A stretch of DNA of 64,000 nt from an uncultured Gammaproteobacteria bacterium (GTDB taxonomy: Bacteria; Pseudomonadota; Gammaproteobacteria; QNFE01; CAZPSE01): contig CAZPSE010000006.1 of assembly GCA_964589575.1 (NCBI GenBank), positions 81-64,080 on the forward strand, read 5' to 3'. The notes under the pieces are model-generated. The model ran no database searches, had not been told where the DNA came from, and saw nothing but the letters and a program-made list of their open reading frames with translations. Positions within the stretch are counted from its first letter, which is position 1. The number at the start of each line of letters is the position of its first letter. Below are positions 1 to 64,000 of the stretch, piece after piece. Both the position numbers and the translations under genes were made by a program.

Positions 1-74
1 TAAGTCAAATTCACTGTGTTTGTATATCTATTTAGGTATGCAACATTTGTGAAATTAAACCGATAGGATTCAGA

Positions 75-1220
75 ATGAAATCAAAGTTAATTTTAGGAAA
101 TAGTTTATTAGTTATTGCTTCGGCACTTTATAGCTCAGCTACTTTTTCGTACAGTATAGAGATGACCAAAGTAGATGAAGTTGGCAAAACTGTCTCTATT
201 GGGGGAACGGTAGTACCTTATAAGGAAGTGACTTTGGCTGCACAAATGCCCGGTCGGGTACAATACATATTTGGTGAAGAAGGGGATAAAGCCAAAAAAG
301 GGAATGTCTTAATCGCTTTAGGCGATGACGCGTTACGCGCTAAACGTAGACAGGCTGTAGCTGGCTTAATACAAGCTGAAACAGCCCTTAAAAATGCACA
401 AGTGCAATACTCAAAAGAATTATGGTCACCCAAATCTGACGATATTAATGCCATGCCTGGTATGGGCATGCCGTCAATGTTTGATAAGTTTTTCACTAGA
501 AATGTAGGTAGCGCAATGGGTTATGGCGATAATGACTTAGATCGCCGTGCTGATTTATTTAATCAAAGCTCTAATGTTTCAAATGCGCGTTCTGTAGTTT
601 TGCAAGCTCAATCTAATATAGATCAATTGGATACAAAACTTCGTGATGCCAAATCTATTTCTGCATTTGATGGTGTTATTGTTAAAAAATTCGTAGAACT
701 GGGCGACACGGTACAACCTGGTACACCTTTAATTACAATTGCTCAAACAAAATTTTTAAGAATACGCGCAGAAATACCAGCACGCTTGGTTACAGGTTTA
801 GTACGTGGTGAATTTGTAAATGCACGCTTAGATGTTGGCAACACGCATGTTAAAGCTAGAATATCTCAAATTTATCCAGTTGCTGATGAACACAGGCATA
901 CCGTTACCGTTAAGTTTGACTTGCCAAAAGGCATACCTGGTGGGCCTGGCATGTATGCAGAAATTTCTATACCCGATATTAATGTAAAAGCTAAAGCGTT
1001 CCCAATTATTTCCAAAAAAGCGATTATTAATAAAGGTTCGTTGCCTTATGTTTATATCCTTAATGACAAAGAAGGAGCGGAACTGAGAATAGTTAGAACA
1101 GGATCAGATGCTGAAAAAGGTTATATTACCGTTTTATCAGGTATCAAAGAAGGAGAAAAAGTTATAGTGAATCCTCCCATAGATATTAAACCCGGTTGGA
1201 TGCCAAAAAAAGAAGGCTAA
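75..1220 (+). CDS. RND efflux periplasmic adaptor (membrane fusion protein, HlyD/AcrA-like)
   Basis: 381-aa ORF. It has an N-terminal signal/anchor followed by coiled-coil, lipoyl-like and beta-barrel segments typical of MFPs. It sits directly upstream of, and is co-oriented with, the RND pump gene. Confidence 0.8.
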   Translation: MKSKLILGNSLLVIASALYSSATFSYSIEMTKVDEVGKTVSIGGTVVPYKEVTLAAQMPGRVQYIFGEEGDKAKKGNVLIALGDDALRAKRRQAVAGLIQAETALKNAQVQYSKELWSPKSDDINAMPGMGMPSMFDKFFTRNVGSAMGYGDNDLDRRADLFNQSSNVSNARSVVLQAQSNIDQLDTKLRDAKSISAFDGVIVKKFVELGDTVQPGTPLITIAQTKFLRIRAEIPARLVTGLVRGEFVNARLDVGNTHVKARISQIYPVADEHRHTVTVKFDLPKGIPGGPGMYAEISIPDINVKAKAFPIISKKAIINKGSLPYVYILNDKEGAELRIVRTGSDAEKGYITVLSGIKEGEKVIVNPPIDIKPGWMPKKEG

Positions 1221-1263
1221 ATAAAACACACACACTATAAACCATTACTAAAGACAAGAGACT

Positions 1264-4200
1264 ATGTCAGATAAAAATCACGATACCGAAGAACTTGGTT
1301 TAGCTGGAAAACTTGCTAAAAACTTTATACATTCACCCTTATCACCGCTACTACTCATTGTTTCCTTAGCCGTTGGAATTATTGGTTTAATATTAACACC
1401 ACGTCAAGAAGACCCGCAAATTTCGGTACCTATGGTCGATATTTTTGTTGGTTATCCTGGTGCATCAGCTGATCAAGTTTCAACCTTAGTTGCCGTTCCA
1501 TTAGAACGAATGATGAGCGAAATAACAGGTGTTCGGCATGTTTATTCTGCCTCTCAAAGAGAAATGGGAATGGTGACCGTGCAATTTGAAGTAGGCCAAG
1601 AAATGGAAAAATCCATTTTTAAAGTTTATGACAAAATTCATTCTAATAAGGATGTTATGCCCGCAGGCGTACAAGGTGCTTTAATTAAACCAAAAGCCGT
1701 TGACGATGTACCAGCTGTTACTTTAACGTTGTGGTCAGAAGAGGTTGCTGATTTTGAATTGCGCTTGTTAGCATTGGATGTTTTACAAAAAATAAAAGAA
1801 ATACCAGACACAAGCGCAAGTTTTATAGTGGGTGGTCGTTCTAAACAGGTACGTATAGAACCCTTGCCAGAAAAACTAGCAGGTTACGGTGTAACTTTAG
1901 GTGCCCTAGCTAATACCATCAAAACAGCCAATTCAGAAATGGGAGTAGGCACGGTCGAAGCATGGGATTCATCATTTAGTATTTATACAGGGTCGTTTTT
2001 AACTAACGCAGCAGACATTGAAAAACTAGTCGTAGCCATTATTAATGGTGCGCCCGTATATATGAGTGATGTTGCCAATGTAATAGATGGCCCAGCTGAA
2101 ACCAAAAATTTAGTACATTACTATACAGGTAACGCCTATCAAGGTGATGCGAACCTCGATATGGGCGCGCCAGCGGTTACAATCGCCATAGCCAAGAAAA
2201 AAGGTAGTAATGGTGTCACCGTAGCACAAAACATTTTAGATAGAGTTGAGTCATTAAAAGGCACGCTAATACCCAATAACGTAATGGTAGAAATCACCCG
2301 TAATTACGGTGAAAGTGCAGACAAAAAAGTAAGTTCATTGCTTCAAAAATTATTTATTGCCACTGGCATCGTCGTATTGTTGGTTTGGGGGTTTTTAGGT
2401 ATTCAAGCTGCAACAGTTGTTTTAATTGTCATCCCCGTTGTAATATTAATAACTGTTTTTGCTGCGCTAGTACTGGGTTTGACTATTGATAGGGTTAGTT
2501 TATTCGCACTAATTTTCTCAATTGGAATACTAGTAGATGATGCTATTGTTGTGGTCGAAAATATCTATCGGCGATGGTTAATGCGAGGTGAAATTCATAC
2601 AGGAACATCTATAGATGCTGTTAGAGAAGTAGGAAACCCTACTATTTTAGCGACCTTTACAGTTATAGCAGCGTTAATGCCAATGGGTATGGTACGCGGA
2701 ATGATGGGTCCGTATATGAGCCCGATTCCTATATTGGGTTCAGTAGCCATGATATTTTCATTGTTTGCTGCATTTACTTTTACGCCTTGGTTGGTAATGC
2801 GTATAAAACCTTCTATGAAGCGTTTAAAACAAATGGAAGCAAAAGAGCATAAACAAGAAGTGTTTTATGAAAAATTGTATCGCTCAATTTTGATTCCATT
2901 AATTTCAAGCAAAGCAAAAGGGCGTCTATTTTTAACATTCTTGTTTGTCTTGTTTTTTGCAAGTTGTTCTTTGTTTTACTTTAATGTTGTAAAAGTAAAA
3001 ATGTTGCCATTAGACAATAAGCCAGAATTTAACGTGGTTATTAATTTCCCAGCGGGTACGGCACTACCTGTTACCGAAAATTTAATACGAAAGCTGTCTC
3101 ATAAAATAAAACAAATTGAAGAAGTAACCGCTTTGCAAACTTATGCAGGCACCGCATCGCCTTATAACTTTAATGGTTTGGTACGTCATACTTATTTACG
3201 AGAATCACCTTGGCAGGGCGATATACAAGTTCAGTTAACCGATAAAGAAACGAGAGAGCGCACAAGTCACGAAATAGCCGTAGCTGTACGCGCCATGGTT
3301 AGGCCTATTGTTAAAGCTTATGGTGCAAAAGTACAAGTAGTAGAAATGCCACCAGGTCCTCCAGTACTTCAATCTGTTGTTGCAGAAGTTTATGGACCCA
3401 CAGATGAAATTAGGCGACAAGTCGCGACAGATTTAACCGCTATGTTTGAAGAGGCTGAAAATTTAACAGATGTTGATAATTTAATGCAAAAAGAATATGA
3501 CGTTTGGCGTTTTGAAGTGAATACTGAAAAAGCAAACCGCCGTGGTGTTTCTGTTGAAGAAATTAATAAAAACTTGCTTATGGCAATGGGTGGTTTTGTT
3601 TTAGGCGACATTAAAGTAGGGCATGTATTAGAACCACGTGAAATTGTTTTACAAATACCCATGTCTGCAAGAGCAGAGTTTTCGAGAATAGGTACCTTGC
3701 CCATTATGAGTAGTCAAGGTTATACCATTCCACTTTCTGAACTGGGCGAATTTATAAAAGACAAACAAAATAAAATTATTTTCCATAAAGACTTAAGACC
3801 CGTAGAGTTTGTAACGGCAGAAGTTCAAGCACCATTACCTGCACCTGTATACGGCATGTTTGAGGTGGGCGATAAGTTGGACGATTATACCGCACCAGAT
3901 GGTGTTAAATTGTCGGGCGAATGGTTTGGCCCACCTGCAACATCGGATGTTTCAGGGTTTGAGTGGACAGGGGAGTGGACAGTAACCTTTGAAACATTTA
4001 GAGACATGGGTATAGCATTTGGAGGCGCAATTTTATTAATTTATATGTTGGTGGTTTGGGAGTTCGGTAACTTCACATTGCCAGCTATCATTATTTCTCC
4101 AATTCCTTTAACGTTAGTTGGTATCATTCCTGGTCACTGGATAATGGGGGCTGAGTTTACCGCAACATCAATGATTGGTTTCATTGCCTTGGCGGGGATA

Positions 4201-5031
4201 ATCGTCAGAAACTCGATATTAATTGTAGATTTTACCAATCAACGAGTTAGAGCTGGTGAAGAGTTAGTCGAGGCTGTGATTACATCTTGCAAAGTAAGAA
4301 CACGGCCAATTTTAATTACCGCTTTAGCTTTAATGGGCGGATCATTGGTTATTCTTGCTGATCCTATATTTCAAGGTATGGCAGTTTCATTGTTGTTTGG
4401 AATGTTTGTATCTACATTATTAACGCTTATTGTTATTCCATTAGGTTGTATTACTGCAAAGTCATCTTTTGTTTTTGATACTGACCCTGACAATGGAGGA
4501 TTTGGCGGAGGTGGACAAGTGTTGCCAAGCTCTACTCCTCCTAGTGATGCGCATGTATCTAAAGTAAAATCGTATGAACCCAGTATTATTGAAAAATTTA
4601 TTGGTTTGTTATCTATAATTGCTATATATATTGGGCTTTTATGGTCAATGTTAATGTCTATTATGCCCGCACCGATAAGAAACTTTTTTGAAAAAGTAAC
4701 AGGCTTTTTAGCCATTATTAAAATTTACTTAGGATTGTTGTTATCGCCTTTATTCGCCTTTTTTAAGTCTAAAGAGCCAGAGCCTACTGCTGTAAAAGCT
4801 CAAGTGCCTGTGCCTGCATCGACAAACACAGATACTAAGGCCAAAGAAGAAACTAAAGCCAAAGAAGACACTAAAGCCAAAGAAGACACTAAAGCCAAAG
4901 AAGACACTATTTCTAAAAAAAGCACATCGAAGAAAAAGGCTACTAGTAAAAAGAAAACAACATCAAGTAAAAAAACAACCAGCAAAAAAAATGTAAGAAG
5001 AGGGATTAAGCTTAAAAAAGATTTGGAGTAA
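1264..5031 (+). CDS. RND (AcrB/HAE-type) inner-membrane transporter with an atypical ~200-aa C-terminal extension and lysine-rich tail
   Basis: 1255 aa. The N-terminal TM1 plus large periplasmic loops and 12-TM architecture are recognisable as AcrB/CzcA family. After TM12 there are two extra hydrophobic segments and a TKAKED x4 repeat followed by an SKKK-rich tail. Confidence 0.85.
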   Translation: MSDKNHDTEELGLAGKLAKNFIHSPLSPLLLIVSLAVGIIGLILTPRQEDPQISVPMVDIFVGYPGASADQVSTLVAVPLERMMSEITGVRHVYSASQREMGMVTVQFEVGQEMEKSIFKVYDKIHSNKDVMPAGVQGALIKPKAVDDVPAVTLTLWSEEVADFELRLLALDVLQKIKEIPDTSASFIVGGRSKQVRIEPLPEKLAGYGVTLGALANTIKTANSEMGVGTVEAWDSSFSIYTGSFLTNAADIEKLVVAIINGAPVYMSDVANVIDGPAETKNLVHYYTGNAYQGDANLDMGAPAVTIAIAKKKGSNGVTVAQNILDRVESLKGTLIPNNVMVEITRNYGESADKKVSSLLQKLFIATGIVVLLVWGFLGIQAATVVLIVIPVVILITVFAALVLGLTIDRVSLFALIFSIGILVDDAIVVVENIYRRWLMRGEIHTGTSIDAVREVGNPTILATFTVIAALMPMGMVRGMMGPYMSPIPILGSVAMIFSLFAAFTFTPWLVMRIKPSMKRLKQMEAKEHKQEVFYEKLYRSILIPLISSKAKGRLFLTFLFVLFFASCSLFYFNVVKVKMLPLDNKPEFNVVINFPAGTALPVTENLIRKLSHKIKQIEEVTALQTYAGTASPYNFNGLVRHTYLRESPWQGDIQVQLTDKETRERTSHEIAVAVRAMVRPIVKAYGAKVQVVEMPPGPPVLQSVVAEVYGPTDEIRRQVATDLTAMFEEAENLTDVDNLMQKEYDVWRFEVNTEKANRRGVSVEEINKNLLMAMGGFVLGDIKVGHVLEPREIVLQIPMSARAEFSRIGTLPIMSSQGYTIPLSELGEFIKDKQNKIIFHKDLRPVEFVTAEVQAPLPAPVYGMFEVGDKLDDYTAPDGVKLSGEWFGPPATSDVSGFEWTGEWTVTFETFRDMGIAFGGAILLIYMLVVWEFGNFTLPAIIISPIPLTLVGIIPGHWIMGAEFTATSMIGFIALAGIIVRNSILIVDFTNQRVRAGEELVEAVITSCKVRTRPILITALALMGGSLVILADPIFQGMAVSLLFGMFVSTLLTLIVIPLGCITAKSSFVFDTDPDNGGFGGGGQVLPSSTPPSDAHVSKVKSYEPSIIEKFIGLLSIIAIYIGLLWSMLMSIMPAPIRNFFEKVTGFLAIIKIYLGLLLSPLFAFFKSKEPEPTAVKAQVPVPASTNTDTKAKEETKAKEDTKAKEDTKAKEDTISKKSTSKKKATSKKKTTSSKKTTSKKNVRRGIKLKKDLE
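4834..4905 (+). repeat. 4 x 18-bp perfect/near-perfect in-frame tandem repeat (actaaRgccaaagaagaM) encoding TKAKEE/TKAKED
   Basis: Read directly in the sequence. Units start at 4834, 4852, 4870 and 4888. Confidence 0.95.
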
Positions 5032-5044
5032 AAAGTGAATTATT

Positions 5045-5503
5045 ATGAAGACTAATTTATTCTTATTAAGCTTTAGTTTAATAAGTTTTATAGCAACTGC
5101 AGATACTAATATAAAGCCGCCTCCAGGGCCTTATATTAGTAAGTCTATGGCGATGAAGTTACAACAGGTATTAGAAACAACTGTAGATGCGCCACATTTT
5201 AATTCGTACCCAGAGTTTGAAAATTCAAATTCAAACAAGCTAATAATCATTCCTCAAGCAAAACTTCAAAAACCGGTTATAAGCAAAAATATACAAAAAG
5301 AGGATGCTTTTCAAAAGTATCCCCGTATTAATCAACAAAATTTAACCGAACCATTAGTGATTAAAAATAAAAACATAATGTATGATCAAAAGACGAATGA
5401 TAATACAAAAAATTTTTGGGATGTTGATCCTAAATTTTTACACGATGAAAATAAAGAATCACATTTACCCAAAAATAAGTTTTTAGAATATCCACCTCTA
5501 TAA
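5045..5503 (+). CDS. Secreted protein of unknown function (signal peptide)
   Basis: 152 aa with a hydrophobic N-terminal signal. It starts 14 bp after the RND stop, and its stop overlaps the next start (taATG). I recognise no conserved motifs. Confidence 0.5.
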   Translation: MKTNLFLLSFSLISFIATADTNIKPPPGPYISKSMAMKLQQVLETTVDAPHFNSYPEFENSNSNKLIIIPQAKLQKPVISKNIQKEDAFQKYPRINQQNLTEPLVIKNKNIMYDQKTNDNTKNFWDVDPKFLHDENKESHLPKNKFLEYPPL

Positions 5504-6234
5504 TGAAAAAAAACGTATTAAACTTATTATTTTTAACGTTACTTTTTAGTGATAACGCATTTTCTATAAGCTATGAAGCAACAGCGATGTCAAAAACCAA
5601 TAACCTTACGTCAAGCAGTAAAGTTTTTGTAAAAGATAATAAAGTTAGAATTGAGTATGCAGCCAATGATGAAAAGTTTATTCAAATTAGTAATCCTTCA
5701 AAAAAACGCAGTTGGGTTTTATTAGAAAAAGATAAAACTTACATTGAGTCTAAAACTTCGATGGATCTTTTGCCTAAATCGTTAAAAATAAACTTAAAAA
5801 AACTGTGTAAGCCTAAAAATATAAAATGTTTTAAAGGCAAAGAAAAGTGGATAAATGGAAAAAAAACCCGAGAATGGAAAATTGAACTGTATAAAAACAA
5901 ATCAAAGACGGTTTCTTATCTTTGGGTCGATAGTGTATCTGGCATACCTATCAAACAAAAATATGCTGATGGCAGTTATACAGAGTTAAAGTTTATTAAA
6001 AATGAATTGGTAAATAATCGAAAAACACAAAAGTGGCAATTAACTTTGGTAAATAGGCTAAAACAAAAAATACATGTTTATCAGTGGTTTGATCCTAAAC
6101 TTAATTTAACAATAAAAGAACTTTATCCTGATAATTCTGTTAAAGAACTAAAAAATATTAAAATAAAAAAACTTAAAGATAGTCTGTTTACGCTACCTAA
6201 AGGTTATGTAAAAAATACTCAGTTAAATAATTAA
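5503..6234 (+). CDS. Secreted/periplasmic protein, possibly LolA-like fold, unknown function
   Basis: 243 aa with a signal peptide. It is a lysine-rich beta-type sequence and is translationally coupled to the upstream ORF. Confidence 0.45.
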   Translation: MKKNVLNLLFLTLLFSDNAFSISYEATAMSKTNNLTSSSKVFVKDNKVRIEYAANDEKFIQISNPSKKRSWVLLEKDKTYIESKTSMDLLPKSLKINLKKLCKPKNIKCFKGKEKWINGKKTREWKIELYKNKSKTVSYLWVDSVSGIPIKQKYADGSYTELKFIKNELVNNRKTQKWQLTLVNRLKQKIHVYQWFDPKLNLTIKELYPDNSVKELKNIKIKKLKDSLFTLPKGYVKNTQLNN

Positions 6235-6255
6235 AATAATAGGAATAGGTAATAT

Positions 6256-6885
6256 ATGGTTACTGTAATAGGAAACTTAAAAGGCGGAACAGGTAAAAGT
6301 ACAGTTACCTTTAACCTTGCAATTTGGTTATTAGCATCCGATAAAGATGCGGTTATTTATGATTTGGACCCACAACAAACACTGAGTGATGTAGCAGAAG
6401 TTCGCAAAGATGAAAATATACAACCCGCTATTAAAGTAAAAAAGACCTTATCTACTATAAAAAAAGATATTGAAGATGGTAAAGAAATTTTAATAGACAT
6501 AGGCGTGTCTAACATGACCGCTGTGAAAAAAGCGATTGCTTTAGCTGACAGAGTGGTTGTGCCTATTCAACCTAGTCAGGCGGATATTTGGGCGACTCAA
6601 CGGTTTTTAAAAGTGATTAAAGAGGCTGCTGGAAATAGAAAAATTGAAGTATTGGGTTTTGTTAATAGAGCCGATACGCATCACGCTGTGCGAGAAACAG
6701 CAGAAACCGAAGAAGCCATTCAGTACTTACCAGGCATTAAACATTTGGACGTACGTTTGTATCAAAGAACGGCTTATAGACGTTCTTTTAGTGAAGGCTT
6801 GGCAGTTTTTGAGATGGGTTTATCATCTAAAGCGGCTAAAGAAGTCATGAAATTTTCTCACTTACTTTATAAAGACGTCAAGTAA
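6256..6885 (+). CDS. ParA/MinD-family P-loop ATPase (orphan, no ParB)
   Basis: Has the deviant Walker A GNLKGGTGKST at the N-terminus. At 209 aa it is small, like ParF/Soj-type ATPases. Confidence 0.75.
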   Translation: MVTVIGNLKGGTGKSTVTFNLAIWLLASDKDAVIYDLDPQQTLSDVAEVRKDENIQPAIKVKKTLSTIKKDIEDGKEILIDIGVSNMTAVKKAIALADRVVVPIQPSQADIWATQRFLKVIKEAAGNRKIEVLGFVNRADTHHAVRETAETEEAIQYLPGIKHLDVRLYQRTAYRRSFSEGLAVFEMGLSSKAAKEVMKFSHLLYKDVK

Positions 6886-6886
6886 A

Positions 6887-7414
6887 ATGGAAAGTATTTT
6901 TAAGTTTTTTTTGGGTAAATTAATCTTTTTAGTTTTTTTAGGGCTAATTGCTTACATCGTTGTGTTTAAAGAGAATATAGTTTCTGAATTTACAAAATAT
7001 CAACAATCTAGCAAAGAGCTTGTTATAACCAAAGCTGAAGTAAAAACGCCTAATAAATTAGTTTTTGTCAATAAAGTTGATATTGAACCTTCACCCAAAG
7101 CGACTTTAAATACAGCTAGATTACTTTTTCTGGATAAAAACTATTCAGCATCAATTAATGAATATAAACGGTTGATTAAAACCAATAAGTCTAATGTTGA
7201 CTATCACGGAGAATTAGCCAATGTGCTTTATGGCACCGGTTTAATAGATGAAGCTGTAAAAGAATTTTATTTGACAGCCGAGCTTTTAATAGAACAAAAT
7301 GACTTATTTAGAGTCCAACGAATTCAAAATGTCTTGTCTACTTTAGATGAAGAAAAATCCAAAAAAATATTAAAAGACATTACTAATGCACGAGGCATTA
7401 ATAAAGAACTTTAA
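6887..7414 (+). CDS. Membrane-anchored protein with TPR-like helical repeats
   Basis: 175 aa. One N-terminal TM helix (LIFLVFLGLIAYIVVF) is followed by helical repeat-like sequence. It starts 2 bp after the ParA-like gene. Confidence 0.45.
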   Translation: MESIFKFFLGKLIFLVFLGLIAYIVVFKENIVSEFTKYQQSSKELVITKAEVKTPNKLVFVNKVDIEPSPKATLNTARLLFLDKNYSASINEYKRLIKTNKSNVDYHGELANVLYGTGLIDEAVKEFYLTAELLIEQNDLFRVQRIQNVLSTLDEEKSKKILKDITNARGINKEL

Positions 7415-7431
7415 ACTTAATAGAGAAAATA

Positions 7432-8928
7432 ATGTTTAATAAACCCAGCCAAGAAATAGAAGAAAAACTAAATAATTTAGTTACTCATCTAAAAGAAGAA
7501 AACCCAATATTAATTGAAGTAGTTGATGATTTTAGATCAATAGACTTAGTAGGCCGAAGATTAGGGCTAATAACTGCGGATGAATCGTATACTGCTAAAA
7601 TTCCTTGGTGGCCATTGATTTCGATTTTAGGCACATTTTCTTCTGGTAAATCTACGTTTATTAATGATTTTATGGGTAGGACACTACAGCGATCGGGTAA
7701 TCAAGCTGTAGATGATAAATTTACTGTGGTGTGTTACAGCGACAAAGAAGATGGGCGAGTATTACCTGGAATCGCTTTAGATGCTGATTTACGTTTTCCA
7801 TTTTTTAAAATGAGTGACGAAATTGACAAGGTAAGTGAAGGAGAAGGACGACGTATTGATTCTTATTTACAATTAAAAACGACCACCTCAGAAATTATGA
7901 AAGGCAAAATTTTAATTGATTCGCCTGGCTTTGATGCAGATGCTCAGCGAACATCTACATTAAAAATTACCGATCATATTATAGATTTGTCTGACTTAGT
8001 TTTAGTGTTTTTTGATGCACGCCACCCAGAACCGGGTGCAATGCAAGATACATTAGAACATTTGGTTGGTAATACCATTCATCGTCCAGATTCAAACAAG
8101 TTTTTATTTATCTTAAACCAAATTGATACAACAGCGAGAGAGAATAACCCCGAAGATGTTGTAGGTGCATGGCAGCGCGCGTTATCTCAAAAAGGTTTAA
8201 CAGCTGGAAGGTTTTATTGTATTTACAATGAAAAAGCCTCTGTGCCGATAGAGGACGATACATTAAGAGCGCGTTTTAAACAGAAAAAAGATGAAGACTT
8301 AGGCGACATTATGGACCGAATTCATCAAGTAGAAGTAGAACGTTCTTATAGAATTGTCGGTTCATTAGAACAAATAGCGCAAGATATAAAAGAAGTGCAT
8401 GTTCCTAATATAAAAGGCTACCTTAATAGTTGGTCTAAAAAAGTAATAACCTCAGATTTTATTTTGTATGCTCTTATTATTATTGCTTGTTTATACCTTT
8501 CTATAAGTAATGGTTACTGGAATGGGTTGAGTTTAAGTGTTCCATTTTTTAATGAACTGGGCATGGCATTAAAAGGCTTAGTTGTTTTTATGGTCTTTTT
8601 TGTTTTAGCGGGTATTCACTTTATGAATCGCTCGATAATGGTTCGGTGGGTCAATAAAACGATTGTAAAAAATGGTGATGAGCAGTATCAGCGAGCGTTT
8701 AAGAAGAACACGGTTTTTTGGCGAAGTATATTTAGAGATAACCCAGTAGGCTGGAGAAGGAACAGTAAAAAACGTTTAAAAACAATTATTTCTAATACGT
8801 CTAAGTTTGTACAAAATTTAAATAATGAATTTACTAATCCATCTGGCAAAGTTGCAGAAGCTACTGCGCAAGTGGTTGAAAAAACTACTGCGGTTGAAAA
8901 TACAGAAGTAAAAGAAGCAACTAAATAA
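7432..8928 (+). CDS. Dynamin-family/large P-loop GTPase with C-terminal double-TM anchor
   Basis: G1 GTFSSGKSTFIN, G3 DSPG and an NQID G4-like motif. Two hydrophobic helices lie at about aa 340-400, followed by a basic C-terminal tail. This is the last gene before a strong terminator. Confidence 0.6.
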   Translation: MFNKPSQEIEEKLNNLVTHLKEENPILIEVVDDFRSIDLVGRRLGLITADESYTAKIPWWPLISILGTFSSGKSTFINDFMGRTLQRSGNQAVDDKFTVVCYSDKEDGRVLPGIALDADLRFPFFKMSDEIDKVSEGEGRRIDSYLQLKTTTSEIMKGKILIDSPGFDADAQRTSTLKITDHIIDLSDLVLVFFDARHPEPGAMQDTLEHLVGNTIHRPDSNKFLFILNQIDTTARENNPEDVVGAWQRALSQKGLTAGRFYCIYNEKASVPIEDDTLRARFKQKKDEDLGDIMDRIHQVEVERSYRIVGSLEQIAQDIKEVHVPNIKGYLNSWSKKVITSDFILYALIIIACLYLSISNGYWNGLSLSVPFFNELGMALKGLVVFMVFFVLAGIHFMNRSIMVRWVNKTIVKNGDEQYQRAFKKNTVFWRSIFRDNPVGWRRNSKKRLKTIISNTSKFVQNLNNEFTNPSGKVAEATAQVVEKTTAVENTEVKEATK

Positions 8929-8933
8929 AGCCT

Positions 8934-9021
8934 AAAAGCCCCTAAATCGTCGACCCCTTGCTTATTAGAAGTTGAAAAACCCCTAATAAATAAGCAAGGG
9001 GTCGACGATTTAGGGGCTTTT
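8934..9021. terminator. Perfect 33-bp-arm palindrome forming a long hairpin followed by a T-run; it embeds two inverted copies of the GTCGACCCCTTGC repeat
   Basis: aaaagcccctaaatcgtcgaccccttgcttatt ...loop... aataagcaaggggtcgacgatttaggggctttttt. Confidence 0.85.
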
Positions 9022-9092
9022 TTATGACGACAATATTTTATTAATATAAAATACCATGCTTAAAAATTAAAGCACAACACAAAGGTAATGTA

Positions 9093-10346
9093 ATGTTTTC
9101 AAAATCAATGAATATCCAAGACTATGATTCACAGTTATGGGACGCGATTCAAAATGAAACGCAACGACAAGAAGATCATATTGAGCTAATTGCTTCTGAA
9201 AACTATACCAGCCCGCGCGTAATGCAAGCACAAGGTTCTTCTTTAACTAATAAATATGCAGAAGGTTATCCGTCTAAACGTTATTACGGCGGTTGTGAAT
9301 TTGTAGATGTGGCCGAGCAACTGGCTATTGATCGTGTTAAATCTTTATTTAATGCAGACTATGCCAATGTACAGCCCCACTCAGGCTCGCAAGCTAATGC
9401 ATCTGTTTATTTAGCGTTGTTACAACCTGGCGATACTATTTTGGGCATGAGCTTGGCGCACGGTGGTCATTTAACTCACGGTTCTCATGTTAGTTTTTCT
9501 GGCAAAGTTTATAACGCTGTTCAATACGGCATTGACGATGTTACAGGTTTAGTTGATTATGATGAAATTGCGGCATTGGCAAAAAAACATAAACCTAAAA
9601 TGGTTGTTGCAGGTTTTTCGGCATACTCGCGTACTTTAGATTGGAATAAATTTAGAGAAATCGCAGATTCTGTAGGCGCTTATTTATTTGTAGACATGGC
9701 GCACATTGCAGGTTTAGTAGCGACAGGTTTGTACCCAAGCCCTGTAAACATTGCCGATGTTACAACCAGTACCACACATAAAACACTACGCGGCCCACGC
9801 GGCGGTATTATTTTAGCTAAAGCCAATGCAGAGATAGAAAAAAAGTTAAGCTCGGCTGTGTTTCCTGGTATGCAAGGTGGCCCTTTAATGCATGTTATCG
9901 CAGCCAAAGCTGTTGCATTTAAAGAAGCGGCAGAGCCTGAGTTTAAAGTGTATCAACAACAAGTTATAGATAATGCAAGTGCGATGGCTAATGTATTAAT
10001 ACAACGCGGTTACGATATTGTTTCTGGCGGTACTGATGACCATTTGTTTTTAGTTTCATTAATATCGAAAGGTATAACCGGTAAAGAGGCTGATGCCGCT
10101 TTGGGTCTTGCACATATCACCGTTAATAAAAATTCTGTTCCTAATGACCCTAAATCTCCCTTTGTTACCAGTGGTTTGCGTATTGGTACACCGGCTATGA
10201 CCGCACGGGGTTTTAAAGTGAAAGAAGCTGAATTAATAGCGAATTGGATGGCAGACATTATTGATGACTTATCTAATGAAGATACTATCGTTAAGGTGCG
10301 CTCTAAAGTGTCTGAACTTTGTAAAAACTTTCCTGTTTACTCATAA
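9093..10346 (+). CDS. glyA: Serine hydroxymethyltransferase
   Basis: 417 aa. Shows the conserved PLP-site [12 protein letters not shown] and full-length collinearity with GlyA. Confidence 0.95.
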
Positions 10347-10358
10347 CACGTATCATTT

Positions 10359-10805
10359 ATGAAATGTCCTTTCTGTTCCGATTTAGAAACGCGTGTAATC
10401 GACTCTCGGTTAACACCAGAGGGCGACAAAATAAAACGTAGAAGGGAGTGCGTTGCGTGTAAAGAACGTTTTTCTACGTTTGAATCTGCCGATGTTAGTT
10501 TCCCCAAAGTGGTTAAAAGTAACGGTACACGAGAAGTGTTTGAAGAAAGTAAGCTGTTGTCTGGCATTTCTCGCGCTTTAGAGCGTCGACCTGTGCCTAC
10601 TGAGCAAGTTGAAAATGCCATTAATCAAATAAAAAAACATTTAATGTCATTAGGCGATTCCGAAGTTACCAGCAGACGCATTGGCGAATGGGTAATGGAA
10701 GAATTACGTAAGTTAGACAAAGTGGCTTATATTCGGTTTGCCTCGGTTTACCGCAGCTTTGAAGACGTACAAGAGTTTCAAGATGTTATAGATGGTTTAG
10801 AGTGA
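10359..10805 (+). CDS. nrdR: Transcriptional repressor NrdR
   Basis: MKCPFC zinc ribbon plus ATP-cone, 148 aa. The glyA-nrdR-ribD synteny also supports it. Confidence 0.9.
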
Positions 10806-10811
10806 CTTGAA

Positions 10812-11915
10812 ATGAACGCTTTAAATATTAAGCTTAGTGATTGCAAAATTTTTATGAAACGCGCCATTACATTGGCAAAAAAAGGCTTGTATACAACCAA
10901 CCCTAACCCTAGGGTTGGTTGCGTTATTGTAGTAAACAACCAAATAGTTGGTGAAGGTTTTCATAAAAAAACTGGCCAGCCCCACGCAGAAGTACACGCA
11001 TTAAAGCAAGCAGGCGCATTAGCAAACAATGCCGATGTTTATGTCACGCTAGAACCATGCAGTCATTTTGGCCAAACTCCGCCATGTGCAAAAGCCTTAA
11101 TTAAAGCCAAAGTAAAACGCGTTTTTATTGCCAGTTTAGACCCTAATCCGCTGGTTTCTGGTAAGGGTATTAAGCTTTTAGAAGATGCAGGAATTGTTGT
11201 TTACAGTGGTTTGTTATATAAAAAAGCCGCTGAGTTAAATGTTGGCTTTTTTAAACGTATGCAAACAGGCTTGCCTTGGGTAAGAGTTAAAATGGCCATG
11301 AGTTTAGATGCCCGTACTGCTATGGCATCTGGCGAAAGTAAATGGATTACAGGGGCTGAAGCTAGACAAGATGTACAAAAACTTAGAGCAAGATCGTCTG
11401 CTATTTTAACCAGTATTAGTACAATTAAGGCCGACAATCCGTCTATGAATGTACGTCTAAAAAACAAGGCATCATACGTTAAAGCACCGTTATTAGTGGT
11501 TTTAGACAGTAACGGCCAGTTAACCGGCAATGAAAAACTGTTTAGCGTTAATAAACACATTCTTATTTATAGTAAAAAAGTCAATAGCGCCTTAGAGCCA
11601 TTAAAAAGTGACGTTGAAATTTGTATTGATAAATCAGAAGGTGAACTTATTAACTTAAAGTTTGTTTTGTTTGACTTAGGAAAAAGGCAAATAAATGAGT
11701 TACATGTGGAGTGTGGCAATACCTTAGCCGGTGCACTTATCTACAATGACTTGGCAGATGAACTGGTTACTTACATTGCCCCCAAACTAATGGGCAGTGC
11801 TGCTATGGCGTTGTTGAACCTTAACTTAGATAAAATGAGTCAAACTAAAAAAATGCTTTTTAAAGAAGTTAAAAGTATTGGGCAAGACATTAAAATTACA
11901 TCTATTTTTAAGTGA
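10812..11915 (+). CDS. ribD: Riboflavin biosynthesis deaminase/reductase RibD
   Basis: HAEVHAL and PCxxC deaminase motifs plus a C-terminal reductase domain. The true start may be the MKRAI Met at about 10854. Confidence 0.88.
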   Translation: MNALNIKLSDCKIFMKRAITLAKKGLYTTNPNPRVGCVIVVNNQIVGEGFHKKTGQPHAEVHALKQAGALANNADVYVTLEPCSHFGQTPPCAKALIKAKVKRVFIASLDPNPLVSGKGIKLLEDAGIVVYSGLLYKKAAELNVGFFKRMQTGLPWVRVKMAMSLDARTAMASGESKWITGAEARQDVQKLRARSSAILTSISTIKADNPSMNVRLKNKASYVKAPLLVVLDSNGQLTGNEKLFSVNKHILIYSKKVNSALEPLKSDVEICIDKSEGELINLKFVLFDLGKRQINELHVECGNTLAGALIYNDLADELVTYIAPKLMGSAAMALLNLNLDKMSQTKKMLFKEVKSIGQDIKITSIFK

Positions 11916-11929
11916 TATTAATGCGCTTT

Positions 11930-13069
11930 CTATTCGGCTAATAAATTAACTAAAGCGTGGTAATAAACTTCGGTCAATTGGTTTAAATCATCTACCGCTA
12001 CACACTCATCAATTTGATGAATGGTTTTATTTAGTGGGCCAAACTCCAATACTTGGCTACCCGTTGGGGCAATAAACCGACCGTCAGATGTACCACCTGC
12101 GGTTGATAATTTAGTATCCAGCCCTGTCACTGTTTTTATCGCTTTTACTACGCCGCTTACTAATTGCCCAGGTTCTGTCACAAAAGGCATGCCAGACAAG
12201 TTCCAGTCTATTTTATATTCCAAATTATATTTGTCTAATATCGCGGTAAATTTTTGTTTAATATCCTCTGGAGTTAGTTCTGTAGAGAAACGAAAATTAC
12301 TCATTATTTCTAATTCGCCAGGTATTACATTGTTTGCACCAGTACCCGCATTAACATTAGAAATTTGAAAAGTAGTAGCAGGGAAAAAGTCATTGCCGTT
12401 ATCCCAAGTGGTGTTTATTAGCTCTTCTAATGCTGGAGAAAATGAAAATAACGGGTTGTTTGCAAGGTGAGGGTAGGCAACATGCCCTTGTTTACCAATA
12501 ATGCTAAAATTGGCAGATAACGAACCTCTACGGCCATTTTTGATGGTATCACCCAGTTTATTGGTGCAAGACGGTTCGCCAACTAAACACCAGTCTATTT
12601 TTTCATTTCTTGCTTCTAATGTTTCAATCACTCTAACGGTGCCGTCTTTAGCTGGGCCTTCTTCGTCGCTGGTAATTAAATAACCAATAGAACCTTTATG
12701 GTTAGGGTAGTCGTTTACAAAACGCTTACTGGCTACCATAAAACAGGCTATAGAGCCTTTCATGTCGGCCGTTCCACGCCCGTACATTACCCCGCCGATA
12801 ATATCGGCAGAAAAAGGAGGGTGTGTCCATTTATCGGCATCGCCCGTAGGCACAACATCGGTATGCCCTGCAAATACTAAAAAGGGTTTTTCTGTTCCAC
12901 GACGCATCCATAAGTTTTCGGTATCGTTAAAGTTCATTTTTTCGACGCTAAAACCGTCATTTTGTAAATAGTCGCTTATAATTTTTTGACAGCCTTTATC
13001 GTCTGGCGTAACAGAATCTATTTGAATTAGTCGTTGAGTAAGGCGTATTGTTTCTGAATTTTTAGTCAT
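11930..13069 (-). CDS. dapE: Succinyl-diaminopimelate desuccinylase
   Basis: 379 aa M20 peptidase with a GHTDVVP motif. It is collinear with DapE. Confidence 0.88.
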
Positions 13070-15734
13070 TAGAAATTGTTTGGTATAGGTTAGTAATTTG
13101 AGCGGTTAACTCGCTATGTAGTTGTTTTAATTCATCTTCTTTTAGTTGTTTGTCATCAAAGTTAGAGATAAATAATACATCGTCTATTTTTTCACCAATG
13201 ATGCCAATTTTTGCATTATGCACACGTATTTTATGGTCGTATAAAACTTGCGTAATTAAAGACAATATACCTGGGGCATCTGTAGCGGATATATGCAATA
13301 CAGTTAAATCTTTCCAAGTAGAAAATATTAGCCGTATGTAAGGGTCAAAGTGTTGGTGAGTATGGTATTGCGTTTTACGGTGATGGGGTTTAGGTTTTTC
13401 ATTGTTTTTTATAGCGTTATAAATGGCGGTATGGATTTTATCCATAACATGCCCATCTGATATGGCTTTTAAGTTATTGTCGATAATAGAAAAGTTAAAT
13501 AACGATTTATTGTCTTTAGAAATAATAATGCGTGATTCTAATATATTAATATCCATTCGCTCTAAAGCGTTACAAATGATAGAAAACAAACGGTCTGTAT
13601 TTTGAGTGTATATAAAAACATTACTGCATTGTTTTATATCGTCATTGTAAATATGTACCAAGGGTGCGTTAGACTGGTGGTTAATTATTGCCCGTGTATG
13701 AACAATAATGTCAAATTCATGATACCTAATAAAATAACCTTTTCTAAAACTGTCCCAAAGATCATTTATTTGTCCTAAATCACAGTCTTCTAAGGCTAAT
13801 TGTTTGGTGCAAGATAATTTTTTCTCTAACACAGTTTCGTCTATGTCTATAGGGTTGTCTAAGCCTCGCCTCAATAGGTTGAGCGTTTTATTGTACAAGT
13901 CGCTTAGCAGTTGATACTTCCAGTCTGACCATGCTTGAGGGTTGGTGGCGCGCATATCGCATATAGTTAGTAAATATAACTGCCTTAAATAATTAACAGA
14001 GCCAACTCTAATAGCAAACTCGTGTATTACTTCTGGGTCGGTTAAATCTTTGTGTTGTGCGGTAGTTGACATGATTAAATGGCTGGCGACCAACCAAGAC
14101 AGTAATTTGGTATCTACCGACGACATATTATGCTTTATGGCAAAATCTTTGGCTTCAATTGCCCCTAATTTGGCATGATCACCTTTACGGCCTTTGGCAA
14201 TATCATGAAATAAACCGGCCAAAAATAATACTTCGTTTTTAGGCAGTTTTTTCATAATGGCGCTGCAATCAGGAAACTCGTGATTGTGTTCTTCAATAGC
14301 AAAACGTCTTAAATTACGTACCAACATTAATGTGTGTTGGTCTACCGAATATACATGGAATAAATCATATTGCATACGCCCAACAACGTTTTCAAAAGCC
14401 GGTATATAACGGCTTAGCACCCCGTAACGTGCCATGCGCCTTAGTTGATGCGTTAAACCGTCTGGGTATCTAAATATATTAATAAACAATGTCTTACAAA
14501 TACTATCTGATCTAAATTCTTCATTAATTTCGTCTAAATTATTACGTATTTGGCGTATGGTTTCGGCACGTACACCAATAATTTCTTGATGGGTTGATAA
14601 GATAACAAAAGTTTCTAAAATAGCCGGTGGAAACAGTTTAAATAACTCTTCAGATTGGGTTTCTAAATAGCCGTTTCGTACCTGAAAGCGGTTGTTAATT
14701 CTTACAATTTCTTGTTTTTGGTTTTTAAATAAAATTTCTTCTTTAAACAGTTGCATTAACAGTTCATTAATTCGCGACAATTCGGTAATGGTTTTAAAGT
14801 ACCGTTGCATTAGCTGTTCTATGCGGTCATTTAATCGTTCGCCTTGGTAACCCAATACGTCAGATAGGGTTTGCTGGTAATTAAACAACACTCGGTTTTC
14901 TTGTCTTTTTGCAAAACCATGCAGCAAAAAACGTATTAACCACAAAAAGTTTCTGCCTTCTATTAAAGCATTACACTCATCTTCTTGTATAAAACCTATG
15001 CGTTTCATACGGTTTAAGTCATTAACATTAAAGGCGCGTTTTAATACCCAAATAATATTATGGATGTCTCGTAAGCCACCGGGGCTTTCTTTTAAGTTAG
15101 GTTCTAATTTGTAACTGGCATCGTTAAATTTTTCATAACGAATATTTTTTTCTTCTAATTTTGCCTCAAAAAACTGCTTTTTATCCCACATTTTATCAAC
15201 AGCTAAAGCGGTTTCCATTTGCTTAAATAAATCCTTTTTACCCGCAATATAAAACCCTTCCATTAAATTAGTAATAACGGTAATGTCTTTTTCTGCTTCT
15301 TGGCGGCACTCTTCAATACTACGAACGGTGCTGCCAATGTCTAAACCTGTATCCCATAAAAAGGTTATAAAACCCGATAATGTTTCTGCGTGGGTGTCTT
15401 GTGTATTTTCTTCATACAATATAACAAGGTCAATGTCAGAGTGGGGCATCAGTTCACGTCTGCCATACCCGCCTACTGCGGCTAGGCACAAGTCGTTATT
15501 GTCTTTAAAAAAGTGTGCCCAAATATTTTGTAATACAAGGTCAATGCAATAAACTTTGTATTTAACAACGGTTTCAATATCGTCTGTGTTGTTAATTAAG
15601 TAATTAACTAAGTCGTCATTGTTATTACGTATGTGTTGCTTAATTGCAATGGCTAGCTGAATATTGTTTTCGTAGTTTTTCTCAAAAAGTTGTTCAACTT
15701 CTTGCTTAATAGAATCGTAGACGCTAAATAACAT
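13062..15734 (-). CDS. glnD: PII uridylyltransferase/uridylyl-removing enzyme GlnD
   Basis: Nucleotidyltransferase, HD and ACT domains. The ORF extends to 15845, but the likely start is the MLFSVYD Met at 15734, which abuts the map stop. Confidence 0.88.
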
Positions 15735-16501
15735 TAAATGGTTTCGCCTTCGCGTAAAGTTAACACCTCTACACCTGTTTTGGTTACTAATAAGGTGTGT
15801 TCCCACTGGGCAGACAGGCTTCTGTCTTTTGTTACTACCGTCCATTCATCTTTTAAAACTTTAATTTCTTTTTTACCTAAATTAACCATAGGCTCAATAG
15901 TAAAAGTCATGCCTTCACGCAATAGGGGGCCGGAATCTTTTTTACCGTAGTGTAATACTTGTGGCTCATCGTGAAACTTTTCGCCAATGCCATGGCCGCA
16001 GTATTCGCGCACTACGGTGCAATAATTTGCTTCGGTATACTTTTGTATAGCAAAACCAATCTCACCTAGCCTTACACCGTCTTTAACTTGTTTAATGCCT
16101 TCTATTAAGGCTTGGTGTGCAACGGCAACAATACGTTTCCCTTGTACTGTGGCCTTACCTATAAAAAACATTTTACTGGTATCACCGTGGTAACCGTCTT
16201 TAATAACCGTAATATCAATATTGATAATGTCGCCTTTTTTTAAAACTTTATCACTAGGTATACCATGACAAACTTGTTGGTTGGTTGATGTGCAAATAGA
16301 TTTAGGGAAACCGTGATAATTTAGTGGGGCAGGGATGGCTTGTTGCTCGTTTACTATAAAGTCATGACAAATCTTGTCCAGTTCATTAGTGGTAACCCCC
16401 GCTTTAACAAACGGTTCTATCATTTCTAAAACTTGCGCGGCTAAACGCCCAGCCACGCGCATTTTTTGTATTTGATCTTCTGTTTTTATTTCTATAGCCA
16501 T
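15734..16501 (-). CDS. map: Methionine aminopeptidase
   Basis: 255 aa with conserved metal ligands. It is divergent from rpsB, as in E. coli. Confidence 0.93.
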   Translation of the reverse strand: MAIEIKTEDQIQKMRVAGRLAAQVLEMIEPFVKAGVTTNELDKICHDFIVNEQQAIPAPLNYHGFPKSICTSTNQQVCHGIPSDKVLKKGDIINIDITVIKDGYHGDTSKMFFIGKATVQGKRIVAVAHQALIEGIKQVKDGVRLGEIGFAIQKYTEANYCTVVREYCGHGIGEKFHDEPQVLHYGKKDSGPLLREGMTFTIEPMVNLGKKEIKVLKDEWTVVTKDRSLSAQWEHTLLVTKTGVEVLTLREGETI

Positions 16502-16576
16502 AAGGGTTTACATGTTTATAATTGTTTTGTATTTTCTCACATAATATTAAAGTGTGTAATACTTTAATAAAAGTGC

Positions 16577-16603
16577 TGTTTTCGTCGACCCCTTGCTATA
16601 TCT
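16577..16603. repeat. Solo GTCGACCCCTTGC repeat copy in the map/rpsB divergent intergenic region
   Basis: tgttttcgtcgaccccttgctatatc. Its reverse complement matches 34641-34660 in 20 of 20 positions. Confidence 0.8.
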
Positions 16604-16794
16604 TTTGTATTTATATAGTTGAAATAAGTTGTATTTTTAGGCTGTTTTTGGTATAAATGCGCCTGCTTTGAAAGAGTGGTTCTTTTAAACAAAAATTCTC
16701 ACACGTAGTCAACATTAATCACGGGTGCTTTTATTAATTTAAAAAGTTGTGATTATGTTACGTGGACGTCTAACCCAATTCTATAGGAATTATT

Positions 16795-17514
16795 ATGTCA
16801 CAAGTATCAATGCGCCAAATGCTAGAAGCAGGCGTTCATTTCGGCCATCAAACACGTTATTGGTCTCCAAAAATGTCGCAGTACCTATTTGGTGAGCGCA
16901 ACAAAATCCATATCTTCAACTTAGAAAAATCTCAGCCTATGTTGGAAGATGCGATTAACTTTATTGGTAAACTTGCCTCTAATAACGGCAAAATTCTTTT
17001 TGTTGGTACAAAAAGATCCGCACGCGATGCCATTAAAGAATCTGCAGAAGCGGTAAATATGCCTTATGTTGCACGACGTTGGTTAGGTGGCATGATGACT
17101 AACTACAAAACGGTAAAACGTTCTGTAAACCGTTTAAAAGAACTAGAAAAAATGTTTGAAGACGGTTCTGTTCATAAGTTAATTAAAAAAGAAGCATTAG
17201 CTTTAGAACGTGAAATGATTAAACTTGATGGCAACTTAGGTGGCATTAAAAATATGGGTCGTTTACCGGATGCCTTATTTATAATTGATGTAGGCCACGA
17301 AAAAATTGCCATACAAGAAGCAAATAAATTAGGTATACCGGTTGTTGCGGTTGTAGATAGCAACAGCAACCCCGATGGTGTTGATTACATTATCCCTGGT
17401 AATGACGATGCTATACGTGCAATTCAGTTATACACTGATGCTATTTCTCAAGCAATTGAAGAAGGCAAAGCCACGATTACTAACGCTAAAAAAGAAGACG
17501 CTGAAGAAGCGTAA
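16795..17514 (+). CDS. rpsB: 30S ribosomal protein S2
   Basis: [23 protein letters not shown] at the N-terminus. Confidence 0.95.
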
Positions 17515-17604
17515 TTTTAGTTTATCCTGCTTTAATTTTGTGGGATAGGTTAGGTTACTTAATGAATAAATTTAGAGCTATGCTCTATAAGTTTGAGGTT
17601 TAAA

Positions 17605-18483
17605 ATGGCTATTACAGCTAAGTTGGTAAAGGAATTAAGAGACCGCACTGGTGCGGCAATGATGGAATGTAAAAAAGCATTAGTTGCGACAGACGGAAAT
17701 GTTGATGCAGCAGTTGATGAAATGAGAAAGTCTGGAATGGCAAATGCCGAGAAAAAAGGTAGCAGAATTGCTGCCGATGGTTGTGTTGCCATTTCTGTTG
17801 CAGAGGATTCAAAGTCTGCAATTATGCTAGAAGTAAATAGTGAAACGGATTTTGTTGCCAAGGGCGACGACTTTAAAGGTTTTGTAAATACCTTGCTTGA
17901 TACTATTTCTAGTGAATCACCAACAGATGTTGCTGCATTGTCTGCCGTAACGGTTGGTGCTTATACTGTTGAAGAATTACGCCAAGCATTGGTTGCTAAA
18001 ATTGGTGAAAACATTAAAATCCGTCGTTTTGAAAACATAAGCAGCAACGGTGGTGTTATTGCTTCTTATTCTCACGGTGGTCGTATTGGTGTTTTAGCAG
18101 AAGTAGAAGGTTCTGAAACCGGTTTAGCTAAAGACGTTGCTATGCACGTGGCCGCTAGCCGTCCTACCTGTGTTTCTCAAGACCAAGTAGACCCTGCAAT
18201 ACTAGAAAAAGAGAAATCTATTTTAGTCGCTCAGGCTAAAGACAGCGGCAAGCCAGACAATATTATCGAAAAAATGGTCGAAGGGCGTATGCGTAAGTTT
18301 TTAGCAGACATTACTTTAGACGGACAACCGTTTGTTAAAGACCCTGATCAAACCGTTGCTAAATACTTAGCTTCTAAAGGTTCTAAAGCGACCATGTTTA
18401 TTCGCTATGAAGTAGGCGAAGGTATTGAAAAGAAAGTAGAAAACTTTGCAGATGAAGTTGCGGCACAAGCTGCTGGTGCATAA
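17605..18483 (+). CDS. tsf: Elongation factor Ts
   Basis: [26 protein letters not shown]. The ORF opens at 17593, but the conserved start is at 17605. Confidence 0.92.
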   Translation: [292 protein letters not shown]

Positions 18484-18507
18484 GTACTGACCATTTGCAC
18501 TTATAAT

Positions 18508-18534
18508 AAAAAGCCGGGTTACCGGCTTTTTATT
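18508..18534 (+). terminator. Rho-independent terminator after tsf
   Basis: aaaaagccgggttaccggcttttta: a GC stem followed by a T-run. Confidence 0.7.
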
Positions 18535-18562
18535 TGTCTAAAATTTATACAGAGAAAAAATA

Positions 18563-19276
18563 ATGGCAGCACTAAAATATAAAAGAGTCTTGTTAAAGCT
18601 TAGCGGCGAAGCACTAATGGGAGACTTAGATTATGGTATTGACCCCAACGTTTTAAACAACACGGCAAATGCAATTGTAGAGTTACAAGAAAGTGGCTTA
18701 GAAATGGGTATAGTAATTGGAGCTGGCAATATTTTTAGAGGCGCAGGGCTACAAAAGTCTGGCATTAACCGTGTAACTGGCGACTATATGGGCATGTTAG
18801 CCACAGTGATGAACTGCCTTGCTTTACAAGATAGTTTGCTAAAGAAAAATATAGAAGTGATTGTAATGTCGGCAATTTCTATGGACATCATTACTGAAAG
18901 TTATAATTCGATAAAAGCACGTCAATACTTGTCACAAGGCAAGGTTGTTATCTTTGCTGGTGGTTCAGGAAATCCATTTTTTACCACTGACTCAGCCGGT
19001 GCATTAAGAGCAATAGAAACCGAATGCGATTGTTTGATTAAGGCAACCAATGTAGATGGCGTTTACGATAAAGATCCATCCAAACATGATGACGCAGTTT
19101 GTTACAGTACAGTAAGTTATGATGAAGTGATTCAGAAAGATTTAAAAGTAATGGATTTAACCGCCATTATTTTATGCAGAGATCATAAAATGCCTTTAAA
19201 AGTATTAAACATGAATATTAAAGGTAATATGCAAAAAGCTGTTGAAGGCGATGAAATTGGTACTACAGTAAACTAG
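18563..19276 (+). CDS. pyrH: UMP kinase
   Basis: 237 aa, KRVLLKLSGEAL at the N-terminus. Confidence 0.93.
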   Translation: MAALKYKRVLLKLSGEALMGDLDYGIDPNVLNNTANAIVELQESGLEMGIVIGAGNIFRGAGLQKSGINRVTGDYMGMLATVMNCLALQDSLLKKNIEVIVMSAISMDIITESYNSIKARQYLSQGKVVIFAGGSGNPFFTTDSAGALRAIETECDCLIKATNVDGVYDKDPSKHDDAVCYSTVSYDEVIQKDLKVMDLTAIILCRDHKMPLKVLNMNIKGNMQKAVEGDEIGTTVN

Positions 19277-19282
19277 GTAATA

Positions 19283-19843
19283 ATGATGATAAATGAAATT
19301 AAAGATGATGCTGATGACCGTATGGACAAAACTATTGAGTCATTTAAAGAACAACTAAAAAAAATAAGAACCGGACGTGCGCATCCAAGTTTACTAGAAC
19401 ATGTGTCGGTAGAGTATTACGGTGCAGTAACACCTTTATCGCAAGTTTCAAACATTGGTGTGGAAGATGCGAGAACCTTAACCGTGACCGTTTGGGAAAA
19501 AGACATGGTGAAAGTGGTAGAGAAAGCGATAATGAGTTCAGACCTCGGTCTTAACCCATCATCTGCAGGTACAGTATTAAGAATACCGATGCCACCATTA
19601 ACAGAAGAACGACGTAAAGATTTAGTAAAAGTAGTAAAGCACGAAGGTGAAAACGCAAAAGTAGCTGTTCGTAATATAAGGCGTGATGCCAATAGTGATT
19701 ACAAAGAACTCTTAAAAGAAAAAGAAATTTCTGAAGATGATGAGCGTAAAGCCTCTGAAGTGATTCAAAATTTAACCAATAATCATGTAAAAGTTATTGA
19801 TTCTTTACTGGATGTTAAAGAACAAGAGTTAATGGCCGTTTAG
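19283..19843 (+). CDS. frr: Ribosome recycling factor
   Basis: 186 aa and collinear with Frr. Confidence 0.93.
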
Positions 19844-19855
19844 TAAAGCAATTTA

Positions 19856-20566
19856 ATGACTAAAGCTCTTAATCACGTCGCCATTATTATGGACGGTAAT
19901 GGACGGTGGGCTAAAAAACGTTTTTTACCGCGCAAAGCAGGGCATGTTGCGGGTGTAAAAGCGACAAAAAAAGCCGTTCAGTTTTGTGTAATAAATAAAA
20001 TAAAATCACTTACAATTTATGCGTTTAGCAACGAAAACTGGAATCGGCCTAAAGTTGAAACCGACCATTTAATGGGCTTATTTATTCAATCGTTAAAAAA
20101 TGAAATTGTCGAATTGCATAGCAACCAAATTAAAATAACTTTTATAGGAAATCGTAGTGATTTATCTGTAAAACTGAATGTGGAAATAAGCAATGCCGAA
20201 AAGTTGACCAAAGATAATTTGGGGTTAAAACTGAATATTGCTTTAAATTACGGCGGTCGTTCAGAAATTTTAAACGCAATTAAAAGTTTAGATTTAAAGC
20301 AAGTTGATATTCAAGCGTTAACAGAAGAAAAATTGGCCGATTATATGTACTTGCCTAATCAAGAAAATGTAGATTTATTGATTAGAACCGGTGGTGAGCA
20401 ACGAATAAGCAACTTTTTACTTTGGCATATTGCCTATGCAGAATTGTATTTTAGTGATGTTTTGTGGCCTGATTTTGATGCGAAAGAATTTGAACATGCA
20501 ATATCTGTATTTAATAACACCGAACGGCGTTTCGGTAAAACCAGTGAACAACTAAAAAAATGCTAA
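19856..20566 (+). CDS. uppS: Undecaprenyl diphosphate synthase
   Basis: HVAIIMDGNGRWA motif. Confidence 0.9.
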   Translation: MTKALNHVAIIMDGNGRWAKKRFLPRKAGHVAGVKATKKAVQFCVINKIKSLTIYAFSNENWNRPKVETDHLMGLFIQSLKNEIVELHSNQIKITFIGNRSDLSVKLNVEISNAEKLTKDNLGLKLNIALNYGGRSEILNAIKSLDLKQVDIQALTEEKLADYMYLPNQENVDLLIRTGGEQRISNFLLWHIAYAELYFSDVLWPDFDAKEFEHAISVFNNTERRFGKTSEQLKKC

Positions 20567-21366
20567 AACAACGGGTTATTACAGCTTTAGTGTTGGTTAT
20601 TTTATTAGGCTTAGATTTCTATTTTCTTTCTTTAGCATCTTTAAAGTTGGTTCTTGTTGCAATAATATTTTTAGCAGCAAAAGAATGGGCTAAGTTAAGC
20701 CTAGTAAAAGCAACGAACCTACAATGGGTTTATGCTTTTGTAATTGCTGTATCCGCATATTTTATAGAATCGTTAACCCCAGCTAATTATTTGCTCATGT
20801 TTTTAAAAATGATGAGTATTGGCTGGTTATTAACCATTGTTTATTTGTTGTTTATTATCAAAAAAATCACAAAAGGTGAAAAAACTTCGCTAACTTGGCT
20901 GTTTTCAGGAGCATTAGTTTTAACATCAACGTTTATTGCTTTAAGTGTTATTTTGCAACAGTTCGATACTAATAGACTACTAATATTGTTGTTAATCGCC
21001 GTTGTATGGATTACAGACAGTGGCGCTTATTTTGTAGGAAAAACAATAGGCAAACACAAGTTTTCACCTATTGTTAGCCCCGGTAAAACATGGCAAGGCG
21101 TTGTTGGGGGTGTAGCCTTAGCCAGTATTTATGGGTATTTTATTGCGCCATTTTTTACCACTGAAAACACCATTGGATTTGTGGCTTTAATTACTCTTGC
21201 AGCAGTAGTATCTGTTTTTGGAGACTTACTAGAAAGTTTGCATAAAAGGCAATCTGGTTTTAAAGACAGTGGCAATATATTACCCGGCCACGGAGGTGTT
21301 TTAGACAGAGTAGACAGCCTTTTATCTTATACGCCTGTTATTGTTGTAGGGTTAGCTTATGTCTAA
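20560..21366 (+). CDS. cdsA: Phosphatidate cytidylyltransferase
   Basis: 268-aa multi-TM protein with the C-terminal CdsA signature (SxxKRxxGxKDxGxxxPGHGGxxDRxD). Confidence 0.88.
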   Translation: MLKQRVITALVLVILLGLDFYFLSLASLKLVLVAIIFLAAKEWAKLSLVKATNLQWVYAFVIAVSAYFIESLTPANYLLMFLKMMSIGWLLTIVYLLFIIKKITKGEKTSLTWLFSGALVLTSTFIALSVILQQFDTNRLLILLLIAVVWITDSGAYFVGKTIGKHKFSPIVSPGKTWQGVVGGVALASIYGYFIAPFFTTENTIGFVALITLAAVVSVFGDLLESLHKRQSGFKDSGNILPGHGGVLDRVDSLLSYTPVIVVGLAYV

Positions 21367-22528
21367 AAGCATTGCTATTTTAGGTGCGACTGGAACAATT
21401 GGCATTAACACCTTAGATGTGGTTAGACAACACCCCCAAAAGTTTACCGTATTTGCATTAACTGCCAACACGAATTATGAAAAACTACTGATTTTAAGTA
21501 AAGAATTTTTACCAAAATATGTTGTGTTAGTCGATGAAAAATCAGCAGAAAAATTTCAACAACGTGCAAAACTGGACGCTTTAGACGTACACGTATTATC
21601 GGGAGCAAAAAGTTTAAGTTGGGTTGTAAAACAGCAAGAAGTCGATATGGTTATGGCCGCGATAGTTGGTGCGGCAGGGTTACTACCTAATTTAGCGGCA
21701 GTTAAAGCCGGTAAAAAAATGCTTTTGGCCAATAAAGAATCACTTGTCATGTCTGGTCAGCTTTTTATGGATTGCGTTAAAGAAAACAATGTGGATTTAT
21801 TGCCCATAGATAGTGAACACAATGCAATATTTCAATGTTTGCCCAATAATCAATATATAAAAGAAAGCATACTAGATGTTTTATTAACGGCATCTGGCGG
21901 GCCATTTTTAACTACCGACATTAATAGTTTTGATAAAATAACTCCAGAACAAGCCGTCGCTCACCCTAATTGGGTTATGGGCAAAAAAATATCGGTAGAT
22001 TCTGCAACCATGATGAATAAAGGCTTAGAAGTAATAGAAGCTTGTTGGTTGTTTGACATAACCGAAGATAAAATTAATGTTGTAATACACCCAGAAAGTA
22101 TTGTCCATTCTATGGTTCGTTATAAAGATGGCTCTGTTTTAGCTCAATTGGGTAACCCCGATATGCGTACACCCATTGCTTACTCTATGGCTTGGCCAAA
22201 GCGTATAGAGTCTGGTGTTGAACCATTGGATATATTTAAGGTCGGACAACTAAATTTTACAAAACCCGATTTATCAAGGTTTCCGTGTTTAAAAATTGCA
22301 CAAAATGTCGCCAATAAAAAGGGGACTTGTTCTGCCATTATGAATGCCGCAAACGAAGTTGCTGTAGACGCTTTTTTAAATAAACAAATTAGGTACACCG
22401 ACATCGCGAAAATTATTGAAGCCACATTAGAAAAAACACCTAATTTAACCGCAACAAAAATAGAAAATATTTTAAAAAGTGATAAAGAAGCAAGGATGAA
22501 TAGTTTAGAGGTTATTGCCTCTTTATGA
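21359..22528 (+). CDS. dxr: 1-deoxy-D-xylulose 5-phosphate reductoisomerase
   Basis: ILGATGTIG NADPH motif, 389 aa. Confidence 0.9.
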   Translation: MSKSIAILGATGTIGINTLDVVRQHPQKFTVFALTANTNYEKLLILSKEFLPKYVVLVDEKSAEKFQQRAKLDALDVHVLSGAKSLSWVVKQQEVDMVMAAIVGAAGLLPNLAAVKAGKKMLLANKESLVMSGQLFMDCVKENNVDLLPIDSEHNAIFQCLPNNQYIKESILDVLLTASGGPFLTTDINSFDKITPEQAVAHPNWVMGKKISVDSATMMNKGLEVIEACWLFDITEDKINVVIHPESIVHSMVRYKDGSVLAQLGNPDMRTPIAYSMAWPKRIESGVEPLDIFKVGQLNFTKPDLSRFPCLKIAQNVANKKGTCSAIMNAANEVAVDAFLNKQIRYTDIAKIIEATLEKTPNLTATKIENILKSDKEARMNSLEVIASL

Positions 22529-23892
22529 CTTCATTACTTATTACTATCTTTGCCTTTATTTTTGCTTTATCAATATTAATTGCGATTCACGAATACGGGC
22601 ATTACATCGTTGCGCGATTATGTGGTGTTAAAGTATTACGCTTTTCAATAGGTTTTGGCAAAGTTTTATACAGTTATCAAAAAGATAAAAACAGTACAGA
22701 GTTTGTATTGGCTGCCATACCGTTAGGTGGCTACGTAAAAATGCTCGATGAACGCGAAGGTGAAGTTCTTGAGCATGAAAAGCAAAACGCATTTAATGTA
22801 AAAAGTGTTGGGCAACGTTTTGCAATAGTCGCTGCAGGGCCTGTTTTTAACTTTATTTTAGCAATATTGCTATTATGGGTTATGTATATTCATGGTATTT
22901 CTGGCATTAGCCCAATAATTGGCGAGGTACAGCAAAATTCTATTGCCTCTAAAGCGGCATTAAATATTGAAGACGAGTTTGTTTCAATAAATGGAAAAAC
23001 CGTACAAACCTGGTCAAATGTCCAAATGGCGCTATTAAATGGGTCTTTAGCAAACGATGGTTTGGTAAAGGTAACCGTAAAAAACAGCAATAACCAGTTA
23101 GAACAAAAAACGTTAGATTTTTCGAATACCTTTTTACTTAAAGAAGAAGGGGATATTTTGCCAAAAATTGGTTTAAAGTTGTGGTTCCCCAAAATACCAC
23201 CTATCATTGGAGGCGTTATTGATGGTGGGGCGGCAAAACAAGCGGGTTTAATTGCTGGTGATAAGTTATTAACAGTAGATGGTAAAAAAATTGAAACTTG
23301 GCAAGATTGGGTTAAAATAATACGAGCCAATCCAAATCAACATTTACGTTTAGAAGTGTTAAGAAATAATTATTTAATCCATTTAAGTTTGACTCCAAAA
23401 AACAAACAAGAAAATGGTGAATCTTTTGGTTATATCGGTGCTTATCAAGAAAGGCCTAAAGAGCTTATAGACCGTTTTTATACGATTGAGTCGTACGGTA
23501 TTTTTGAATCATTCACTAAAGCGGTAGATAAAACATGGTCTATGTCTGTATTGACGGTAAAGCTGATTGGTAAACTAATAACAGGTGATGCCACTTTAAA
23601 AAATATTAGCGGGCCAATAACGATTGCACAATTTGCGGGTCAATCTGCACAAATAGGCTTAGACCATTATTTGTTTTTTATGGCATTAATAAGTTTAAGT
23701 TTGGGGGTTTTAAATTTATTACCTATACCCGTATTAGATGGTGGCCATTTATTTTTCTATATAATAGAAGCCATCAAAGGTAGCCCTGTTTCTGACAAAA
23801 TACAATTAGTAAGCCAAAATATTGGCCTGGCAATTTTAGGTAGCATGATGGTTATTGCTTTTTATAATGATATTACGAGATTAATGCAATAA
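22525..23892 (+). CDS. rseP: Regulated intramembrane protease RseP (S2P zinc metalloprotease)
   Basis: HEYGH motif, PDZ region and C-terminal LDGG motif. Confidence 0.88.
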   Translation: MTSLLITIFAFIFALSILIAIHEYGHYIVARLCGVKVLRFSIGFGKVLYSYQKDKNSTEFVLAAIPLGGYVKMLDEREGEVLEHEKQNAFNVKSVGQRFAIVAAGPVFNFILAILLLWVMYIHGISGISPIIGEVQQNSIASKAALNIEDEFVSINGKTVQTWSNVQMALLNGSLANDGLVKVTVKNSNNQLEQKTLDFSNTFLLKEEGDILPKIGLKLWFPKIPPIIGGVIDGGAAKQAGLIAGDKLLTVDGKKIETWQDWVKIIRANPNQHLRLEVLRNNYLIHLSLTPKNKQENGESFGYIGAYQERPKELIDRFYTIESYGIFESFTKAVDKTWSMSVLTVKLIGKLITGDATLKNISGPITIAQFAGQSAQIGLDHYLFFMALISLSLGVLNLLPIPVLDGGHLFFYIIEAIKGSPVSDKIQLVSQNIGLAILGSMMVIAFYNDITRLMQ

Positions 23893-26166
23893 ATGATTAA
23901 AATAATATCGTTACTTTTGGTTTTATTACCCGCAAGTGTTTCTGCAGACAGCTATTTCCATATAGATAATATTAAAATTGAAGGTGCTACTAGAATTTCT
24001 AAAGAGGCACTTTTAAGTTATTTACCTTTAAAAAATGGTCGGTTGGATATGTCAGACTCGGCTTATGTGATTAAACAACTATTTAAAGAAAATGTTTATA
24101 AAGACATACAGCTTTTTGCAGATGGCGATAACTTATTAATAAAAGTTGTAGAAAGACCGTCGATAGACAGTATTTCATTTGACGGCAATAAAAAACTTGA
24201 AGACAAACAACTAGAAAGCATTTTAAATGATGCAAATATTAAAAAAGGAAGAACGTTTAACCGTTCAATATTAAGCAGGATAGAAACGGAATTAAGAAAG
24301 TTTTACGTAAGTTTTGGTAAATACAGTGTTCAAATTGACACAGAACTGGTCAAATTAAAACGAAACAGGGTGGCATTAAAAGTAAAAATATTTGAAGGCA
24401 ATGTTTCAAAAATTCAACAAATTAATATAATTGGAAACACCGTTTTTAGTGATGACAAATTATTATCGTTAATGGAACTGGGTATTGTGTCTGAAATAAA
24501 TCCCTTTAGTAGCGCAGATGAATACTCAAAAGCAAAACTGTCGGGTGATATTGAGATTCTTAAAACCTATTATTTAGACAGAGGCTACCTTCGTTTTGCC
24601 ATTAAATCGACTCAAGTAAAATTATCGCCAGACAAAGAAAATGTATTTATAAGTATACATTTATCAGAAGGAGAACAGTACAGCGTTAGTGAAGTCGATA
24701 TTAAAGGCGATTTTAAATTAGAAAAATCCATTTTATTTGATAAATTAACGATCAAAAGTAACAGCGTTTTTTCTCGTAAAAAGATGATAAATTCATCTAA
24801 AAACATTAAAGATAGGTTAGGTGATGACGGTTATGCTTTTGCTACGGTTAGCCCAATACCCGAAATAAATGAAGAAAACAAATCCGTTAAATTAACGTAT
24901 TTAGTTAACGCAAAAGATAGGGTTTATGTAAGAAGAATTAATATACAAGGTAACACTAAAACCCACGATGAAGTATTTCGTCGTGAATTTAGACAACTAG
25001 AAAGTGCCTTATTATCACCTCGATTATTAGACCGGTCAAAAATCAGAATACAACGTTTAAGTTATGTTGCTTCTGTAAATAATGAAATTACCCGCGTACC
25101 CAATTTAACCGATCAGGTTGATATAACAACAAGTATCGTTGAAAGGGAGTCAGGCTCGTTTTCTATTGGTGGTGGTTTTTCTAATAATGAAGGTCTATTA
25201 TTTAACCTAAGTTTTGCACAGTCTAATATATTAGGTACAGGTAAAAATATAGGAATTAATTTTGATAATAGCTCCGTCAATAAAAAGTTGTCGCTGACAC
25301 TAATTAATCCATATTACACACTTGATGGTATTAGTCGGTCTTTAAGTGTTTATTTTTCTGAGGTTGATGCCAGTAGAATATCTACTACTGCAGATTATTT
25401 GACCAATAATACGGGGGGTTCAATAAGTTATGGAATACCACGAAGCGAAACTGAAACACTCAATCTAGCTATTGGCATTGATCAAACGCGTATTTCTACA
25501 ACAACAAAAACACCGACGTCTATAAGCGATTTTTTAGCAGTTAAGGGAAAAGATTTTGATGAGATAAAGCTTTCTGCAAGTTATGTGAACGATACCCGAA
25601 ATAGAACAGTATTTGCATCAACAGGTTCTAAGCATAGCCTATCGTTAGAAATGTCGGTACCAGGAAGTACCTTAGAATATTACAAATCAACGTATAGATT
25701 AGAATATAATAAAGCACTGACGGATTTAACTACGTTAGTATTTAGAAGCAATATTTCGTACGGTCACTCTTATTCGTCTGACGAGTCATTAGCCTTTTTT
25801 AAGCGTTATTATGCTGGTGGTGTGCACTCGATTAGAGGATACAGGTTTGCAGGTGTTGGGGTTAAAGATACAGATGGGCGTGCTTTAGGCGGTGATTTAC
25901 TTACTACTGGTTCGTTAGAAATAGTCATTCCTCCCTTTGATTCTGACTTATCATCGTCGGTACGTTATAGTTTATTTAGTGATTTTGGTACGGTCTTTAG
26001 TAAAGCTAGCGATGCCAATATAAGTGATATACGCTACTCAGTAGGTGCCGCTTTTAAATGGTTGTCACCTGTTGGGCCTTTAAATTTTAGCATTACCAAT
26101 GCGGTCAATGCAGACAGTACAGATTTTACCGAGTCATTTCAGTTTTTTATTGGCGGTCAATTTTAA
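23893..26166 (+). CDS. bamA: Outer membrane protein assembly factor BamA
   Basis: 757 aa with signal peptide, POTRA repeats and a C-terminal beta-barrel ending in ...FFIGGQF. Confidence 0.9.
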   Translation: MIKIISLLLVLLPASVSADSYFHIDNIKIEGATRISKEALLSYLPLKNGRLDMSDSAYVIKQLFKENVYKDIQLFADGDNLLIKVVERPSIDSISFDGNKKLEDKQLESILNDANIKKGRTFNRSILSRIETELRKFYVSFGKYSVQIDTELVKLKRNRVALKVKIFEGNVSKIQQINIIGNTVFSDDKLLSLMELGIVSEINPFSSADEYSKAKLSGDIEILKTYYLDRGYLRFAIKSTQVKLSPDKENVFISIHLSEGEQYSVSEVDIKGDFKLEKSILFDKLTIKSNSVFSRKKMINSSKNIKDRLGDDGYAFATVSPIPEINEENKSVKLTYLVNAKDRVYVRRINIQGNTKTHDEVFRREFRQLESALLSPRLLDRSKIRIQRLSYVASVNNEITRVPNLTDQVDITTSIVERESGSFSIGGGFSNNEGLLFNLSFAQSNILGTGKNIGINFDNSSVNKKLSLTLINPYYTLDGISRSLSVYFSEVDASRISTTADYLTNNTGGSISYGIPRSETETLNLAIGIDQTRISTTTKTPTSISDFLAVKGKDFDEIKLSASYVNDTRNRTVFASTGSKHSLSLEMSVPGSTLEYYKSTYRLEYNKALTDLTTLVFRSNISYGHSYSSDESLAFFKRYYAGGVHSIRGYRFAGVGVKDTDGRALGGDLLTTGSLEIVIPPFDSDLSSSVRYSLFSDFGTVFSKASDANISDIRYSVGAAFKWLSPVGPLNFSITNAVNADSTDFTESFQFFIGGQF

Positions 26167-26190
26167 CAAAGGAAACATCGTTTAAAAATC

Positions 26191-26721
26191 ATGATAAACA
26201 TTAAAAAAACAATATTAATCATTACTTTAGTTTTAGTAAGTAATGTAACGGCTGCCGAATTGAAAATTGGCTATATTAATTTTCCTGCAGTTTTAGAAGC
26301 ATCACCTCAAGCTAAATTAGCAACTAAAACTCTGCTTGATAAGTTTACGCCTCGCCAAAAATCCATCGCTTTAGATGCAGAACGTTATCACTCATTAGTC
26401 ACTAAGTTAGAAAAAGATTCGTTAATTTTAAGCACCGAGCAATTAGCCGTTACAAAATCAGAAATTTTAAAACTAGAAAGAAAACTCAAGCGAGATGAAC
26501 AAGAATTTAGAGAAGAGCTCAATGTACAAAAAAATAGTGAATTAAAGAAAACTAGAGATCTTATCCTAAAAGCTATTCACGTATATGCAGAAGAAAATGC
26601 CTACGATTTAATTCTTGCAGAAGGTGCTTTATACGCAAGCAACAAAGTTAATATAAGTGCAAAAATATTAGAAGTTTTAAACAATAAAAACAATTCAAAG
26701 ACCGAACAAGTAGAAAAGTAA
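26191..26721 (+). CDS. skp: Periplasmic chaperone Skp (OmpH)
   Basis: 176 aa with a signal peptide and coiled-coil sequence. Its position between bamA and lpxD supports the call. Confidence 0.8.
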   Translation: MINIKKTILIITLVLVSNVTAAELKIGYINFPAVLEASPQAKLATKTLLDKFTPRQKSIALDAERYHSLVTKLEKDSLILSTEQLAVTKSEILKLERKLKRDEQEFREELNVQKNSELKKTRDLILKAIHVYAEENAYDLILAEGALYASNKVNISAKILEVLNNKNNSKTEQVEK

Positions 26722-27685
26722 TGAAATTAGTTGATATTGCCAATCAGCTAAACTTGTCATTTAAAGGAGATTCAGATACCTGTATTACTCAGTTTTACAG
26801 TAAAGAATGCCCATTAAAAAATTCAATAAAATATTTAGGAAATAAAGCGAGTTATAAAGGCTTAAGCAATTCGTACATTTCTGCTGTTATTATTTCTGTT
26901 GAAAATGCAAAAAATTACAATGGCAATTGTTTGATAGATAATAATCATTATTTAGCTTTTTCTAACATAAGCCGTTTACTATCCCCTGATCAAATCCCCG
27001 CTTACTCCATTCATTCTACCGCATACGTTTTTACTAAGGCTAAACTTGGTAATAATGTTAGCATTGGGCCGCAGTGTGTTATTGAAGACAATGTAGAAAT
27101 TGGCGATAACTCAATTTTAGGTGCTGCCTGCATTATTGCTAATGACGTAAAAATAGGCGAAGGTACCTATTTTTTTCCTAAAGTGACGGTTTATCAACAC
27201 TGCACTATAGGAAACAATGTTCGTATTCAATCTGGTGCAATTATAGGCAGTGAAGGTTTTGGTTATGCAAGACAAGACAACCCAACGGCTGGAGTAGAAT
27301 TGCACATACAGGAAAGGTCATTATTGGCAATGATGTGCAGATTGGTGCAAACACAACTATTGATAGAGGCACAATTGACGATACGGTAATTGAGGATGGG
27401 GTTATTTTAGATAACTTAATTCAAATTGCTCATAATGTACATATAGGTAAAAATAGCGCTTTAGCTGGCTGTGTAGGTGTTGCTGGAAGTGCAACAATAG
27501 GAGAAAACTGTACAATTGGTGGCGGTGCTGGTGTTTTAGGGTATTTAACTATTGCAGAAGATGTTCATATAACCTTTATGTCATTAGTCACAAAATCAAT
27601 AAAAAATGCTGGACAATATTCATCTGGTGGTTTATTGGAAAAGACATCGAGTTGGAGAAAAATGCAATACGATTTAAACAGTTAA
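26721..27685 (+). pseudogene. lpxD: UDP-3-O-acylglucosamine N-acyltransferase LpxD, interrupted by a 1-nt deletion (frameshift at about 27279-27289)
   Basis: ORF 26721..27389 matches LpxD up to GFGYARQDN. The conserved continuation [29 protein letters not shown] is in the +2 frame and leads into ORF 27335..27685. Adding one nucleotide in ccaac/ccc restores a 321-aa LpxD. Confidence 0.8.
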
Positions 27686-27724
27686 ATGAACTGTTTAAAA
27701 AAATAAAAATTAATAGGTAAAATT

Positions 27725-28174
27725 ATGAACGAAATGAATATTCATGAAGTATTAAAGTATTTACCCCATCGTTACCCTTTTTTATTAATAGACAGAGTTA
27801 TCGACTTTGAAAAAGGGAAGTCAATAACCGCCATTAAAAATGTTACTATTAATGAACCAATCTTTACTGGTCATTTTCCAGATTACCCAATTTTCCCTGG
27901 CGTTTTAATAATTGAAGCAATGGCGCAAGCGTCTGCCATATTGGGCTTTCAAACTGGCGGTGGCGTACCTTTAGACGATGCTTTGTATTTATTTGTAGGT
28001 ATAGATAAAGCCAGATTTAAACGTCAAGTTACGCCCGGTGATCAAATTGTATTTACAGTAGAGGTGGTTAATAATAAGCGCGGAATATGGAAATTTAAAG
28101 CAGTAGCAAAAGTTGACGATATAATCGTCTGTGTTGCAGACATTATGTGTGCCATTAGGGAAAAGACATTATGA
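27725..28174 (+). CDS. fabZ: 3-hydroxyacyl-ACP dehydratase FabZ
   Basis: 149 aa, [13 protein letters not shown] hotdog motif. Confidence 0.95.
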
Positions 28175-28941
28175 TTCATGCTACCGCCATTATTGATGAA
28201 TCGGCCATTATTGCGGACGATGTAGAAATAGGTGCTTATACAATAATTGGTGAAAAGGTGGAAATTGGTTCAGGCTGTTGGATAGGGCCTCATGTGGTTT
28301 TATCTGGCCCGACTAAAATGGGTGAAAACAATAAAATTTATCAATTTGCGTCAATTGGTGACGCACCTCAAGATTTAAAATATGATGGCGAAGATACCGT
28401 TTTAGAAATTGGTAACAACAATACAATAAGGGAATATTGCACCATGAACAGAGGTACGCCAGATGGCGGTGGTATTACCAAAGTAGGTAATGATAATTTG
28501 TTTATGGCATACACTCATATCGCACATGATTGCCAAATAGGCAACCACACAATATTTTCTAATGCAGCGTCTTTAGCTGGGCATGTAGTCATTAATGATT
28601 ATGTAATTTTAGGTGGGTTCACTTTAGTCCATCAATTTACTAAAATTGGAGCGTATAGTTTTTCTGGCATGGGTGCGGCGATTAATCGAGATGTACCACC
28701 TTATTGTATTGTTTCAGGCAGCATGGCAAAAGCTTTTGGAATAAATAAAGTTGGGCTAAAACGACACGGTTTTTCTGCAGAAACCATTAAAAGCTTACAC
28801 AAAGCATTTAAGTTGCTAATTAAATCAAAAGGATCAAGAAAAGATAATATTGAGCAAGTAAAACAAATAGCAAAAGAGTCGGATGAAGTACAAAATATGC
28901 TAACGTTTATTACCGAAAGCGAACGTGGCATTGTCCGTTAA
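28171..28941 (+). CDS. lpxA: UDP-N-acetylglucosamine acyltransferase LpxA
   Basis: MIHATAIID start, left-handed beta-helix hexapeptide repeats, 256 aa. Confidence 0.95.
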
Positions 28942-28952
28942 AATTAATGATT

Positions 28953-29600
28953 CTAGGTGCTTTCTTTTTGCTCTTTTAATAGGTAATAAGACAGTGTTTT
29001 TGATACAAAATAAACACTAAAAAAGGCAAATATAACGTCACTCAAAAAATGTCCACCTTGAGCTATTCTACCTTAGCCTATAACGCTTCCAGTAAAAACC
29101 CCCGCAAATAATAATGATTTTTTTCTAGTTTTACTAAACCAATATAAATTGATAAAGAAAAAACCCATTGACGCATATCCACTAACAAAATAATAACCGG
29201 TTTTTTTATTATTGCTTATAACAAAAGCTGGGCTATGTTTTTCAGTCCCACCAAATTCTTCAATATGCAAAGGTCTGGCTTTATTCCAATTTTTTTTAGA
29301 ACAACGTTAACTAATAAACCTGGGGCAATAAACAAAACGTTTGCGATTGTTTTTAATAAACTGGGGCAGTTTACTCACATAACTTGCCAAAATAAAAACG
29401 CCAGTTAATACAAGGCAGAGCTTGGCAAGAATAGGAACTAAATCATATAAAAAATTTGTCCACAGCATATCGCCATATTTAAACCCTTGCTCAGGAGTGT
29501 AAAAAAATTGGCTAAAAGCAATATCAATTTTAGGAAATAGAAAAAATATGAACCCTAAAAGTACCAGAGCAATTAAGTCGTAATAAGGTTTTAGTCGCAA
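28953..29600 (-). pseudogene. PAP2-family (acid phosphatase / lipid phosphatase) gene with two in-frame TAA stops and degenerate catalytic motifs
   Basis: A single minus-strand reading frame reads ...FIS-TAA(29307-29309)-RCSKKNWNKARP (the KX6RP motif) ... VSGYAS (PSGH with His replaced by Tyr) ... VIG-TAA(29073-29075)-GRIAQGGHFLSDV (SRX5HX3D with Ser replaced by Gly) ... stop at 28953. The frame is preserved but it carries two nonsense codons. Confidence 0.6.
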
Positions 29601-30442
29601 TTTTCACAAGCCGTTAAAGTGTTTTTCATCAACATAGCTACGGTCATCGGTCCAACGCCACCGGGTACGGGGGTAATCCAACTGGCCACTTTGCGCGCAC
29701 CTTCAAACTCTACATCGCCACATAACTTACCATTGTCTAAGCGGTTAATGCCAACATCTATTACTGTTGCGCCATCTTTTATCCATTGTGCTTTTACAAA
29801 ATTAGCTTTTCCTACGGCTACCACCACAATGTCTGCATGTTTTACAAGTTCTGCAGTATTGGTGGTAAAACGGTGGCAAATAGTCGTGGTGGCACCGGCT
29901 AAAATCAATTCTAACATCATTGGTCTGCCAACTATGTTGGACGCACCAACAACAACTGCACTACGCCCTTTATAAACCTCGCCTATAGTGTCTAGCATAT
30001 GTATTATGCCAAAAGGCGTACACGGTCTTAAAAGTGGCATTCTTTGGGCTAATCTACCAATATTATAGGGATGAAAGCCATCTACGTCTTTTTTTGGGTC
30101 AATAGCTTCAATAATTTGTTCACTATTTATATGCTTGGGTAGCGGTAATTGAACTAAAATTCCATGAATTTTTGGGTCGTTATTTAGCTTCTCTATTATT
30201 GCCAAAACATCAGCTTCTTCTGCTGTATCTTTTAAATGTATTGGCGTTGAGATAATGCCAACTTTTTCACAGGCAATTTTTTTATTGTTAACATAAATTT
30301 CAGATGCTGGATTTTGACCGACTAAAATAACGGCCAGCCCAGGTGTGCTTTTTTTTTCAGCTTTTCGCTTGGTTATAGCTAATTTTATGACATCTTTTAC
30401 ATTTTGAGCAATGGCTTTACCATCAATAATTTTTGCGGTCAT
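29591..30442 (-). CDS. folD: Bifunctional methylenetetrahydrofolate dehydrogenase/cyclohydrolase FolD
   Basis: Conserved start [12 protein letters not shown]. The ORF extends upstream to 30589, but the FolD-homologous start is at about 30442. Confidence 0.9.
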
Positions 30443-30600
30443 AGTCTGAATTAGAAGATAAAAAGAATTTTTTTCATATTTTATAGGGGCTTGCAGTGTA
30501 TGAATAGTTTTTTTGAACTGATTAAAAGCAAGGGTGTCCACGCATAATGCTCTTGCAATTGTGTGTACCCACATCCTTGTAGGCAACAAAAACGCCTGTT

Positions 30601-31071
30601 TTAAGCGCGTTGTTTTTCTTTAATTTCATCTAAACTTTTACATTCAATACATAAATCTGCAGTAGGGCGGGCCTCTAAACGACGAACGCCAATTTCTATT
30701 CCGCAAGACTCACAAAAACCATAGTCATCGTCTTCAATTAAACGAATGGTTTTATCTATTTTTTTAAGCAGTTTGCGTTCTCTGTCACGGGTACGCAGTT
30801 CTAAAGAAAACTCTTCTTCTTGCGTTGCTCTGTCGTTAGGGTCAGGGAAACTGCTTGCATCATCTTTCATATGCTCCATAGTTTTATCAACATCTTGCAT
30901 TAACGACGCTTTCCAAGAAACTAAAATAGAAGTGAAGTGATTTAACATGTCACCGCTCATGTATTCTTCGCTCTTTTTTTGAGTATACGGCTCGAAACTA
31001 AATCCTTGTAAGTTGGTTTTTTTATCTGGCATTATCATTCTCAATTTTTTTTGCAAGAGCTTTAATATCAA
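30601..31071 (-). CDS. dksA: RNA polymerase-binding transcription factor DksA
   Basis: C4 zinc finger [26 protein letters not shown], with acidic coiled-coil tip DxxDxA-like residues. Confidence 0.9.
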
Positions 31072-31104
31072 AAATGAAAGCGTAATGCAAACTATTTATT
31101 AACT

Positions 31105-32436
31105 TTATTGTTTTACTTCATTAATGTTTGATATTAAATATCCATCATAAAGTATTGTTTTTATAGTGGTATTTGTACAAACTTGTGAAATACTGCTCAC
31201 TATTTCACCATTACTATTTTGGGTGATAGTATACCCTCTATTTAGTGTAGCTTTTGGGTCTAAGGTTGCTAATTTGTCTTTTAAAAAATCTAATTTATTA
31301 CGTTTTTGTTTAATAAAAGCGTTGACGGCTTTAGTTTTGTTTACATTAGATAAAAGCGAAATACTTTTATAAGAATAAACTTTAACAAGTGGCGAAAAAT
31401 GTCGAAGTAATCGTACAGTTTGAAGTGTCGCTATTTTTTTACTTGATATTAAACGCACAATACTGGTAATTAATTTTGCAGATAAGTCATCGCAGAGTTG
31501 TTGATTATTTTGTATGTTTTTTTGCGGACATAAAGAATTTAACTTAAGTAAGTTTGTTTTTAGCCGGTTAGTTTTATATAAAAACAGCTGTTCACAATTT
31601 TTATATAAATAAGTGTTCAGTTGTTTTAATTTAGATGTTATTTCTGGGAAATGTTTGGTGGTAATTTCAGCCGCTGCAGAAGGTGTTGGTGCGACGGCAT
31701 CTGATACAAACTCGGCTAAGGTATTGTCTGTTTCATGGCCTATACCGCATACAATAGGTATAACCGACTGGTAAATAGCAGATAAAACAGCTTCATCGTT
31801 AAAAGACCATAAGTCTTCTATAGAGCCGCCGCCTCTAACCAATAAACACACATCTTCTTTGTTTCTTTTGTTCATGTTGACAATTGCCTGACAAATGGAC
31901 GTGCAAGACTGGGCACCTTGAACAACAGCAGGGTAAATAACAATGTTAATAGAGGGCGCGCGCCGTTTTAAAACATTTAATACATCTTGTAAGGCCGCAC
32001 CTGTGGCAGAGGTTATAATAGCGATGTTTTTTGGGTAGTTGGGTAGTGCTTTTTTCTTGTCTAAATAACACCAGCCTTTAAGACGGATTTTTTGTTTAAG
32101 TTTTTCAAGTTTGAGTAATAAGTCGCCCAAACCTGCAGGTTCTATAAAATCTACAACCAGCTGCAGTTCGCCTCGGGGTTCATACAAAGATGGCATAGCC
32201 CTTACAACAACCTTGTCGCCATTTTTTGGTGTACTGTTTAAATATCGACTGGTCGATTTAAACATGACGCATCTAATTTGGGATTTTTTATCTTTTAATG
32301 TGAAGTAGTAATGACCTGAAGCAGGTTTTACAAAATTAGAAATTTCTCCATCAACCTTAATAATACCTAAATTAGCGGCAATTAAGCCTTGTAGAGTATG
32401 GTTTAACTCAGAAATAGAAAATATTTTTTGCATCAA
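31105..32436 (-). CDS. xseA: Exodeoxyribonuclease VII large subunit
   Basis: 443 aa with an OB-fold N-terminus and collinear with XseA. Confidence 0.88.
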   Translation of the reverse strand: MMQKIFSISELNHTLQGLIAANLGIIKVDGEISNFVKPASGHYYFTLKDKKSQIRCVMFKSTSRYLNSTPKNGDKVVVRAMPSLYEPRGELQLVVDFIEPAGLGDLLLKLEKLKQKIRLKGWCYLDKKKALPNYPKNIAIITSATGAALQDVLNVLKRRAPSINIVIYPAVVQGAQSCTSICQAIVNMNKRNKEDVCLLVRGGGSIEDLWSFNDEAVLSAIYQSVIPIVCGIGHETDNTLAEFVSDAVAPTPSAAAEITTKHFPEITSKLKQLNTYLYKNCEQLFLYKTNRLKTNLLKLNSLCPQKNIQNNQQLCDDLSAKLITSIVRLISSKKIATLQTVRLLRHFSPLVKVYSYKSISLLSNVNKTKAVNAFIKQKRNKLDFLKDKLATLDPKATLNRGYTITQNSNGEIVSSISQVCTNTTIKTILYDGYLISNINEVKQ

Positions 32437-32510
32437 ATATAGTAAGGAAGTACAGCTGTAAAGAAGTGGGGATGATACTAACAGGTCACCATGTGACCTG
32501 TATTAAAAAA

Positions 32511-32810
32511 TTAAGACTGATAACGAGGAGTAGGGTTAGCCTGATCTAAAGCTTGCTCTTGTGCTTTTATTGCTTGCCTGTGTGCTTTTTTTGCCACGTT
32601 TAAAGCTTTTTTGTAATTTTTATCTTTTATTGCATCTTTGGCTTTTTTAATCATCTTTCCGGTGTCACGCCATTCAAAACTTACTTTTTTAGCATCTCTA
32701 TTAGCAGATGATGCCGCTTTTATTGCATCATCTGCTTTTTGTTTGCTATCCGCAAAAGCCAGGTTTGCAAAAGTTAGCATTAATGAAATGGCTATTATTT
32801 TTTTAATCAT
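32511..32810 (-). CDS. Small lysine/alanine-rich secreted helical protein, unknown function
   Basis: 99 aa, signal peptide MIKKIIAISLMLTFANLAFA. Confidence 0.4.
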   Translation of the reverse strand: MIKKIIAISLMLTFANLAFADSKQKADDAIKAASSANRDAKKVSFEWRDTGKMIKKAKDAIKDKNYKKALNVAKKAHRQAIKAQEQALDQANPTPRYQS

Positions 32811-33014
32811 TTAAATCTCCAAATTACAGTTTAGGTTATCCATTTGTGGATAGGCAATCCTATTGCATCCTAAGAGTATTATCAAGTTCTTCCTAGAAAC
32901 GTCTAAAATAACCAAGGTTTTAGATGTTTTTGATAACCACTGGGCGCTTAGCAGTAATTTCTATTGTTTTTAAGGTGTTTACTATGCCAATCGAGTACAA
33001 TGGAGGGTTATTAA

Positions 33015-34496
<1,482 letters not shown>

Positions 34497-34533
34497 ACTT
34501 CGGTGATTCATCTTTCGATTTAGCTCGGCGTTA

Positions 34534-34592
34534 TTTTTTGTCACTAAACGGATCACATATTCGTTATATGCTCTCCATTTAGTGACAAAAAA
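34534..34592. repeat. 15-bp inverted repeat (ttttttgtcactaaa / tttagtgacaaaaaa) with a 29-nt spacer, downstream of guaB
   Basis: Read directly in the sequence. Confidence 0.8.
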
Positions 34593-34638
34593 TGCCTTGA
34601 TCTAAACCGAAATATGAACCATTTAGCATCATACCAAA

Positions 34639-34735
34639 GAGCAAGGGGTCGACGAAAACAGGCCTTTTTGTTGCCTACAGGGATGTAGGTACACAGAATT
34701 GCAGGAGCATTATGCGTGGAAACCCCTTGCTATCT
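34639..34735. repeat. MITE-like small element. GCAAGGGGTCGAC (left) and CCCCTTGC (right) are inverted termini that flank a hairpin-containing core, which is shared with 56939-56995
   Basis: Left end at 34641-34653 and right end at 34723-34730. The core cctacagggatgtaggtacacagaattg...atgcgtgg is about 85% identical to 56941-56985. Confidence 0.7.
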
Positions 34736-34776
34736 TATATTTATTAAATAAGTTCAATAGATTTTTAGAGACCAAC

Positions 34777-36351
34777 ATGACAGACATTCACAATCATAAA
34801 ATTTTAATTTTAGACTTTGGTTCGCAGTACACGCAGTTAATAGCAAGGCGTGTGCGTGAGGCAGGTGTGTATTGTGAGTTACGTTCGTACCAAATTACTA
34901 AAGATGAACTGGCAGACTTTGCACCTAATGGCATTATTTTATCGGGCGGGCCAGAGTCCGTCGGTTACGACAACGCCCCCAAGGTAGAAGATTGCATTTT
35001 TGCATCTGGCATACCGGTGTTGGGTATTTGCTACGGCATGCAGTCTATGGCGCATTATTATGGCGGTGTGGTACAAAAATCAGACAAGTCTGAATACGGC
35101 TTTTCAAAAGTGCGCGCGCGTAACCATTCGGCTTTATTAAAAAACATTCAAGACGAAGTAAACGAGCAAGGCCACGGGCTACTAGACGTATGGATGAGCC
35201 ACGGCGACCATGTTTCACAAATGCCAGACGGCTTTAAAATTATAGCCAGCACAACCAACGCACCAATAGCAGGTATAGCAGACGAGCAACGTAAATGTTA
35301 TGGCCTACAGTTTCACCCCGAAGTTACCCACACTAAACAAGGTGAACAAATTATAAGCCGTTTTGTGCATGACATTTGCGGTTGTGATGGACTGTGGACA
35401 CCCGAAAATATAATAGACAACAGCATAAAAACCATACGCAACAATGTAAAAAATGACCAAGTTATTTTAGGTTTATCCGGCGGGGTAGACTCGTCTGTAG
35501 TGGCCATGATGCTACACAAAGCCATAGGCAAACAGCTCATTTGTGTATTTGTAGACAACGGCCTACTCAGGTTACACGAAGGCGACCAAGTAATGAAAAT
35601 GTTTGCCGACAACTTAGGCATAAAAGTCATAAGGGTCGATGCCGAAGAGCGCTTTTTAAACAAACTAAAAGGCAAAAATGATCCCGAACAAAAACGTAAA
35701 ATCATCGGCAATTTATTTGTCGATATTTTTGAAGAAGAAGCGGCCAAATTACCCAATGCAAAATGGCTAGCGCAAGGCACAATCTACCCCGACGTTATCG
35801 AATCTGCAGGGGCAAAAACAGGTAACGCCCATTTAATAAAATCGCACCACAATGTAGGTGGCCTGCCCGACTACATGAAACTAAAATTGGTAGAACCACT
35901 ACGTGAACTGTTTAAAGACGAAGTACGCACCATCGGGCTAGAGCTGGGTTTAGCGTACGATATGGTTTACCGTCACCCATTCCCAGGGCCTGGTTTAGGA
36001 GTACGTATACTGGGCGAAGTTAAAAAAGAATTTGCCGACATACTGCGCCAAGCAGACCACATATTTATAGAAGAACTGTACAACCACGACTTGTACCACA
36101 AAGTATCGCAAGCCTTCACCGTATTTTTACCAATAAAATCCGTCGGTGTCACCGGTGACGGCCGTCGTTATAACTACGTTGTATCGCTAAGGGCGGTAGA
36201 AACCGTCGACTTTATGACTGCACGCTGGGCAAATTTACCTTATGAATTTTTAAGTTTGGTATCCACACGAATCATTAACGAGGTAGAGGACATATCGCGA
36301 GTAGTTTACGATATATCGGGCAAACCGCCCGCAACTATAGAGTGGGAATGA
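34777..36351 (+). CDS. guaA: GMP synthase (glutamine-hydrolysing)
   Basis: Conserved start [25 protein letters not shown]. The ORF opens at 34699 inside the repeat element. It has GATase and ATP-PPase domains and a C-terminal ATIEWE. Confidence 0.93.
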
Positions 36352-36371
36352 AATAGTCGGGTTTTATTGTT

Positions 36372-38636
36372 ATGCCTTCAAAAAAGACCAGCAATAAAAA
36401 AGCGAAAAGCCAAGCCAAAAGCGCGCCCAAGCCCAAAAAAACGCAGGTAAAACCCACACCGGCAAAAAAATCAGCAAAGGTAAAGCTCAGCAAAGGTAAA
36501 AAGCTAACGCCCAAGGCTAAAAAGAAAAAAGCCAAGGCTAAAAGAAAAGCCTTTTATAAAAAACACAAAAAAATAATTAACCGTTCAATAGGGTTTTTAG
36601 TATTAATTAGTATAATGTTTTTTGTTTATGCTTACTTTCAATATAACAACATTGTAAATAATTTTGATAAAGAAAATCAACAACCTATAAAAATATACTC
36701 AAGTAGTTTAGAGGTGTATGCAGGGCAAAAAATCTCAATAAACCACCTTAAAACCTATTTGCAAGAGCTGGGCTACGTACAAAAAAAACAAGCCATATCC
36801 GCCAATACATTTGGCATTCATCAACAACAAATAACCATAAATAACCGCGCCTTTAATACCGCAGAACAAACAATAAACGCCCACAAAATTAAAATAACCC
36901 TCAACAATGGCGCAGTAGAAACACTGTATTCGTTTAATAAAAAACAAAACATCGCCTTTGTAACCTTACCGCCGGTTAAATTAACGTCGTTACATACAGG
37001 CGTATATACAGACTTTGACCCCATAGCAATAAAAGACGTACCCCAAACCTTTATAAACACACTATTGCAAATAGAAGATAAGCGCTTTTACGACCATATC
37101 GGTTTTGATATTTACTCCATCGTCCGAGCCTTTTATAGCAATGTGCAAGCAGGGCGCGTAGTGCAAGGGGCAAGTACCCTAACCCAACAATATGTAAAAA
37201 CACGCTATTTAACTAATGAACGGTCTTTAATACGTAAAATTAAAGAACTGCTTATCAGCGTGGTATTAGAAATTAACTTTACAAAAAACCAAATACTGCA
37301 AGCCTATATCAACTCGGTTTTTTTAGGGCAAAAAGGCAATTACCGCATACGCGGATTTAATTTAGCCAGCCATTATTTTTTTGGAAAGTCCTTACAAAAC
37401 ATCAACATATCAGAAATGGCAAGCCTCGTCGCCTTAGTAAAAGCCCCGTCTAGCTACGTTATAAAAACAGGCAACGCTAAAGCACTAAAACGTCGAAACT
37501 TAATATTAAATGTATTGTACGAAAATAAAAAAATAGATGAAAAACTGCTTACTATTGCCAAAAACTACCCACTAACTGCAAAACAACACCAATCAGGCAC
37601 GTCGATATTTTCAAGCTATATAGGGTTAATAAAGAACGAGTTAAAACAGGTAAACCAATCGCTAAGTTGGACACAAAACAACCGCACCTTGTATACCAAC
37701 ATGGACATAAACAAACAGCTCGCCTTACAAAAAATAGTCGCCAACAATGTAACAATACTAGAAAAAAACAAACACTTTGCGCCAAACACCTTAGAAGCGG
37801 CAGCAATAATAGTCGATAAAAGCAACGGCAATATATTAGCCGCCGTGGCCAATAAAAATGACAAACGTTTCGGCTGGAACCGCCTACTGTATATGAAGCG
37901 ACCAATAGGCTCATTAATTAAACCCTTTGTGTACTACACCGCACTCAACCAATTTGGCTATAGCGCCAATTCGTTAATAAACGATGCACCCGTAAAACTA
38001 AAAATAAAAAACGCGGTACATTGGCAACCTAAAAATTACGATAAAAAATACCACGGCGAAGTAACGCTAACGCAAGCACTTAGCCAATCTTACAATTTAG
38101 CAACGGTAAACTTGGGTTTAGATATTGGTGTCAACAGTGTCATAAAAACCCTCAAACAAGCAGGTTACAAAAAACCACTGCCTAACTATGCATCACTTTT
38201 TTTAGGCGCGACAGAAATGACCCCGCTAGAAATTACCTCGTTGTATTTACCCCTAGCCAACGGCGGCTTTACCTCACCATTACGCACCTTATCAAAAGCC
38301 ACAAAAAAAGGGCAAGTAAATATCGCCAACTCATTTGTTAGTAAAGCGGTGCTTAACTACGGCACAGTAGCCATCTTGTCAAACATGTTAAAAGAGGCCG
38401 TTAGCACGGGTACAGCGCGCTCTTTAAACTGGCGATTAAAACAAAAACCCATAAGTGTAGCAGGCAAAACAGGCACAAGTAACAACCTAAAAGACAGTTG
38501 GTTTATAGCCTATGACAAAAAGTACCTAGTAATGGTATGGCTAGGCAGAGACGACAACAAATCATCAAGCTACAGCGGTAGTAGCGGTGCTTTACCCATA
38601 TATGCCGACATAAAAAATTATTTAGATGAAAACTGA
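36372..38636 (+). CDS. mrcB: Bifunctional class A penicillin-binding protein, PBP1B-like, with ~65-aa lysine-rich N-terminal cytoplasmic tail
   Basis: GT51 motifs EDKRFYDHIGFD and GASTLTQQ, plus transpeptidase SxxK (SLIKP) and KTGT. A TM helix lies at about aa 70-90 and there is a ~130-aa insert before the GT domain (UB2H-like position). Confidence 0.78.
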   Translation: MPSKKTSNKKAKSQAKSAPKPKKTQVKPTPAKKSAKVKLSKGKKLTPKAKKKKAKAKRKAFYKKHKKIINRSIGFLVLISIMFFVYAYFQYNNIVNNFDKENQQPIKIYSSSLEVYAGQKISINHLKTYLQELGYVQKKQAISANTFGIHQQQITINNRAFNTAEQTINAHKIKITLNNGAVETLYSFNKKQNIAFVTLPPVKLTSLHTGVYTDFDPIAIKDVPQTFINTLLQIEDKRFYDHIGFDIYSIVRAFYSNVQAGRVVQGASTLTQQYVKTRYLTNERSLIRKIKELLISVVLEINFTKNQILQAYINSVFLGQKGNYRIRGFNLASHYFFGKSLQNINISEMASLVALVKAPSSYVIKTGNAKALKRRNLILNVLYENKKIDEKLLTIAKNYPLTAKQHQSGTSIFSSYIGLIKNELKQVNQSLSWTQNNRTLYTNMDINKQLALQKIVANNVTILEKNKHFAPNTLEAAAIIVDKSNGNILAAVANKNDKRFGWNRLLYMKRPIGSLIKPFVYYTALNQFGYSANSLINDAPVKLKIKNAVHWQPKNYDKKYHGEVTLTQALSQSYNLATVNLGLDIGVNSVIKTLKQAGYKKPLPNYASLFLGATEMTPLEITSLYLPLANGGFTSPLRTLSKATKKGQVNIANSFVSKAVLNYGTVAILSNMLKEAVSTGTARSLNWRLKQKPISVAGKTGTSNNLKDSWFIAYDKKYLVMVWLGRDDNKSSSYSGSSGALPIYADIKNYLDEN

Positions 38637-38786
38637 AGTTGTATACAGAAACATTGAAACACCGTTTTGGCTGTTTTTAAAAAAGCTTGAGTTTAAACTG
38701 CTCTAGTTTGATGTTTCTACAACCGACACGAGCCTTGCTCGTTACGATTTTGTTGTTGTCAGGTCACTTTTAAATACATAACACTA

Positions 38787-38810
38787 CCAAGGGGTCGACA
38801 GAAACAGGCA
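38787..38810. repeat. Solo copy of the GTCGACCCCTTGC-family repeat (inverted orientation: caaggggtcgacagaaacagg)
   Basis: Read directly in the sequence. Confidence 0.8.
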
Positions 38811-38851
38811 GTTTTGAGAGAATGGCACTGTATTTTTAACGGCTACGTTTT

Positions 38852-39295
38852 ATGAAATTTTTTCACCTATTACTTTTTGTTTTTATTTTATTGCTAACGG
38901 CTTGTCAGCAAGGCGCGCAAGATAAAAAAGCCATTGTGTTTGAACCTAAAAATGATAACGAGCAACTGGAACACCCCGCAGTAATACAACTTTGGAATGA
39001 AGCTAATCAAGCTAAAACAAATTTACACTATGCTTTGGCTGCTAATAAAATACAGCAAGCCTTAAAAATATTACCGAACAAAGCGATACTGTGGAGCCGC
39101 TTAGCAGAGCTTGCGATGCTACAAAAAAATACACAAGTGGCAGAGGATTTTGCTACACGCTCTAACGCTTATTCTGGCAATAATAAAAGGCTTTTAAAAC
39201 GTAACTGGTTAATTATTAAACACGCGCGGTTACAACGTAATGACCAAGTGGGTGCAAGCCAAGCTGCATTAAAAATACAGAAACTTAGTTTTTAA
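38852..39295 (+). CDS. Lipoprotein (lipobox LLTAC) with TPR-like helices, unknown function
   Basis: 147 aa. It has a signal peptide with a cysteine lipobox. Its stop overlaps the yoaA start. Confidence 0.45.
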   Translation: MKFFHLLLFVFILLLTACQQGAQDKKAIVFEPKNDNEQLEHPAVIQLWNEANQAKTNLHYALAANKIQQALKILPNKAILWSRLAELAMLQKNTQVAEDFATRSNAYSGNNKRLLKRNWLIIKHARLQRNDQVGASQAALKIQKLSF

Positions 39296-41205
39296 TGGAA
39301 ACCTGCAAACAAGTTTTTAGCGAGACAGGCCCATTAGTTAATGTTTTAGAAAACTACTCGCCCCGAAAAGAGCAATTAGCTTTAGCCACTAAAATAGAAG
39401 AGGTATTAGAAAGCAACCAAGTGTTAATTGGCGAGGCAGGCACAGGTGTGGGTAAGTCTTTAGCATACTTAGTACCTGTGTTGTTATCGGGCAAGCACAC
39501 TATTATTTCTACGGGTACTAAACATTTACAAGACCAGTTGTTTTATAAAGATGTGCCTATTGTAAAAAAAGCACTCGGTACAAATACACGCATATCTATG
39601 TTAAAAGGGCGTAAAAATTATTTATGTTTGCACCGTATGGACATGGCACGGCATAATTTTTTAACCCGCTTAAAAGAATATGCAGACCAGTTAAATGTAA
39701 TTGAAAATTGGTCGTACAAAACCAAAGTAGGCGAAATTACAGAAATAAGTGACGTTAAAGAAGACTCTCAAATTTGGCCATTGGTCACATCTACCACCGA
39801 TAATTGCATAGGGCAAGAATGCCCAAGCTGGGACGATTGTTTTGTAGTTAAAGCGCGTAAAAAAGCGCAAAAGTCTGACGTGGTGATTGTAAATCATCAT
39901 TTGTTTTTAGCCGACTTAGCTTTAAAGGACGAAGGTTTTGGCGAGATTTTACCCAACGCTCAAGCCTATATAATGGACGAGGCACATCAACTGCCCGAAA
40001 TTGCCGTTAATTTTTTTAGTACACGCATAAGCAATAAACACATTACCGAGTTGTGTCGCGACAGCATAGCCGAACAGCTTAACGAAGCACCAGAGATGAT
40101 GGAAATACGCTTAACCTGCGAAGATATTGAAGCCAATTTAAAAAAAGTAAGGCTGCAATTAGGCGAACAAAATGCCAAAAAACCGTGGGGGCAAATTGTT
40201 CATAAACCGTCCTTAAAGGTAGAAATGGTCGGTTTAATAAACCATTTTGAAAAGCTTAAAGCGCAATTAGAAATAGGTGCTGAACAAGGAAAAGGGTTAG
40301 AAAACTGTTTAGAAAGATGCTGTAACTTATTGGAATTTTTAAATAAATTTAATAATTTACAGTTTGAAGACCGTATTTTGTGGTTTGAATCTTGGAATAA
40401 TGGTTTTGCTTTTTATGCCACCCCGTACGAGATTGATAGCTTCTTTAAAAAGAAAATAGAACAACAATTATGCAGCTGGGTGTTTACCTCGGCTACCTTA
40501 TCGGTAGATAAAAACTTTAATCATTTTAAACAACAAATGGGCATAGATGGCGTTAACGAGTTAATACTAAACAGCCCGTTTGACTATAAAAATAATGCCC
40601 GTTTATACATACCTAACGACTTACCCTTACCAAGCGCCAATAATTACCATGTAGAACTTTTTAAACAAAGCCGAAAAATTATAAAAGCGGCAAAAGGGCG
40701 CACCTTTTTTTTATTTACCAGCTACCGTTCTTTAAATGCGGCGGCAGATTACTTTGAAAACTACACCGACTTTAACGTGTTTGTACAAGGTCGGGATGCC
40801 AAAATGAAGCTAATAGAAAACTTTAAAAAAACCGACAATGCTATTTTATTAGCCACATCGAGCTTTTGGGAAGGGGTCGATATACGCGGGCAAGCATTAA
40901 CCTGTGTAATTATAGAAAAGTTGCCCTTTGCATCCCCTGGTGATCCGGTATTAAAAGCACGCTTAGATTACATACAAAAAAATGGCGGCAATGCTTTTAT
41001 GGACTACCAAGTACCGCAAGCCATTATTAGCCTAAAGCAGGGCGCAGGGCGTTTAATACGCGACTATAGCGACAAAGGCTTATTAATGCTGTGCGACTCT
41101 CGGTTAGTTACCAAACCGTACGGAAAACTGTTTGTAAATAGCCTAAACGCCATGCCAAAAGTAAAAGACAGCCAACAGGCAGAAGCCTTTTTGGAAACCT
41201 TATGA
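39295..41205 (+). CDS. yoaA: DinG-family ATP-dependent DNA helicase, YoaA-like
   Basis: 636 aa with Walker A GEAGTGVGKS, a DEAH box (MDEAHQL) and a cysteine cluster for the Fe-S domain. Confidence 0.8.
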   Translation: METCKQVFSETGPLVNVLENYSPRKEQLALATKIEEVLESNQVLIGEAGTGVGKSLAYLVPVLLSGKHTIISTGTKHLQDQLFYKDVPIVKKALGTNTRISMLKGRKNYLCLHRMDMARHNFLTRLKEYADQLNVIENWSYKTKVGEITEISDVKEDSQIWPLVTSTTDNCIGQECPSWDDCFVVKARKKAQKSDVVIVNHHLFLADLALKDEGFGEILPNAQAYIMDEAHQLPEIAVNFFSTRISNKHITELCRDSIAEQLNEAPEMMEIRLTCEDIEANLKKVRLQLGEQNAKKPWGQIVHKPSLKVEMVGLINHFEKLKAQLEIGAEQGKGLENCLERCCNLLEFLNKFNNLQFEDRILWFESWNNGFAFYATPYEIDSFFKKKIEQQLCSWVFTSATLSVDKNFNHFKQQMGIDGVNELILNSPFDYKNNARLYIPNDLPLPSANNYHVELFKQSRKIIKAAKGRTFFLFTSYRSLNAAADYFENYTDFNVFVQGRDAKMKLIENFKKTDNAILLATSSFWEGVDIRGQALTCVIIEKLPFASPGDPVLKARLDYIQKNGGNAFMDYQVPQAIISLKQGAGRLIRDYSDKGLLMLCDSRLVTKPYGKLFVNSLNAMPKVKDSQQAEAFLETL

Positions 41206-41912
41206 TTTTAGCAATAGATACCGCAACAGAAGCATTTTCTGTGGCTATTAAATTGGCCGATAACCGCATTGTAGAGCACTACCAACTGGCACCAAGGTTG
41301 CATTCTAAATTAATTTTAGCAACCATTGATACACTACTGCTTGATAATAATTTAAATAAAAAAGACCTAACCGCCATCGTATTTGGCAAAGGCCCTGGCA
41401 GTTTTACGGGTGTGCGTATTGCCGTATCGGTTGCGCAAGGTTTAAGTACCGGTTTAAACTTACCCATTATTGGTATATCTACCTTAGCGAGTATGGCGCA
41501 ATACACATACAGAACAAGCGGTCAGCAATATTTAGCTTGCGCGATAGATGCGCGAATGAAACAGGTTTACTGGGCAGAATATCAAATTAAAAATGCTAAA
41601 GCTCAGTTGATTAATGATGAAAAAGTGATCGCTCCAGAATCCGTTACATTATCGTCAAACAAACACTATTGTGGCGTTGGAAGTGGTTGGATAAGTTATC
41701 AAGAAAGCCTGACAGAGGCACTTTTTGGTATTAACGTTTCACCCATTATAGAAACCTTTCCACATGCTTACGACATGATAACCTTAGCGATAGATGCTTT
41801 AAAAAATAATAATAATTGCACCATAAAAAATGCCATGCCAACCTATTTAAGAAACAACGTAGCAAAAACCATTAAACAACGCGAACAAGCTCTAAAAGCA
41901 AAAACTGCATGA
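41202..41912 (+). CDS. tsaB: tRNA t6A biosynthesis protein TsaB (YeaZ)
   Basis: MILAIDTATEAFSVAI at the N-terminus, 236 aa. Confidence 0.85.
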   Translation: MILAIDTATEAFSVAIKLADNRIVEHYQLAPRLHSKLILATIDTLLLDNNLNKKDLTAIVFGKGPGSFTGVRIAVSVAQGLSTGLNLPIIGISTLASMAQYTYRTSGQQYLACAIDARMKQVYWAEYQIKNAKAQLINDEKVIAPESVTLSSNKHYCGVGSGWISYQESLTEALFGINVSPIIETFPHAYDMITLAIDALKNNNNCTIKNAMPTYLRNNVAKTIKQREQALKAKTA

Positions 41913-42289
41913 GCCAAATTGTTGCCATTGCGCTTGGCGGTGCTATAGGTGCCGTTTTACGCCACAGCCTTGCCCACCAAATGGTTTTACGTTTTGGGCG
42001 AGACTTTCCTATAGGTACGTTTTCTGTCAATTTAATAGGCTCATTTTTAATGGGCTTTTTAGGCATATTACTAATAGAAAAATTTCATGTATCTATGGAA
42101 GTGAAAACCTTTTTTTTAGTGGGTCTGCTGGGTTCATTCACCACGTTTTCTACCTTTTCTTTAGATGCTTTAAATTTAATACACAAAGGGCAACATTTAA
42201 AAGCACTTATTTATATGGGCAGCAGTGTGGTTGTTTGTGTCGTTGCCTGTTGGCTGGGTTTTATTTTAGCGCGGCAACTTATAAATTAA
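41909..42289 (+). CDS. crcB: Fluoride ion channel CrcB/Fluc
   Basis: 126 aa, four TM helices, GxxGTFxVN signature (GTFSVNLIGSF). Confidence 0.85.
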   Translation: MSQIVAIALGGAIGAVLRHSLAHQMVLRFGRDFPIGTFSVNLIGSFLMGFLGILLIEKFHVSMEVKTFFLVGLLGSFTTFSTFSLDALNLIHKGQHLKALIYMGSSVVVCVVACWLGFILARQLIN

Positions 42290-42407
42290 CGTAATTTTAT
42301 TGACAAAAACCTTCTTAAACTTAAAGAGTTATTGCAATGATTTATGTTTTGTACTGTATCATTGTTGTACAACGTCTAAATTCTCTTTTTAAATACTATA
42401 AAAAATT

Positions 42408-43148
42408 ATGGCTAAAATTGATTCAAACCCTTTAGGTATCTCTAATGGTTTAATAAATAAATATAAGAATATAAAAAGGCCATACCAAAAATACAAAAAA
42501 TCACCCGTTACTTTCGAAGTGGCAGAGGATTGTTTTGTAAATTGTCGCGCCATAGTGGTAAAAGACAAAACCTATGTTGTGCCACGGCACATTAATCGTG
42601 TTGATATTTGTTCAGGAAAAAATAATAAAGGCACACATGGCTGGCAATTACGTTATAAAAAAATATCTAAATTTTATAATGACCGTAAACAATCGTCTAT
42701 TAAGTTAGGCTTAGAAAAAGCCAAAAATGACTTACGAAAAGGTTATGTAGCTAAAGACCATATAGAAATTGTAAATCAAAAACTAAATAAAAAAAATTTA
42801 AAAACTAAAAAAATAAAACTCATCCCTGGTGTTAATATCGCCTCGTCAACATTGGCTAAAACAATGGTAAAACACTACAACGTAGTTTGTTGTATTTCTG
42901 TTTTAAACGGTAAAGCAAGGCAGTTTACAAAATACTTATCGGTAGAAGAACGTTTAACCCAAGAAAAACTGAACAAGGCTTTAGATGTGCTTTTAACCTT
43001 ACGAAAATATTCGGAACATTTGTACCATACAAAACAGCCAGAAATTGCCAAAATACTAAGTGTAAAACACATTACGCCATTATTAATAAAAGAGTATTGC
43101 CCTAAAATTAAATACCCAACAATCCAACAAGTAGTCAAGGCGTATTAA
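42408..43148 (+). CDS. Basic (Lys/Arg-rich) orphan protein, possible DNA-binding, unknown function
   Basis: 246 aa. It is preceded by a 118-bp AT-rich gap. A weak AP2/integrase-DNA-binding-like stretch (GTHGWQLRYKK) is present. I could not assign a family. Confidence 0.4.
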   Translation: MAKIDSNPLGISNGLINKYKNIKRPYQKYKKSPVTFEVAEDCFVNCRAIVVKDKTYVVPRHINRVDICSGKNNKGTHGWQLRYKKISKFYNDRKQSSIKLGLEKAKNDLRKGYVAKDHIEIVNQKLNKKNLKTKKIKLIPGVNIASSTLAKTMVKHYNVVCCISVLNGKARQFTKYLSVEERLTQEKLNKALDVLLTLRKYSEHLYHTKQPEIAKILSVKHITPLLIKEYCPKIKYPTIQQVVKAY

Positions 43149-43152
43149 AGCT

Positions 43153-43680
43153 GTGCTAAAGGGTACGTTTATAGCTTCTATTAAAGATGGATGGTTTCGA
43201 GCGATGCTGTTTTCCTTAATTTGGTTAATACTTGTCGATGCTAATTGGGATTCTTGGTTATTTGCGGTTCCCGTCGTGCTGATAAGTACTTATGTGAGCA
43301 TATTATTACTGCCCAGTTTTTCCATTTCAATAATCGGCCTTATTCGTTTTATTCCTTATTTTCTTTGGCATTCTTTACGTGGTGGGCTAGACGTGGCGAT
43401 ACGTGTCTTCCAGATAAAATTACAAATTTCCCCTGCGATAGTAAGCTACCAATGGCGCTTACCGCCAGGGATTTCACGCGTATTTATGGCCAATGTCACA
43501 AGTTTACTGCCTGGTACATTAAGTGTAGAACTGGAAGATGAATTGCTTTATGTGCATGTTCTTGATGAGTCAATTGATTATTTTACTGATATGCAAGAGC
43601 TGGAAGAACGTATTGCCCAAATGCTTGGCATCTGTTTAAACAATCAAGAAAAAAACCAAATAAGGAATAAATTTAAATGA
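43153..43680 (+). CDS. Multisubunit cation/H+ antiporter subunit E (MrpE/MnhE/MbhA-like)
   Basis: 175 aa. Two N-terminal TM helices are followed by a soluble domain, and it is the first gene of an Mrp-type cluster. Confidence 0.65.
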   Translation: MLKGTFIASIKDGWFRAMLFSLIWLILVDANWDSWLFAVPVVLISTYVSILLLPSFSISIIGLIRFIPYFLWHSLRGGLDVAIRVFQIKLQISPAIVSYQWRLPPGISRVFMANVTSLLPGTLSVELEDELLYVHVLDESIDYFTDMQELEERIAQMLGICLNNQEKNQIRNKFK

Positions 43681-43952
43681 CTACGTTGTATTTAGTGGTT
43701 GCACTGTTTCTTTTACTAACGCTAGTAGTTGGTTTATGGCGTGTTTTACATGGGCCTACAGCTGCCGATCGTATGCTGGCGGCGCAGTTGTTTGGTACTA
43801 CGGCGGTTGCTTGTTTAATATTGCTTTCTCAAGCTTTAAAACAGCCGTCTTTTATAGATGTGGCCTTGGTATTTGCACTACTAGCGGTAGTCACCGCCGT
43901 GGCATTTATTAAACGTTTTTGGGCGGAGGAATCAAATCATGTCGATGATTGA
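43677..43952 (+). CDS. Antiporter subunit F (MrpF/MnhF-like)
   Basis: 91 aa, 3 TM helices; overlapping starts and stops with its neighbours. Confidence 0.65.
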   Translation: MTTLYLVVALFLLLTLVVGLWRVLHGPTAADRMLAAQLFGTTAVACLILLSQALKQPSFIDVALVFALLAVVTAVAFIKRFWAEESNHVDD

Positions 43953-44238
43953 TGTTTTAACTGCCATTTTCGTAATTACTGGTGCACTGTTTTTTTTAGC
44001 CGGTACCGTAGGTCTGCTGCGCTTTCCAGATGTTTATACCAGAATTCATGCTTTAACCAAAGCCGATAATTTAGGCCTTGGGTTAATAATAGTTGGGCTT
44101 ATTTTACAAGCAGAATCTCTTATATTTGTGGCTAAACTAATATTTATTTGGCTGTTAGTATTACTTTCTGGAGCGGGTGTTGCGCATTTAATTGCAACCG
44201 CTGCACGACAGCGAGGTGTTAAAACGTGGAAGCCATAA
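43939..44238 (+). CDS. Antiporter subunit G (MrpG/MnhG-like)
   Basis: 99 aa, 3 TM helices. Confidence 0.65.
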   Translation: MSMIDVLTAIFVITGALFFLAGTVGLLRFPDVYTRIHALTKADNLGLGLIIVGLILQAESLIFVAKLIFIWLLVLLSGAGVAHLIATAARQRGVKTWKP

Positions 44239-44534
44239 GTTTACTGTTGATATTTGATGTTTTAATCGGTTTAACCTTGCTTTGGCTAGCATGGCAAGCG
44301 TTAAGCAGCCCCGATTTATTTCGTGCTGTTGTGTTATTTATCGCCTTTGGTTTATTAATGGCTTTGGCATGGGTTCGTTTAGACGCGCCAGATGTGGCCC
44401 TAGCAGAAGCGACAATAGGCGCGGGTTTAACCGGTGCATTACTACTTTCCTCGTTGGCGCGTATCCGTTTAGAGTCAAATAGAAGCAAGAACATTAAAAA
44501 TAAAAACAGCATAAGTGCAACGAAAGATACTTAA
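44226..44534 (+). CDS. MrpB N-terminal-like small membrane subunit (DUF4040/MbhD-like)
   Basis: 102 aa, 3 TM helices. It is in the position of MbhD in Mbh/Mrp modules. Confidence 0.5.
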   Translation: MEAISLLLIFDVLIGLTLLWLAWQALSSPDLFRAVVLFIAFGLLMALAWVRLDAPDVALAEATIGAGLTGALLLSSLARIRLESNRSKNIKNKNSISATKDT

Positions 44535-44539
44535 TAACT

Positions 44540-45226
44540 ATGGACGATGACATCAAACAACCGCCTTTATTTATTAGGCTACTACTTATACTGTTGTTAG
44601 GCGGGTTAACGGTAAGTTTGTCGGTGGCTATTTTGTCTTTGCCAGAACAAGCACCAGGTTTAAGTACAGATGTTGCTGAAAATTTAAATAAAAGTGGGGT
44701 AAGCAACCCCGTTACTGCCGTTTTACTTAATTACCGAGCTTACGATACCTTGCTAGAGCTGGGTGTACTGTTTTTAGCATTACTAGGTATTTGGTCGCTT
44801 GGGGAAAGCGCTAAACCCATAAACGCTAAACCAGGCCCTGTATTAGATATACTATCTCGTGTGTTAACACCATTACTTATTTTGGTTGCGGGTTACCTTT
44901 TATGGGTTGGTGCTTATCAACCAGGTGGTGCTTTTCAAGCTGGCGCGGTATTAGGGGCTGCGGGCGTTTTACTGTTATTAAGTGGTTGGCAACTCAATGC
45001 CAAATATGCAGGTTTTGCTTTTCGTGTTAGCGTGGTTGCAGGTTTGCTTATTTTTGTCATTATTGGTTTAACTTTTATCTTGTTTTCTAACCAGTTTCTT
45101 CAATACCCACCTTATTACGCACCCGGTTTGATTTTATTTATAGAAACCGCGGCAACTGTATCTATTGGGATAAGCTTAGTCGCGCTTTTTTTAGGCGGTG
45201 AACCAAAATCGGGGCTACAAAAATGA
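44540..45226 (+). CDS. Antiporter subunit B (MrpB/MnhB-like)
   Basis: 228-aa polytopic membrane protein. Confidence 0.6.
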   Translation: MDDDIKQPPLFIRLLLILLLGGLTVSLSVAILSLPEQAPGLSTDVAENLNKSGVSNPVTAVLLNYRAYDTLLELGVLFLALLGIWSLGESAKPINAKPGPVLDILSRVLTPLLILVAGYLLWVGAYQPGGAFQAGAVLGAAGVLLLLSGWQLNAKYAGFAFRVSVVAGLLIFVIIGLTFILFSNQFLQYPPYYAPGLILFIETAATVSIGISLVALFLGGEPKSGLQK

Positions 45227-45528
45227 GTTCAACATTTTTTTATGCATTAGTGGGCGTAGGTTTATTTAGCATTGGTATCTATGCCTTAATTATTTATGCC
45301 CATTTATTACGTAAAATTCTTGCAATTAATGTTATGGGCAGTGGCGTGTTTTTGGTGTTAGTGGCATTAGCCACACGAACAGGTGCAACCCCAGATGCAG
45401 TACCCCATGCAATGGTTATAACCGGTATTGTAGTTGCGGTATCTGCTACCGCTTTGGCACTGGCATTACTGTTAAAAGTACAATCAGAAACTGGCAGTGT
45501 AGAACTGCCAGAAGAACCGTTGGAGTAG
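45223..45528 (+). CDS. Antiporter subunit C (MrpC/MnhC, NuoK-like)
   Basis: 101 aa, 3 TM helices, NuoK-like. Confidence 0.75.
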   Translation: MSSTFFYALVGVGLFSIGIYALIIYAHLLRKILAINVMGSGVFLVLVALATRTGATPDAVPHAMVITGIVVAVSATALALALLLKVQSETGSVELPEEPLE

Positions 45529-45531
45529 ATA

Positions 45532-46977
45532 TTGATAGAAGGTTTTCATTGGCTAATTTTTGTTATATTTACCCCTCTTATAGGGGCGGTAAGTTGCTTT
45601 TTATGGCCTAAATACAACGTAAAACTGGCATTAATCACAACGTTTTTGTCGGTGTTTAGTGTTGCGGGTCTCACTTGGCAAATTGTCATTTATGGCGCGC
45701 AACGTTATAAATTGGGCGGTTGGGATGCACCGTTAGGTATACATCTTTATGTAGACGGTTTAAGCCTGTTAATGTTAATAATAACGGCTGTTGTAGGTTT
45801 GGCTATTAGTGTTTATTCTTCTGCTTATTTTAAAGCAGAAAAAGCCAAATATTTTTGGCCATTATGGTTGTTTTTGTGGTCGGCTTTAAATGGCTTATTT
45901 GTATCTGCGGATATTTTTAATCTTTTTGTTACATTAGAATTAATAGGTTTATCGGCAGTTGCTTTGGTCGCCTTGTCTGGTGGTGCTAATGCGATAACGT
46001 CTGCAATGCGTTATTTATTAGTGAGTTTACTCGGCTCACTCTTTTACCTTATGGGCGTAGCCTTGCTTTATCACAGTTATGGCACGGTCGATATTATGAT
46101 GTTGGGGCAACAGGCACAATTAACACCCACCATGTGGTTAGCTATCGGTTTAATTACTTCGGGCTTGCTGCTTAAAACTGCACTGTTTCCAATGCATTTT
46201 TGGTTGCCACCGGCACACTCTAGTGCGCCTACACCTGTTAGTGCGTTATTGTCAGCGTTAGTGGTTAAAGCTTCTTTTTATATTTTGTTGCGGTTGTGGT
46301 TAGACGTATTTCCATTAACTATAGAACCTGCAACAATTAATATTGGCATGATTTTAGGTTTGCTAGGTTCGACGGCAATAATTTGGGGCGGCGTTCAAGC
46401 ATTGCGTCAAACACGGTTAAAATTATTGGTTGCTTATTCAACCGTAGTACAAATTGGTTATATGTTTTTGGCCTTTCCTTTAGCAAGTATTTTAGGCTGG
46501 AAAGCCGCGCTTTATTTTGTACTGGCACATGCTGTTGCCAAAACGGCCATGTTTATGGCAGCAGGTAATATTTTGTTTTACGGAGGACATGATCGCATTG
46601 TAGATTTGGACAGAGTTGCCCAGCGTTTGCCCATAACTTTAATAGCATTTGGTGTTGCAGGCGTTAGCCTTATGGGGTTGCCACCAAGTGGTGGCTTTAT
46701 TGCAAAATGGTTATTACTAGAGGCGGCGATTGTTTCCGGTCAATGGTGGTGGGGTTTAATGTTAATAGCTGGGGGGTTACTAACCGGTACCTATGTGTTT
46801 AAAGTTATTGGTTATGCTTTTACAGAAGCAGAATGCCCGCATGAAGCTAAAAAGGTGCCTAAAATTATGGAATGGACGGCATTAATGATGGCTATATTGG
46901 CAATAGTATTGGGTTTTCTTGCACCGGTATTGCTGCCGTTAATGGAAATTGGTACTCCGTTTGGTGAAAGTTTATGA
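45532..46977 (+). CDS. Antiporter subunit D (MrpD-like, NuoN/NuoM family), TTG start
   Basis: 481 aa. It has about 14 TM helices and proton-pumping antiporter-like conserved regions (HFWLPxAH). Confidence 0.75.
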   Translation: MIEGFHWLIFVIFTPLIGAVSCFLWPKYNVKLALITTFLSVFSVAGLTWQIVIYGAQRYKLGGWDAPLGIHLYVDGLSLLMLIITAVVGLAISVYSSAYFKAEKAKYFWPLWLFLWSALNGLFVSADIFNLFVTLELIGLSAVALVALSGGANAITSAMRYLLVSLLGSLFYLMGVALLYHSYGTVDIMMLGQQAQLTPTMWLAIGLITSGLLLKTALFPMHFWLPPAHSSAPTPVSALLSALVVKASFYILLRLWLDVFPLTIEPATINIGMILGLLGSTAIIWGGVQALRQTRLKLLVAYSTVVQIGYMFLAFPLASILGWKAALYFVLAHAVAKTAMFMAAGNILFYGGHDRIVDLDRVAQRLPITLIAFGVAGVSLMGLPPSGGFIAKWLLLEAAIVSGQWWWGLMLIAGGLLTGTYVFKVIGYAFTEAECPHEAKKVPKIMEWTALMMAILAIVLGFLAPVLLPLMEIGTPFGESL

Positions 46978-48473
46978 TGAATTGGGAAAGCTGGATGCCA
47001 CTATCAGTTGTTCTTAGCTCATTTATTGTTGCGCTATTAATTTTCCCCTTGTCAGAAGAGAAAGCGAAAACCCGTATGATTTTAAACATGGCAGGTGCTT
47101 TGTTTAAGCTGGCATTGGTTATTGCCATGTTGTGGGGCGTGTATAACGGTTATCATTTTGAAACCCGCATAGCGATGTTACCTGGGCTAGACTTTGTTTT
47201 AAGAGCTGATGCCTTGTCTATGTTGTTTGTAACGCTTTCTGCGGGTCTTTGGTTATTAACTACCGTTTACGCTATTGGTTATCTCGAAGATTCCCCTCAT
47301 CGAAGCCGTTTTTTTGGTTTTTTTAGCCTTTGTGTAACGGCAACAGTAGGTGTTGCACTGTCAGGTAATTTACTTACATTTTTGGTGTTTTACGAACTCT
47401 TAACACTGGCAACCTACCCATTAATTGTACACAGAGGAACAGAAGCTGCACGTAAAGCAGGGCGGACTTATCTTGTTTATACCCTATCTGGTGGTGCAAT
47501 GCTTCTGCTTGGTACAATTTGGTTATACACCATTACTGGCACGCTAGAATTTACTCCTCAGGGGTTTGTTTCAGCCTTAGACAGTTCCTACCATCCGTCA
47601 CTTATTATTATTTTTGTATTGTTAATGATTGGCTTGGGTGTCAAAGCGGCACTTATACCTTTTCATGGCTGGCTGCCTCAATCTATGGTTGCCCCTGCAC
47701 CGGTAAGTGCCTTATTGCATGCGGTGGCCGTTGTAAAAGCCGGGGCGTTTGGCATTATTAGGGTGCTTTACGATGTGTTTGGAATAGAATTTAGTGCCAC
47801 CTTGGGCGTAACTTTACCCTTAGCAATTATTGCCGGAGTAACCGTTATATATGGCTCGACGCGGGCGCTCTTTCAGGACGATTTAAAACGACGATTGGCA
47901 TTCTCCACCGTCAGTCAAGTTTCTTACATTATTCTTGGTGTTGCTATAGTGGGCCCAGTAGCCACCATTGGTGGCATGGTGCATTTAGTGCACCAAGGGG
48001 TAATGAAAATAACCCTGTTTTTTTGCGCCGGTAACTTTGCAGAAACGCTGGGTATACACAAAATAAGTGAAATGAACGGGGTAGGTAAACGCATGCCATG
48101 GACTATGGCGGCTTTTACCATTGGTGCTTTTGGTATGATTGGTGCGCCCCCACTTGCGGGTTTTATTAGTAAATGGTATTTAGGCGTGGGTGCGTTAGAG
48201 GCAGGCCAAGGCTGGGTAATATACATTTTGGTAGGCAGTAGTTTGCTAAATGCCGCTTATTTTTTACCTATTTTATACGCCGCTTGGTTTAAACCACAAA
48301 TAGGAAAATGGCCAGCCGAACGCAAATTTGGCTCTTTTGAAACCGCTTTAGCATTATTGGCACCGCCGGTTATAACAGCAATATTGGCGGTGTTATTGGG
48401 TTTACTGGCATCGACTCCTTTTAGCCCGCTAGAGTGGGCGCGTTTTATTACCTTAAAGGAATATCGATTGTGA
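46974..48473 (+). CDS. Second MrpD/NuoM-like antiporter subunit
   Basis: 499 aa with FHGWLP and VHQGVMK motifs typical of NuoM/MrpD. Confidence 0.75.
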   Translation: MMNWESWMPLSVVLSSFIVALLIFPLSEEKAKTRMILNMAGALFKLALVIAMLWGVYNGYHFETRIAMLPGLDFVLRADALSMLFVTLSAGLWLLTTVYAIGYLEDSPHRSRFFGFFSLCVTATVGVALSGNLLTFLVFYELLTLATYPLIVHRGTEAARKAGRTYLVYTLSGGAMLLLGTIWLYTITGTLEFTPQGFVSALDSSYHPSLIIIFVLLMIGLGVKAALIPFHGWLPQSMVAPAPVSALLHAVAVVKAGAFGIIRVLYDVFGIEFSATLGVTLPLAIIAGVTVIYGSTRALFQDDLKRRLAFSTVSQVSYIILGVAIVGPVATIGGMVHLVHQGVMKITLFFCAGNFAETLGIHKISEMNGVGKRMPWTMAAFTIGAFGMIGAPPLAGFISKWYLGVGALEAGQGWVIYILVGSSLLNAAYFLPILYAAWFKPQIGKWPAERKFGSFETALALLAPPVITAILAVLLGLLASTPFSPLEWARFITLKEYRL

Positions 48474-48540
48474 AACATTATCTAAGCTTGGCTCTAGTAA
48501 TTGACGTGTTAAAACTGCCGAGTGTTTTAGTGACTACCGC

Positions 48541-50367
48541 TTGGCTAAGCAAAGGCGTGTCTCTTTTATGATGGCATTAACACCCTCACTATTTTTATTA
48601 ATGGTGCCTACTTTACCTTTTTTGCTAGCAGTAGCATTAATGGTCAGTTCTAAACGTGACAAACTGGTTTTTTTGGCACCTTGGGTTATTTTACCCGCGT
48701 TATTGTTGCCCATAATATTACCAGTAGGGTTTGAGCTTGAACTGCCGTGGATGTTATTAGGTGTTCATTTAGGTTATGACGATACTGCTAGAGTTTTTTT
48801 GATTTTTAGTTCAATACTTTGGTTAGTGGCCAGTATATATGCCTTTGGCTATTTTGATAATAAGGCTGAAAAAACAAACTTTTTTAGTTACTTCATGTTG
48901 GCTATGACGGGTAATTTTGGTCTTATACTGGCCCAAGACGTACTGATGTTTTTTACCTTCTTCACTTTAATGAGCCTTGCCAGCTATGGTTTGGTGGTAC
49001 ACAACCGTGGTGTAGAGGCTTTAAGAGCAGGGCGTATTTACATCATTTTAGTGATTGTTGCAGAAGTCACTTTGTTTGCCGGCTTTGTTATGGCCACTTT
49101 AGCGGCAGGTAGTACAGAGTTTGTTGATTTTCGCAGATTAATCCCTTTGTCAGATTCTAAAGACGTAATTATGGCATTGGTATTTTTAGGTTTTGGTATT
49201 AAAGCTGGGGTAATTGGTTTGCATGTTTGGTTACCATTAGCGCACCCCGTTGCGCCCACGCCAGCTAGTGCGGTTCTTTCGGGGGCTATGATAGCGGCAG
49301 GTTTATTGGGTTGGATGCGTGTAATGCCACTTGGCGAAGCGGCTTTACCCTTTTGGGGTGCCGTTATGATTATTGCCGGCATGGTTGCTACTTTTTACGC
49401 CGTTTTTGTTGGGGTATTACAACGTAACGCAAAAACAGTTTTGGCTTACTCTAGCATTAGCAGCATGGGCATTATGACTATGGCGACTGGTTTAGGGCTT
49501 ATTGCGCCTAATAATTGGCCATTTATTTTAACTGCTATTTTAGTCTATGTTATGCAGCATGGCCTTGCTAAGGGTGCATTATTTCTTGGCGTGGGGTTAT
49601 GTGCAAAACCTGTCGTATCTCGTAGCTTGCGCTACTTGTTTATTGTGGCATTACTCATTCCCGTACTCACTTTGGCGGGTGCGCCACTAACAAGTGGATT
49701 AATTGCTAAGCATTTACTAAATATACAGTTAATAGAAGCCGCATCGCCTTGGGCAAATTGGGTGCAAATGCTACTACCTTGGAGTGCCATAGCAAGCAGT
49801 GCACTTTTAATTCGTTTTTTATTTTTAGTTTGGCCACAAGCAAATGATACAAGCGACTCTAAAGCGGTTTTAACTACCCCTGTAATGTTAGCAAGCTATA
49901 TTAAATGGGGTTCTTGGTTAGCATTGGTTGCCGTAGTTGCACTTAGCCCGTGGTTGGTTTCGTTAATAATAATTAAAGATGGCTCGACACCCTATTACTG
50001 GTCAATAGCATCATCAATTAGCGCGTTGTGGTCTATAGTATTGGCCTTAACCGTAGCGGCAGGCGCATGGTTTATTACACGCCATACCCTGTTTTATAAA
50101 AAGTTGGCTATACCCGCAGGTGATATGGTTATTATTGTAGAACAATGGCTATGGCCGCAACTCGTGTTAATGGTATCAATGGTTTTTACTGTATTAAATA
50201 AACCAAGGTTATTTTTATTAGCCAAAATAAATGAATGGCTTAATGGTGACAATTTAACTTCTGTGATGACGAGTTTAGAGGTGCGATGTAAACACTGGAC
50301 AGTGGCAACAACTTTGTTGCTGGTACTGGTTGCTGTGTTTGTTTTTACCCTTAGCGTTTATGGTTAA
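48541..50367 (+). CDS. MrpA/NuoL-like large antiporter subunit (lacks the MrpB-like C-terminal domain)
   Basis: 608 aa, polytopic, with a WLPLAHPVAPTP motif. Confidence 0.7.
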   Translation: MAKQRRVSFMMALTPSLFLLMVPTLPFLLAVALMVSSKRDKLVFLAPWVILPALLLPIILPVGFELELPWMLLGVHLGYDDTARVFLIFSSILWLVASIYAFGYFDNKAEKTNFFSYFMLAMTGNFGLILAQDVLMFFTFFTLMSLASYGLVVHNRGVEALRAGRIYIILVIVAEVTLFAGFVMATLAAGSTEFVDFRRLIPLSDSKDVIMALVFLGFGIKAGVIGLHVWLPLAHPVAPTPASAVLSGAMIAAGLLGWMRVMPLGEAALPFWGAVMIIAGMVATFYAVFVGVLQRNAKTVLAYSSISSMGIMTMATGLGLIAPNNWPFILTAILVYVMQHGLAKGALFLGVGLCAKPVVSRSLRYLFIVALLIPVLTLAGAPLTSGLIAKHLLNIQLIEAASPWANWVQMLLPWSAIASSALLIRFLFLVWPQANDTSDSKAVLTTPVMLASYIKWGSWLALVAVVALSPWLVSLIIIKDGSTPYYWSIASSISALWSIVLALTVAAGAWFITRHTLFYKKLAIPAGDMVIIVEQWLWPQLVLMVSMVFTVLNKPRLFLLAKINEWLNGDNLTSVMTSLEVRCKHWTVATTLLLVLVAVFVFTLSVYG

Positions 50368-50436
50368 ACTGCAAATGCCAGCAGTAACTTGGCAGCAAAA
50401 AGTGCAAATATAAAAAGCCCTAAAACGGCTAAAATC

Positions 50437-50449
50437 GTCGACCCCTTGC
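50437..50449. repeat. Solo GTCGACCCCTTGC repeat copy
   Basis: Read directly in the sequence. Confidence 0.8.
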
Positions 50450-50466
50450 TCTTATTTGAATGCAAA

Positions 50467-50632
50467 CCCTAATCCTCATATAGAAAATATAAAAATGCCA
50501 CAATCCTTTAATGCACCTAGTAAAACTAAAAATCGTCTCATCACCAATAAGGTGACCACGACGTTTTTAATTTCCCTATGCACATCAAATGATTGCACCT
50601 GTTTCACATTTCTATATGAGGATTAGGGTAAT
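50467..50632. repeat. Cassette bounded by 20-bp inverted repeats: ccctaatcctcatatagaaa (50467-50486) and tttctatatgaggattaggg (50609-50628). A third solo copy lies at 62176-62199
   Basis: Perfect 20-bp inverted repeats flank about 120 bp. The interior contains a possible 43-codon ORF (50495-50626). Confidence 0.75.
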
Positions 50633-50697
50633 AGATTCCTTAATGAAACCTTCATAATAGGTTAAAATAGCCTTTTTAAATTCACCTTATTATTTTC

Positions 50698-52591
<1,894 letters not shown>

Positions 52592-52602
52592 CAGGAACAA
52601 AA

Positions 52603-53811
52603 ATGGCAACAGTTACAAACAATCGAGTTTTATCTGGCATGCGCCCAACGGGGCTTTTGCATTTAGGACACTACCACGGTGTATTAAAAAACTGGATTGA
52701 ATTACAGCACAATTACGAATGTTTCTTTTTTGTAGCAGATTGGCACGCCCTAACCACCCATTACGAAACACCGGGCGATATTGAACAACACAATTTTAAT
52801 ATGGTTGTAGATTGGCTTGCCGCAGGCGTTAGCCCAGGTTCATCTAAAATATTTATACAATCTAAAGTGCCAGAACATGCAGAATTGCACCTATTATTGT
52901 CTATGATTACGCCGTTAGGCTGGTTAGAACGCGTACCCAGTTATAAAGACCAACAACTAAAATTGCGTGAAAAAGACCTCACCACCTACGGTTTTTTAGG
53001 TTATCCGCTGTTGCAAAGTGCCGACATATTAATGTACAAAGCCGGGCAAGTACCCGTAGGCGAAGACCAAGTAGCCCACATAGAATTAACCCGAGAAGTA
53101 GCCAGACGTTTTAACCACATGTACGGAAGAGAAATAGGTTACGAAGAAAAAGCATTGGCCGCAGTAAAAAAAATGGGTAAGAAAAATGCTAAATTATTCA
53201 ATATCTTACAGCGTAATTATCAAGAACAAGGTGATCAAAAAAGTTTAGAAGTTGGACAAGCTTTATTGGAAGCACAAAAAAATATTTCAGTTGGCGATAA
53301 AGAAAGACTATTCGGCTTTTTAGAAGGTGTCGGAAAAATAATATTGCCAGAACCGCAATCGTTATTAACTAAATCATCAAAAATGCCGGGTTTAGACGGA
53401 CAAAAAATGTCCAAATCATACGGCAACACCATCTCATTACGAGACGACCCAGACGTAATAGAAAAGAAAATACGTACCATGCCAACAGATACCGCACGTA
53501 TCAGGCTTACCGACCCCGGCAACCCTGCACATTGCCCAGTATGGCAACTGCACGAAGTCTATTCGGACAATGATGTAAAAGACTGGGTAATGAAAGGCTG
53601 TACCGAAGCAGGTATAGGTTGTATCGCTTGTAAACAACCCATAATAGATGCGGTAAAAATTGAGTTAACAGAAATACAATACAGAGCAAAAGAATATATA
53701 AGTGACCCATCGTCGGTAAAAGAAATAATAAACGAAGGCACAGAAGCTGCACGCGAAGTTGCAAGAGAAACCTTAGAAGAAGTTAAAATTGCGATGGGTA
53801 TGAACTATTAA
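52603..53811 (+). CDS. trpS: Tryptophanyl-tRNA synthetase (long form, ~60-aa insertion before KMSKS)
   Basis: HLGHY HIGH-type motif and a KMSKS motif. At 402 aa it is longer than the 334 aa of E. coli TrpS. Confidence 0.85.
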   Translation: MATVTNNRVLSGMRPTGLLHLGHYHGVLKNWIELQHNYECFFFVADWHALTTHYETPGDIEQHNFNMVVDWLAAGVSPGSSKIFIQSKVPEHAELHLLLSMITPLGWLERVPSYKDQQLKLREKDLTTYGFLGYPLLQSADILMYKAGQVPVGEDQVAHIELTREVARRFNHMYGREIGYEEKALAAVKKMGKKNAKLFNILQRNYQEQGDQKSLEVGQALLEAQKNISVGDKERLFGFLEGVGKIILPEPQSLLTKSSKMPGLDGQKMSKSYGNTISLRDDPDVIEKKIRTMPTDTARIRLTDPGNPAHCPVWQLHEVYSDNDVKDWVMKGCTEAGIGCIACKQPIIDAVKIELTEIQYRAKEYISDPSSVKEIINEGTEAAREVARETLEEVKIAMGMNY

Positions 53812-53813
53812 TT

Positions 53814-54641
53814 ATGGACGCGCAAACTGGAAAACCATCAAACTTAGCCAAACAAGATGAAATGCCGTTTGCGATTGTGCAAGGCGAAAGCCTGTCTATA
53901 TTACCGAAAGATTTATACATACCGCCAGACGCTTTAGAAGTAATTTTAGAAGCATTTGAAGGCCCTTTAGATTTGCTTTTATATTTAATTAAACGTCAAA
54001 ATTTAAATATTTTAGAAATTCCCATTTCAGAAATAACCACGCAATACATGGAATATATTGCGTTAATGGACTCTTTACAGTTTGAATTAGCAGCCGAATA
54101 CTTAGTCATGGCCGCCATGCTTGCCGAAATTAAATCGCGCATGTTATTACCGCGTATAGGCGAAACAGATGATGAAGAAGACCCAAGGGCAGAATTAATA
54201 CGCCGATTACAAGAGTATGAACGCTATAAAAAAGTAGCCACAGAACTGGACCAATTACCCCGCATAGAACGCGATTTTGACATAGCACAGGCGCATATAG
54301 AACTACCAGAAAAACAAAACCAACAACCAGACATAGAACTAAAAGACTTAATAGAAGCTTTTGAAGCAATCGTTAAACGTTCATCTATGTTTAAAAGCCA
54401 CCTTATTTCAAAAGAGCCATTATCTGTTAGAGAGCGTATGGGCGTAGTTTTATCTAAACTCACCGATAACGAATTTGTTTATTTTGGCGACTTGTTTACC
54501 GACGAAGAAGGCCGCGCAGGAGCAGTAGTGACTTTTTTAGCAATACTAGAACTGATAAAAGGCAGTTTGATAGAGTTAGTGCAAAACTTACCATACTCTA
54601 AAATATACGTTCGACCAAAAACAGCAATTCAGGAAGTTTAA
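53814..54641 (+). CDS. scpA: Segregation and condensation protein A
   Basis: 275 aa, FEGPLDLLLYLIKRQNLNILEIPISEIT motif. Confidence 0.88.
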   Translation: MDAQTGKPSNLAKQDEMPFAIVQGESLSILPKDLYIPPDALEVILEAFEGPLDLLLYLIKRQNLNILEIPISEITTQYMEYIALMDSLQFELAAEYLVMAAMLAEIKSRMLLPRIGETDDEEDPRAELIRRLQEYERYKKVATELDQLPRIERDFDIAQAHIELPEKQNQQPDIELKDLIEAFEAIVKRSSMFKSHLISKEPLSVRERMGVVLSKLTDNEFVYFGDLFTDEEGRAGAVVTFLAILELIKGSLIELVQNLPYSKIYVRPKTAIQEV

Positions 54642-54645
54642 AGTA

Positions 54646-55221
54646 ATGAACCCAAACGCATTAGAAAATGTCGTAGAAGCCATTTTATTATCCACCGCCA
54701 ACCCGATGAGTGTAAAAAAAATAGTCGAACTATTAACACTCAACGACGAAGTTTCCCCGCCCAACAGTAAAGACGTAGGCAAAGCACTTAACGATTTAGC
54801 CGACAATTTAACCAATAGGGCGGTAGAGTTAGTAGAAGTAGCCAGTGGTTTTAGGATACAAATACGAACCCAGTATTACGCCGAAATTAAAGGTATTTTT
54901 GAAGAAAAACCAGCCAAATACTCTAAAGCCCTATTAGAAACTTTGGCCATAATCACCTACAGACAGCCAATAACACGTTCAGAAATTGAAGAAATACGTG
55001 GCGTAAGCGTAAGCAGCCAAATAGTTAAAAACCTATTAGAACGCAGCTGGATAAAGGTAGTAGGGCATAAAGAAGTACCAGGAAGGCCATCTATGTACGG
55101 CACAACTAGCGAACTGCTTAATTACTTTAACCTAAAGTCTTTAGACGAATTGCCAACCTTGGTAGAGATGCAAGACATAAGCAACTTAAACCAAGAGCTA
55201 GATTTAGACAACCCAAACTAA
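54646..55221 (+). CDS. scpB: Segregation and condensation protein B
   Basis: 191 aa with tandem winged-helix domains, immediately after scpA. Confidence 0.88.
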   Translation: MNPNALENVVEAILLSTANPMSVKKIVELLTLNDEVSPPNSKDVGKALNDLADNLTNRAVELVEVASGFRIQIRTQYYAEIKGIFEEKPAKYSKALLETLAIITYRQPITRSEIEEIRGVSVSSQIVKNLLERSWIKVVGHKEVPGRPSMYGTTSELLNYFNLKSLDELPTLVEMQDISNLNQELDLDNPN

Positions 55222-55228
55222 GCCTTTT

Positions 55229-55780
55229 ATGGACGATCAGCAAGCTGTAAAAAGTGTTAAAAAATGGATTAACGAATTCATTATCCCCAACAATGTTTGT
55301 CCATTCGCCTATAAAGAAATTCAAAACAAAACAACACGTTTTATCGTTAAACAACATAACTCAATTGAAGACACCTTATTTAACATAATAAATGAACTGA
55401 CGCAGTTAGATAAAGAGCTAGAAACCAATACTTCGCTATTTATTATTAACCAAGGGGTCGACGATTTTGATGCTTTTTTAGACTTGGTATCATTGGCAAA
55501 TGCGTTATTAGAAAAGCAAAACTATGCAGGCGTATATCAACTAGCAAGCTTTCACCCGCAATATCAGTTTGAAAATACCAAGCAAGACGCTGCAGAAAAT
55601 TTTAGCAATCGCGCACCATGTCCAGTTATACATATTTTAAGAGAAACAGCCGTTGAGCTAGCGGTTAAGCAACACATAGACGTACATCAAATACCCAAAG
55701 ATAATATCAAACGTTTAAATGAGATTGGTTTTAAAAAATTAAAAGGTGACTTAACAAAACTTATAGACATTAAGTTTTAA
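55229..55780 (+). CDS. Conserved hypothetical protein (DUF1415-like); contains an in-CDS GTCGAC repeat copy at 55453-55468
   Basis: 183 aa. I assign it to this family from memory only. Confidence 0.45.
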   Translation: MDDQQAVKSVKKWINEFIIPNNVCPFAYKEIQNKTTRFIVKQHNSIEDTLFNIINELTQLDKELETNTSLFIINQGVDDFDAFLDLVSLANALLEKQNYAGVYQLASFHPQYQFENTKQDAAENFSNRAPCPVIHILRETAVELAVKQHIDVHQIPKDNIKRLNEIGFKKLKGDLTKLIDIKF

Positions 55781-55794
55781 AAAATATTGTAGGC

Positions 55795-55824
55795 GAAAAA
55801 AAACCACCAGAAGGTGGTTTAAAA
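55795..55824 (+). terminator. Hairpin terminator aaaccaccagaaggtggttt
   Basis: Perfect 6-bp GC-rich stem plus flanking A/T. Confidence 0.6.
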
Positions 55825-55826
55825 AT

Positions 55827-55903
55827 TGGCGCGCCCGGAAGGATTCGAACCTCCGACACCTTAGTTCGTAGCCAAGTACTCTATCCAGCTGAGCTACGGG
55901 CGC
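55827..55903 (-). tRNA. tRNA-Arg (anticodon ACG)
   Basis: Reverse complement is GCGCCCGTAGCTCAGCTGGATAGAGTACTTGGCTACGAACTAAGGTGTCGGAGGTTCGAATCCTTCCGGGCGCGCCA. It forms a cloverleaf with a 7-bp acceptor stem, a CUACGAA anticodon loop and an encoded CCA end. It closely matches E. coli tRNA-Arg(ACG). Confidence 0.92.
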
Positions 55904-55957
55904 ATAATTTGAGCGACGAATTATGTGGATTTATGGCTTTCAAGTCAAGGTTTATTC

Positions 55958-56179
55958 TTAATTACTTTTGTTTATTAACGGGCGTATTAAAGACTCAAGA
56001 CCATTAATTTTTACTTCTAATGTTATGCCTAATAATTTACCCAATTGATTATTAGACAAGCCTTTATTTGCCAACCAAATGACATAAGGCTCTGGTAAAT
56101 CTACTAAATAATATCCAGTATATTTTCCGTAAGGCATTTTAGTATTTGCCATTTGTAATAAATCATTTTTAGAAAACAT
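55958..56179 (-). CDS. Small protein, DUF3820-like (MPYGKYTG...LPEPYVIWL motif)
   Basis: 73 aa. The motif resembles the quorum-sensing-regulated virulence-factor family. I assign it from memory only. Confidence 0.45.
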   Translation of the reverse strand: MFSKNDLLQMANTKMPYGKYTGYYLVDLPEPYVIWLANKGLSNNQLGKLLGITLEVKINGLESLIRPLINKSN

Positions 56180-56425
56180 TAACTATCCTACACAGTGGCA
56201 TATTGCTGATTAAAATCCCATCGCTGTACTTAAATGCTTTAACGTACAGGCGGGTAATTGTACTAAGTAAACAAAATCCATTTAAAGCATTTGCTATAAA
56301 TTACTAATTTAAACGTAATACCAGTAAACAATAGCAACGCCATAATACCACAATAAAAACCTATATGCGCATAATGTATATTATGTTAAATTGTATTTAT
56401 TCGTGTTTAAACGTTTTATGCTGAT

Positions 56426-56890
56426 TTATAAGGCTGTCACCTTTTCTACTTTGCGTTTGTCTACTGTCATTACATTAATGCTTTTTAAGCATTCATTAAT
56501 GTAGGCGTTAATAAACCAATTGCGTTTAATGTTTTGTGAATGGCTTCTATTTTTGTCAGACAAGTCGGCTTCTACCGATCTGGCATCGTGATATACACGC
56601 AATGTAAATTTGCCTAAACTTAATTTGTATTTTGATTGCTGCTTAAAATTAAAATAATTTTCGCCACTAATGGTTAATGTATAAATACTGGTGTACTTAT
56701 GTTTTTCTACACATCTAAAATGTACTTTAGTTTTAGCGTCATCGCTTATATAAAAATCTTTTTCAGACCTTAATATGTTTTTAAGTAAAAAATAATTGTC
56801 TTCAAATAACTCCATCAAACTGCAATAACTTAAATCATCGCATTCTAAAAAATTGACAAGATTATGTTGCGAACTAAAAGAAAAATTCAT
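56426..56890 (-). CDS. Hypothetical protein
   Basis: 154-aa ORF in the AT-rich islet between tRNA-Arg and mfd. I recognise no motif. Confidence 0.35.
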   Translation of the reverse strand: MNFSFSSQHNLVNFLECDDLSYCSLMELFEDNYFLLKNILRSEKDFYISDDAKTKVHFRCVEKHKYTSIYTLTISGENYFNFKQQSKYKLSLGKFTLRVYHDARSVEADLSDKNRSHSQNIKRNWFINAYINECLKSINVMTVDKRKVEKVTAL

Positions 56891-56938
56891 AATTGATAAT
56901 AATACGTTAAAAAGATGCTCTAGCGTTGGCTACATGGA

Positions 56939-56995
56939 TGTAGGTACACAGAATTGAATGGAACACTATGCGTGCCACCCCTTGGTGGTTTAATA
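56939..56995. repeat. Second copy of the hairpin-containing repeat core (ctacatggatgtaggtacacagaattg...atgcgtg..ccccttgg), 40 bp upstream of mfd
   Basis: About 85% identical to 34676-34730. Confidence 0.7.
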
Positions 56996-57033
56996 CGATA
57001 TAATGCCGTTTTTATTTGCATACATTCTTATAA

Positions 57034-60000
57034 ATGGCTAATTTGTTATACAAAAAAATGTTCCACAAAAATGGTGCAAATTGGTCTAATTTATTTGGCT
57101 GCAGTAAAAGCATTATTTTAAGTGAATTTGCTGCTAATTTCGACGGTTTAACCGTTTTAATATGTGCCACAACCAAAGAAGCTTTAGATTACGAAAGCGA
57201 ATTGCGTGTTTTTAATGCAGATTTAGACATATTTACTTTCCCAGACTGGGAAACCTTGCCTTACGACTATTTTTCGCCTCATCAAGATATTATATCAAAC
57301 AGGTTACGCACCCTATTCAAACTGCGCCAAGCTTCGTCTGGTATTTTAATTGTTCCTGTTTCAACTTTTTTAACTAAAGTTGCGCCTTGTGATTATATTT
57401 CTTCTAAAACGTTTATCTTTAAATTGGGTGACATTATTCACCTTAATGATTTTAAACACCATTTAGAATTTTCGGGCTACCGCCATGTTAAGCAAGTAAT
57501 GGAACATGGCGAATATTCGGTACGTGGTTCTATTATAGATATATATCCAATGGCATCGTATTTACCACTTCGTTTAGAGTTGTTTGATGATGAGCTGGAA
57601 TCCATACGCACTTTTGACGCAGACACTCAAATAACCATAGATAAAGTAGAAAAAATTGAAATTTTACCGGCTAAAGAGTTTCCGTTAGATGATGATGCAA
57701 TCGCCCTTTTTAGAACCAATATACGAGAAAAGTTTTCAGATTCTGGACGAAATTCAACAATTTACGAACAAGTTACCAATCGACAAGCCTTTCCTGGTAT
57801 TGAATATTACATACCGCTGTTTTTTAAAGAAATGGCAGGGTTATTTAGCTATTTCACTAATACGCACCAATACTTCATCACCGATAATGTTAACGAATCC
57901 GCTTTGGATTTTGTACACCAGTATGAGCACCGCTATGACCAGTACCGCCACAATACAGACCGACCACTATTAGAACCTAATCATTTACTATTAGATTTAG
58001 GCACAGTTGAAAAGCAATTAAAAAAAGCCATCACATTAACCAATAAAACGTTAAACAGTGATGATTTTGCAACAAAAGATTCGTTATTCATTTCAGAAAA
58101 TGATCAATCATCAATTGCACAGTTTTCTAACTTCTTAGATGGTTTTGATGGGCGCGCATTGATTGTTTCAGAATCATCTGGCAGACAAGAAGTTTTAAGC
58201 CATAAACTGCATGACTTGAAAATTAATTTTAAAAGAAAAAATAATTGGCAAGACGTTTTAAATTCAACCAACAAATTATCACTAATAACGGGCGTTATAG
58301 AAGAAGGCTGTTTTTTAGAAGATAAAAACCTATTAGTTATTAGTGAATATTATTTAACTGGCTATAAACCACGCCAAAAAGCCAGTAAATCTAAACGTAC
58401 TTTAGATTCTGAATCCATCATCCACAACCTGTCAGACCTTAAAGAAGGTGATGCGATTGTACATATAGACCACGGCGTGGGGCGTTACCGTGGTTTAAAT
58501 ATACTTAATATAAACGGGCAAGATGCCGAGTTTGTCACCCTGCACTATCAAGATGAAGACAAACTTTATGTACCGGTTGGCTCTTTACATTTAATTGCTC
58601 GTTACTCTGGCGCAAGCCACGACACCGCACCAATTAACCGTTTAGGTACAGATAAATGGAGCAAAGCCAAAACCAAAGCCGCCAAAAAAGTAAGAGATGT
58701 AGCAGCCGAACTGTTATTAATATACGCAAAACGCGAAGCCGCTATAGGTTATGCGGTAGATATTAATAACGATAATTACTTTAAGTTTAGTGAAGAATTT
58801 CCGTTTGAAGAAACGGTAGATCAATTAACTGCTATTAAACAAATAGAAGCCGACATGGCCATTAAAAAACCAATGGACAGGTTGGTTTGTGGCGATGTTG
58901 GTTTTGGTAAAACAGAAGTGGCTATGCGTGCGGCTTTTTTAGCCATAGACGGTGGAAAACAAGCCGCAATTTTAGTGCCAACTACCCTGCTTGCCCAACA
59001 ACACTACCAAAACTTTATAGACCGCTTTGCCAATTGGCCCTTTAATATAGCAGGCTTAACGCGTTTTACAAAAACCAAAGAGTTGGCCAAAATAGAAGCA
59101 GGTTTAGCCAATGGCACTATAGATATGGTTATTGGTACACACAAACTGCTATCTAAAAGCATTAATTACCATAACTTAGGCATTGTAATAATTGATGAAG
59201 AACACCGTTTTGGTGTTAGACACAAAGAACACATGAAAAGCATGCGCTCATCGGTAGATGTATTAACCCTTACCGCCACACCTATACCGCGTACGCTTAA
59301 TATGAGCTTAGCCGGCATGCGCGACTTGTCTATAATTACCACACCACCTGCAGAACGTTTGGCAATAAAAACATTAGTAAGTGAATGGAGCGATGAGCTA
59401 ATTGTAGAAGCCTGTCAGCGCGAATTAGCACGCGGTGGGCAAGTGTATTTTTTACATAACGAAGTAAAAACCATAGAACGTATAACCAAAAATTTAGAAG
59501 CATTAATGCCACAAGCTAAAATAAAATACGCACACGGGCAAATGCAAGAACGTACCTTAGAAACTATAATGGTCGACTTTTATCACCAAAAATTTAATAT
59601 TTTAGTAGCCACCACCATAATAGAATCTGGCATAGATATACCCACAGCCAATACCATTGTTATCAACCGAGCAGACAAATTAGGTTTGGCGCAATTGCAC
59701 CAAATACGTGGGCGTGTTGGTCGGTCACATCACCGTGCTTACGCCTTTTTACTTACCCCGCCCGAATCTTTATTAACCCGTGATGCAAAAAAACGCTTAC
59801 AAGCCATAGCATCTATGGAAGAGTTAGGTGTTGGTTTTACCTTAGCCACACACGACATGGAAATACGCGGCGCAGGAGAATTTTTAGGTGATGATCAGTC
59901 GGGGCAAATACAACAAATTGGTTTTACTTTATACAGCGAGTTATTAGACCGAGCCGTTAAAGCCTTAAAAGAAGGAAAAACATTTGATGTCGATGACGCA

Positions 60001-60444
60001 ATGGCCAACCCTGTAGAAATTGAATTGCATATATCATCTTTAATTCCTTCTGACTATATTTATGACGTACAAACACGGCTAATATTTTATAAACGCATCG
60101 CCAGTGCACAATCTATAGAGCAACTTAACCAGTTGCAAATAGAGTTAATAGACCGCTTTGGCTTATTGCCCGACGAGTTAAGAAACTTAGTTCACCAAAC
60201 CGAATTAAAATTAATTGCTATGCCTTTAGGCTTATTAAAAATAGACTTAAATGAAAAAGGCGGAAAGTTTGTATTTGATAAAACACCCAATATCAATACA
60301 ACAGAATTAATTACCATGATACAAAGCATGCCGAATATATATCGACTAGATGGTCAACAAATATTAAGATGTACTACAAAAATAGAAAAAGATTTTCAGC
60401 GCTATGAATATGCAAAATTTGTAATGGATAGACTAAAAAAATGA
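57034..60444 (+). CDS. mfd: Transcription-repair coupling factor
   Basis: 1136 aa with a UvrB-like N-terminus, an RNAP-interacting domain, DEEH helicase motifs and a TRG motif. Confidence 0.95.
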   Translation: MANLLYKKMFHKNGANWSNLFGCSKSIILSEFAANFDGLTVLICATTKEALDYESELRVFNADLDIFTFPDWETLPYDYFSPHQDIISNRLRTLFKLRQASSGILIVPVSTFLTKVAPCDYISSKTFIFKLGDIIHLNDFKHHLEFSGYRHVKQVMEHGEYSVRGSIIDIYPMASYLPLRLELFDDELESIRTFDADTQITIDKVEKIEILPAKEFPLDDDAIALFRTNIREKFSDSGRNSTIYEQVTNRQAFPGIEYYIPLFFKEMAGLFSYFTNTHQYFITDNVNESALDFVHQYEHRYDQYRHNTDRPLLEPNHLLLDLGTVEKQLKKAITLTNKTLNSDDFATKDSLFISENDQSSIAQFSNFLDGFDGRALIVSESSGRQEVLSHKLHDLKINFKRKNNWQDVLNSTNKLSLITGVIEEGCFLEDKNLLVISEYYLTGYKPRQKASKSKRTLDSESIIHNLSDLKEGDAIVHIDHGVGRYRGLNILNINGQDAEFVTLHYQDEDKLYVPVGSLHLIARYSGASHDTAPINRLGTDKWSKAKTKAAKKVRDVAAELLLIYAKREAAIGYAVDINNDNYFKFSEEFPFEETVDQLTAIKQIEADMAIKKPMDRLVCGDVGFGKTEVAMRAAFLAIDGGKQAAILVPTTLLAQQHYQNFIDRFANWPFNIAGLTRFTKTKELAKIEAGLANGTIDMVIGTHKLLSKSINYHNLGIVIIDEEHRFGVRHKEHMKSMRSSVDVLTLTATPIPRTLNMSLAGMRDLSIITTPPAERLAIKTLVSEWSDELIVEACQRELARGGQVYFLHNEVKTIERITKNLEALMPQAKIKYAHGQMQERTLETIMVDFYHQKFNILVATTIIESGIDIPTANTIVINRADKLGLAQLHQIRGRVGRSHHRAYAFLLTPPESLLTRDAKKRLQAIASMEELGVGFTLATHDMEIRGAGEFLGDDQSGQIQQIGFTLYSELLDRAVKALKEGKTFDVDDAMANPVEIELHISSLIPSDYIYDVQTRLIFYKRIASAQSIEQLNQLQIELIDRFGLLPDELRNLVHQTELKLIAMPLGLLKIDLNEKGGKFVFDKTPNINTTELITMIQSMPNIYRLDGQQILRCTTKIEKDFQRYEYAKFVMDRLKK

Positions 60445-61418
60445 CATTAAAAACAATTGCTTATACAGTATTATTAATGCTTATTAGCGTAAGTATACAT
60501 GCGGCTAAGCTGGACGAATATCAAGTTGAGATAGTGATTTTTAAACAGAAAAACATTTCTGTTAGCGAATCTGAAACATTTGAAAAAACGGTATTGATAC
60601 CAAATAACCAAAACAGTTTATCTTTACCCAATTTTGAGCTACCAAAAACTGCCGCGAAAGCACCACTTTTAAATAATAATATTAAAAAAGTTAATTACGA
60701 CGTAATAACTGCCATCCACCCTGCTAGTGTTTCACTTATTCAATTAGGTGGTGTCAAACGAAGTATTAATCGTTCTTCTCATTATAAAATACTGTCACAT
60801 ATAGCTTGGCGACAGCTTGGTTTGGACAATAAAAAGGCAAAAAAAATACGCATAACTTATGGTAAAGCTTTTGTTGTTATGCAAAACAAGGTAGATGACG
60901 ATGTGGCAAATATTGCTATTGATTATAAACACCTACTCAAGCAGTGGAAAAAATACAAAAAAGAACACAATATACCTAAAAAAGAGTCGTCTTTTTATAA
61001 TGATGATTCGCCATTAAATGAAGCGGTAATACCGATAGATTTATTGAACTATATTAAATCTATCAACTTGGTTGCCCACGTAGTTTACCCACTAGATGGA
61101 ACAATTAAAGTGGTTAGAACACGCTATTTACACATGCATACCGACTTAATATGGACCGTTGTATTGCCTAAAAAAATAGAACCTACTAATGAAGAGACCT
61201 TATTGGTAAAAGATGACTTTAATTTAGCTATTGCCAACCTTAAACAAGAGCTAGAAGAAAAACCCAATTCTTTTATTGAAACCTTAGAAAAATTGAACCT
61301 TCAATCTTATGCTTTTAAAGCTCACCGAAAGATGAGAAGTAAAAAGCAACATTATATTGATCACCCCAAATTAGGCATAGCTACGATAATAATGCCAGTG
61401 ATTATAGATAAAAAATAA
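60441..61418 (+). CDS. Periplasmic protein, possibly CsiV-like
   Basis: 325 aa with a signal peptide and a YQVEIVIF N-terminal motif. The family assignment is tentative. Confidence 0.4.
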   Translation: MTLKTIAYTVLLMLISVSIHAAKLDEYQVEIVIFKQKNISVSESETFEKTVLIPNNQNSLSLPNFELPKTAAKAPLLNNNIKKVNYDVITAIHPASVSLIQLGGVKRSINRSSHYKILSHIAWRQLGLDNKKAKKIRITYGKAFVVMQNKVDDDVANIAIDYKHLLKQWKKYKKEHNIPKKESSFYNDDSPLNEAVIPIDLLNYIKSINLVAHVVYPLDGTIKVVRTRYLHMHTDLIWTVVLPKKIEPTNEETLLVKDDFNLAIANLKQELEEKPNSFIETLEKLNLQSYAFKAHRKMRSKKQHYIDHPKLGIATIIMPVIIDKK

Positions 61419-61437
61419 ATCGAACCGTATTAAAATT

Positions 61438-62175
61438 TTAGTTAGATAAGTTTAATTGAGCAATTAACTTAGCAATCTTTTGCATGCCAATATTAAGGTT
61501 TTGTTGTATAGCCTCCATATCAATGCTTTCACCATTAATTCCTGCTGCCCAATTTACTACAATACAACAGCTCATGTAATTTATGCCCGCTTCTTTGGCT
61601 AAAATCGCTTCTGGCATAGCGGTCATACCCACCAGATCACAGCCATCATTACGCATACGTTTAATTTCGGCAACGGTTTCTAACCTTGGGCCTTGGGTGC
61701 AACCGTAAACGCCACCATCAAAATAACTAATATTTAACTTATTTAAAATATTTTTTATATAAAGTTGTAACGTTGGTGAATAAGGCTGGCTAAAGTCACA
61801 ATAACTGACCTTTTTATTAGCATCAAAAAAAGTATGCTCGCGCGAATGTGTGTAATCTATTATTTGATTAGGAAGCGCAATAGATGCAGGGCTGCATTTT
61901 GAATTGATACCGCCGACCGCATTAATTGAAACAATATCGGTTACACCGCATTGTTTTAATGCATCAATATTGGCGCGATAATTAATTAAATGTGGTGCAA
62001 TCTGATGTTGTTCACCATGTCGAGATAAAAAATAGATAAATGAATTATTTAACGATACTTCATAAATTTTAGTAGATGTAGCTCCATATTGGCTTTTGAT
62101 TTCGTGCTCTTTTACAATTTTATAATCGGTTAACTGGTACAGCCCAGTACCCCCAATTAGTGCAAGTTTTTTCAT
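61438..62175 (-). CDS. mtnP: S-methyl-5'-thioadenosine phosphorylase / PNP-family phosphorylase
   Basis: 245 aa, LALIGGTGL start, PNP/MTAP fold motifs. Confidence 0.7.
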   Translation of the reverse strand: MKKLALIGGTGLYQLTDYKIVKEHEIKSQYGATSTKIYEVSLNNSFIYFLSRHGEQHQIAPHLINYRANIDALKQCGVTDIVSINAVGGINSKCSPASIALPNQIIDYTHSREHTFFDANKKVSYCDFSQPYSPTLQLYIKNILNKLNISYFDGGVYGCTQGPRLETVAEIKRMRNDGCDLVGMTAMPEAILAKEAGINYMSCCIVVNWAAGINGESIDMEAIQQNLNIGMQKIAKLIAQLNLSN

Positions 62176-62199
62176 ATTACCCTAATCCTCATATAGAAA
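62176..62199. repeat. Solo copy of attaccctaatcctcatatagaaa, abutting the mtnP start codon
   Basis: 24 nt identical to the reverse complement of 50609-50632. Confidence 0.8.
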
Positions 62200-62250
62200 T
62201 ATGCAAGAGGTACACATTTTATGTGCATAAGGAAACTAAAAACATCACTG

Positions 62251-64000
62251 TCACTTTTCTTCAACCCACCATGTTTTTAATATATAAGGCGTAGCCGCAT
62301 AATAAAGCGGTAAAACTTTAGGGCCTTTTAAGGTATTTTTATAAGCAACCCGGTGTTCAGCTATATACCAATTAGGTATTAAGTAATGCCCTGTTAACAA
62401 TACCCTGTCTAAAGCTTTAGATGCTGCTACTAAATTGACTCTATCGGTCGCATAAATAATTTCGTCTATCAAGTTATCAACCACAGCATTATTAATGCCC
62501 GCTAAATTTAAAGAGCCTTTTTTATTTGCAGCGATAGACGAAAAATAATTTTTCAATTCATTACCCGGTGATTGGGATTGACCGTAGCTCATCACCACCA
62601 TGTCAAAGTCAAAAGATTCTATTTTGTGCTGGTATAAGGTAGTGTCAATAGTTCGATAGCTTGCATGTATGCCCAATTTTTTTAGGTTACTTACAAAGGG
62701 TGCAACAATTCGTTCAAAACCTTTTTGTGCTAATAAAATAGTAAAATCTAAGGGTTCACCTTTGTCATTTTGTAACCGTCCTTTATTAATTTTCCAGCCT
62801 GCTTCTTTTAATAGTCGTGTTGCTTGACGTAAGTTTTTTCTTAAACTGTTGGGAAAAGCAGTAGAAGCCGGTTGCAATATTGTGTCAAAAACAGGCTCTA
62901 GCGTCGACCCCTTGCCTTGGTTTTTTATGTGTTTATTTAATAAGGCTAACTCTAAACCGGTCGGTTTACCTGTGGCTGCTAATGTACTATTGCTAAAATA
63001 GCTATTGCAGCGTTTATATTGGCCATAAAATAAGTTTTTATTAGACCATTCAAAATCTAACGCCATACTGATAGCTTGGCGTGTTTTAGCATTACTAAAC
63101 TTATCCAGTCGCGTATTAAATATAAAACCTTGCATACCAGCGTTATTACTGTGTTTTAGTGTATTTTTAACTAAGGTGCCATCTTTAAATTTAGGCCCTT
63201 TATAGTCTCTAGCCCATCGTTTTGAATGATTTTCAAGTATAAAATCAAACTCCCCTGCTTTAAAACCTTCTAAGGCTACGGTTAAATCTTTAAAGTATTT
63301 GTATGTAATGGTCTTAAAATTAAACATACCCCTGCGTACATTTAAGTCATTAGCCCAATAATTAGGGTTCTTTTTGTAAACAATAACTTTACCAGGTTGA
63401 AAAGAGTCAATTAAATAAGGCCCACTGGTAATGGGCTTTTCTAGCAGCGTTTTATTAAATGCTTTACCGTTTAGCCATGTTTTACTAAATATTGGCATAC
63501 CGCCAATAACAAGGTGAAGTTCTGGGTTGGTTTGTACAAAATTAAATTTAACTCTGTATTTATCTAAAACAACGGCGTTTTTAATGTCACCATAATATAT
63601 TTTAAATTGAGGGTGCGCCTCTTCACCCGTTAAGGTATCAAAAGAAAACTTAACATCGGCAGCGGTAACAGCGTCACCATTATTAAAACGGGCATGTTCA
63701 TTTATGGTAAAAATTACAGAAAGCCCATCACTGGCGAGTTTAATATCTTTTGCTAATAAGGCATACACACTAAAGGGCTCATCAAGGCTTTTTTCCATTA
63801 ATGATTCAAACATTAATAGGTTTAAACCATCTGCAGATATAGACTTTAATAAAAATGGGTTGAGTGTTTGAAACGTACCAAATGCAGATAAGTTAATGTT
63901 TCCATTTTTGGGCGCATTAGCATTTACATAGTCAAAATGAGAAAAACCGTCTTTGTATTTAGGCTCGTACCCTAATGCCATAGACGAGGCAGCAAAACTT
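62251..64000 (-). CDS. ABC transporter periplasmic substrate-binding protein, family 5 (oligopeptide/YejA-like); N-terminus beyond the window
   Basis: FDYVNANAPKNG mature-N-terminus motif typical of YejA/OppA-like SBPs. The reading frame stays open to position 64000. It contains an in-CDS GTCGAC repeat copy at 62894-62908. Confidence 0.75.
   Translation of the reverse strand, partial: SFAASSMALGYEPKYKDGFSHFDYVNANAPKNGNINLSAFGTFQTLNPFLLKSISADGLNLLMFESLMEKSLDEPFSVYALLAKDIKLASDGLSVIFTINEHARFNNGDAVTAADVKFSFDTLTGEEAHPQFKIYYGDIKNAVVLDKYRVKFNFVQTNPELHLVIGGMPIFSKTWLNGKAFNKTLLEKPITSGPYLIDSFQPGKVIVYKKNPNYWANDLNVRRGMFNFKTITYKYFKDLTVALEGFKAGEFDFILENHSKRWARDYKGPKFKDGTLVKNTLKHSNNAGMQGFIFNTRLDKFSNAKTRQAISMALDFEWSNKNLFYGQYKRCNSYFSNSTLAATGKPTGLELALLNKHIKNQGKGSTLEPVFDTILQPASTAFPNSLRKNLRQATRLLKEAGWKINKGRLQNDKGEPLDFTILLAQKGFERIVAPFVSNLKKLGIHASYRTIDTTLYQHKIESFDFDMVVMSYGQSQSPGNELKNYFSSIAANKKGSLNLAGINNAVVDNLIDEIIYATDRVNLVAASKALDRVLLTGHYLIPNWYIAEHRVAYKNTLKGPKVLPLYYAATPYILKTWWVEEK

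Follow-up and report, generated by a model that had tools for sequence, protein, structure and literature searches.

Seven genes at positions 75 to 8928 of the 64,000-nt window (the whole stretch of DNA analyzed here) form a true conserved neighborhood, and the long C-terminal tail of the RND pump that they encode tracks with the presence of genes for a ParA-like ATPase and a dynamin-like protein (DLP). The coupling of the pump to ParA and the DLP is well supported. We put at about even the chance that the genes specify a single conserved system of the cell envelope, organized around an unusual RND exporter, in which the pump tail would serve as a tag for ParA, with the DLP acting at the same membrane sites. 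We found no published description of this cluster in the literature, in line with an earlier sequence-only reading of the window that knew of no such system.

That reading had drawn seven co-oriented ORFs, and the coordinates match exactly; its family assignments (MFP, RND, ParA-like, TPR and Dynamin_N) were borne out by Pfam and NCBIfam profile searches. The genes, which share one orientation, and the hairpin that follows them are:

75 to 1220, + strand: periplasmic adaptor (MFP), 381 aa; TIGR01730 159 bits against a cut-off of 94.9, with HlyD_D23 and HlyD_3 also matching
1264 to 5031, + strand: RND permease, 1255 aa; ACR_tran E = 1e-140; core (aa 1–1060) plus a 195-aa C-terminal extension
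5045 to 5503, + strand: secreted disordered protein, 152 aa; PPPGPY at the mature N-terminus (nt 5117–5134)
5503 to 6234, + strand: secreted LolA-fold (DUF4412-like) periplasmic protein, 243 aa, as predicted from an AF2 model and Foldseek
6256 to 6885, + strand: ParA/MinD-family ATPase, 209 aa, ParF-like; CbiA and AAA_31 matches; deviant Walker A motif NLKGGTGKST (nt 6274–6303)
6887 to 7414, + strand: 175-aa bitopic membrane protein; TM helix at the N-terminus (aa 1–33), TPR unit at the C-terminus
7432 to 8928, + strand: membrane-anchored dynamin-superfamily NTPase (the DLP), 498 aa; Dynamin_N 52.8 bits against a cut-off of 27
8934 to 9021, + strand: terminator-like hairpin with a 33-bp perfect stem, a 22-nt loop and a T run after it; precedes glyA (9093)

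The gaps at successive junctions are 43, 13, −1 (an overlap), 21, 1 and 17 nt; the range of 0–22 bp given previously is right for five junctions only, because 43 nt separate the MFP and RND genes. Similarly, what had been called an 88-bp perfect palindrome does contain two perfect 33-nt arms (8934–8966 and 8989–9021), but a 22-nt loop separates them. Folding of the terminator as RNA gave −61.3 kcal/mol (z = −14.4 relative to shuffled sequences) with a U run after it, and the hairpin occurs as a single copy within the window. Inside the cluster we found no convincing + strand terminator, and promoter-like matches there did not exceed the chance level. It is plausible that the seven genes constitute a single transcription unit. 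Parts of the cluster dip to 27–29% GC. Elsewhere in the window, ten large ORFs proved to be housekeeping genes.

The sequence-only reading had held that the cluster would reduce to unrelated neighbors if its homologues never co-occurred elsewhere, and they clearly do: searches started from the DLP, the RND pump or the ParA-like ATPase converged on one cluster that dozens of metagenome contigs and species-level genomes share. With the DLP as anchor, and counting only species loci whose upstream sequence reaches 9 kb or more (n = 55), RND and ParA genes were present in 41, which fall into two gene orders (16 co-oriented and 25 divergent). RND-anchored metagenome loci also yielded the cluster, as did the ParA-anchored search (3/3 loci). 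The other 14 of the 55 loci contain an equally similar DLP orthologue without any RND or ParA gene within 10 kb, and the DLP therefore has a role for which adjacency is not required. Among contigs with enough flanking sequence there was no case of ParA and the DLP without the pump. The carriers are mostly sulfur-oxidizing Gammaproteobacteria, with Thiodiazotropha, Sedimenticola, Chromatiaceae and symbionts of tubeworms and clams among their lineages, and the genomic setting is chromosomal and housekeeping in many families. Common in other loci and absent from the cluster in the window are genes for f7, a DUF948-like TM coiled-coil protein, and h131, a 131-aa cytoplasmic protein. The resemblance of the ParA to the plasmid ParF type, to which it is most similar, and the drop in GC to 27–29% in parts of the cluster could be taken as signs of a chance adjacency, or of a mobile-element or plasmid partition remnant lying beside an efflux operon. 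Such an origin is scarcely credible, however, given the chromosomal housekeeping contexts in many families, the lack of a ParB, integrase or replication gene, a score below the cut-off for NF041546 and an empty PADLOC result. Chance adjacency is effectively refuted by the co-occurrence of the genes across species and by the covariation of motif, ParA and DLP described below.

The adaptor matches TIGR01730 with its barrel-sandwich and lipoyl domains, and the permease has the full-length RND architecture of 12 TM segments and two large periplasmic loops, its alignment to ACR_tran running from aa 19 to 1060 against profile positions 3–1015 of 1021. The core of the permease is HAE1-like, the nearest solved chains being TriC (6VEJ) and MdtB, and orthologues are 52–69% identical. 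Within VDDAIVVVEN, D425 and D426 are invariant in 12 orthologues and match the proton-relay pair D407/D408 (TM4) of AcrB by motif similarity, not by structural alignment. Like TriABC, MdtABC and AcrAB–TolC, the cluster thus combines a full-length ACR_tran permease bearing the TM4 DD pair with a TIGR01730 adaptor encoded just upstream. Unlike these HAE1-type pumps, its permease has a C-terminal hairpin, a Lys-rich linker and the sequence RRGI(R/K)LK, its adaptor has an insertion at the hairpin tip, and genes for a LolA-fold protein, a ParA and a DLP accompany those of the pump. The permease also lies far under all NCBIfam equivalog cut-offs; no named NCBIfam RND subfamily (multidrug, CusA/CzcA, HpnN and others) was reached, the best being RND_permease_2 (433.8 bits, cut-off 1250), with lower scores for the rest. 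The match of the pump to HpnN (E = 4e-4) is likewise far under the cut-off and, unlike the MMPL/HpnN-type lipid exporters, the pump is HAE1-like and has an MFP. The insertion at the tip of the MFP alpha-hairpin (aa 115–142, nt 417–500: ELWSPKSDDINAMPGMGMPSMFDKFFTR) is family-specific, rich in Met, Gly, Pro and Phe, and kept in orthologues, including those beside tail-less pumps. There is no outer-membrane factor (OMF) gene in the cluster. The sequence-only reading had made a point of the usual pairing of RND pumps with such a factor, a weak argument, as an OMF gene is missing from many RND operons.

The C-terminal extension of the pump, which is 195 aa long in the window and reaches about 300 aa in orthologues, is made up, in this order, of a hydrophobic hairpin, a linker that varies and is mostly Lys-rich, and a near-invariant RRGI(R/K)LK motif:

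4579 to 4767, + strand: a pair of additional hydrophobic helices following TM12 (aa 1106–1138 and 1145–1168), from a hydropathy scan and orthologue tails
4768 to 4995, + strand: Lys/Thr/Ser-rich low-complexity linker, with TKAKE repeats and then SKKK repeats, read from the sequence
4996 to 5016, + strand: RRGIKLK, an instance of RRGI(R/K)LK, near-invariant across orthologue C-termini

The two helices resemble a duplication of a single segment, which has the conserved form MLFYxxRGIFLLxGQ in orthologues; they probably form a membrane hairpin, which would keep the tail cytoplasmic. Many orthologues have one hydrophobic segment of ~32 aa, and if this is a single TM helix the tail would be periplasmic. 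The linker, which is hypervariable and 150–300 aa long in orthologues, resembles histone H1/HC2 (the HC2 Pfam model matches the L003 orthologue), and the last 75 aa of the pump contain 25 K+R versus 11 D+E.

The DLP-anchored search gave RND C-terminal tails from 48 loci, and RRGI(R/K)LK was found in these. In the RND-anchored set, restricted to loci with 6 kb or more of downstream sequence, ParA and the DLP are encoded nearby in 12 of 13 motif-positive loci versus 0 of 8 motif-negative ones (Fisher p = 4e-5; these covariation counts are not phylogenetically independent). Neither the motif-positive locus L137 nor the variant-motif locus L104 has ParA and DLP genes close by. Tail-less pumps split into at least three separate groups in a tree built from RND cores, and tail-less close relatives are plain MFP–RND pairs amid housekeeping genes. 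The cluster might instead comprise two modules that are syntenic and physically uncoupled, namely an ordinary toxic-compound or metal efflux pump (MFP and RND, with accessory proteins in the periplasm) and a ParA/TPR/DLP module for membrane maintenance or division. Each half does exist alone (as tail-less MFP–RND pairs and as the DLP without RND and ParA in 14/55 loci), and beside tail-less pumps, too, one finds the tip motif of the MFP and PPPxGPY proteins. But the tail and its motif track ParA and the DLP against the background of at least three independent tail-less groups, the linkage persists through rearrangement into two gene orders, and ParA with the DLP was never found without the pump where flanking sequence sufficed; we regard uncoupled modules as unlikely. 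On the preferred reading, that of a coupled system, RRGI(R/K)LK is a candidate peptide for docking to, or activating, the ParA-like ATPase or the DLP; in place of ParA, its partner could be the DLP or some further protein. The earlier idea of an export-positioning system gains concrete backing from this conserved tail and motif; a proposed mechanism is taken up below.

The ParA-like ATPase carries a deviant Walker A motif whose sequence, NLKGGTGKST, is invariant together with its signature lysine in an alignment of 19 sequences, and the nearest solved structure is ParF of TP228. In the same alignment there is no C-terminal extension past the ParF-length fold, and the ATPase is not MinD-like because it lacks such a membrane-targeting extension. 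A plasmid partition ParA was considered and rejected, given 135.9 bits against NF041546 (cut-off 180), the chromosomal housekeeping context and the absence of a partner gene; no ParB, ParG or McdB-like gene is present in the cluster. As in ParF–ParG, McdA–McdB, PomXYZ, ParC–ParP and PpfA–TlpT, the ATPase is small, has a deviant Walker A motif and lacks a membrane-targeting helix. ParA/MinD partners work via positively charged disordered peptides (PMC10241942, PMC11407121), and the candidate partner here, the pump tail, which is proposed from co-occurrence, bears a peptide of this kind. In contrast to the known partner peptides, which are N-terminal and belong to soluble adaptors, the candidate tag is C-terminal and belongs to a polytopic transporter. 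Among the ParA/MinD cargos in the literature consulted there was no RND pump.

The DLP, the product of the last gene, has the following elements:

7630 to 7653, + strand: GTFSSGKS (G1)
7918 to 7929, + strand: DSPG (G3)
8116 to 8127, + strand: NQID (G4)
8437 to 8643, + strand: TM hairpin, with hydrophobic helices at aa 336–362 and 372–404
8830 to 8847, + strand: FTNPSG, a conserved C-terminal motif

GTFSSGKS and DSPG are invariant, as in a dynamin G domain, and the protein has the overall fold of the dynamin superfamily (G domain, helical bundle and membrane element). Its AF2 model (pLDDT 78) gave EHD4 and EHD2 as top Foldseek matches in the PDB, followed by Campylobacter DLP, mitofusin, IniA and BDLP; the Foldseek probability was 1.0 to EHD4, EHD2, DLP1/2, MFN, IniA and BDLP, with TM-scores of only 0.3–0.5. 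Of the initial description of this protein as a dynamin-like GTPase with its own TM anchor, the dynamin fold and the TM helices stand, but GTPase activity is not certain: the closest matches, the EHD proteins, are ATPases according to their PDB titles, and in place of the canonical G4 motif (N/T)KxD the DLP has NQID, of which N229, Q230 and D232 are invariant. The protein belongs to a compact, highly conserved family of its own, in which 109 representatives were counted (E <= 1e-30, clustering at 50% identity) and orthologues are 52–61% identical across families. Like BDLP, DynA, LeoA, IniA, Campylobacter DLP1/2, EHD, mitofusin and atlastin, the protein has a Dynamin_N G domain and then a helical bundle, and its membrane-inserted hairpin is shared with mitofusin, atlastin and the BDLP paddle. 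Unlike known DLPs, it is only 498 aa long, its helical region is short and its TM helices are genuine; its NQID and lack of an EH domain (no Pfam match, the C-terminus being the TM hairpin and then helices) set it apart from known DLPs and EHD, and its identity to any solved DLP is only 11–16%. An anti-phage dynamin system (LeoABC-type) or other defense function was rejected, since among the PADLOC defense models there were only LeoA (E = 5.7e-4, 17 bits) and PtuA (E = 5e-4).

Both small proteins encoded between the pump and ParA have signal-peptide-like N-termini. The AF2 model of the 243-aa protein (pLDDT 84) derives from an alignment of 3 sequences only, and the other four models were lower. 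Its top Foldseek matches in the PDB, LolA3, NE2245, RseB, EPDR1 and LolA, all belong to the LolA superfamily (E = 2e-6, TM-score about 0.4) and point to the open beta-barrel LolA fold. Against DUF4412 the protein in the window scores 21.2 bits versus a gathering score of 21.6, and 4/10 orthologues match (best E = 9e-8). It is probably a carrier of a hydrophobic ligand. Non-transport roles exist among LolA-fold proteins (RseB). An RND gene likewise adjoins a gene for a LolA-fold periplasmic protein in ApeM–ApeL–ApeN of aryl-polyene clusters, a pairing proposed to export specialized lipids to the outer membrane (PMC8253772). Unlike the Ape clusters, the cluster described here has no biosynthetic genes and no LolB-like gene that we identified.

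The 152-aa protein has no Pfam or NCBIfam match and is a member of a disordered family that evolves fast, has PPPxGPY as its hallmark and is encoded directly 3′ of the pump. A signal peptide and then a P-x-GP[YF] motif occur at the same position in 26 loci, and PPPxGPY proteins accompany tail-less pumps as well. The secreted proteins of these loci are low-complexity and variable, with much Tyr, Gly, Pro, Gln and Met; a C-terminal FMPW-type motif is common to the secreted proteins and f7. To speak of dedicated secreted cargo, as the sequence-only reading did, is unproven, one protein being a probable LolA-fold carrier rather than cargo and the other disordered, and its idea of a vesicle system found no direct support. 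The locus could alternatively serve the biogenesis or positioning of a periplasmic or envelope structure (sulfur globules, another inclusion or a matrix), with structural secreted proteins and with ParA and the DLP placing or shaping the membrane. This would suit carriers that are mostly from sulfur-oxidizing, globule-forming lineages, secreted proteins that are disordered, evolve fast and contain much glycine and many aromatic residues, and the FMPW-type motif shared with f7. We nevertheless consider it quite unlikely: a locus labeled Methylococcales (L082) also has the DLP, MFP and RND genes, the secreted protein in the window is Asn/Lys/Pro-rich and not Gly/Tyr-rich, and the lifestyle correlation is anecdotal. 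Export of protein, in which Sec-exported, PPPxGPY-tagged disordered proteins would be caught in the periplasm by the MFP–RND pair and expelled to the surface, would explain why a motif-bearing secreted protein directly follows the pump in 26 loci; its fast evolution would fit surface exposure, and the MFP hairpin tip is conserved and unusual. We know of no RND pump that exports protein, however, the cluster lacks an OMF gene, and ParA, the DLP and the LolA-fold protein would be left unexplained, making this reading very unlikely.

For a single envelope system built around the exporter, we infer the following substrate and mechanism. The MFP–RND pair would extract a hydrophobic, lipid-like substrate, which the periplasmic LolA-fold carrier would receive. 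The long cytoplasmic pump tail would act as a flexible tether, and because its terminal basic motif would bind, and probably stimulate, the ParA-type ATPase, as basic disordered partner peptides do in other ParA/MinD systems, pump assemblies would be placed or spaced along the cell instead of diffusing freely. At those sites the two-TM, EHD-like DLP would shape or stabilize the inner membrane, and in fuller clusters the DUF948-like TM coiled-coil protein and the 131-aa cytoplasmic protein would join in. A bolder version, possible if rather doubtful, holds that an envelope-spanning transporter carries its own C-terminal tag and is positioned on the nucleoid, and that the DLP and the pump hairpin build an export domain or contact site for handover to the LolA-fold protein. 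If true, the pump would represent a new class of ParA/MinD cargo, self-tagged by a long disordered tether and RRGIRLK. The EHD-like TM-anchored dynamin and the short intramembrane hairpin of the pump would make a specialized inner-membrane domain, or a contact between inner and outer membranes, through which a hydrophobic product (a lipid or sulfur-related) would reach the LolA-fold carrier; this would be, in bacteria, the equivalent of an export site defined by curvature.

TPR matches are weak in the 175-aa protein of the window, and orthologues exceed the TPR_19 cut-off. In other loci the same position is occupied by a TM-TPR protein, by one of the TM-DUF302 type, or by the two together.

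The cluster comprises seven co-oriented open reading frames:

75–1220, + strand, periplasmic adaptor (MFP) of an RND pump
1264–5031, + strand, RND permease
5045–5503, + strand, secreted protein of 152 aa
5503–6234, + strand, secreted protein of 243 aa
6256–6885, + strand, ParA-type ATPase
6887–7414, + strand, TPR membrane protein (TM-TPR)
7432–8928, + strand, membrane-anchored dynamin-like protein (DLP)

Profile searches bore out the products assigned in the sequence-only reading: the adaptor matched TIGR01730 (159 bits) and the permease ACR_tran (E = 1e-140), the ParA/MinD-type ATPase carries a KGGTGKS motif, the TPR protein gave a weak TPR match and has a TM helix at its N-terminus, and the dynamin-family protein matched Dynamin_N and has two C-terminal hydrophobic helices by hydropathy, in keeping with a TM anchor of its own. 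The N-termini of both small proteins resemble signal peptides. The reported gaps of 0–22 bp hold for five junctions (13, -1, 21, 1 and 17 nt), but the first spans 43 nt. Similarly, the terminator described as an 88-bp perfect palindrome (8934–9021) has perfect arms of 33 nt, but these are separated by a 22-nt loop. As RNA this hairpin has a folding energy of -61 kcal/mol (z = -14), with a U run behind it, and it is the sole copy within the window. A consensus scan across the cluster detected no internal terminator that was convincing; promoter-like sites were no more frequent than by chance. It is plausible from these sequence features that the seven genes form one transcription unit. GC content falls to 27–29% at 5000–6500 and 7000–7500, as compared with about 38% elsewhere in the window; these stretches correspond to the genes for the fast-evolving secreted proteins, the beginning of the ParA gene and the gene for the TPR protein.

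The cluster is surrounded by core chromosomal genes (glyA, glnD, bamA, guaBA, PBP1 and mfd) and by two RNA features that are ordinary for a gammaproteobacterial chromosome:

16680–16774, + strand, t44 RNA (Rfam model; leader upstream of rpsB)
55830–55903, - strand, single tRNA gene

We rejected a mobile-element origin on the grounds that the neighbors are core chromosome genes and that the score of the ParA protein does not reach the threshold set for the plasmid-partition equivalog.

The sequence-only reading held that the cluster would reduce to a chance adjacency if homologues of its genes never co-occurred elsewhere. They do co-occur, and the cluster was recovered whether the DLP, the ParA or the RND gene was used as the anchor. 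Homologues of the DLP number in the thousands, and those with 52–61% identity to the window protein occur in Sedimenticola, Thiodiazotropha, Chromatiales, Thiohalomonadaceae and several animal symbionts. Of the loci from species-representative genomes, 55 had 9 kb or more of sequence upstream of the DLP gene; in 41 of these, MFP, RND and ParA genes were also present, with identities to the window proteins of 43–59%, 52–69% and 44–60%, respectively. The order was co-oriented and window-like in 16 of these loci; in the other 25 the DLP gene was divergent from an operon that begins with a gene for h131, a 131-aa cytoplasmic protein, and continues with MFP and RND through to ParA. That the linkage persists through such a rearrangement argues for selection, beyond shared ancestry alone. 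The full cluster was also present in all three of the long contigs anchored on ParA, and was found again in metagenome loci anchored on RND. The DLP gene stood alone in the remaining 14 loci, as in Granulosicoccus, where its neighbors are a rhomboid gene and the RNase E gene. Chance adjacency, or the remnant of a mobile element, is thus effectively refuted, and we are highly confident that the genes form one conserved functional unit.

All-against-all clustering of ORFs across loci gave a fuller parts list, with the consensus order h131; MFP; RND; one or two secreted disordered proteins; a LolA-like protein; ParA; a TM-TPR and/or TM-DUF302 protein; f7, a TM coiled-coil protein; and DLP. The window cluster is without f7 and h131, and an h131 gene could sit immediately upstream of the window start. 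In many divergent-type loci (L001 11541–13598 and about 30 others), genes for GAF-GGDEF and HDOD proteins adjoin the DLP gene, an adjacency that could reflect clade synteny. A search for a common regulatory motif in the divergent h131–DLP intergenic regions revealed no sigma-54, Fur or CRP site and only clade-specific words.

The RND permease extends beyond TM12 by three added elements: a hydrophobic element, a linker and a terminal motif. The first is present in two copies in the window protein (aa 1106–1138 and 1145–1168), and orthologues have it once, as a stretch of about 32 aa bearing conserved MLFYxxRGIFLLxGQ. The linker is a hypervariable, low-complexity stretch of 150–300 aa in which Lys, Ala and Pro are usually abundant; that of locus L003 matches the histone-H1-like HC2 model. 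Perfect repeats peculiar to one lineage occur in some linkers, namely (EP)n in L018 and (KEIEA)n in L024. The linker evolves as such repeats expand, and the motif at the end of the tail does not change. That motif, RRGI(R/K)LK, is near-invariant and lies within the last 7–20 residues of the protein; it is encoded at 4996–5016 in the window, where the C-terminus reads RRGIKLKKDLE*, and is present in the RND tails recovered from 48 DLP-anchored loci.

In a sample anchored on RND and selected without regard to DLP, pumps of about 55–60% identity split into tail-bearing and tail-less forms. When at least 6 kb of downstream sequence was available, ParA and DLP genes were found near 12 of 13 motif-bearing pumps and near none of 8 motif-less ones (Fisher p = 4e-5, with counts that are phylogenetically non-independent). 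Because the tail-less pumps fall into at least three separate groups in a rough neighbor-joining tree of 96 pump cores, the association of tail, ParA and DLP does not reflect one historical split. The tail-less pumps are encoded as plain MFP–RND pairs amid housekeeping genes. This covariation of the tail with ParA and DLP weakens the view that two modules are merely syntenic, and ties the tail to the coupling with ParA and DLP. We consider it somewhat more likely than not that the tail is a physical link between the pump and the ParA/DLP module. A variant subgroup (loci L104, L158 and L100) has tails of roughly 200 aa ending in (R)RQGVQLK or RRGVQLK; L104 has h131 upstream and neither ParA nor DLP within 10 kb. 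For this subgroup, the partner genes may lie at another site in the genome, or the tail may serve a different purpose. Binding of c-di-GMP by PilZ domains involves an RxxxR pattern, which the pump's RRGIR fits, possibly by coincidence.

The ParA protein (209 aa; nearest solved structure, ParF of TP228) has an invariant deviant Walker A motif and further conserved motifs, is without a C-terminal extension able to serve as a MinD-type membrane-targeting helix, and has no ParB- or ParG-like gene beside it in the cluster. The model of the DLP (498 aa; pLDDT 78) comprises a G domain, then a helical bundle, a TM hairpin and helices at the C-terminus. EHD4 and EHD2 led its Foldseek ranking, followed by Campylobacter DLP1/2, mitofusins, IniA and BDLP, and EHDs were the sole, weak matches in a search of PDB sequences. 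Its G1 and G3 motifs are canonical, but G4 is NQID. The family is compact: a search of 1.8 billion proteins retrieved 730 representatives of clusters at 50% identity at E ≤ 1e-3, a number that drops to 109 at E ≤ 1e-30. Comparison with defence-system models matched the cluster to no known system, and we rejected a role in defence.

The tip of an adaptor's alpha-hairpin is, in classical pumps, the contact site with the outer-membrane channel. Here the tip carries a conserved insertion, ELWSPxS..MPGMGMPxxFDxxFT, at window positions 417–500 (aa 115–142), in loci L133, L117 and L134 and in many others. Adaptors of tail-less pumps keep this insertion (GGMGxPxxFDQxFT), and some of these pumps retain a PPPxGPY protein, so both features belong to the pump family. 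BLAST detected no homologue of the window's 152-aa protein; its signal peptide is followed by PPPxGPY, an arrangement shared by the correspondingly placed proteins of 26 loci. Passage of the PPPxGPY proteins through the RND pump would have no known precedent. The 243-aa protein matched DUF4412 borderline in the window copy and clearly in orthologues. Its AF2 model (pLDDT 84) rests on a shallow alignment, since the homologue search gave only 3 sequences; the top structural neighbors were LolA3, NE2245, RseB, EPDR1 and LolA (TM-scores of about 0.4), and the family profile had no match among PDB sequences. These matches place the protein in the LolA superfamily.

From genomics alone, we infer the following function for the cluster. 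The MFP–RND pair would export a hydrophobic substrate to the LolA-fold periplasmic carrier, a pairing proposed for aryl-polyene lipid export (PMC8253772). The pump tail would remain cytoplasmic, given the cytoplasmic C-terminus of known RND pumps, the two extra helices in the window protein and the basic composition of the tail. The basic motif at the end of this long, flexible tether would engage the ParA-type ATPase and so make the pump a positioned cargo, and the DLP would remodel or stabilize the inner membrane at pump sites. Partner proteins of ParA/MinD ATPases generally work via positively charged disordered peptides (PMC10241942, PMC11407121); the candidate tag here, in contrast, is C-terminal and on a polytopic transporter, a type of cargo absent from that literature. 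We hold the specific details of a ParA tag and lipid export only tentatively, as somewhat doubtful. A less likely rival would be a system for building or placing an inclusion in the periplasm, for example sulfur globules: it agrees with the lifestyle of most carriers and with the likeness of the secreted proteins to structural proteins, but at least one lineage without globules has the genes.

Every component is a member of a known superfamily; no description of the gene combination, of the pump tail with its motif or of this subfamily of DLPs was found in the literature searched. No paper on the cluster was found in work on dynamins together with RND pumps, ParA, sulfur globules or symbionts, on ParA with efflux or on EHD-like prokaryotic proteins, and the papers retrieved that mention dynamins in sulfur bacteria do not treat it. 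We rate the cluster as an RND exporter plus a positioning and remodeling module or, equally, as a ParA/MinD system with a new type of cargo, with a moderate chance that the system is more distinct than either. If the coupling is real, a ParA-type ATPase would place a membrane transporter in bacteria, the list of ParA/MinD cargoes would extend to envelope machines and gain a C-terminal tag, and one of many orphan bacterial DLPs would acquire defined genetic partners through which its function could be tested. Sulfur-oxidizing Gammaproteobacteria of environmental importance, including chemosynthetic symbionts of animals, conserve the cluster, and the biology of their envelopes and inclusions is little understood. 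For experiments, the pump tail with RRGIRLK, the ParA protein and the DLP provide three precise handles.

As for the two components missing from the window, h131 is highly conserved (72–85% identity) and is encoded just 5' of the adaptor gene (L001 9179–9574, L003 9266–9661 and 28 other loci). It had no Pfam or NCBIfam match and its profile retrieved no PDB sequence; we dropped a by-eye impression that it is SCP2-like, to which these searches lent no support. The f7 protein (L011 9522–9965; L014 16438–17004) is a coiled coil anchored by a TM segment; it has Met/Asn heptads (MxxNIxx) and matches DUF948 weakly. It ends in RPMxFMxSFMPW, and the disordered secreted proteins encoded in such clusters (L011 6104–7337; L021 5612–6843) end in similar motifs, FPFMPW or GMPSPW, which suggests that f7 and these proteins have a common binding partner in the periplasm.

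Follow-up and report, generated by a model that had tools for sequence, protein, structure and literature searches.

The 64,000-nt stretch of DNA analysed here (the window) encodes an RND permease that continues for 193 residues beyond its core and carries, close to its C-terminus, a seven-residue motif, RRGI(R/K/Q)L(K/N). Both the extension and the motif recur across a distinct RND subfamily, and the motif is found almost exclusively beside a co-encoded ATPase of the ParA type, so that ParA-type positioning ATPases may have, in this pump, a cargo or partner not described before. We give a probability of roughly 0.5 to the reading that the tail is a cytoplasmic tether presenting a docking peptide to this ParF-like ATPase. 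Most of the biological information lies in the end motif and in the genes linked to it, for the ParA-like, TPR and dynamin-like proteins; the tandem repeat is the least important part of the tail.

The permease has an ACR_tran/HAE1-like core, and its matches to MMPL are faint. Residues 19–1060 align with positions 3–1015 of the 1,021 in PF00873 (ACR_tran), a full-length match to the AcrB/AcrD/AcrF model, which spans 12 TM helices and two large periplasmic loops. In a PDB search, solved RND chains (TriC 6vej and MdtB, the nearest structures, as well as CmeB, CusA and others) align end to end and stop at query residue 1060–1071, so that about 193 residues (nucleotides 4450–5028) exceed solved RND pumps. 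An earlier note on this DNA had described an RND pump with an extension of about 200 residues, where AcrB-type pumps end soon after TM12, and both statements agree with these alignments. TM4 (GILVDDAIVVVEN) contains D425 and D426, invariant in 37 aligned family members, which we take to be the counterparts of AcrB D407 and D408, the TM4 acidic pair of the proton relay. The permease belongs to a separate, unnamed subfamily outside the curated NCBIfam multidrug (HAE1) and heavy-metal (HME) subfamilies; its NCBIfam subfamily scores fall far under the cut-offs, at 434 bits against 1250 for RND_permease_2, the best, and 244 against 701 for CusA/CzcA. With the HAE1-type tripartite pumps (AcrB, MexB, MdtB/C and TriC) it shares the full-length ACR_tran core, the TM4 sequence and a periplasmic adaptor (membrane fusion protein, MFP) gene directly upstream, an arrangement that almost every related locus shows. 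The kinship is nonetheless distant, as the RND_permease_2 score indicates, and the solved chains of those pumps end by query residue ~1071. No outer-membrane factor gene was seen in the gene clusters examined.

Beyond the core, the tail runs from a disordered linker through a two-helix hydrophobic hairpin and four 18-bp in-frame repeats (TKAKED) to a Lys/Ser/Thr-rich stretch and the end motif (Table 1), its last 30 residues ending in …KKTTSKKNVRRGIKLKKDLE. The two extra hydrophobic helices of the earlier note are recovered both by hydropathy, with segments at tail residues 44–65 and 83–106, and by AlphaFold2, with 10-residue block-mean pLDDT values of ~85–89. The two helices are an internal duplication visible in the DNA, 4586–4620 and 4685–4719 being 71% identical and 99 nt apart. 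Most homologues have one such element, a single stretch of ~36 aa; locus L003 also has two, and L037, L043, L047 and L058 have none, yet keep the motif and both neighbour genes. The repeats, previously placed at 4834–4905, are found by Tandem Repeats Finder over a slightly wider span, and the tail is predicted to be disordered over residues 1169–1248 (AlphaFold2 pLDDT <50).

Table 1. Coordinates of the RND gene, the parts of its C-terminal tail and the neighbouring genes in the window
Feature	Position (nt)	Strand	Evidence
Periplasmic adaptor (MFP) of RND pump, 381 aa	75–1220	+	TIGR01730 RND_mfp 159 bits against cut-off 94.9; Pfam HlyD_D23
RND permease, 1255 aa: core (aa 19–1060) and 193-aa C-terminal extension	1264–5031	+	Pfam ACR_tran E 1e-140
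Proximal tail linker, aa 1063–1107, Gly/Pro/Ser/acidic-rich	4450–4584	+	AlphaFold2 pLDDT <50 for aa 1077–1103; sequence unconserved among homologues
Two hydrophobic helices, aa 1108–1133 and 1136–1167; internal duplication of one element	4585–4764	+	Hydropathy; AlphaFold2; DNA duplication
(D/E)TKAKE-encoding in-frame tandem repeat, 18 bp × 4.4 copies	4830–4909	+	Tandem Repeats Finder score 139, 95% matches; second repeat search agrees
Lys/Ser/Thr-rich basic low-complexity stretch	4906–4995	+	Net charge +16 in 40 aa; pLDDT <50
Conserved C-terminal motif RRGIKLK, aa 1245–1251	4996–5016	+	Sole match in six frames of the window; family logo
C-terminal end KDLE and stop codon	5017–5031	+	Across the family, 0–27 residues after the motif
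Predicted secreted protein, 152 aa, unique to the window	5045–5503	+	N-terminal signal-like sequence in translation
Predicted periplasmic protein, 243 aa, conserved cluster member	5503–6234	+	Weak DUF4412 match
ParF-like (small ParA/MinD-family) ATPase, 209 aa	6256–6885	+	Pfam CbiA/AAA_31/MipZ
Membrane-anchored TPR protein, 175 aa	6887–7414	+	Weak TPR matches
Dynamin-like GTPase, 498 aa, two hydrophobic helices in C-terminal half	7432–8928	+	Pfam Dynamin_N E 6e-14

The C-terminus of AcrB-type pumps is cytoplasmic. Together with the four homologues that lack a hydrophobic element, this indicates that the tail and its motif should be cytoplasmic as well. If the ~36-aa element were a true single-pass helix, the tail would instead be periplasmic, which is incompatible with the tether model.

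The extension is a family-wide feature rather than the lineage-specific one that had been supposed. The best 120 homologues (55–69% identity), from Gamma- and Alphaproteobacteria, are almost all 1,100–1,450 aa long, and motif-bearing tails span 129–343 aa. Tail carriers include Chromatiales, Thiotrichales, Ectothiorhodospiraceae, Thiomicrospira-type taxa, bivalve symbionts, Magnetococcales and several alphaproteobacterial groups; in all, the tail-bearing pump is known from hundreds of bacterial species, and ~600 GTDB genomes have a relative.

The motif is near-invariant amid tail sequence that is otherwise low in complexity and unalignable. In a logo of 45 tails, the first four positions are R (40 tails), R (43), G (45) and I (45), followed by R (33), K (7) or Q (4) at position 5, L (41) at position 6 and K (39) or N (6) at position 7. 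It lies 0–27 residues from the C-terminus in 45 of 45 tails; the residues that follow it number 8 at the median, with a median net charge of −2, and the 40 residues that precede it have a median net charge of +8, with a range down to −10. The motif is exclusive to the RND proteins: in genome loci it occurs in 41 RND ORFs and in no other ORF of a 6,628-ORF set, and in metagenome loci in 20 RND ORFs and nowhere else in a 3,755-ORF set. Across these ~10,000 ORFs from 160 related loci, it was found neither on other proteins nor on a separate, split tail gene. The searchable literature yielded no description of the motif or of a cluster of RND, ParA and dynamin-like genes, and nothing relevant on Allochromatium and dynamin or on bacterial dynamin and efflux.

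Several further genes accompany the RND gene. The 243-aa periplasmic protein family is present in 33 loci (jackhmmer), between the RND and ParA-like genes where coordinates are listed, and the TPR family in 41 loci (jackhmmer), directly 3′ of the ParA-like gene in the listed loci. The nearest solved G domains of the dynamin-like GTPase are those of EHD4 and EHD2, and its orthologues (E 1e-143 to 1e-184) are encoded downstream of the RND operon or divergently upstream of it. The 152-aa protein encoded directly after the RND gene has no Pfam or NCBIfam match and no jackhmmer homologue in any related locus.

Among these neighbours, it is the ParA-like ATPase that the motif tracks, as several lines of evidence show. 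First, of the genome loci seeded on RND that have 7 kb or more of downstream sequence, 30 have both the motif and the ParA-like gene, two the motif only, none the ParA-like gene only and 22 neither (Fisher p 3.5e-13, with loci counted regardless of phylogeny).

Second, the two have been lost together repeatedly. By a parsimony count on a neighbour-joining tree of RND cores, the state of the motif changes seven times and that of the ParA-like gene eight times, and at least five of these changes coincide. Loci L039, L065 and L074 lack both the motif and the ParA-like gene and keep the dynamin-like gene and a TPR-family match; tblastn finds no ParA remnant or pseudogene in the exceptional loci, these three included.

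Third, searches seeded from the other genes return the same cluster. All three ParA-seeded long contigs show the order MFP, long RND with motif, ParA-like, TPR and Dynamin_N. A dynamin-seeded scan finds the RND gene in 16 of 20 loci with enough flank, with the motif on every RND protein whose C-terminus fell within the locus.

Three loci have the motif with no ParA-like gene in reach: L002 (Thiorhodospira) and L072, with 10 kb of flank each, and L157, with 3.8 kb downstream. In these the ATPase could be encoded elsewhere in the genome. At the level of single residues, the best mutual information between motif position 5 (R/K/Q) and columns of the ParA alignment did not exceed that of the controls, the MFP and the dynamin-like protein.

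The link to the ParA-like gene could also be indirect, with the motif docking onto another component: the TPR membrane protein, the dynamin-like GTPase or the cytoplasmic face of the pump itself, as an autoinhibitory plug. TPR domains classically bind short terminal peptides, and the motif lies close to the C-terminus, as in known TPR ligands; the TPR gene adjoins the ParA-like gene in the listed loci, most motif-bearing loci have a dynamin-like gene, and L157 pairs the motif with a dynamin-like gene. Against this, L039, L065 and L074, with a dynamin-like gene and a TPR-family match but no ParA-like gene, are without the motif; in four loci (L014, L016, L018 and L033) both the motif and the ParA-like gene are present with no dynamin-like gene in range; and no locus has the ParA-like gene without the motif. 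We regard such another receptor as unlikely, at odds of about one in five.

The ATPase itself resembles partition proteins. Its closest solved relative is ParF of TP228 (4dzz and 5u1g, E 4e-15), and a deviant Walker A motif, NLKGGTGKST at residues 7–16, with the signature lysine, is conserved in 52 orthologues. Like TP228 ParF, a type Ib plasmid partition ATPase, it has ~209 aa and lacks an N-terminal DNA-binding domain. Unlike ParF, it is chromosomal, has no adjoining gene for a ParG-like centromere-binding protein and scores below the cut-off of the NCBIfam ParA_partition family (NF041546; 136 bits against 180), and its conserved neighbours are the RND pump, the TPR protein and the dynamin-like GTPase. 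No ParB- or ParG-like gene is present anywhere in the cluster, where the ATPase gene adjoins those of the TPR and periplasmic proteins, and the ATPase has no C-terminal membrane-targeting helix, nor does its family show an obvious matrix-binding feature.

These differences leave some room for a reading in which the ParA-like protein would bind the tail but would be a stable subunit of the transporter, with a part in its regulation or assembly, and not a positioning ATPase. The same superfamily includes BcsQ, of cellulose synthase, and ArsA, which works with ArsB, and the ATPase has weak NCBIfam and Pfam matches to both; the score under the partition cut-off and the missing centromere-binding partner point the same way. 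The nearest solved relatives are, however, the partition ATPases ParF and TP228 ParA, and a long, disordered spacer of variable length (130–340 aa) fits a reach-and-capture tether better than a fixed interface. A stable subunit seems a little less probable still than another receptor.

A docking peptide for a positioning ATPase would have parallels. The partners of ParA/MinD ATPases generally rely on a terminus that is disordered and positively charged (PMC10241942), and in ParG, residues 15–23, with Gly16 and Arg19, bind ParF (PMC5393062). The partner peptides are basic and aliphatic, their central R or K is interchangeable and the cognate ATPase is encoded nearby (PMC12462528, PMC5393062, PMC10241942). 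The tail described here has a disordered basic region with a basic-aliphatic motif and is co-inherited with an ATPase, as in ParB, ParG, SopB, McdB, PomX and MinE, and motif position 5 is R, K or Q, to be compared with the central R/K tolerated in those partners. Its placement differs: the known peptides are N-terminal on a dedicated adaptor, whereas the predicted docking peptide is C-terminal and sits on the presumed cargo, a polytopic membrane transporter. The cargos listed in reviews (chromosome, plasmids, divisome, microcompartments, flagella, chemoreceptor arrays and conjugation machinery) do not include a transporter (PMC10241942, PMC11407121).

The earlier note took the Lys-rich tail for a lineage-specific tethering motif. 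On a view of this kind, the tail would be a non-specific basic anchor that holds electrostatically to DNA, polyphosphate or anionic lipid, is also found on other envelope proteins of the lineage and is tuned in length by the repeats. The tail is indeed strongly basic, the tails of some homologues match the histone-H1-like HC2 model of Pfam, and the repeat number differs between relatives, as had been supposed: the close relative L163 (ParA-like protein 85% identical) has a single DTKAK unit, against four in the window. L163 served for the comparison of copy number because the one other contig of the same species, Logan contig L165, starts inside the array, at window position 4880, without spanning it. 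Of 52 long tails, 19 contain in-frame tandem repeats whose units are unrelated, and the TKAKED array is one of many independent expansions within a spacer whose sequence and length seem free to vary.

The wider pattern drawn from the repeats and Lys-richness does not hold. PBP1B (ORF 36372–38636, with UB2H, Transgly and Transpeptidase domains) does carry a ~65-aa Lys-rich tail ahead of its membrane anchor, probably cytoplasmic, as had been noted; the protein at 42408, said to be similar, has no Pfam match, does not reach a net charge of +12 per 40 aa and has no low-complexity tail. Lys-richness is all that PBP1B has in common with the RND tail, and neither PBP1B nor the 42408 protein shares a tethering motif with it: RRGI(R/K)LK occurs once in the six frames of the window. 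Electrostatics would leave unexplained the near-invariance of seven residues, their restriction to RND proteins and their coincident loss with the ParA-like gene; in addition, some motif-bearing tails are not basic ahead of the motif and the trait is not confined to one lineage. We consider a generic anchor improbable as the main role of the tail, and electrostatic binding could be an accessory role of its spacer. An artefactual origin of the tail ORF, through faulty sequencing or assembly that joined a neighbouring gene to the RND gene, is ruled out for practical purposes: the start of the Logan contig inside the repeat indicates that the array can break short-read assemblies, but the reading frame is continuous, more than 100 homologues from independent genomes and metagenomes have the same core-plus-tail architecture, this independent assembly is 100% identical across the last 150 nt of the gene and 3 kb downstream, and L163 has the same tail end.

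The preferred reading, that of a cytoplasmic tether, divides the extension into four working parts. A disordered proximal linker leads to an optional hydrophobic hairpin, duplicated in this genome, that would hold the tail against the cytoplasmic side of the membrane. There follow a fast-evolving, repeat-prone, strongly basic disordered spacer, of which the TKAKED repeats are one local expansion, and then the short linear motif. The motif would be the peptide on which the ParF-like ATPase, whose gene lies a few genes downstream, docks and by which it is activated, much as the basic-plus-aliphatic peptides of ParB, ParG and McdB engage ParA/MinD ATPases, except that it would do so from the C-terminus and as part of the cargo. 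If the pump is a trimer, as solved RND pumps such as AcrB are, it would display three tags. Spatial organization or regulation of the pump may then fall to the ATPase, in concert with two other products of the cluster, the TPR membrane protein and the dynamin-like GTPase anchored in the membrane.

Tails of this kind have a functional parallel among mycobacterial RND lipid transporters. MmpL3, MmpL11 and MmpL13 have a large disordered, non-catalytic cytoplasmic C-terminal extension, for localization and protein contacts, of a sort described as rare among canonical RND proteins (PMC10171966). The likeness drawn here, of an RND permease with a large disordered C-terminal extension, is one of function. 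The MmpL proteins belong to another RND clade and lack an MFP, the RRGI(R/K)LK motif and any ParA-like or dynamin-like neighbour. For MmpL3, crystal structures of the truncated protein suggested a monomer, localization has been tentatively tied to Wag31 (the direct interaction being unclear) and the C-terminal domain is under phosphorylation control.

ParA/MinD ATPases are the main known means by which bacteria place large cargos without linear motors. To our knowledge, the recognized partner peptides are N-terminal and the recognized cargos include no membrane transporter. If the preferred reading is true, a seven-residue C-terminal tag, shared by hundreds of species and co-inherited with a dedicated small ParA-like ATPase, extends both the range of cargos and the rule of the N-terminal peptide, and the tail is the first Gram-negative counterpart to the MmpL3 localization tail. 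The genes for the MFP, RND, periplasmic, ParA-like, TPR and dynamin-like proteins form a compact, uncharacterized module that is concentrated in sulfur-oxidizing bacteria, symbionts among them. More tentatively, and with the odds against it, the RND transporters of this subfamily may be a new class of cargo for ParA/MinD-type ATPases, tagged with RRGI(R/K)LK on a long disordered leash; recognition of the tag by the ParF-like ATPase would lead to the distribution or segregation of pump assemblies, and the ATPase, the membrane-anchored EHD-like dynamin and the TPR protein would make up, with the pump, a self-contained module that places or remodels an envelope transport site in sulfur-oxidizing and related Proteobacteria.

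The RND permease gene is a single long ORF (1264–5031, + strand) of 1255 aa. Its core matches Pfam ACR_tran over aa 19–1060 (E 1e-140), carries the TM4 motif GILVDDAIVVVEN and scores far under all curated NCBIfam subfamily cut-offs; it is a distant HAE1-like permease. In a PDB sequence search, matches to solved RND chains (TriC 6vej, MdtB, CmeB, CusA and others) stop at query residue 1060–1071, so the last 193 residues (nt 4450–5028) form an extension absent from solved RND pumps. Arg982 (window 4207–4212, aa R982–N983) is invariant family-wide, in a TM10-equivalent segment, GIIVRNSILLVDF (alignment A1), which we take to correspond to the AcrB segment LSAKNAILIVEF holding the proton-relay Lys940. 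None of the clusters examined showed a gene for an outer-membrane factor.

The earlier note described extra hydrophobic segments, repeats and a basic stretch in this tail, and the ORF, the Pfam and PDB limits, hydropathy, TRF and charge bear that description out (table below). In an AlphaFold2 model of aa 541–1255, built from a 66-sequence alignment, pLDDT stays below 50 throughout aa 1169 to 1248. The two tail helices arose by internal duplication, with nt 4586–4620 and 4685–4719, 99 nt apart, 71% identical.

Features of the RND tail and of the genes downstream (window nucleotides unless marked aa)
Feature	Position	Description
Proximal linker of tail	aa 1077–1103	Gly/Pro/acidic; pLDDT below 50
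Hydrophobic segments (two)	aa 1108–1133, 1136–1167	Predicted helices; hydropathy; AlphaFold2 10-residue block-mean pLDDT ~85–89
Tandem array	4830–4909	18-bp unit, 4.4 copies, in frame; 95% matches, TRF score 139
Lys/Ser/Thr-rich stretch		Net charge +16 in 40 aa
Predicted secreted protein, 152 aa	5045–5503	Downstream of RND gene
Predicted secreted (periplasmic) protein, 243 aa	5503–6234	Family in 33 loci
ParA/MinD-family ATPase, 209 aa	6256–6885	
TPR protein	6887–7414	Membrane-anchored
Dynamin-family GTPase, 498 aa	7432–8928	Two hydrophobic helices

The extension is not lineage-specific, contrary to what had been proposed. The best 120 homologues (55–69% identity, nearly all 1100–1450 aa) come from Gammaproteobacteria, Alphaproteobacteria and Magnetococcales, and a GTDB scan with one genome per species yielded 596 or more relatives. 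The best 80 of these, studied as loci, are mostly from sulfur-oxidising lineages (Chromatiaceae, Ectothiorhodospiraceae, Thiothrix, Thiolinea, Thiofilum, Thiomargarita, Thiodiazotropha, Sedimenticola and Thiomicrorhabdus/Hydrogenovibrio) and also include some Alphaproteobacteria. The RND subfamily and its module (window 75–8928; loci L003–L082) occur chiefly in two groups: Gammaproteobacteria that oxidise sulfur (purple sulfur bacteria, Thiothrix/Thiomargarita, Thiomicrospira-type taxa, bivalve and worm symbionts), and Alphaproteobacteria, magnetotactic and other.

Across the family, only a hydrophobic element and a terminal motif can be aligned between tails. The element (~35–40 aa, type PLWxRIW…M.FYL.RG.FLLL) is present once in most homologues and missing in four (L037, L043, L047, L058); an uncultured Sneathiellales genome (L003) carries …MAFYAVRALLYFAW… twice. 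Because L003 and the window duplicated it independently, tandem duplication of the element is suggested to be recurrent. The motif, RRGI(R/K/Q)L(K/N), is nearly invariant in 45 long tails (R 40, R 43, G 45, I 45, R33/K7/Q4, L 41, K39/N6). A basic stretch leads up to it (median net charge +8 in 40 aa), and a net acidic end of 0–27 residues (median 8) comes after it. As a conserved seven-residue island at the end of a disordered, compositionally drifting tail, it behaves as expected of a short linear interaction motif. All 41 matches in the 6628-ORF set of genome loci lie in the RND ORF, and the 20 in the 3755-ORF metagenome set lie in RND ORFs only. In the window it reads RRGIKLK (aa 1245–1251, nt 4996–5016), the sole match in all six frames; no motif is shared with PBP1B or the protein at 42408, with which the earlier note had grouped the tail.

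PBP1B (window 36372–36570; UB2H, transglycosylase and transpeptidase) has an N-terminal cytoplasmic tail of ~65 aa, whose net charge of +21 in 40 aa makes it the window's most basic segment. Elsewhere, at ~44000–50000, GC rises to 0.40–0.43 and AT skew falls to ~−0.2 relative to the surroundings.

In AcrB-type pumps the C-terminus is cytoplasmic. Homologues without the hydrophobic element have kept the two neighbour genes along with the basic tail and its motif; from these two points we infer that tail and motif are cytoplasmic in such homologues and, by homology, family-wide. A tail that is cytoplasmic throughout means that the element cannot switch sidedness and would thus be a hairpin or an in-plane element. 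AlphaFold2 predicts the window's doubled element as a helix-turn-helix hairpin; a single-pass helix is formally conceivable for the single-copy element of other homologues.

The gene belongs to a conserved module encoding a periplasmic adaptor (MFP), the RND permease, the periplasmic protein, the ParA-like ATPase, the TPR protein and the dynamin-like protein. When window proteins were searched against ORFs of related loci (phmmer and jackhmmer), the MFP gene preceded the RND gene at almost every locus, and the ParA-like (E 1e-58 to 1e-76) and dynamin-like (E 1e-143 to 1e-184) genes were each present in ~30 of the 80 best genome loci. Members of the TPR family were found in 41 loci; where coordinates were listed, the gene comes right behind the ParA-like one. 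No homologue of the 152-aa protein turned up in ~160 related loci, and it matches no family; its gene, which an identical Logan contig (L165) carries as well, looks like an insertion into the operon specific to this lineage. The ATPase has a deviant Walker A motif with the signature lysine and no C-terminal amphipathic helix; its nearest solved structure is TP228 ParF (E 4e-15), and it scores 136 bits against NCBIfam ParA_partition, under the 180-bit cut-off. The dynamin-like GTPase domain is nearest to EHD4/EHD2. Its orthologues stand alone in four loci (L086, L107, L117, L124), with RND, MFP and ParA-like genes absent within ~8–10 kb, so this membrane-anchored, EHD-like GTPase does not belong exclusively to the RND pump.

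Several counts tie the motif to the ParA-like gene. First, of the genome loci that were seeded on the RND protein, contain its whole gene and extend 7 kb or more beyond it on the downstream side, 30 have both, two the motif only (L002, L072), none the ParA-like gene only and 22 neither (Fisher p 3.5e-13, uncorrected for phylogeny). Second, parsimony on a neighbour-joining (NJ) tree of the RND core gives 7 state changes for the motif and 8 for ParA, of which at least 5 coincide. Third, of 20 metagenome loci seeded on the dynamin-like protein and reaching 8.4 kb or more upstream of its gene, 16 contain the RND gene, and the motif is on every RND whose C-terminus fell inside the locus. Fourth, all three long ParA-seeded contigs read MFP, RND (1283–1426 aa, ending RRGIRLK), ParA-like, TPR, Dynamin_N. 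Mutual information between motif and ParA was no higher than in controls. Two reduced genomes of Vesicomyosocius clam symbionts (L056, L062) keep MFP and RND with a 77-aa motif-less tail, the cytoplasmic partners being absent.

Partner peptides of ParA/MinD ATPases lie in disordered, positively charged termini, and their central residue may be R or K (PMC12462528). ParG, the partner of ParF, binds through residues 15–23, with Gly16 and Arg19 critical (PMC5393062). The partner rule has been extended to plasmids, chromosomes, microcompartments, flagella, chemoreceptor arrays and the divisome; transporters are absent from the cargo lists of these reviews (PMC10241942, PMC11407121). Since RRGI(R/K/Q)L(K/N) resembles such peptides in composition, structural context and co-inheritance, the best explanation, to which we give a probability of about 0.5, is that the tail is a cytoplasmic leash whose peptide docks with, or activates, the ParF-like ATPase encoded alongside. 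The tethering role proposed earlier is probable for a tail that is real, though neither lineage-specific nor built on a shared motif. By analogy with the solved trimeric pumps, AcrB among them, each pump would offer three such peptides. The outcome may be that pump assemblies are positioned in space, or that they are regulated or assembled at the expense of ATP, for which BcsQ and ArsA are parallels.

The strongest competitor, itself unlikely, is that the motif binds the TPR protein, the dynamin-like protein or the pump itself. In its favour, one locus from the metagenomes (L157) combines the motif with the dynamin-like gene and shows no ParA-like gene within 3.8 kb. Against it, four loci (L014, L016, L018, L033) have motif and ParA-like gene without a dynamin-like gene in range, and three (L039, Thiomicrorhabdus marina; L065; L074, Thiofilum flexile) keep the dynamin-like gene and a TPR-family match, with neither motif nor ParA-like gene, and no ParA remnant by tblastn; these lineages have lost both. 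Somewhat less probable is that the ATPase is a fixed regulatory subunit. A generic polyanion anchor is improbable. An artefactual tail ORF can be dismissed, as contig L165 (SRR9822617), independently assembled, matches 3157 nt of the window, from position 4880 on, at 100% identity.

L165 begins inside the 18-bp array, which thus breaks short-read assembly. Low-complexity tail DNA seems to fragment assemblies, so such tails may be under-reported. A contig from a close relative (L163, GCA_054032215.1; ParA-like protein 85% identical), found via the ParA-like search, also stops within the RND tail. Its tail ends …IKDDTKAKKAPAATTKKKSASKKKTQSKKASSSKKKTTSKKKASSKKTARRGIKLKKDLD, with one DTKAK unit against four in the window, supporting the predicted variation in repeat length; the distal basic stretch, motif and KDL(D/E) end are kept. 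Tandem repeats with unrelated units occur in 19 of 52 long tails, with periods that are multiples of three in all but one listed. The spacer in this family thus grows and shrinks as repeats are gained and lost, and the TKAKED array is one recent, local case of this.

Among RND pumps, a disordered localisation tail has its nearest precedent in MmpL3/11/13, whose cytoplasmic C-terminal domain serves localisation and protein contacts and is described as rare among canonical RND proteins (PMC10171966); MmpL3 differs in clade and partners. A literature search covering few subscription journals returned neither the motif strings nor a link between RND, ParA-like and dynamin-like proteins, and we call motif and module undescribed only provisionally. 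The chief result is that a C-terminal motif found throughout the family is inherited together with a ParF-like ATPase in a conserved module; it would extend two known kinds, the ParA/MinD partner peptide and the RND localisation tail.

Follow-up and report, generated by a model that had tools for sequence, protein, structure and literature searches.

What does a short dynamin-type gene do at the end of an operon that also encodes a transporter? In bacteria, dynamin-driven membrane remodelling is represented by just a few proteins; these are large and peripheral, mostly come in pairs, and what they do in the cell is debated. The question was raised by the window analysed here, a stretch of 64 000 nt from an uncultured Gammaproteobacteria bacterium, in which a first-pass annotation had proposed a membrane-anchored, dynamin-family GTPase gene embedded in an operon.

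The ORF at 7432–8928 on the forward strand starts with ATG and encodes 498 aa, the short length stated in that annotation. The gene, termed DLP below, is the seventh and last gene in a closely packed co-directional run, with −1 to 43 nt between neighbours, which bears out its position within an operon. The hairpin that follows (RNA fold −61.3 kcal/mol, z −12) is the operon end.

75..1220, +, RND periplasmic adaptor (membrane-fusion protein, MFP), first gene of the cluster (Pfam HlyD_D23, HlyD_3; NCBIfam RND_mfp)
1264..5031, +, RND permease, 1255 aa (ACR_tran 470 bits, residues 19–1060)
5045..5503, +, small secreted low-complexity protein, 152 aa, with signal peptide (sequence)
5503..6234, +, periplasmic LolA-superfamily protein, 243 aa, with signal peptide (family Pfam matches; AF2; Foldseek)
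6256..6885, +, ParA/MinD-family ATPase, 209 aa, deviant Walker A KGGTGKST (Pfam CbiA, AAA_31, MipZ)
6887..7414, +, small membrane-anchored TPR protein, 175 aa, directly upstream of DLP (N-terminal hydrophobic helix; weak TPR_11 and TPR_16)
7432..8928, +, membrane-anchored dynamin-superfamily NTPase gene, DLP (ORF; Dynamin_N; AF2; Foldseek)
8934..9027, +, intrinsic terminator, 32-bp perfect hairpin followed by T6 as U-tract (sequence and RNA fold)

The neighbourhood is core chromosome, with the housekeeping genes glyA, nrdR, ribD, glnD and bamA around the cluster, and the terminator repeat has a single occurrence within the window. A mobile island was ruled out on these two grounds.

Dynamin-superfamily domain and nucleotide-binding motifs

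DLP is a genuine dynamin-superfamily NTPase. The Pfam Dynamin_N model scored 52.8 bits on residues 63–230 (cut-off 27), covering model positions 1–167 of 168, and precomputed PF00350 assignments were present on essentially all main-branch homologues among the matches listed. The regions recognized in the protein are as follows.

7450..7563, +, N-terminal helix pair, residues 7–44, with HLxxENP (AF2; invariant columns)
7609..8226, +, G domain, residues 60–265 (G1, switch I, G3, FDARHPEPG, NQID; EHD4 alignment)
7696–7728, +, switch-I region GNQAVDDKFTV (translation)
8011–8037, +, FDARHPEPG motif (translation)
8257..8442, +, long stalk helix after the G domain, residues 276–337 (AF2)
8443..8625, +, transmembrane (TM) hairpin: TM1 338–360, outside loop with GYWxGL 361–375, TM2 376–398 (Kyte–Doolittle; 75/80 members)
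8680..8847, +, conserved cytoplasmic C-terminal region, residues 417–472, with WRSIF, PVGW and VQNLNNEFTNPSG (invariant or near-invariant columns; AF2)

The three motifs read earlier from the sequence were all found where they had been placed: G1 (GTFSSGKST) at residues 67–75 (nt 7630–7656), G3 (DSPG) at residues 163–166 (nt 7918–7929) and the G4-like NQID at residues 229–232 (nt 8116–8127). Among 44 main-branch members, G1, G3, G4 and FDARHPEPG were near-invariant, which implies that the predicted active site is functional. G4 takes the form of an invariant NQxD instead of N/TKxD, with Asn and Asp retained and Gln replacing Lys, and the switch-I position aligned to that of EHD proteins is without Thr; for that reason, both the nucleotide preference and the catalytic competence of DLP are to be regarded as putative. 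In EHD proteins, ATP specificity has been attributed to a Met that immediately follows the Asp of G4 (PMC5084822). The residue behind D232 in DLP is Thr or Ala family-wide (LNQIDTT or LNQIDTA), so that this rule, which applies to NKxD followed by Met, is inapplicable here. The invariance of the G4 Asp, together with the absence of the EHD-type Met, makes GTP the probable nucleotide.

Membrane hairpin and predicted fold in comparison with known dynamins

Mean Kyte–Doolittle values over 19 residues exceeded 2.0 at residues 338–356 and 377–395 (2.27 and 2.28). These peaks correspond to TM-grade helices at 338–360 and 376–398, in agreement with the two hydrophobic helices previously noted at about residues 340–400 and with the description of the protein as membrane-anchored. 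The feature is conserved, as exactly two hydrophobic peaks were present in 75 of the 80 family members examined. K/R residues were enriched ahead of TM1 and behind TM2 in the same set, which indicates a putative N-in/C-in topology, and the two TM-grade peaks with their positive-inside flanks speak against the possibility, raised with the first-pass annotation, that the segments are not TM-like.

The AF2 model of DLP (pLDDT 90, pTM 0.84) has one helical bundle, with neither a second ‘trunk’ bundle nor a paddle. About 60 helical residues separate the G domain from TM1, and a single unbroken helix (residues 276–359, pLDDT 92–98) leads from the stalk straight into TM1; about 100 residues follow TM2. 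The N-terminal helices (residues 7–23 and 26–44, pLDDT 87–98) carry HLxxENP, in which H19, L20, E23, N24 and P25 are invariant. The tail is helical over residues 410–470, including a helix at 443–468, with pLDDT 95–98 in both cases. Judged from secondary structure, confidence scores and the Foldseek alignments, from which the packing of both terminal regions was deduced, the N-terminal pair would be part of the bundle beside the G domain and the C-terminal region probably folds back onto the bundle or stalk. N-terminal helices also enter the bundle in EHD and BDLP-type proteins. A helical stalk beside the G domain with a membrane element at its tip is thus a predicted feature of DLP. The ‘basic tail’ of the first-pass annotation is indeed basic (18 K/R against 9 D/E in residues 406–498), but it is conserved and structured, with the family-invariant motifs WRS[IV]F, P[AV]GW and VQxLN[DN]xFTNPSG, and is not a simple polybasic anchor.

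Structure prediction had been suggested as a check on the dynamin assignment. The top 50 Foldseek matches of the AF2 model were all dynamin-superfamily proteins, in the order EHD4 (E 4e-11), EHD2, Campylobacter DLP1/2, IniA, Mfn1 and BDLP, and the alignments with EHD4 extended over about 470 columns. EHD4 was also the best sequence match in the PDB (E 6e-5 for DLP by itself, 2e-5 when the family profile was used), the alignment spanning G1 through FDA[HR].

Of the dynamins with solved structures, the eukaryotic EHD ATPases (EHD1–4; structures 5mvf, 5mtv, 4cid and 2qpt) are therefore the closest match, in sequence as well as in predicted fold. Shared features are the G domain with the switch I–G3 loop PGxAL.DP..PF and FDA[HR], a P-loop with an aromatic residue followed by Ser (GQYSTGKT in EHD, GTFSSGKS in DLP), and a single helical domain with membrane contact at its tip, which in DLP would be formed by the N-terminal and post-G-domain helices. 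In contrast to EHD proteins, DLP is bacterial, lacks the EH domain and its linker, has a true TM hairpin in place of a polybasic helix and carries NQxD plus Thr where EHD has NKxD plus Met. Identity is only about 14–16 %, and the Pfam EHD_N, EHD helical-domain and EH signatures gave no match on DLP at E ≤ 1.

Atlastin/Sey1p and mitofusin/Fzo1, the dynamins known for membrane tethering and fusion (PMC5084822), follow a topological logic like that of DLP. In all of them the G domain is cytoplasmic, two TM helices form a hairpin beyond the helical bundle, and a conserved C-terminal helix returns to the G-domain side of the membrane. Truncated Mfn1, Mfn2 and Fzo1 constructs were significant in Foldseek, and atlastin was not among the top 50. 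Atlastin differs in its GBP-type G domain and RD G4 motif, whilst mitofusins are larger (740–860 aa, compared with about 500 aa) and possess a second bundle, HD2, compared with one in DLP.

The protein had been likened to bacterial dynamin-like proteins. On that reading it would belong to the BDLP/LeoA/IniA type, GTPases that are peripheral or insert a paddle, have neck and trunk bundles and polymerize on membranes for fission or fusion. Such proteins (BDLP of Nostoc, Campylobacter DLP1/DLP2, IniA, LeoA and DynA/DynB) share with DLP the bacterial Dynamin_N domain and the cytoplasmic membrane, and Campylobacter DLP1/2, IniA and BDLP were significant in Foldseek (E 3e-9 to 4e-8); there were also weak matches to IniA by sequence (E 0.013) and to LeoA in PADLOC (17 bits). 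The superfamily assignment thus stood, whereas the architecture is not that of BDLP or LeoA and is closest to EHD4 and EHD2. Members of this group have 570–1200 aa, neck and trunk bundles and a paddle or lipid-binding loop; DLP is shorter by 150–700 residues, has a single predicted bundle with an integral TM hairpin straight after the first post-G-domain helix, and has invariant motifs of its own (FDARHPEPG, NQxD and FTNPSG). TM-scores normalized on target length were 0.23–0.34 for BDLP-type proteins compared with 0.62–0.66 for EHD4, so the two-bundle BDLP/mitofusin build was not found in DLP, and EHD proteins ranked higher by sequence as well. As a rule, bacterial DLPs work in pairs encoded in one operon (PMC6104087). 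DLP has no partner of this kind: no second Dynamin_N gene was found in the cluster of the window, and no tandem pair was found elsewhere, with exactly one DLP match per locus in the 84 loci and no paralogue nearby. Membership of this classical type is accordingly unlikely. DLP is instead a compact, EHD-like dynamin variant with a two-helix hairpin in the bacterial inner membrane.

Distribution of the family and conserved gene linkage

More than 5000 homologues were found at E ≤ 1e-3. The best 120 of these were 54–77 % identical over the full length, and together these figures exclude chance. Genomes of at least 559 GTDB species, almost all of them Gammaproteobacteria, carried the family, which was common in sulfur-oxidizing members of this class; its carriers are mostly uncultured or difficult-to-grow sulfur oxidizers and symbionts. 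The earlier statement that bacterial DLPs are rare consequently does not hold for this family, and the label ‘dynamin family protein’ is already in place in public records. A literature search found no description of the family or of the dynamin–RND–ParA cluster.

MFP and RND genes adjoined DLP in 28 of the 38 fully flanked loci, in most of them together with the ParA gene, and the ParA-like ATPase was co-located with DLP in 51 of 84 loci. These genes occurred in two layouts, co-directional and divergent, and this favours selection for keeping them together over inherited synteny. In the window, the adaptor scored above the NCBIfam RND_mfp cut-off (159 bits), whilst the ATPase scored below that of ParA_partition (135.9 bits, cut-off 180). 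The C-terminal extension of the RND permease, about 195 aa long, adds two hydrophobic segments and a basic tail rich in K, T and S; cluster-linked RNDs elsewhere (median 1354 aa) were extended in a like manner, by a further hydrophobic segment and a cytoplasmic tail rich in K/R.

The remaining neighbours were less constant. A LolA-fold protein was present in about 20 of 46 clusters. Family Pfam matches of the 243-aa protein were to DUF4412 (10/24), MucB_RseB (3/24) and LolA_like (1/24), its AF2 model (pLDDT 84) gave LolA3, NE2245, RseB and EPDR1 as top Foldseek matches, and a homologue search with it returned three matches only. This LolA-fold partner points to a lipidic cargo. With profile iteration, the 175-aa TPR protein was recovered in 24 of the 84 loci, and in other genomes its place was occupied by DUF302. 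No Pfam or NCBIfam match was obtained for the 152-aa secreted protein, and an iterated profile search found no relatives of it across the 84 loci. A 131-aa neighbour family was considered as SCP2-like and rejected, being without Pfam support.

The conservation of this linkage in two gene orders would suit a dedicated RND accessory, not a general remodeller, that together with the ParA-like ATPase clusters, positions, inserts or gates long-tailed RNDs and uses its NTPase cycle as a switch. The unusual extra hydrophobic segment and K/R-rich cytoplasmic tail common to the linked RNDs fit this idea as well, as the tail could contact the ParA-like ATPase or DLP. However, about 10 of the 38 fully flanked loci had DLP without RND/ParA neighbours and DLP was stand-alone in the entire Methylococcales branch, so the link to the transporter is not obligatory; moreover, dynamins are not known as transporter subunits. 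This explanation is considered improbable, if no more so than the classical type discussed above.

Far less probable is an anti-phage or abortive-infection dynamin of the Eleos/LeoABC or DynA type, sealing or sacrificing the infected membrane. Bacterial dynamins are able to defend against phages (PMC12998192), and the PADLOC match to LeoA would be in keeping with such a role, but that match covered just 86 residues at 17.1 bits (E 6e-4), there was no LeoBC-like partner, no PHROG matches were found and the neighbours were without notable defence-system matches. The core-chromosome site and the 54–77 % identity over hundreds of species also contrast with the patchy occurrence of defence islands. 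Eleos/LeoA defence and a phage origin were rejected on the LeoA score and the missing LeoBC and PHROG matches. Finally, the idea of a TRAFAC (translation-factor-class) GTPase related to Era/EngA/YihA and tethered to the membrane, which the first-pass annotation had named as the outcome that would overturn its assignment, was effectively refuted, as the weak matches near the P-loop (MMR_HSR1 at 22.4 bits; Era 20.4 against a cut-off of 237, EngA 15.6 against 307, YlqF 16.1 against 208) were limited to the P-loop or G3–G4, at 16–20 bits against cut-offs of 116–307, compared with a Dynamin_N match that spanned the 168 model positions, scoring double the cut-off, and top structural matches that all belonged to the dynamin superfamily.

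Proposed function and significance

The reading preferred here, to which a probability of roughly 60 % is given, is that DLP is an inner-membrane, nucleotide-driven tethering or remodelling enzyme of minimal EHD-like build that acts together with an envelope transport module. It would consist of an N-terminal helix pair, a G domain, a long stalk helix continuous with the TM hairpin and, after that, a conserved C-terminal helix, with the G domain and both termini on the cytoplasmic side. By analogy with atlastin, mitofusin and EHD, nucleotide binding would most likely pair the G domains of adjacent DLP molecules. Hydrolysis may then swing the bundle relative to the G domain in a putative power stroke, the force entering the bilayer directly via the hairpin, and the cytoplasmic membrane would be tethered, bent, fused or pinched. 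Since DLP is, in most genomes, genetically tied to the RND adaptor/long RND/ParA-like module, its role is probably exerted at the membrane site of the transporter, where the inner membrane would be preserved or reshaped at an RND pump for hydrophobic cargo. IniA provides a precedent, as a bacterial DLP that is induced with envelope stress and shields the plasma membrane from it by GTP-dependent remodelling (PMC6715688).

A bolder version is doubtful. It holds that sulfur-oxidizing and related Gammaproteobacteria possess an undescribed envelope machine built from DLP, the ParA-like ATPase, the LolA-fold carrier and the long-tailed RND. Inner-membrane invaginations, for example around periplasmic storage compartments or in lipid export, would be fused or pinched by this minimal EHD-like dynamin of atlastin topology, whilst the ParA-type ATPase would position the machine, and the family would be the closest prokaryotic relative of eukaryotic EHD proteins. 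If this were true, the ‘eukaryote-only’ EHD branch would gain a bacterial root.

Set against the large, paired proteins known from bacteria, this family is a far simpler object, a single gene of about 500 residues with one bundle joined to a TM hairpin and with strong conservation of the catalytic motifs over hundreds of species. Its EHD-like features are relevant to where the EHD branch came from. A minimal anchored dynamin of this kind may be a handy system for asking how the power stroke of a G domain enters the bilayer, the same question that applies to atlastin and mitofusin, and its linkage to a basic-tailed RND, a ParA-like ATPase and often a LolA-fold carrier offers a testable handle on the envelope role of a bacterial dynamin.

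The dynamin-like gene and its operon

The ORF at 7432–8928 (+), encoding a dynamin-like protein (DLP) of 498 residues, was intact. As proposed in the first-pass annotation, it is embedded in an operon, being the last of seven co-directional genes with spacings of −1 to 43 nt.

Features of the window around the DLP gene
75–1220, +, RND periplasmic adaptor (MFP), first gene of the cluster
1264–5031, +, RND permease
5045–5503, +, secreted 152-aa protein, N/K/P-rich and of low complexity
5503–6234, +, secreted 243-aa protein
6256–6885, +, ParA/MinD-family ATPase
6887–7414, +, membrane-anchored TPR protein, adjoining DLP upstream
7432–8928, +, DLP
8934–9027, perfect inverted repeat of 32 bp and then T6, immediately downstream of the DLP stop codon
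13062–15845, −, glnD (Pfam-confirmed), about 4 kb downstream of DLP

The hairpin at 8934–9027 (RNA fold ΔG −61 kcal/mol, z −12) is longer than intrinsic terminators usually are, and no second copy of it occurs in the window. Downstream of it lie glyA, nrdR and ribD, and the remaining window is core chromosome, with glnD, bamA, a PBP1-type gene, guaB, guaA, xseA and mfd.

Family assignment, membrane anchor and predicted structure

DLP is a member of the dynamin superfamily. The Pfam Dynamin_N model matched it from end to end (52.8 bits, gathering score 27), and the motifs read in the first pass were found at the positions claimed: G1 (GTFSSGKST, residues 67–75), G3 (DSPG, 163–166) and a G4-like NQID (229–232). 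The models for Era, EngA and YlqF scored only 16–20 bits against cut-offs of 116–307 and covered P-loop-sized pieces, so the possibility raised earlier, that the best profile matches would fall in a non-dynamin GTPase family, was not borne out. The best PDB sequence matches were EHD4 (E 6e-5) and EHD2, with IniA much weaker (E 0.013); this ranking was unchanged when the DLP family profile was used as query, the EHD alignment then running from G1 through the switch I–G3 loop (PGxAL.DP..PF) to the FDA[HR] motif.

Among 44 members of the main branch of the family, the G1 consensus was LG[TV][FY]S[SA]GKS[TS], and switch I (GNQAVDDKFTV), G3 (I.IDSPGFDAD.QR), FDARHPEPG and G4 (LNQ[IVL]D) were almost invariant; on sequence grounds, DLP thus carries a G domain of the dynamin superfamily in which the catalytic motifs are conserved. 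In dynamins the G4 consensus is N/TKxD, the Asp of which reads the guanine base, and EHDs use ATP because the guanine amino group is blocked by the Met that immediately follows G4 (PMC5084822). In the DLP family the G4 Asp never varies and is followed by Thr or Ser, not Met, which makes GTP the more likely substrate. This preference is less certain because G4 departs from the consensus (Lys to Gln) and the EHD-aligned switch-I position lacks a Thr.

Both hydrophobic helices described in the first-pass annotation were recovered, with Kyte–Doolittle means of 2.27 (residues 338–356) and 2.28 (377–395) in 19-residue windows, well above the usual membrane-helix threshold of 1.6. Exactly two such peaks were present in 75 of the 80 proteins of the family alignment, in which K/R residues averaged 3.4 in the 15 residues before TM1, 1.6 in the loop of about 20 residues joining TM1 and TM2, and 5.4 in the 25 residues after TM2. 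These flanks form a positive-inside pattern (N-in/C-in), and by its residue composition DLP has an integral hairpin anchor with both ends cytoplasmic. The proposed basic tail was upheld in part: the region after TM2 is net basic (18 K/R against 9 D/E), but it contains the invariant motifs WRS[IV]F, P[AV]GW and VQxLN[DN]xFTNPSG and was modelled as confident helix, and it is therefore a structured module rather than a loose polybasic tail. In some family members the same core bears long low-complexity extensions, N-terminal and A/S/E-rich in the homologue P0125 (733 aa), C-terminal and P/S/K-rich in P0124 (698 aa).

An AlphaFold2 model based on the 80-sequence alignment, including a divergent branch of 30 % identity, had a pLDDT of 90 and a pTM of 0.84.

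Elements of the AlphaFold2 model of DLP
Residues 7–23 and 26–44, N-terminal helices
Residues ~60–265, G domain
Residues 276–359, single unbroken helix that becomes TM1, followed by a short loop
Residues 378–413, helix containing TM2
Residues 417–426, 443–468 and 470–497, C-terminal helices

In the model, one EHD-like helical domain is thus predicted to run without a break into the hairpin. When it was compared with the PDB using Foldseek, the top 50 matches were all dynamin-superfamily proteins, led by EHD4 (5mvf, 5mtv; E 4e-11 to 1.5e-10, TM 0.62–0.66 on target length), then EHD4 on membrane (7sox) and EHD2 (4cid; 2qpt lower, at rank 9). These were followed, in order, by Campylobacter DLP1/2 (5oxf, 5owv), IniA (6j72) and truncated Mfn1 and Mfn2, and further down by BDLP (2j69), then dynamin, Drp1, SynDLP and truncated Fzo1.

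Membership of the EHD family itself was rejected, as DLP lacks an EH domain and does not follow the Met rule, and the BDLP/mitofusin class was rejected since DLP has a single bundle and no paired DLP. DLP belongs to neither the atlastin/GBP group, absent from the Foldseek top 50, nor the Era-type GTPases nor the Eleos defence dynamins; of the cluster proteins compared with known defence systems, among them DLP, the TPR protein and the ParA-like ATPase, none matched convincingly, and DLP had no match in a phage-family search. It shares its anchored topology with atlastin and mitofusin, whereas its scaffold is EHD-like and stripped-down; judged from the model and by analogy, DLP would work most like a stripped-down anchored dynamin, with an atlastin/mitofusin topology on an EHD-like scaffold.

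Gene linkage and partner proteins

Among 84 related loci, homologues of the RND permease and adaptor were found in 52 and a ParA-like gene in 51; the RND module was present in 28 of the 38 loci that were fully flanked (at least 9 kb either side of DLP). The linkage of DLP to an RND/ParA-like module is therefore conserved, often with a LolA-fold protein. Two layouts occurred, one co-directional as in the window (MFP > RND > ... > ParA > TPR or DUF302 > DLP) and one divergent, in Thiodiazotropha, Sedimenticola and others (DLP > next to < MFP < RND < ... < ParA). That the linkage is kept through rearrangement argues for a functional tie between DLP and the module. Accessory genes varied among 46 clusters, comprising LolA-like (20), a 131-aa protein (19), DUF302 (17), a small TM plus coiled-coil protein (16) and TPR (15), as well as secreted R/P/Y/Q-rich low-complexity proteins. 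The slot of the TPR protein is filled elsewhere by DUF302 and/or the small TM plus coiled-coil (DUF948-like) protein.

DLP lacked RND/ParA neighbours in about 10 of the 38 fully flanked loci. In Granulosicoccus such genes adjoin a long, apparently RNase E-like gene, and in others (loci L042, L050 and L074) DLP often follows glnD–moaC-like genes, both assigned by eye from sequence. Together with the genes of the divergent Methylococcales branch, which stand alone without the cluster, these loci indicate that DLP can function by itself. This gene order, together with the glnD about 4 kb downstream of DLP in the window, hints that the glnD/moaC vicinity may be where DLP originally lay on the chromosome, the RND/ParA module having either been inserted there or been lost.

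The secreted 243-aa protein is placed in the LolA superfamily by its relatives and its model. It had no above-threshold Pfam match itself; among 24 relatives, 10 matched DUF4412 (best E 2e-11), three MucB_RseB and one LolA_like. Its AlphaFold2 model, from a shallow alignment, was an all-beta fold (pLDDT 84), the best Foldseek matches being LolA3, NE2245, RseB, EPDR1 and LolA (E 2e-6 to 1e-4, with a modest TM of ~0.4). LolA-fold proteins bind lipids, lipoprotein acyl chains or LPS, and this predicted partner suggests that the cargo of the RND module may be lipidic.

The RND permease is divergent (best NCBIfam subfamily model 434 bits, cut-off 1250) and has a C-terminal extension (residues ~1060–1255) in which two further hydrophobic segments precede a K/T/S-rich tail containing KAKE[ED]T repeats. 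In other genomes the median length of the cluster-linked RNDs was 1354 aa, and almost all had one or two extra hydrophobic segments and then a tail with 20–40 K/R in the last 120 residues. Extensions common in kind were seen at loci L001, L005, L009, L012, L013, L015, L032 and others, the tail being ~100–250 residues long, K/R/S/T-rich, and probably disordered and cytoplasmic. The ParA-like ATPase or DLP could make contact with the RND there. The ParA-like protein has a deviant Walker A motif (KGGTGKST) and scored 136 bits with the ParA partition model, below the cut-off of 180. Low-complexity secreted proteins lie between the RND and ParA genes, those of the Thiodiazotropha type being R/P/Y/Q-rich (L013:1601–2782(−), L015:2899–3525(−)); neither these nor the window 152-aa protein had a detectable family, and the latter had no relatives in the 84 loci searched.

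Distribution of the family and a possible role

A word-indexed search yielded 5,141 homologues of DLP (E ≤ 1e-3), the best 120 of which were 54–77 % identical over the full length, came from Thiodiazotropha, Sedimenticola, Solemya symbionts, Chromatiales and Granulosicoccus and, where named, were called 'dynamin family protein'. When 1.84 billion 50 %-identity representatives were searched exhaustively, only 730 clusters passed E ≤ 1e-3 and 109 passed 1e-30. The family forms a compact group that stands well apart from other dynamins. In a scan of one genome per GTDB species, at least 559 loci were confirmed, and of these the best 80 came almost entirely from Gammaproteobacteria.

The divergent branch (~30 % identity; proteins P0154, P0155, P0164, P0166 and P0170, loci L085 and L086), annotated 'hypothetical protein', occurs in the Methylococcales (Methyloprofundus, Methylobacter, Methyloglobulus), methanotrophs being a group known for intracytoplasmic membranes. 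It retains the N-terminal helices, the hairpin and the LND tail motif, with degenerate G1, G3 and G4 (e.g. IGGNSTAKSR), and is probably a non-catalytic, pseudo-NTPase derivative.

On the model of superfamily biology (PMC5084822), nucleotide would pair the G domains of DLP, in cis or across two membrane surfaces, and hydrolysis would then swing the helical domain. Since the stalk helix runs unbroken into TM1, the bilayer would receive this movement directly. EHDs form scaffolds around curved membrane necks. IniA severs membrane tubes and is proposed to repair the plasma membrane during cell-wall stress (PMC6715688), and DynA clusters at membrane lesions (PMC12998192). By analogy, DLP is best read as an inner-membrane tethering, remodelling or repair enzyme acting where the RND moves hydrophobic cargo; the membrane event may be fusion, fission or scaffolding, each a candidate.

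The label 'dynamin family protein' is already public, and there is some precedent for bacterial DLPs anchored in the membrane; a literature search found nothing on this family or on the dynamin–RND–ParA cluster. The finding is solid and will not surprise specialists, and the family has appeal as a minimal model and as a way to approach what dynamins do in bacteria.

What the first reader, a model, noticed from the sequence alone, without database searches (positions are those of the whole stretch)
8934..62908. Dispersed 13-bp core repeat GTCGACCCCTTGC (SalI-site containing) in at least 7 copies, including two inside coding sequences
Copies occur at 8948-8960 and 8995-9007 (the two palindrome arms), 16584-16596, 34641-34653 (with a partial copy at 34723-34730), 38788-38799, 50437-50449, 55453-55468 (inside the DUF1415-like CDS) and 62894-62908 (inside the SBP CDS). 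Flanks are partly conserved (cgaaaacagg / ctat(a/c)t). The intergenic copies sit at operon boundaries, consistent with a REP- or MITE-like family used as a terminator or structural element. The in-CDS copies suggest recent spread or a protein-level constraint (QGVDD / ASTLEP).
Basis: seen in the sequence. Interest (0 to 1): 0.55.

Follow-up and report, generated by a model that had tools for sequence, protein, structure and literature searches.

The report
Candidate DNA-uptake-like genomic signature word
A 12-base DNA word with about 29 bases of patterned flank recurs unchanged between and inside genes of an uncultured gammaproteobacterium and its few relatives, and it behaves like the DNA uptake signals of Neisseria and Haemophilus rather than like a jumping repeat.

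Summary
The repeat is real. GTCGACCCCTTG occurs 8 times exactly in 64 kb (shuffles expect 0 for the 13-mer), and no copy has one mismatch.

The full motif is about 29 bp: AAAA, a G/C-rich pentamer, an A/T-rich pentamer, C, the core, then S and T. Single copies are not palindromic.
- One perfect 33-nt inverted pair forms a terminator-like hairpin.
- Three "long forms" carry a roughly 50-nt insert inside the core.

The evidence argues against a REP/MITE insertion.
- The in-gene copies (DUF1415 here; two frames of one nnr gene in a relative) show no large indel against distant homologues.
- The core is unchanged at three shared intergenic positions while the flanks have diverged to chance level.
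- More distant relatives carry a variant core, RTCGAACCCTTG.

The extended motif is absent from 185,579 reference genomes except for chance singletons.

These properties match DNA uptake sequences (DUS/USS), but the density is about 10-fold lower. Uptake, a receptor and competence genes could not be tested. I put roughly 0.45 on an uptake-type signal. The rest is split between an unknown DNA-binding-protein site and a REP-like element.

The parts
8934..8966 (+). Left arm of the perfect 33-nt inverted pair. Extended motif with core at 8949-8960. It starts 6 nt after the stop codon of the dynamin-like gene.
   Evidence: I4: 100% complementary, 22 nt between arms; -61.3 kcal/mol, z = -13.6
8989..9021 (-). 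Right arm of the inverted pair (core 8995-9006 on the minus strand), followed by TTTTTT. Lies upstream of glyA (start 9093).
16569..16597 (+). Single copy between divergent map and rpsB, about 50 nt upstream of the conserved rpsB promoter and t44 leader.
   Evidence: A copy sits in the same intergenic region in relative L161, with unrelated flanks.
34640..34668 (-). Single copy between guaB and guaA. It shares its A/T-G/C flank with long form A, which abuts it.
   Evidence: The whole ~125-nt block is absent from relative L170.
34655..34731 (+). Long form A. It has the motif's left flank, then GT, then a ~50-nt insert with hairpin CCTACA-GGGA-TGTAGG, then ACCCCTTGC. Together with the neighbouring copy it closes a 90-nt hairpin.
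   Evidence: I1, D12; composite z = -5.0; long form alone z = -1.2
30527..30602 (-). Long form B. 92% identical to A over 71 nt. Begins right after the dksA stop codon, 87 nt upstream of folD.
   Evidence: (I1)
56910..56986 (+). Long form C. 81% identical to A over 47 nt. Its left flank resembles the flank of the SBP copy. Lies 49 nt upstream of mfd.
   Evidence: (D12)
38786..38814 (-). Single copy (position 13 = G), 150 nt downstream of the class A PBP gene.
   Evidence: Relative L170 has a copy 9 nt after the same gene, with different flanks.
50422..50450 (+). Single copy between the end of a 7.3-kb operon (stop at 50367) and serS (start 50698).
   Evidence: A copy sits upstream of serS in relatives L177 and L178, where the operon is absent.
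55449..55477 (-). Copy inside the DUF1415 gene (position 13 = G). The sense strand reads CAA GGG GTC GAC GAT TTT GAT GCT TTT, encoding QGVDDFDAF.
   Evidence: no indel; motif conserved across the family; GGG 12% and GTC 8% codon usage
62888..62916 (+). Copy inside the family-5 solute-binding-protein gene, which is on the minus strand. The sense strand reads GGC AAG GGG TCG ACG CTA GAG CCT GTT TTT, encoding GKGSTLEPVF. It lies in a variable loop that is 5 residues longer than in most homologues.
40869..40881 (-). Doubtful near-copy (10 of 12) inside a DinG-type helicase gene. From my own reading of the sequence it encodes EGVD (GAA GGG GTC GAT). The orthologous site in L177 matches 11 of 12.

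Best explanation
The repeat is a sequence-specific DNA word that is created and kept in place at many positions in the chromosome. It is not a transposed element. The most likely mechanism is that of DNA uptake signals (DUS in Neisseriaceae, USS in Pasteurellaceae). In that model a surface DNA receptor of a naturally competent cell preferentially binds DNA carrying the word. Fragments that carry it are taken up and recombined more often, so point mutations that create or restore the word spread. The word then accumulates where it is tolerated: between genes, as inverted pairs that double as terminators, and in compatible or variable parts of proteins. Its sequence shifts along with the receptor, which gives lineage 'dialects'.

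Shown here:
- the motif's anatomy;
- origin without a large indel for in-gene copies;
- an invariant core against diverged flanks;
- copies at shared positions across relatives;
- a variant core in more distant relatives;
- restriction to one rare lineage.

Inferred, not shown: that the selective or drive agent is DNA uptake.

The three long forms are best read as motif copies that received a small (~50 nt) insert within the GTCGAC part.
For: Over-representation and sharpness:
- There are 8 exact 12-mer cores in 64 kb against about 0 expected, 4 on each strand, and no 1-mismatch copy.

Motif shape:
- The logo spans about 29 bp. The core is invariant, AAAA sits at -15..-12 (11 of 12 copies), with a G/C-rich then an A/T-rich pentamer between.
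- USS likewise have a core plus two A/T-rich flanking segments about a helical turn apart.
- Singletons are asymmetric, apart from the 6-bp GTCGAC palindrome.

Origin in place:
- The DUF1415 copy lies in the conserved QGVDDF motif with no indel.
- Two variant copies in L180 nnr lie in different frames. Both carry a downstream run of 5-6 T at a similar offset, and their alignment to PDB homologues shows at most a 1-residue gap.
- This is the same test that showed USS are not insertions (PMC1626085).
- The in-gene copies use rare codons.

Conservation:
- The core is 12/12 identical at three shared intergenic positions (upstream of rpsB, downstream of the PBP gene, upstream of serS). The flanking 30 nt are 6-15 of 30 identical there, close to chance.
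- The DUF1415 site keeps GGG GTC in orthologues of 67% and 48% identity.

Dialects:
- L179 has ATCGAACCCTTGG twice. L180 has GTCGAACCCTTGC twice. Both have family-like flanks. Compare the DUS dialects (PMC3630211).

Other:
- One inverted pair forms a terminator-like hairpin, as many DUS/USS do.
- The extended motif gives only 12 chance singletons in 185,579 species genomes, and one related hit (L154) in the JGI metagenomes.
Against: - Density is about 1 per 6-8 kb (8 in 64 kb; 17 in about 109 kb over the clade). That is roughly 10-fold below Neisseriaceae (2,245-5,918 copies per ~2.4 Mb) and most Pasteurellaceae. It is close to H. ducreyi (199 copies), which is thought to have lost uptake.
- The window's copies are strongly intergenic: 6 of 8 lie in about 9% of the sequence, which looks more REP-like.
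- The guaB-guaA block is an insertion/deletion difference between relatives, and the long forms look copied (81-92% identical). So some copy-and-paste process also acts on this family.
- Some flanks resemble each other at the sequence level, for example the SBP copy and long form C.
- No competence, pilus or receptor gene was seen in the window, and the rest of the genome could not be read.
- Uptake sequences are so far known from only two families, so the prior is low.
- The sample is small: about 115 kb in all.
Confidence: 0.45

Rival explanations
1. A REP/REPIN- or MITE-like selfish repeat. A roughly 30-nt unit, mobile as an inverted doublet or as the long form, is spread by a transposase (for example a RAYT) encoded elsewhere. 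Single copies are remnants, and the hairpin doublet acts incidentally as a terminator.
For: - The copies are mostly intergenic, at gene boundaries.
- One perfect 33-nt inverted doublet looks like a REPIN.
- The ~125-nt guaB-guaA block is present in the window and absent from L170.
- Three long forms are 81-92% identical to each other.
- Copies sit next to synteny breaks between relatives.
- An unrelated MITE-like inverted repeat at 50463-50616 shows that small mobile repeats do exist in this genome.
Against: - Single units have no internal palindrome, which is the defining feature of a REP.
- In-gene copies show no large indel and occur in several reading frames.
- The core is invariant while the flanks are diverged. 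Inactive remnants should decay evenly.
- No target-site duplication is visible at the one filled/empty site.
- No transposase lies in the window.
- Flanks vary between A-tracts and T-tracts at the same position. That fits a structural requirement better than common descent.
Confidence: 0.2
2. A binding site for some other sequence-specific DNA-binding protein of this lineage (a nucleoid-organising or segregation factor, a global regulator, or a site-specific recombinase). Each site would be kept by ordinary purifying selection and would co-evolve with the protein.
For: - An invariant 12-bp core with a bipartite, A-tract-containing flank suggests protein contacts plus DNA bending.
- Copies sit at shared positions across relatives.
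- The variant core in distant relatives fits co-evolution of a protein and its site.
- The moderate density, a few hundred sites per genome if extrapolated, is more typical of such sites than of uptake signals.
- Copies sit at the boundaries of gene-content differences, including a gene flanked by two direct copies in L161.
Against: - The site is asymmetric and occurs in both orientations, with no relation to the direction of neighbouring genes (my tally).
- The flanking genes share no evident function.
- Full 29-bp matches inside housekeeping genes in different frames are hard to explain by regulation.
- There is no strand skew (4 + and 4 -), as Chi or KOPS would need.
- No consistent distance to promoters or start codons.
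- Direct copies flanking a gene were seen only once.
Confidence: 0.25
3. An RNA-level element, such as half of a terminator, an sRNA or antisense target, or a protein-binding RNA motif. In the long form this could be a CsrA-type GGA hairpin.
For: - The pair folds into a terminator-like hairpin on both strands.
- All five independent in-gene copies have the same orientation relative to the mRNA (my tally).
- The long-form hairpin CCUACA-NGGA-UGUAGG resembles the CsrA SELEX consensus RUACARGGAUGU (recalled from my own knowledge). All three long forms point the same way as the downstream gene.
Against: - Intergenic single copies occur in either orientation relative to transcription (3 versus 5), and one lies upstream of divergent promoters.
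- Single copies and long forms are not significantly structured (z = -1.2, -0.8, +0.55).
- No Rfam family matches.
- Distances to start codons differ: 47, 49 and 87 nt.
Confidence: 0.05

Closest known systems
USS, the uptake signal sequence of Pasteurellaceae (core AAGTGCGGT or ACAAGCGGT plus two A/T-rich flanking segments, about 29 bp)
   Same: - An asymmetric, highly conserved core with weaker, patterned A/T-rich flanks over about 29 bp.
- Both orientations occur.
- More perfect than one-off copies.
- In-gene copies arise by substitution, not insertion.
- Copies are stable at homologous positions between species.
- Subclade-specific variants exist.
- Inverted pairs occur in terminators (PMC1626085).
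   Different: - No sequence similarity.
- The host is a different, uncultured gammaproteobacterial lineage.
- Density is about 5-10 times lower than in competent Pasteurellaceae, near the level of H. ducreyi.
- Most copies in the window are intergenic, whereas USS copies are common inside genes.
- Uptake bias and a receptor are untested.
DUS, the DNA uptake sequence of Neisseriaceae (12-mer AT-GCCGTCTGAA and its dialects; ComP receptor)
   Same: - A 12-bp asymmetric word.
- Dialects that differ by one or two bases between related lineages and are uniform within a genome.
- Frequent intergenic placement.
- Inverted pairs acting as terminators (PMC3630211).
   Different: - No sequence similarity.
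- 2,245-5,918 copies per ~2.4 Mb in Neisseriaceae, against an extrapolated few hundred here.
- DUS lack the long patterned flank.
- No ComP-like gene could be looked for.
REP elements and REPIN doublets with their RAYT transposases
   Same: - Short repeats, mostly intergenic, at gene ends.
- One inverted doublet forms a long hairpin.
- The sequence is lineage-specific.
   Different: - The unit is not an imperfect palindrome.
- Copies occur inside genes without a large indel.
- The core does not decay while the flanks do.
HIP1, the highly iterated palindrome GCGATCGC of cyanobacteria (comparison from my own knowledge)
   Same: A short word spread through coding and non-coding DNA by substitution rather than transposition, and kept by an unidentified DNA-level force.
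   Different: HIP1 is an 8-bp palindrome at about 1 per kb. This word is 12 bp, asymmetric and far rarer.

Membership tests
DNA uptake signals (DUS/USS type) | A short asymmetric core strongly over-represented on both strands | tested here: met
   8 exact 12-mers in 64 kb against about 0 expected, 4 on each strand. Genome-wide count not available.
DNA uptake signals (DUS/USS type) | More perfect copies than singly mismatched copies | tested here: met
   8 perfect and 0 one-mismatch 12-mers. The profile search is bimodal. Criterion taken from PMC1626085.
DNA uptake signals (DUS/USS type) | Copies inside genes arise by point mutation, so alignments to distant homologues show no indel | tested here: met
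   DUF1415: no indel. Nnr in L180: the copy in the conserved AQG region has no gap, and the other lies next to a 1-residue gap. The SBP copy sits in a loop with a 5-residue length difference, which is inconclusive.
DNA uptake signals (DUS/USS type) | Lineage-specific variants ('dialects'), uniform within a genome | tested here: met
   GTCGACCCCTTG in the 35-39% GC group. ATCGAACCCTTGG twice in L179 and GTCGAACCCTTGC twice in L180. The sample is small.
DNA uptake signals (DUS/USS type) | Inverted pairs located in transcription terminators | tested here: met
   One pair, at 8934-9021: -61 kcal/mol, then a T-run, right after a stop codon. The simple terminator scan misses it because of its 22-nt loop.
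DNA uptake signals (DUS/USS type) | High density, about one per 0.4-3 kb | tested here: not met
   About 1 per 8 kb in the window and 1 per 6.4 kb over about 109 kb of the clade. This is comparable only to H. ducreyi.
DNA uptake signals (DUS/USS type) | Sequence-biased DNA uptake by competent cells, with a receptor (ComP or predicted ComN minor pilin) and competence genes present | not testable with these tools
   The organism is uncultured. Only a 64-kb window and short contigs of relatives could be read, and no competence gene lies in them.
Neisseriaceae DUS or Pasteurellaceae USS proper | Sequence related to GCCGTCTGAA or AAGTGCGGT/ACAAGCGGT, and a host in those families | tested here: not met
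   The core GTCGACCCCTTG is unrelated to either. The nearest named GuaB relatives are Methylococcales and Thiotrichales, at about 75% identity.
REP/REPIN | Each unit is an imperfect palindrome able to form a hairpin | tested here: not met
   Single units contain only the 6-bp GTCGAC palindrome. No terminator-like hairpin was found at the single copies at 34641 and 50437.
REP/REPIN | Restricted to extragenic space | tested here: not met
   2 of 8 copies in the window, and 3 of 4 variant copies in L179 and L180, lie inside genes.
REP/REPIN | An associated RAYT (Y1 transposase) gene | not testable with these tools
   None in the window.
MITE | Terminal inverted repeats, target-site duplication, and filled versus empty sites | tested here: inconclusive
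   There is one filled/empty difference, at guaB-guaA. Its junctions are not clean and no duplication is visible. The pair has inverted arms, but the in-gene copies without a large indel contradict insertion.
Chi / KOPS-type oriented words | Strong strand bias relative to the direction of replication | tested here: not met
   4 + and 4 - copies in a window whose cumulative GC skew rises over most of its length.
Rickettsia-type palindromic elements inside genes (RPE) | In-frame insertion of a 100-150-nt palindromic element that adds a peptide segment | tested here: not met
   DUF1415 and Nnr show no added segment. The SBP has at most 5 extra residues.

The most novel reading that the evidence does not exclude
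This would be a third, independently evolved DNA-uptake-signal system. It would have a 12-bp core, GTCGA(C/A)CCCTTG, a roughly 29-bp extended motif, lineage dialects and an unknown receptor. Its host would be a rarely sampled, uncultured gammaproteobacterial lineage outside Pasteurellaceae and Neisseriaceae, possibly from hydrothermal vents. It would have been found from sequence alone.
Probability: 0.4. Interest if true: 0.8.

Novelty: new variant of a known kind. Interest (0 to 1): 0.6.

Why it matters
Sequence-specific DNA uptake is known from only two bacterial families, and why it exists is still debated: molecular drive versus selection for recombination within a species. A third, unrelated word with the same genomic footprint, in an uncultured lineage, would show that this footprint evolves repeatedly. 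It would also give a sequence tag for finding a new receptor and for tracing recombination in metagenomes.

If it turns out not to be an uptake signal, it is still notable. It would be a 12-bp word created in place inside conserved genes and held invariant while its surroundings diverge. That points to an unrecognised, genome-wide, sequence-specific DNA process.

Tried and rejected
Collection scans:
- The 18-base extended pattern found only chance singletons in GTDB species genomes.
- It found one related contig in the JGI metagenomes.
- Nothing relevant turned up in phage contigs or plasmids.
- The motif string does not appear in the paper library as a repeat.

RNA:
- Rfam gave only the tRNA-Arg and the t44 leader at gathering score, and noise at E <= 10.
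- The long form alone is not significantly structured.

Promoter and terminator readings:
- A sigma-70 promoter reading, with TTGC(T/A) as the -35 element, has no consistent -10 or spacing.
- A sigma-54 reading of GGTACA-N-TTGCA in the long form has the wrong spacing, and copy C lacks the GC (my own reading of the sequence).
- A resemblance of GGGGTCGACG...GAAAAC to Tn3-family terminal repeats was dropped, because the invariant CAA lies outside the would-be terminus.

Cassette or att-site reading: a gene flanked by two direct copies was seen only in L161. Its homologue in the window has no flanking copy.

The orphan 246-aa protein next to copies in two relatives:
- no Pfam or NCBIfam family;
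- only 5 clusters in 5.8 billion proteins;
- an AlphaFold model with pLDDT 52 and no significant fold match.

Other:
- Looking for close relatives of ten more window proteins found only one Logan sequence on a 1.9-kb contig, which was not followed up.
- Codon-level conservation of the DUF1415 site is suggestive but not decisive, because identical residues share 57-63% of codons across the whole gene.

Full report
**The observation**

The 13-mer GTCGACCCCTTGC occurs six times exactly: 8949 +, 8994 -, 16584 +, 34641 -, 50437 + and 62903 +. One hundred dinucleotide-preserving shuffles gave none. Two more copies differ only at the last base, at 38787 - and 55450 -. The 12-mer GTCGACCCCTTG therefore has eight exact copies, four on each strand. 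It has no one-mismatch copy and one two-mismatch near-copy, inside a helicase gene. A profile built from the copies gives eight hits at E <= 7e-6, and the next hit in the window has E = 1.2. The finding itself is sound.

**Anatomy**

Aligning 12 distinct copies from the window and its relatives gives a motif of about 29 bp:
- AAAA at -15..-12 (11 of 12 copies);
- a G/C-rich pentamer;
- an A/T-rich pentamer, which can be either an A-tract or a T-tract;
- C, then the invariant 12-mer;
- then C/G, then T.

Apart from the 6-bp GTCGAC, a single unit has no self-complementarity. At 8934-9021 two units form a perfect 33-nt inverted repeat with a 22-nt spacer. It starts 6 nt after a stop codon, folds at -61 kcal/mol (z = -13.6) and is followed by T6.

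There are also three 'long forms': 34655-34731 +, 30527-30602 - and 56910-56986 +. They keep the motif's left flank plus GT, and its right end ACCCCTTG(C/G). In between they carry a roughly 50-nt insert in place of the central CG. They are 81-92% identical to one another. On their own they are not significantly structured. They sit 47, 87 and 49 nt upstream of guaA, folD and mfd.

**Context**

The window is ordinary chromosome. It holds acrB-like, glyA, nrdR, ribD, glnD, map, rpsB-tsf-pyrH-frr, dksA, folD, xseA, guaBA, a class A PBP gene, a DinG-type helicase gene, tsaB, crcB, serS, trpS, scpAB, mfd and others. Six copies lie between genes, although about 91% of the window is coding. Two lie inside genes. 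I found no relation to the orientation of neighbouring genes, no promoter consensus and no terminator consensus at the single copies at 34641 and 50437. Rfam finds only a tRNA and the t44 leader.

**Source and relatives**

The window comes from a 66,369-nt NCBI MAG contig. The organism is a poorly sampled gammaproteobacterium. GuaB has relatives at 90, 86 and 79% identity, and everything else is at 76% or below, including Methylococcales and Thiotrichales.

Scans with AAAA-N10-CGTCGACCCCTTGC gave the following:
- In one genome from each of 185,579 species, 12 chance singletons in unrelated, mostly G+C-rich taxa.
- In the JGI metagenomes, one related contig, L154, where the copy lies just downstream of guaB.
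- Nothing relevant in phage contigs or plasmids.

Contigs of relatives had to be reached through proteins: L161-169, L170, L122, L172 and L177-180.

**Evidence that copies arise and persist in place**

1. The DUF1415 copy encodes QGVDDFDAF, the family-wide conserved motif, with no indel. It uses the rare codons GGG (12%) and GTC (8%). The same DNA is present in a 67%-identical orthologue. A 48%-identical orthologue has GCAAGGGGTCGAT.
2. In L180, a relative with 42% G+C, a variant GTCGAACCCTTGC occurs twice in one nnr gene, in two reading frames. Each copy has a downstream run of 5-6 T at a similar offset. The alignment to solved Nnr structures shows no gap at one copy, which lies in the conserved AQG region, and a 1-residue gap near the other.
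3. The SBP copy lies in a variable loop that is 5 residues longer than in most homologues, next to a conserved VF that supplies the T-run.
4. Three intergenic positions carry a copy in both the window and a relative: upstream of rpsB, downstream of the PBP gene, and upstream of serS. The core is 12/12 identical at each. Only 6-15 of the 30 flanking bases on each side match, and the distances to the genes differ.

This is the reverse of what transposed, decaying copies would show. It matches what Redfield et al. reported for USS: they are 'not insertions', perfect copies outnumber one-off copies, and individual sites are stable between species (PMC1626085).

**Dialects**

L179 carries ATCGAACCCTTGG twice and L180 carries GTCGAACCCTTGC twice. 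The window's group uses GTCGACCCCTTG throughout. By simple arithmetic, the chance that a given 13-mer recurs in 8-17 kb is below 1e-3. Variants that are uniform within a genome and differ between lineages are the pattern described for DUS dialects (PMC3630211).

**Evidence that some copying also occurs**

- The ~125-nt guaB-guaA block, made of a single copy plus long form A, is absent from L170. It has no clean junctions and no visible target duplication.
- The long forms resemble one another.
- The flank of long form C resembles that of the SBP copy.
- Copies lie at boundaries of gene-content differences:
  - a 7.3-kb operon is present in the window between the orphan 246-aa gene and the copy upstream of serS, and absent from L177;
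  - the genes upstream of rpsB and downstream of the PBP gene differ between relatives.

My reading is that the long forms are motif copies that received a small insert in the GTCGAC part. Independent hits are plausible, because the flank of long form C differs from those of A and B.

**Interpretation**

With good confidence, this is a DNA word recognised by some lineage-specific protein and maintained site by site. It is not a REP or MITE family in the usual sense.

The best-fitting known mechanism is that of DNA uptake signals. The shared features are:
- an asymmetric core with patterned flanks;
- both orientations;
- copies that are either perfect or absent;
- origin by substitution inside genes;
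- an inverted pair acting as a terminator (compare);
- dialects;
- restriction to one lineage.

Against this reading:
- the density is about 1 per 6-8 kb, against 1-2.5 per kb in Neisseriaceae, and is similar only to H. ducreyi;
- the copies in the window are strongly intergenic;
- nothing is known about competence genes in this organism;
- the prior is low.

I put 0.45 on an uptake-type signal, 0.25 on another DNA-binding-protein site, 0.2 on a REP/REPIN-like element and 0.05 on an RNA-level element.

**Dead ends**

These are listed under 'tried and rejected'. They include the orphan 246-aa protein, which is flanked by two copies in L161 and has one just downstream in L177. It has no family assignment, a poor structure model and no fold match.

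Noticed in passing
window 50463-50616, and 62175-62214: This is a second, unrelated small repeat. Arms of about 23 nt (AAACCCTAATCCTCATATAGAAA) are inverted about 108 nt apart upstream of serS. A third copy overlaps the start of the purine-nucleoside-phosphorylase-like gene. The block is missing upstream of serS in relative L177, so it looks like a MITE-type insertion.
   Followed up: partly
window 50698-51971: serS is split into two ORFs (50698-51351 and 51390-51971) by a frameshift near TTCAAATAGG. The SerS sequence continues in another frame. This is either a sequencing or assembly error in the MAG, or a pseudogene.
   Followed up: partly
window 43153-50367: A 7.3-kb, nine-ORF operon lies between the orphan 246-aa gene and serS. 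Its coding strand is T-rich and its G+C (0.40-0.43) is higher than that of its surroundings. In relatives L177 and L178 the orphan gene is followed directly by the motif copy and serS. The operon contains no motif copy. I did not annotate it; it may be Mrp-type or NADH-dehydrogenase-like membrane subunits.
   Followed up: no
window 42408-43148; L161 958-1692; L177 2177-2908; L179 6173-6916; L180 3689-4432: This orphan 246-aa basic protein is found in only 5 clusters among 5.8 billion proteins. It sits next to crcB in the window and L177, between rne and rluC in L179 and L180, and between two direct motif copies upstream of rpsB in L161. It has no Pfam or NCBIfam match. Its AlphaFold model is poor (pLDDT 52) and gives no significant fold match.
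   Followed up: partly
window 34672-34690, 30565-30583 (-), 56927-56945: The long-form hairpin CCUACA-(G/A/U)GGA-UGUAGG closely matches the CsrA SELEX consensus RUACARGGAUGU (recalled from my own knowledge). In copies A and C a second GGA-containing stretch follows about 22 nt later; in B that stretch reads AAGA. All three long forms point the same way as the downstream gene (guaA, folD, mfd). This might be a CsrA-type leader or decoy, or a coincidence.
   Followed up: partly
window 4830-4919: An 18-nt tandem repeat (4-5 units, encoding KEETKAKEDTKA-like peptide repeats) lies at the 3' end of the AcrB-family transporter gene.
   Followed up: no
window 34533-34593: A 28-nt inverted repeat (86% complementary, 5 nt between the arms) lies downstream of guaB. 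It is conserved in shortened form in relative L170 and is probably the real guaB terminator or a regulatory hairpin.
   Followed up: no
window 32511-32810 (-), and the sample names of related contigs: A SoxAX-binding-protein homologue (NCBIfam SAXB, E = 2e-21) suggests a sulfur-oxidising lifestyle. Related contigs come from samples labelled FORT17, FORT21, REYS20 and JOHN19. I guess, without checking, that these are hydrothermal-vent metagenome studies.
   Followed up: no
window 40869-40881 and L177 695-706: The helicase peptide EGVD is encoded as GAA GGG GTC GA(T/C), which gives a 10/12 and an 11/12 match to the core at orthologous sites. Of the five GVD tripeptides in the window, two use the rare GGG GTC pair, and both are at motif or near-motif sites.
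   Followed up: partly
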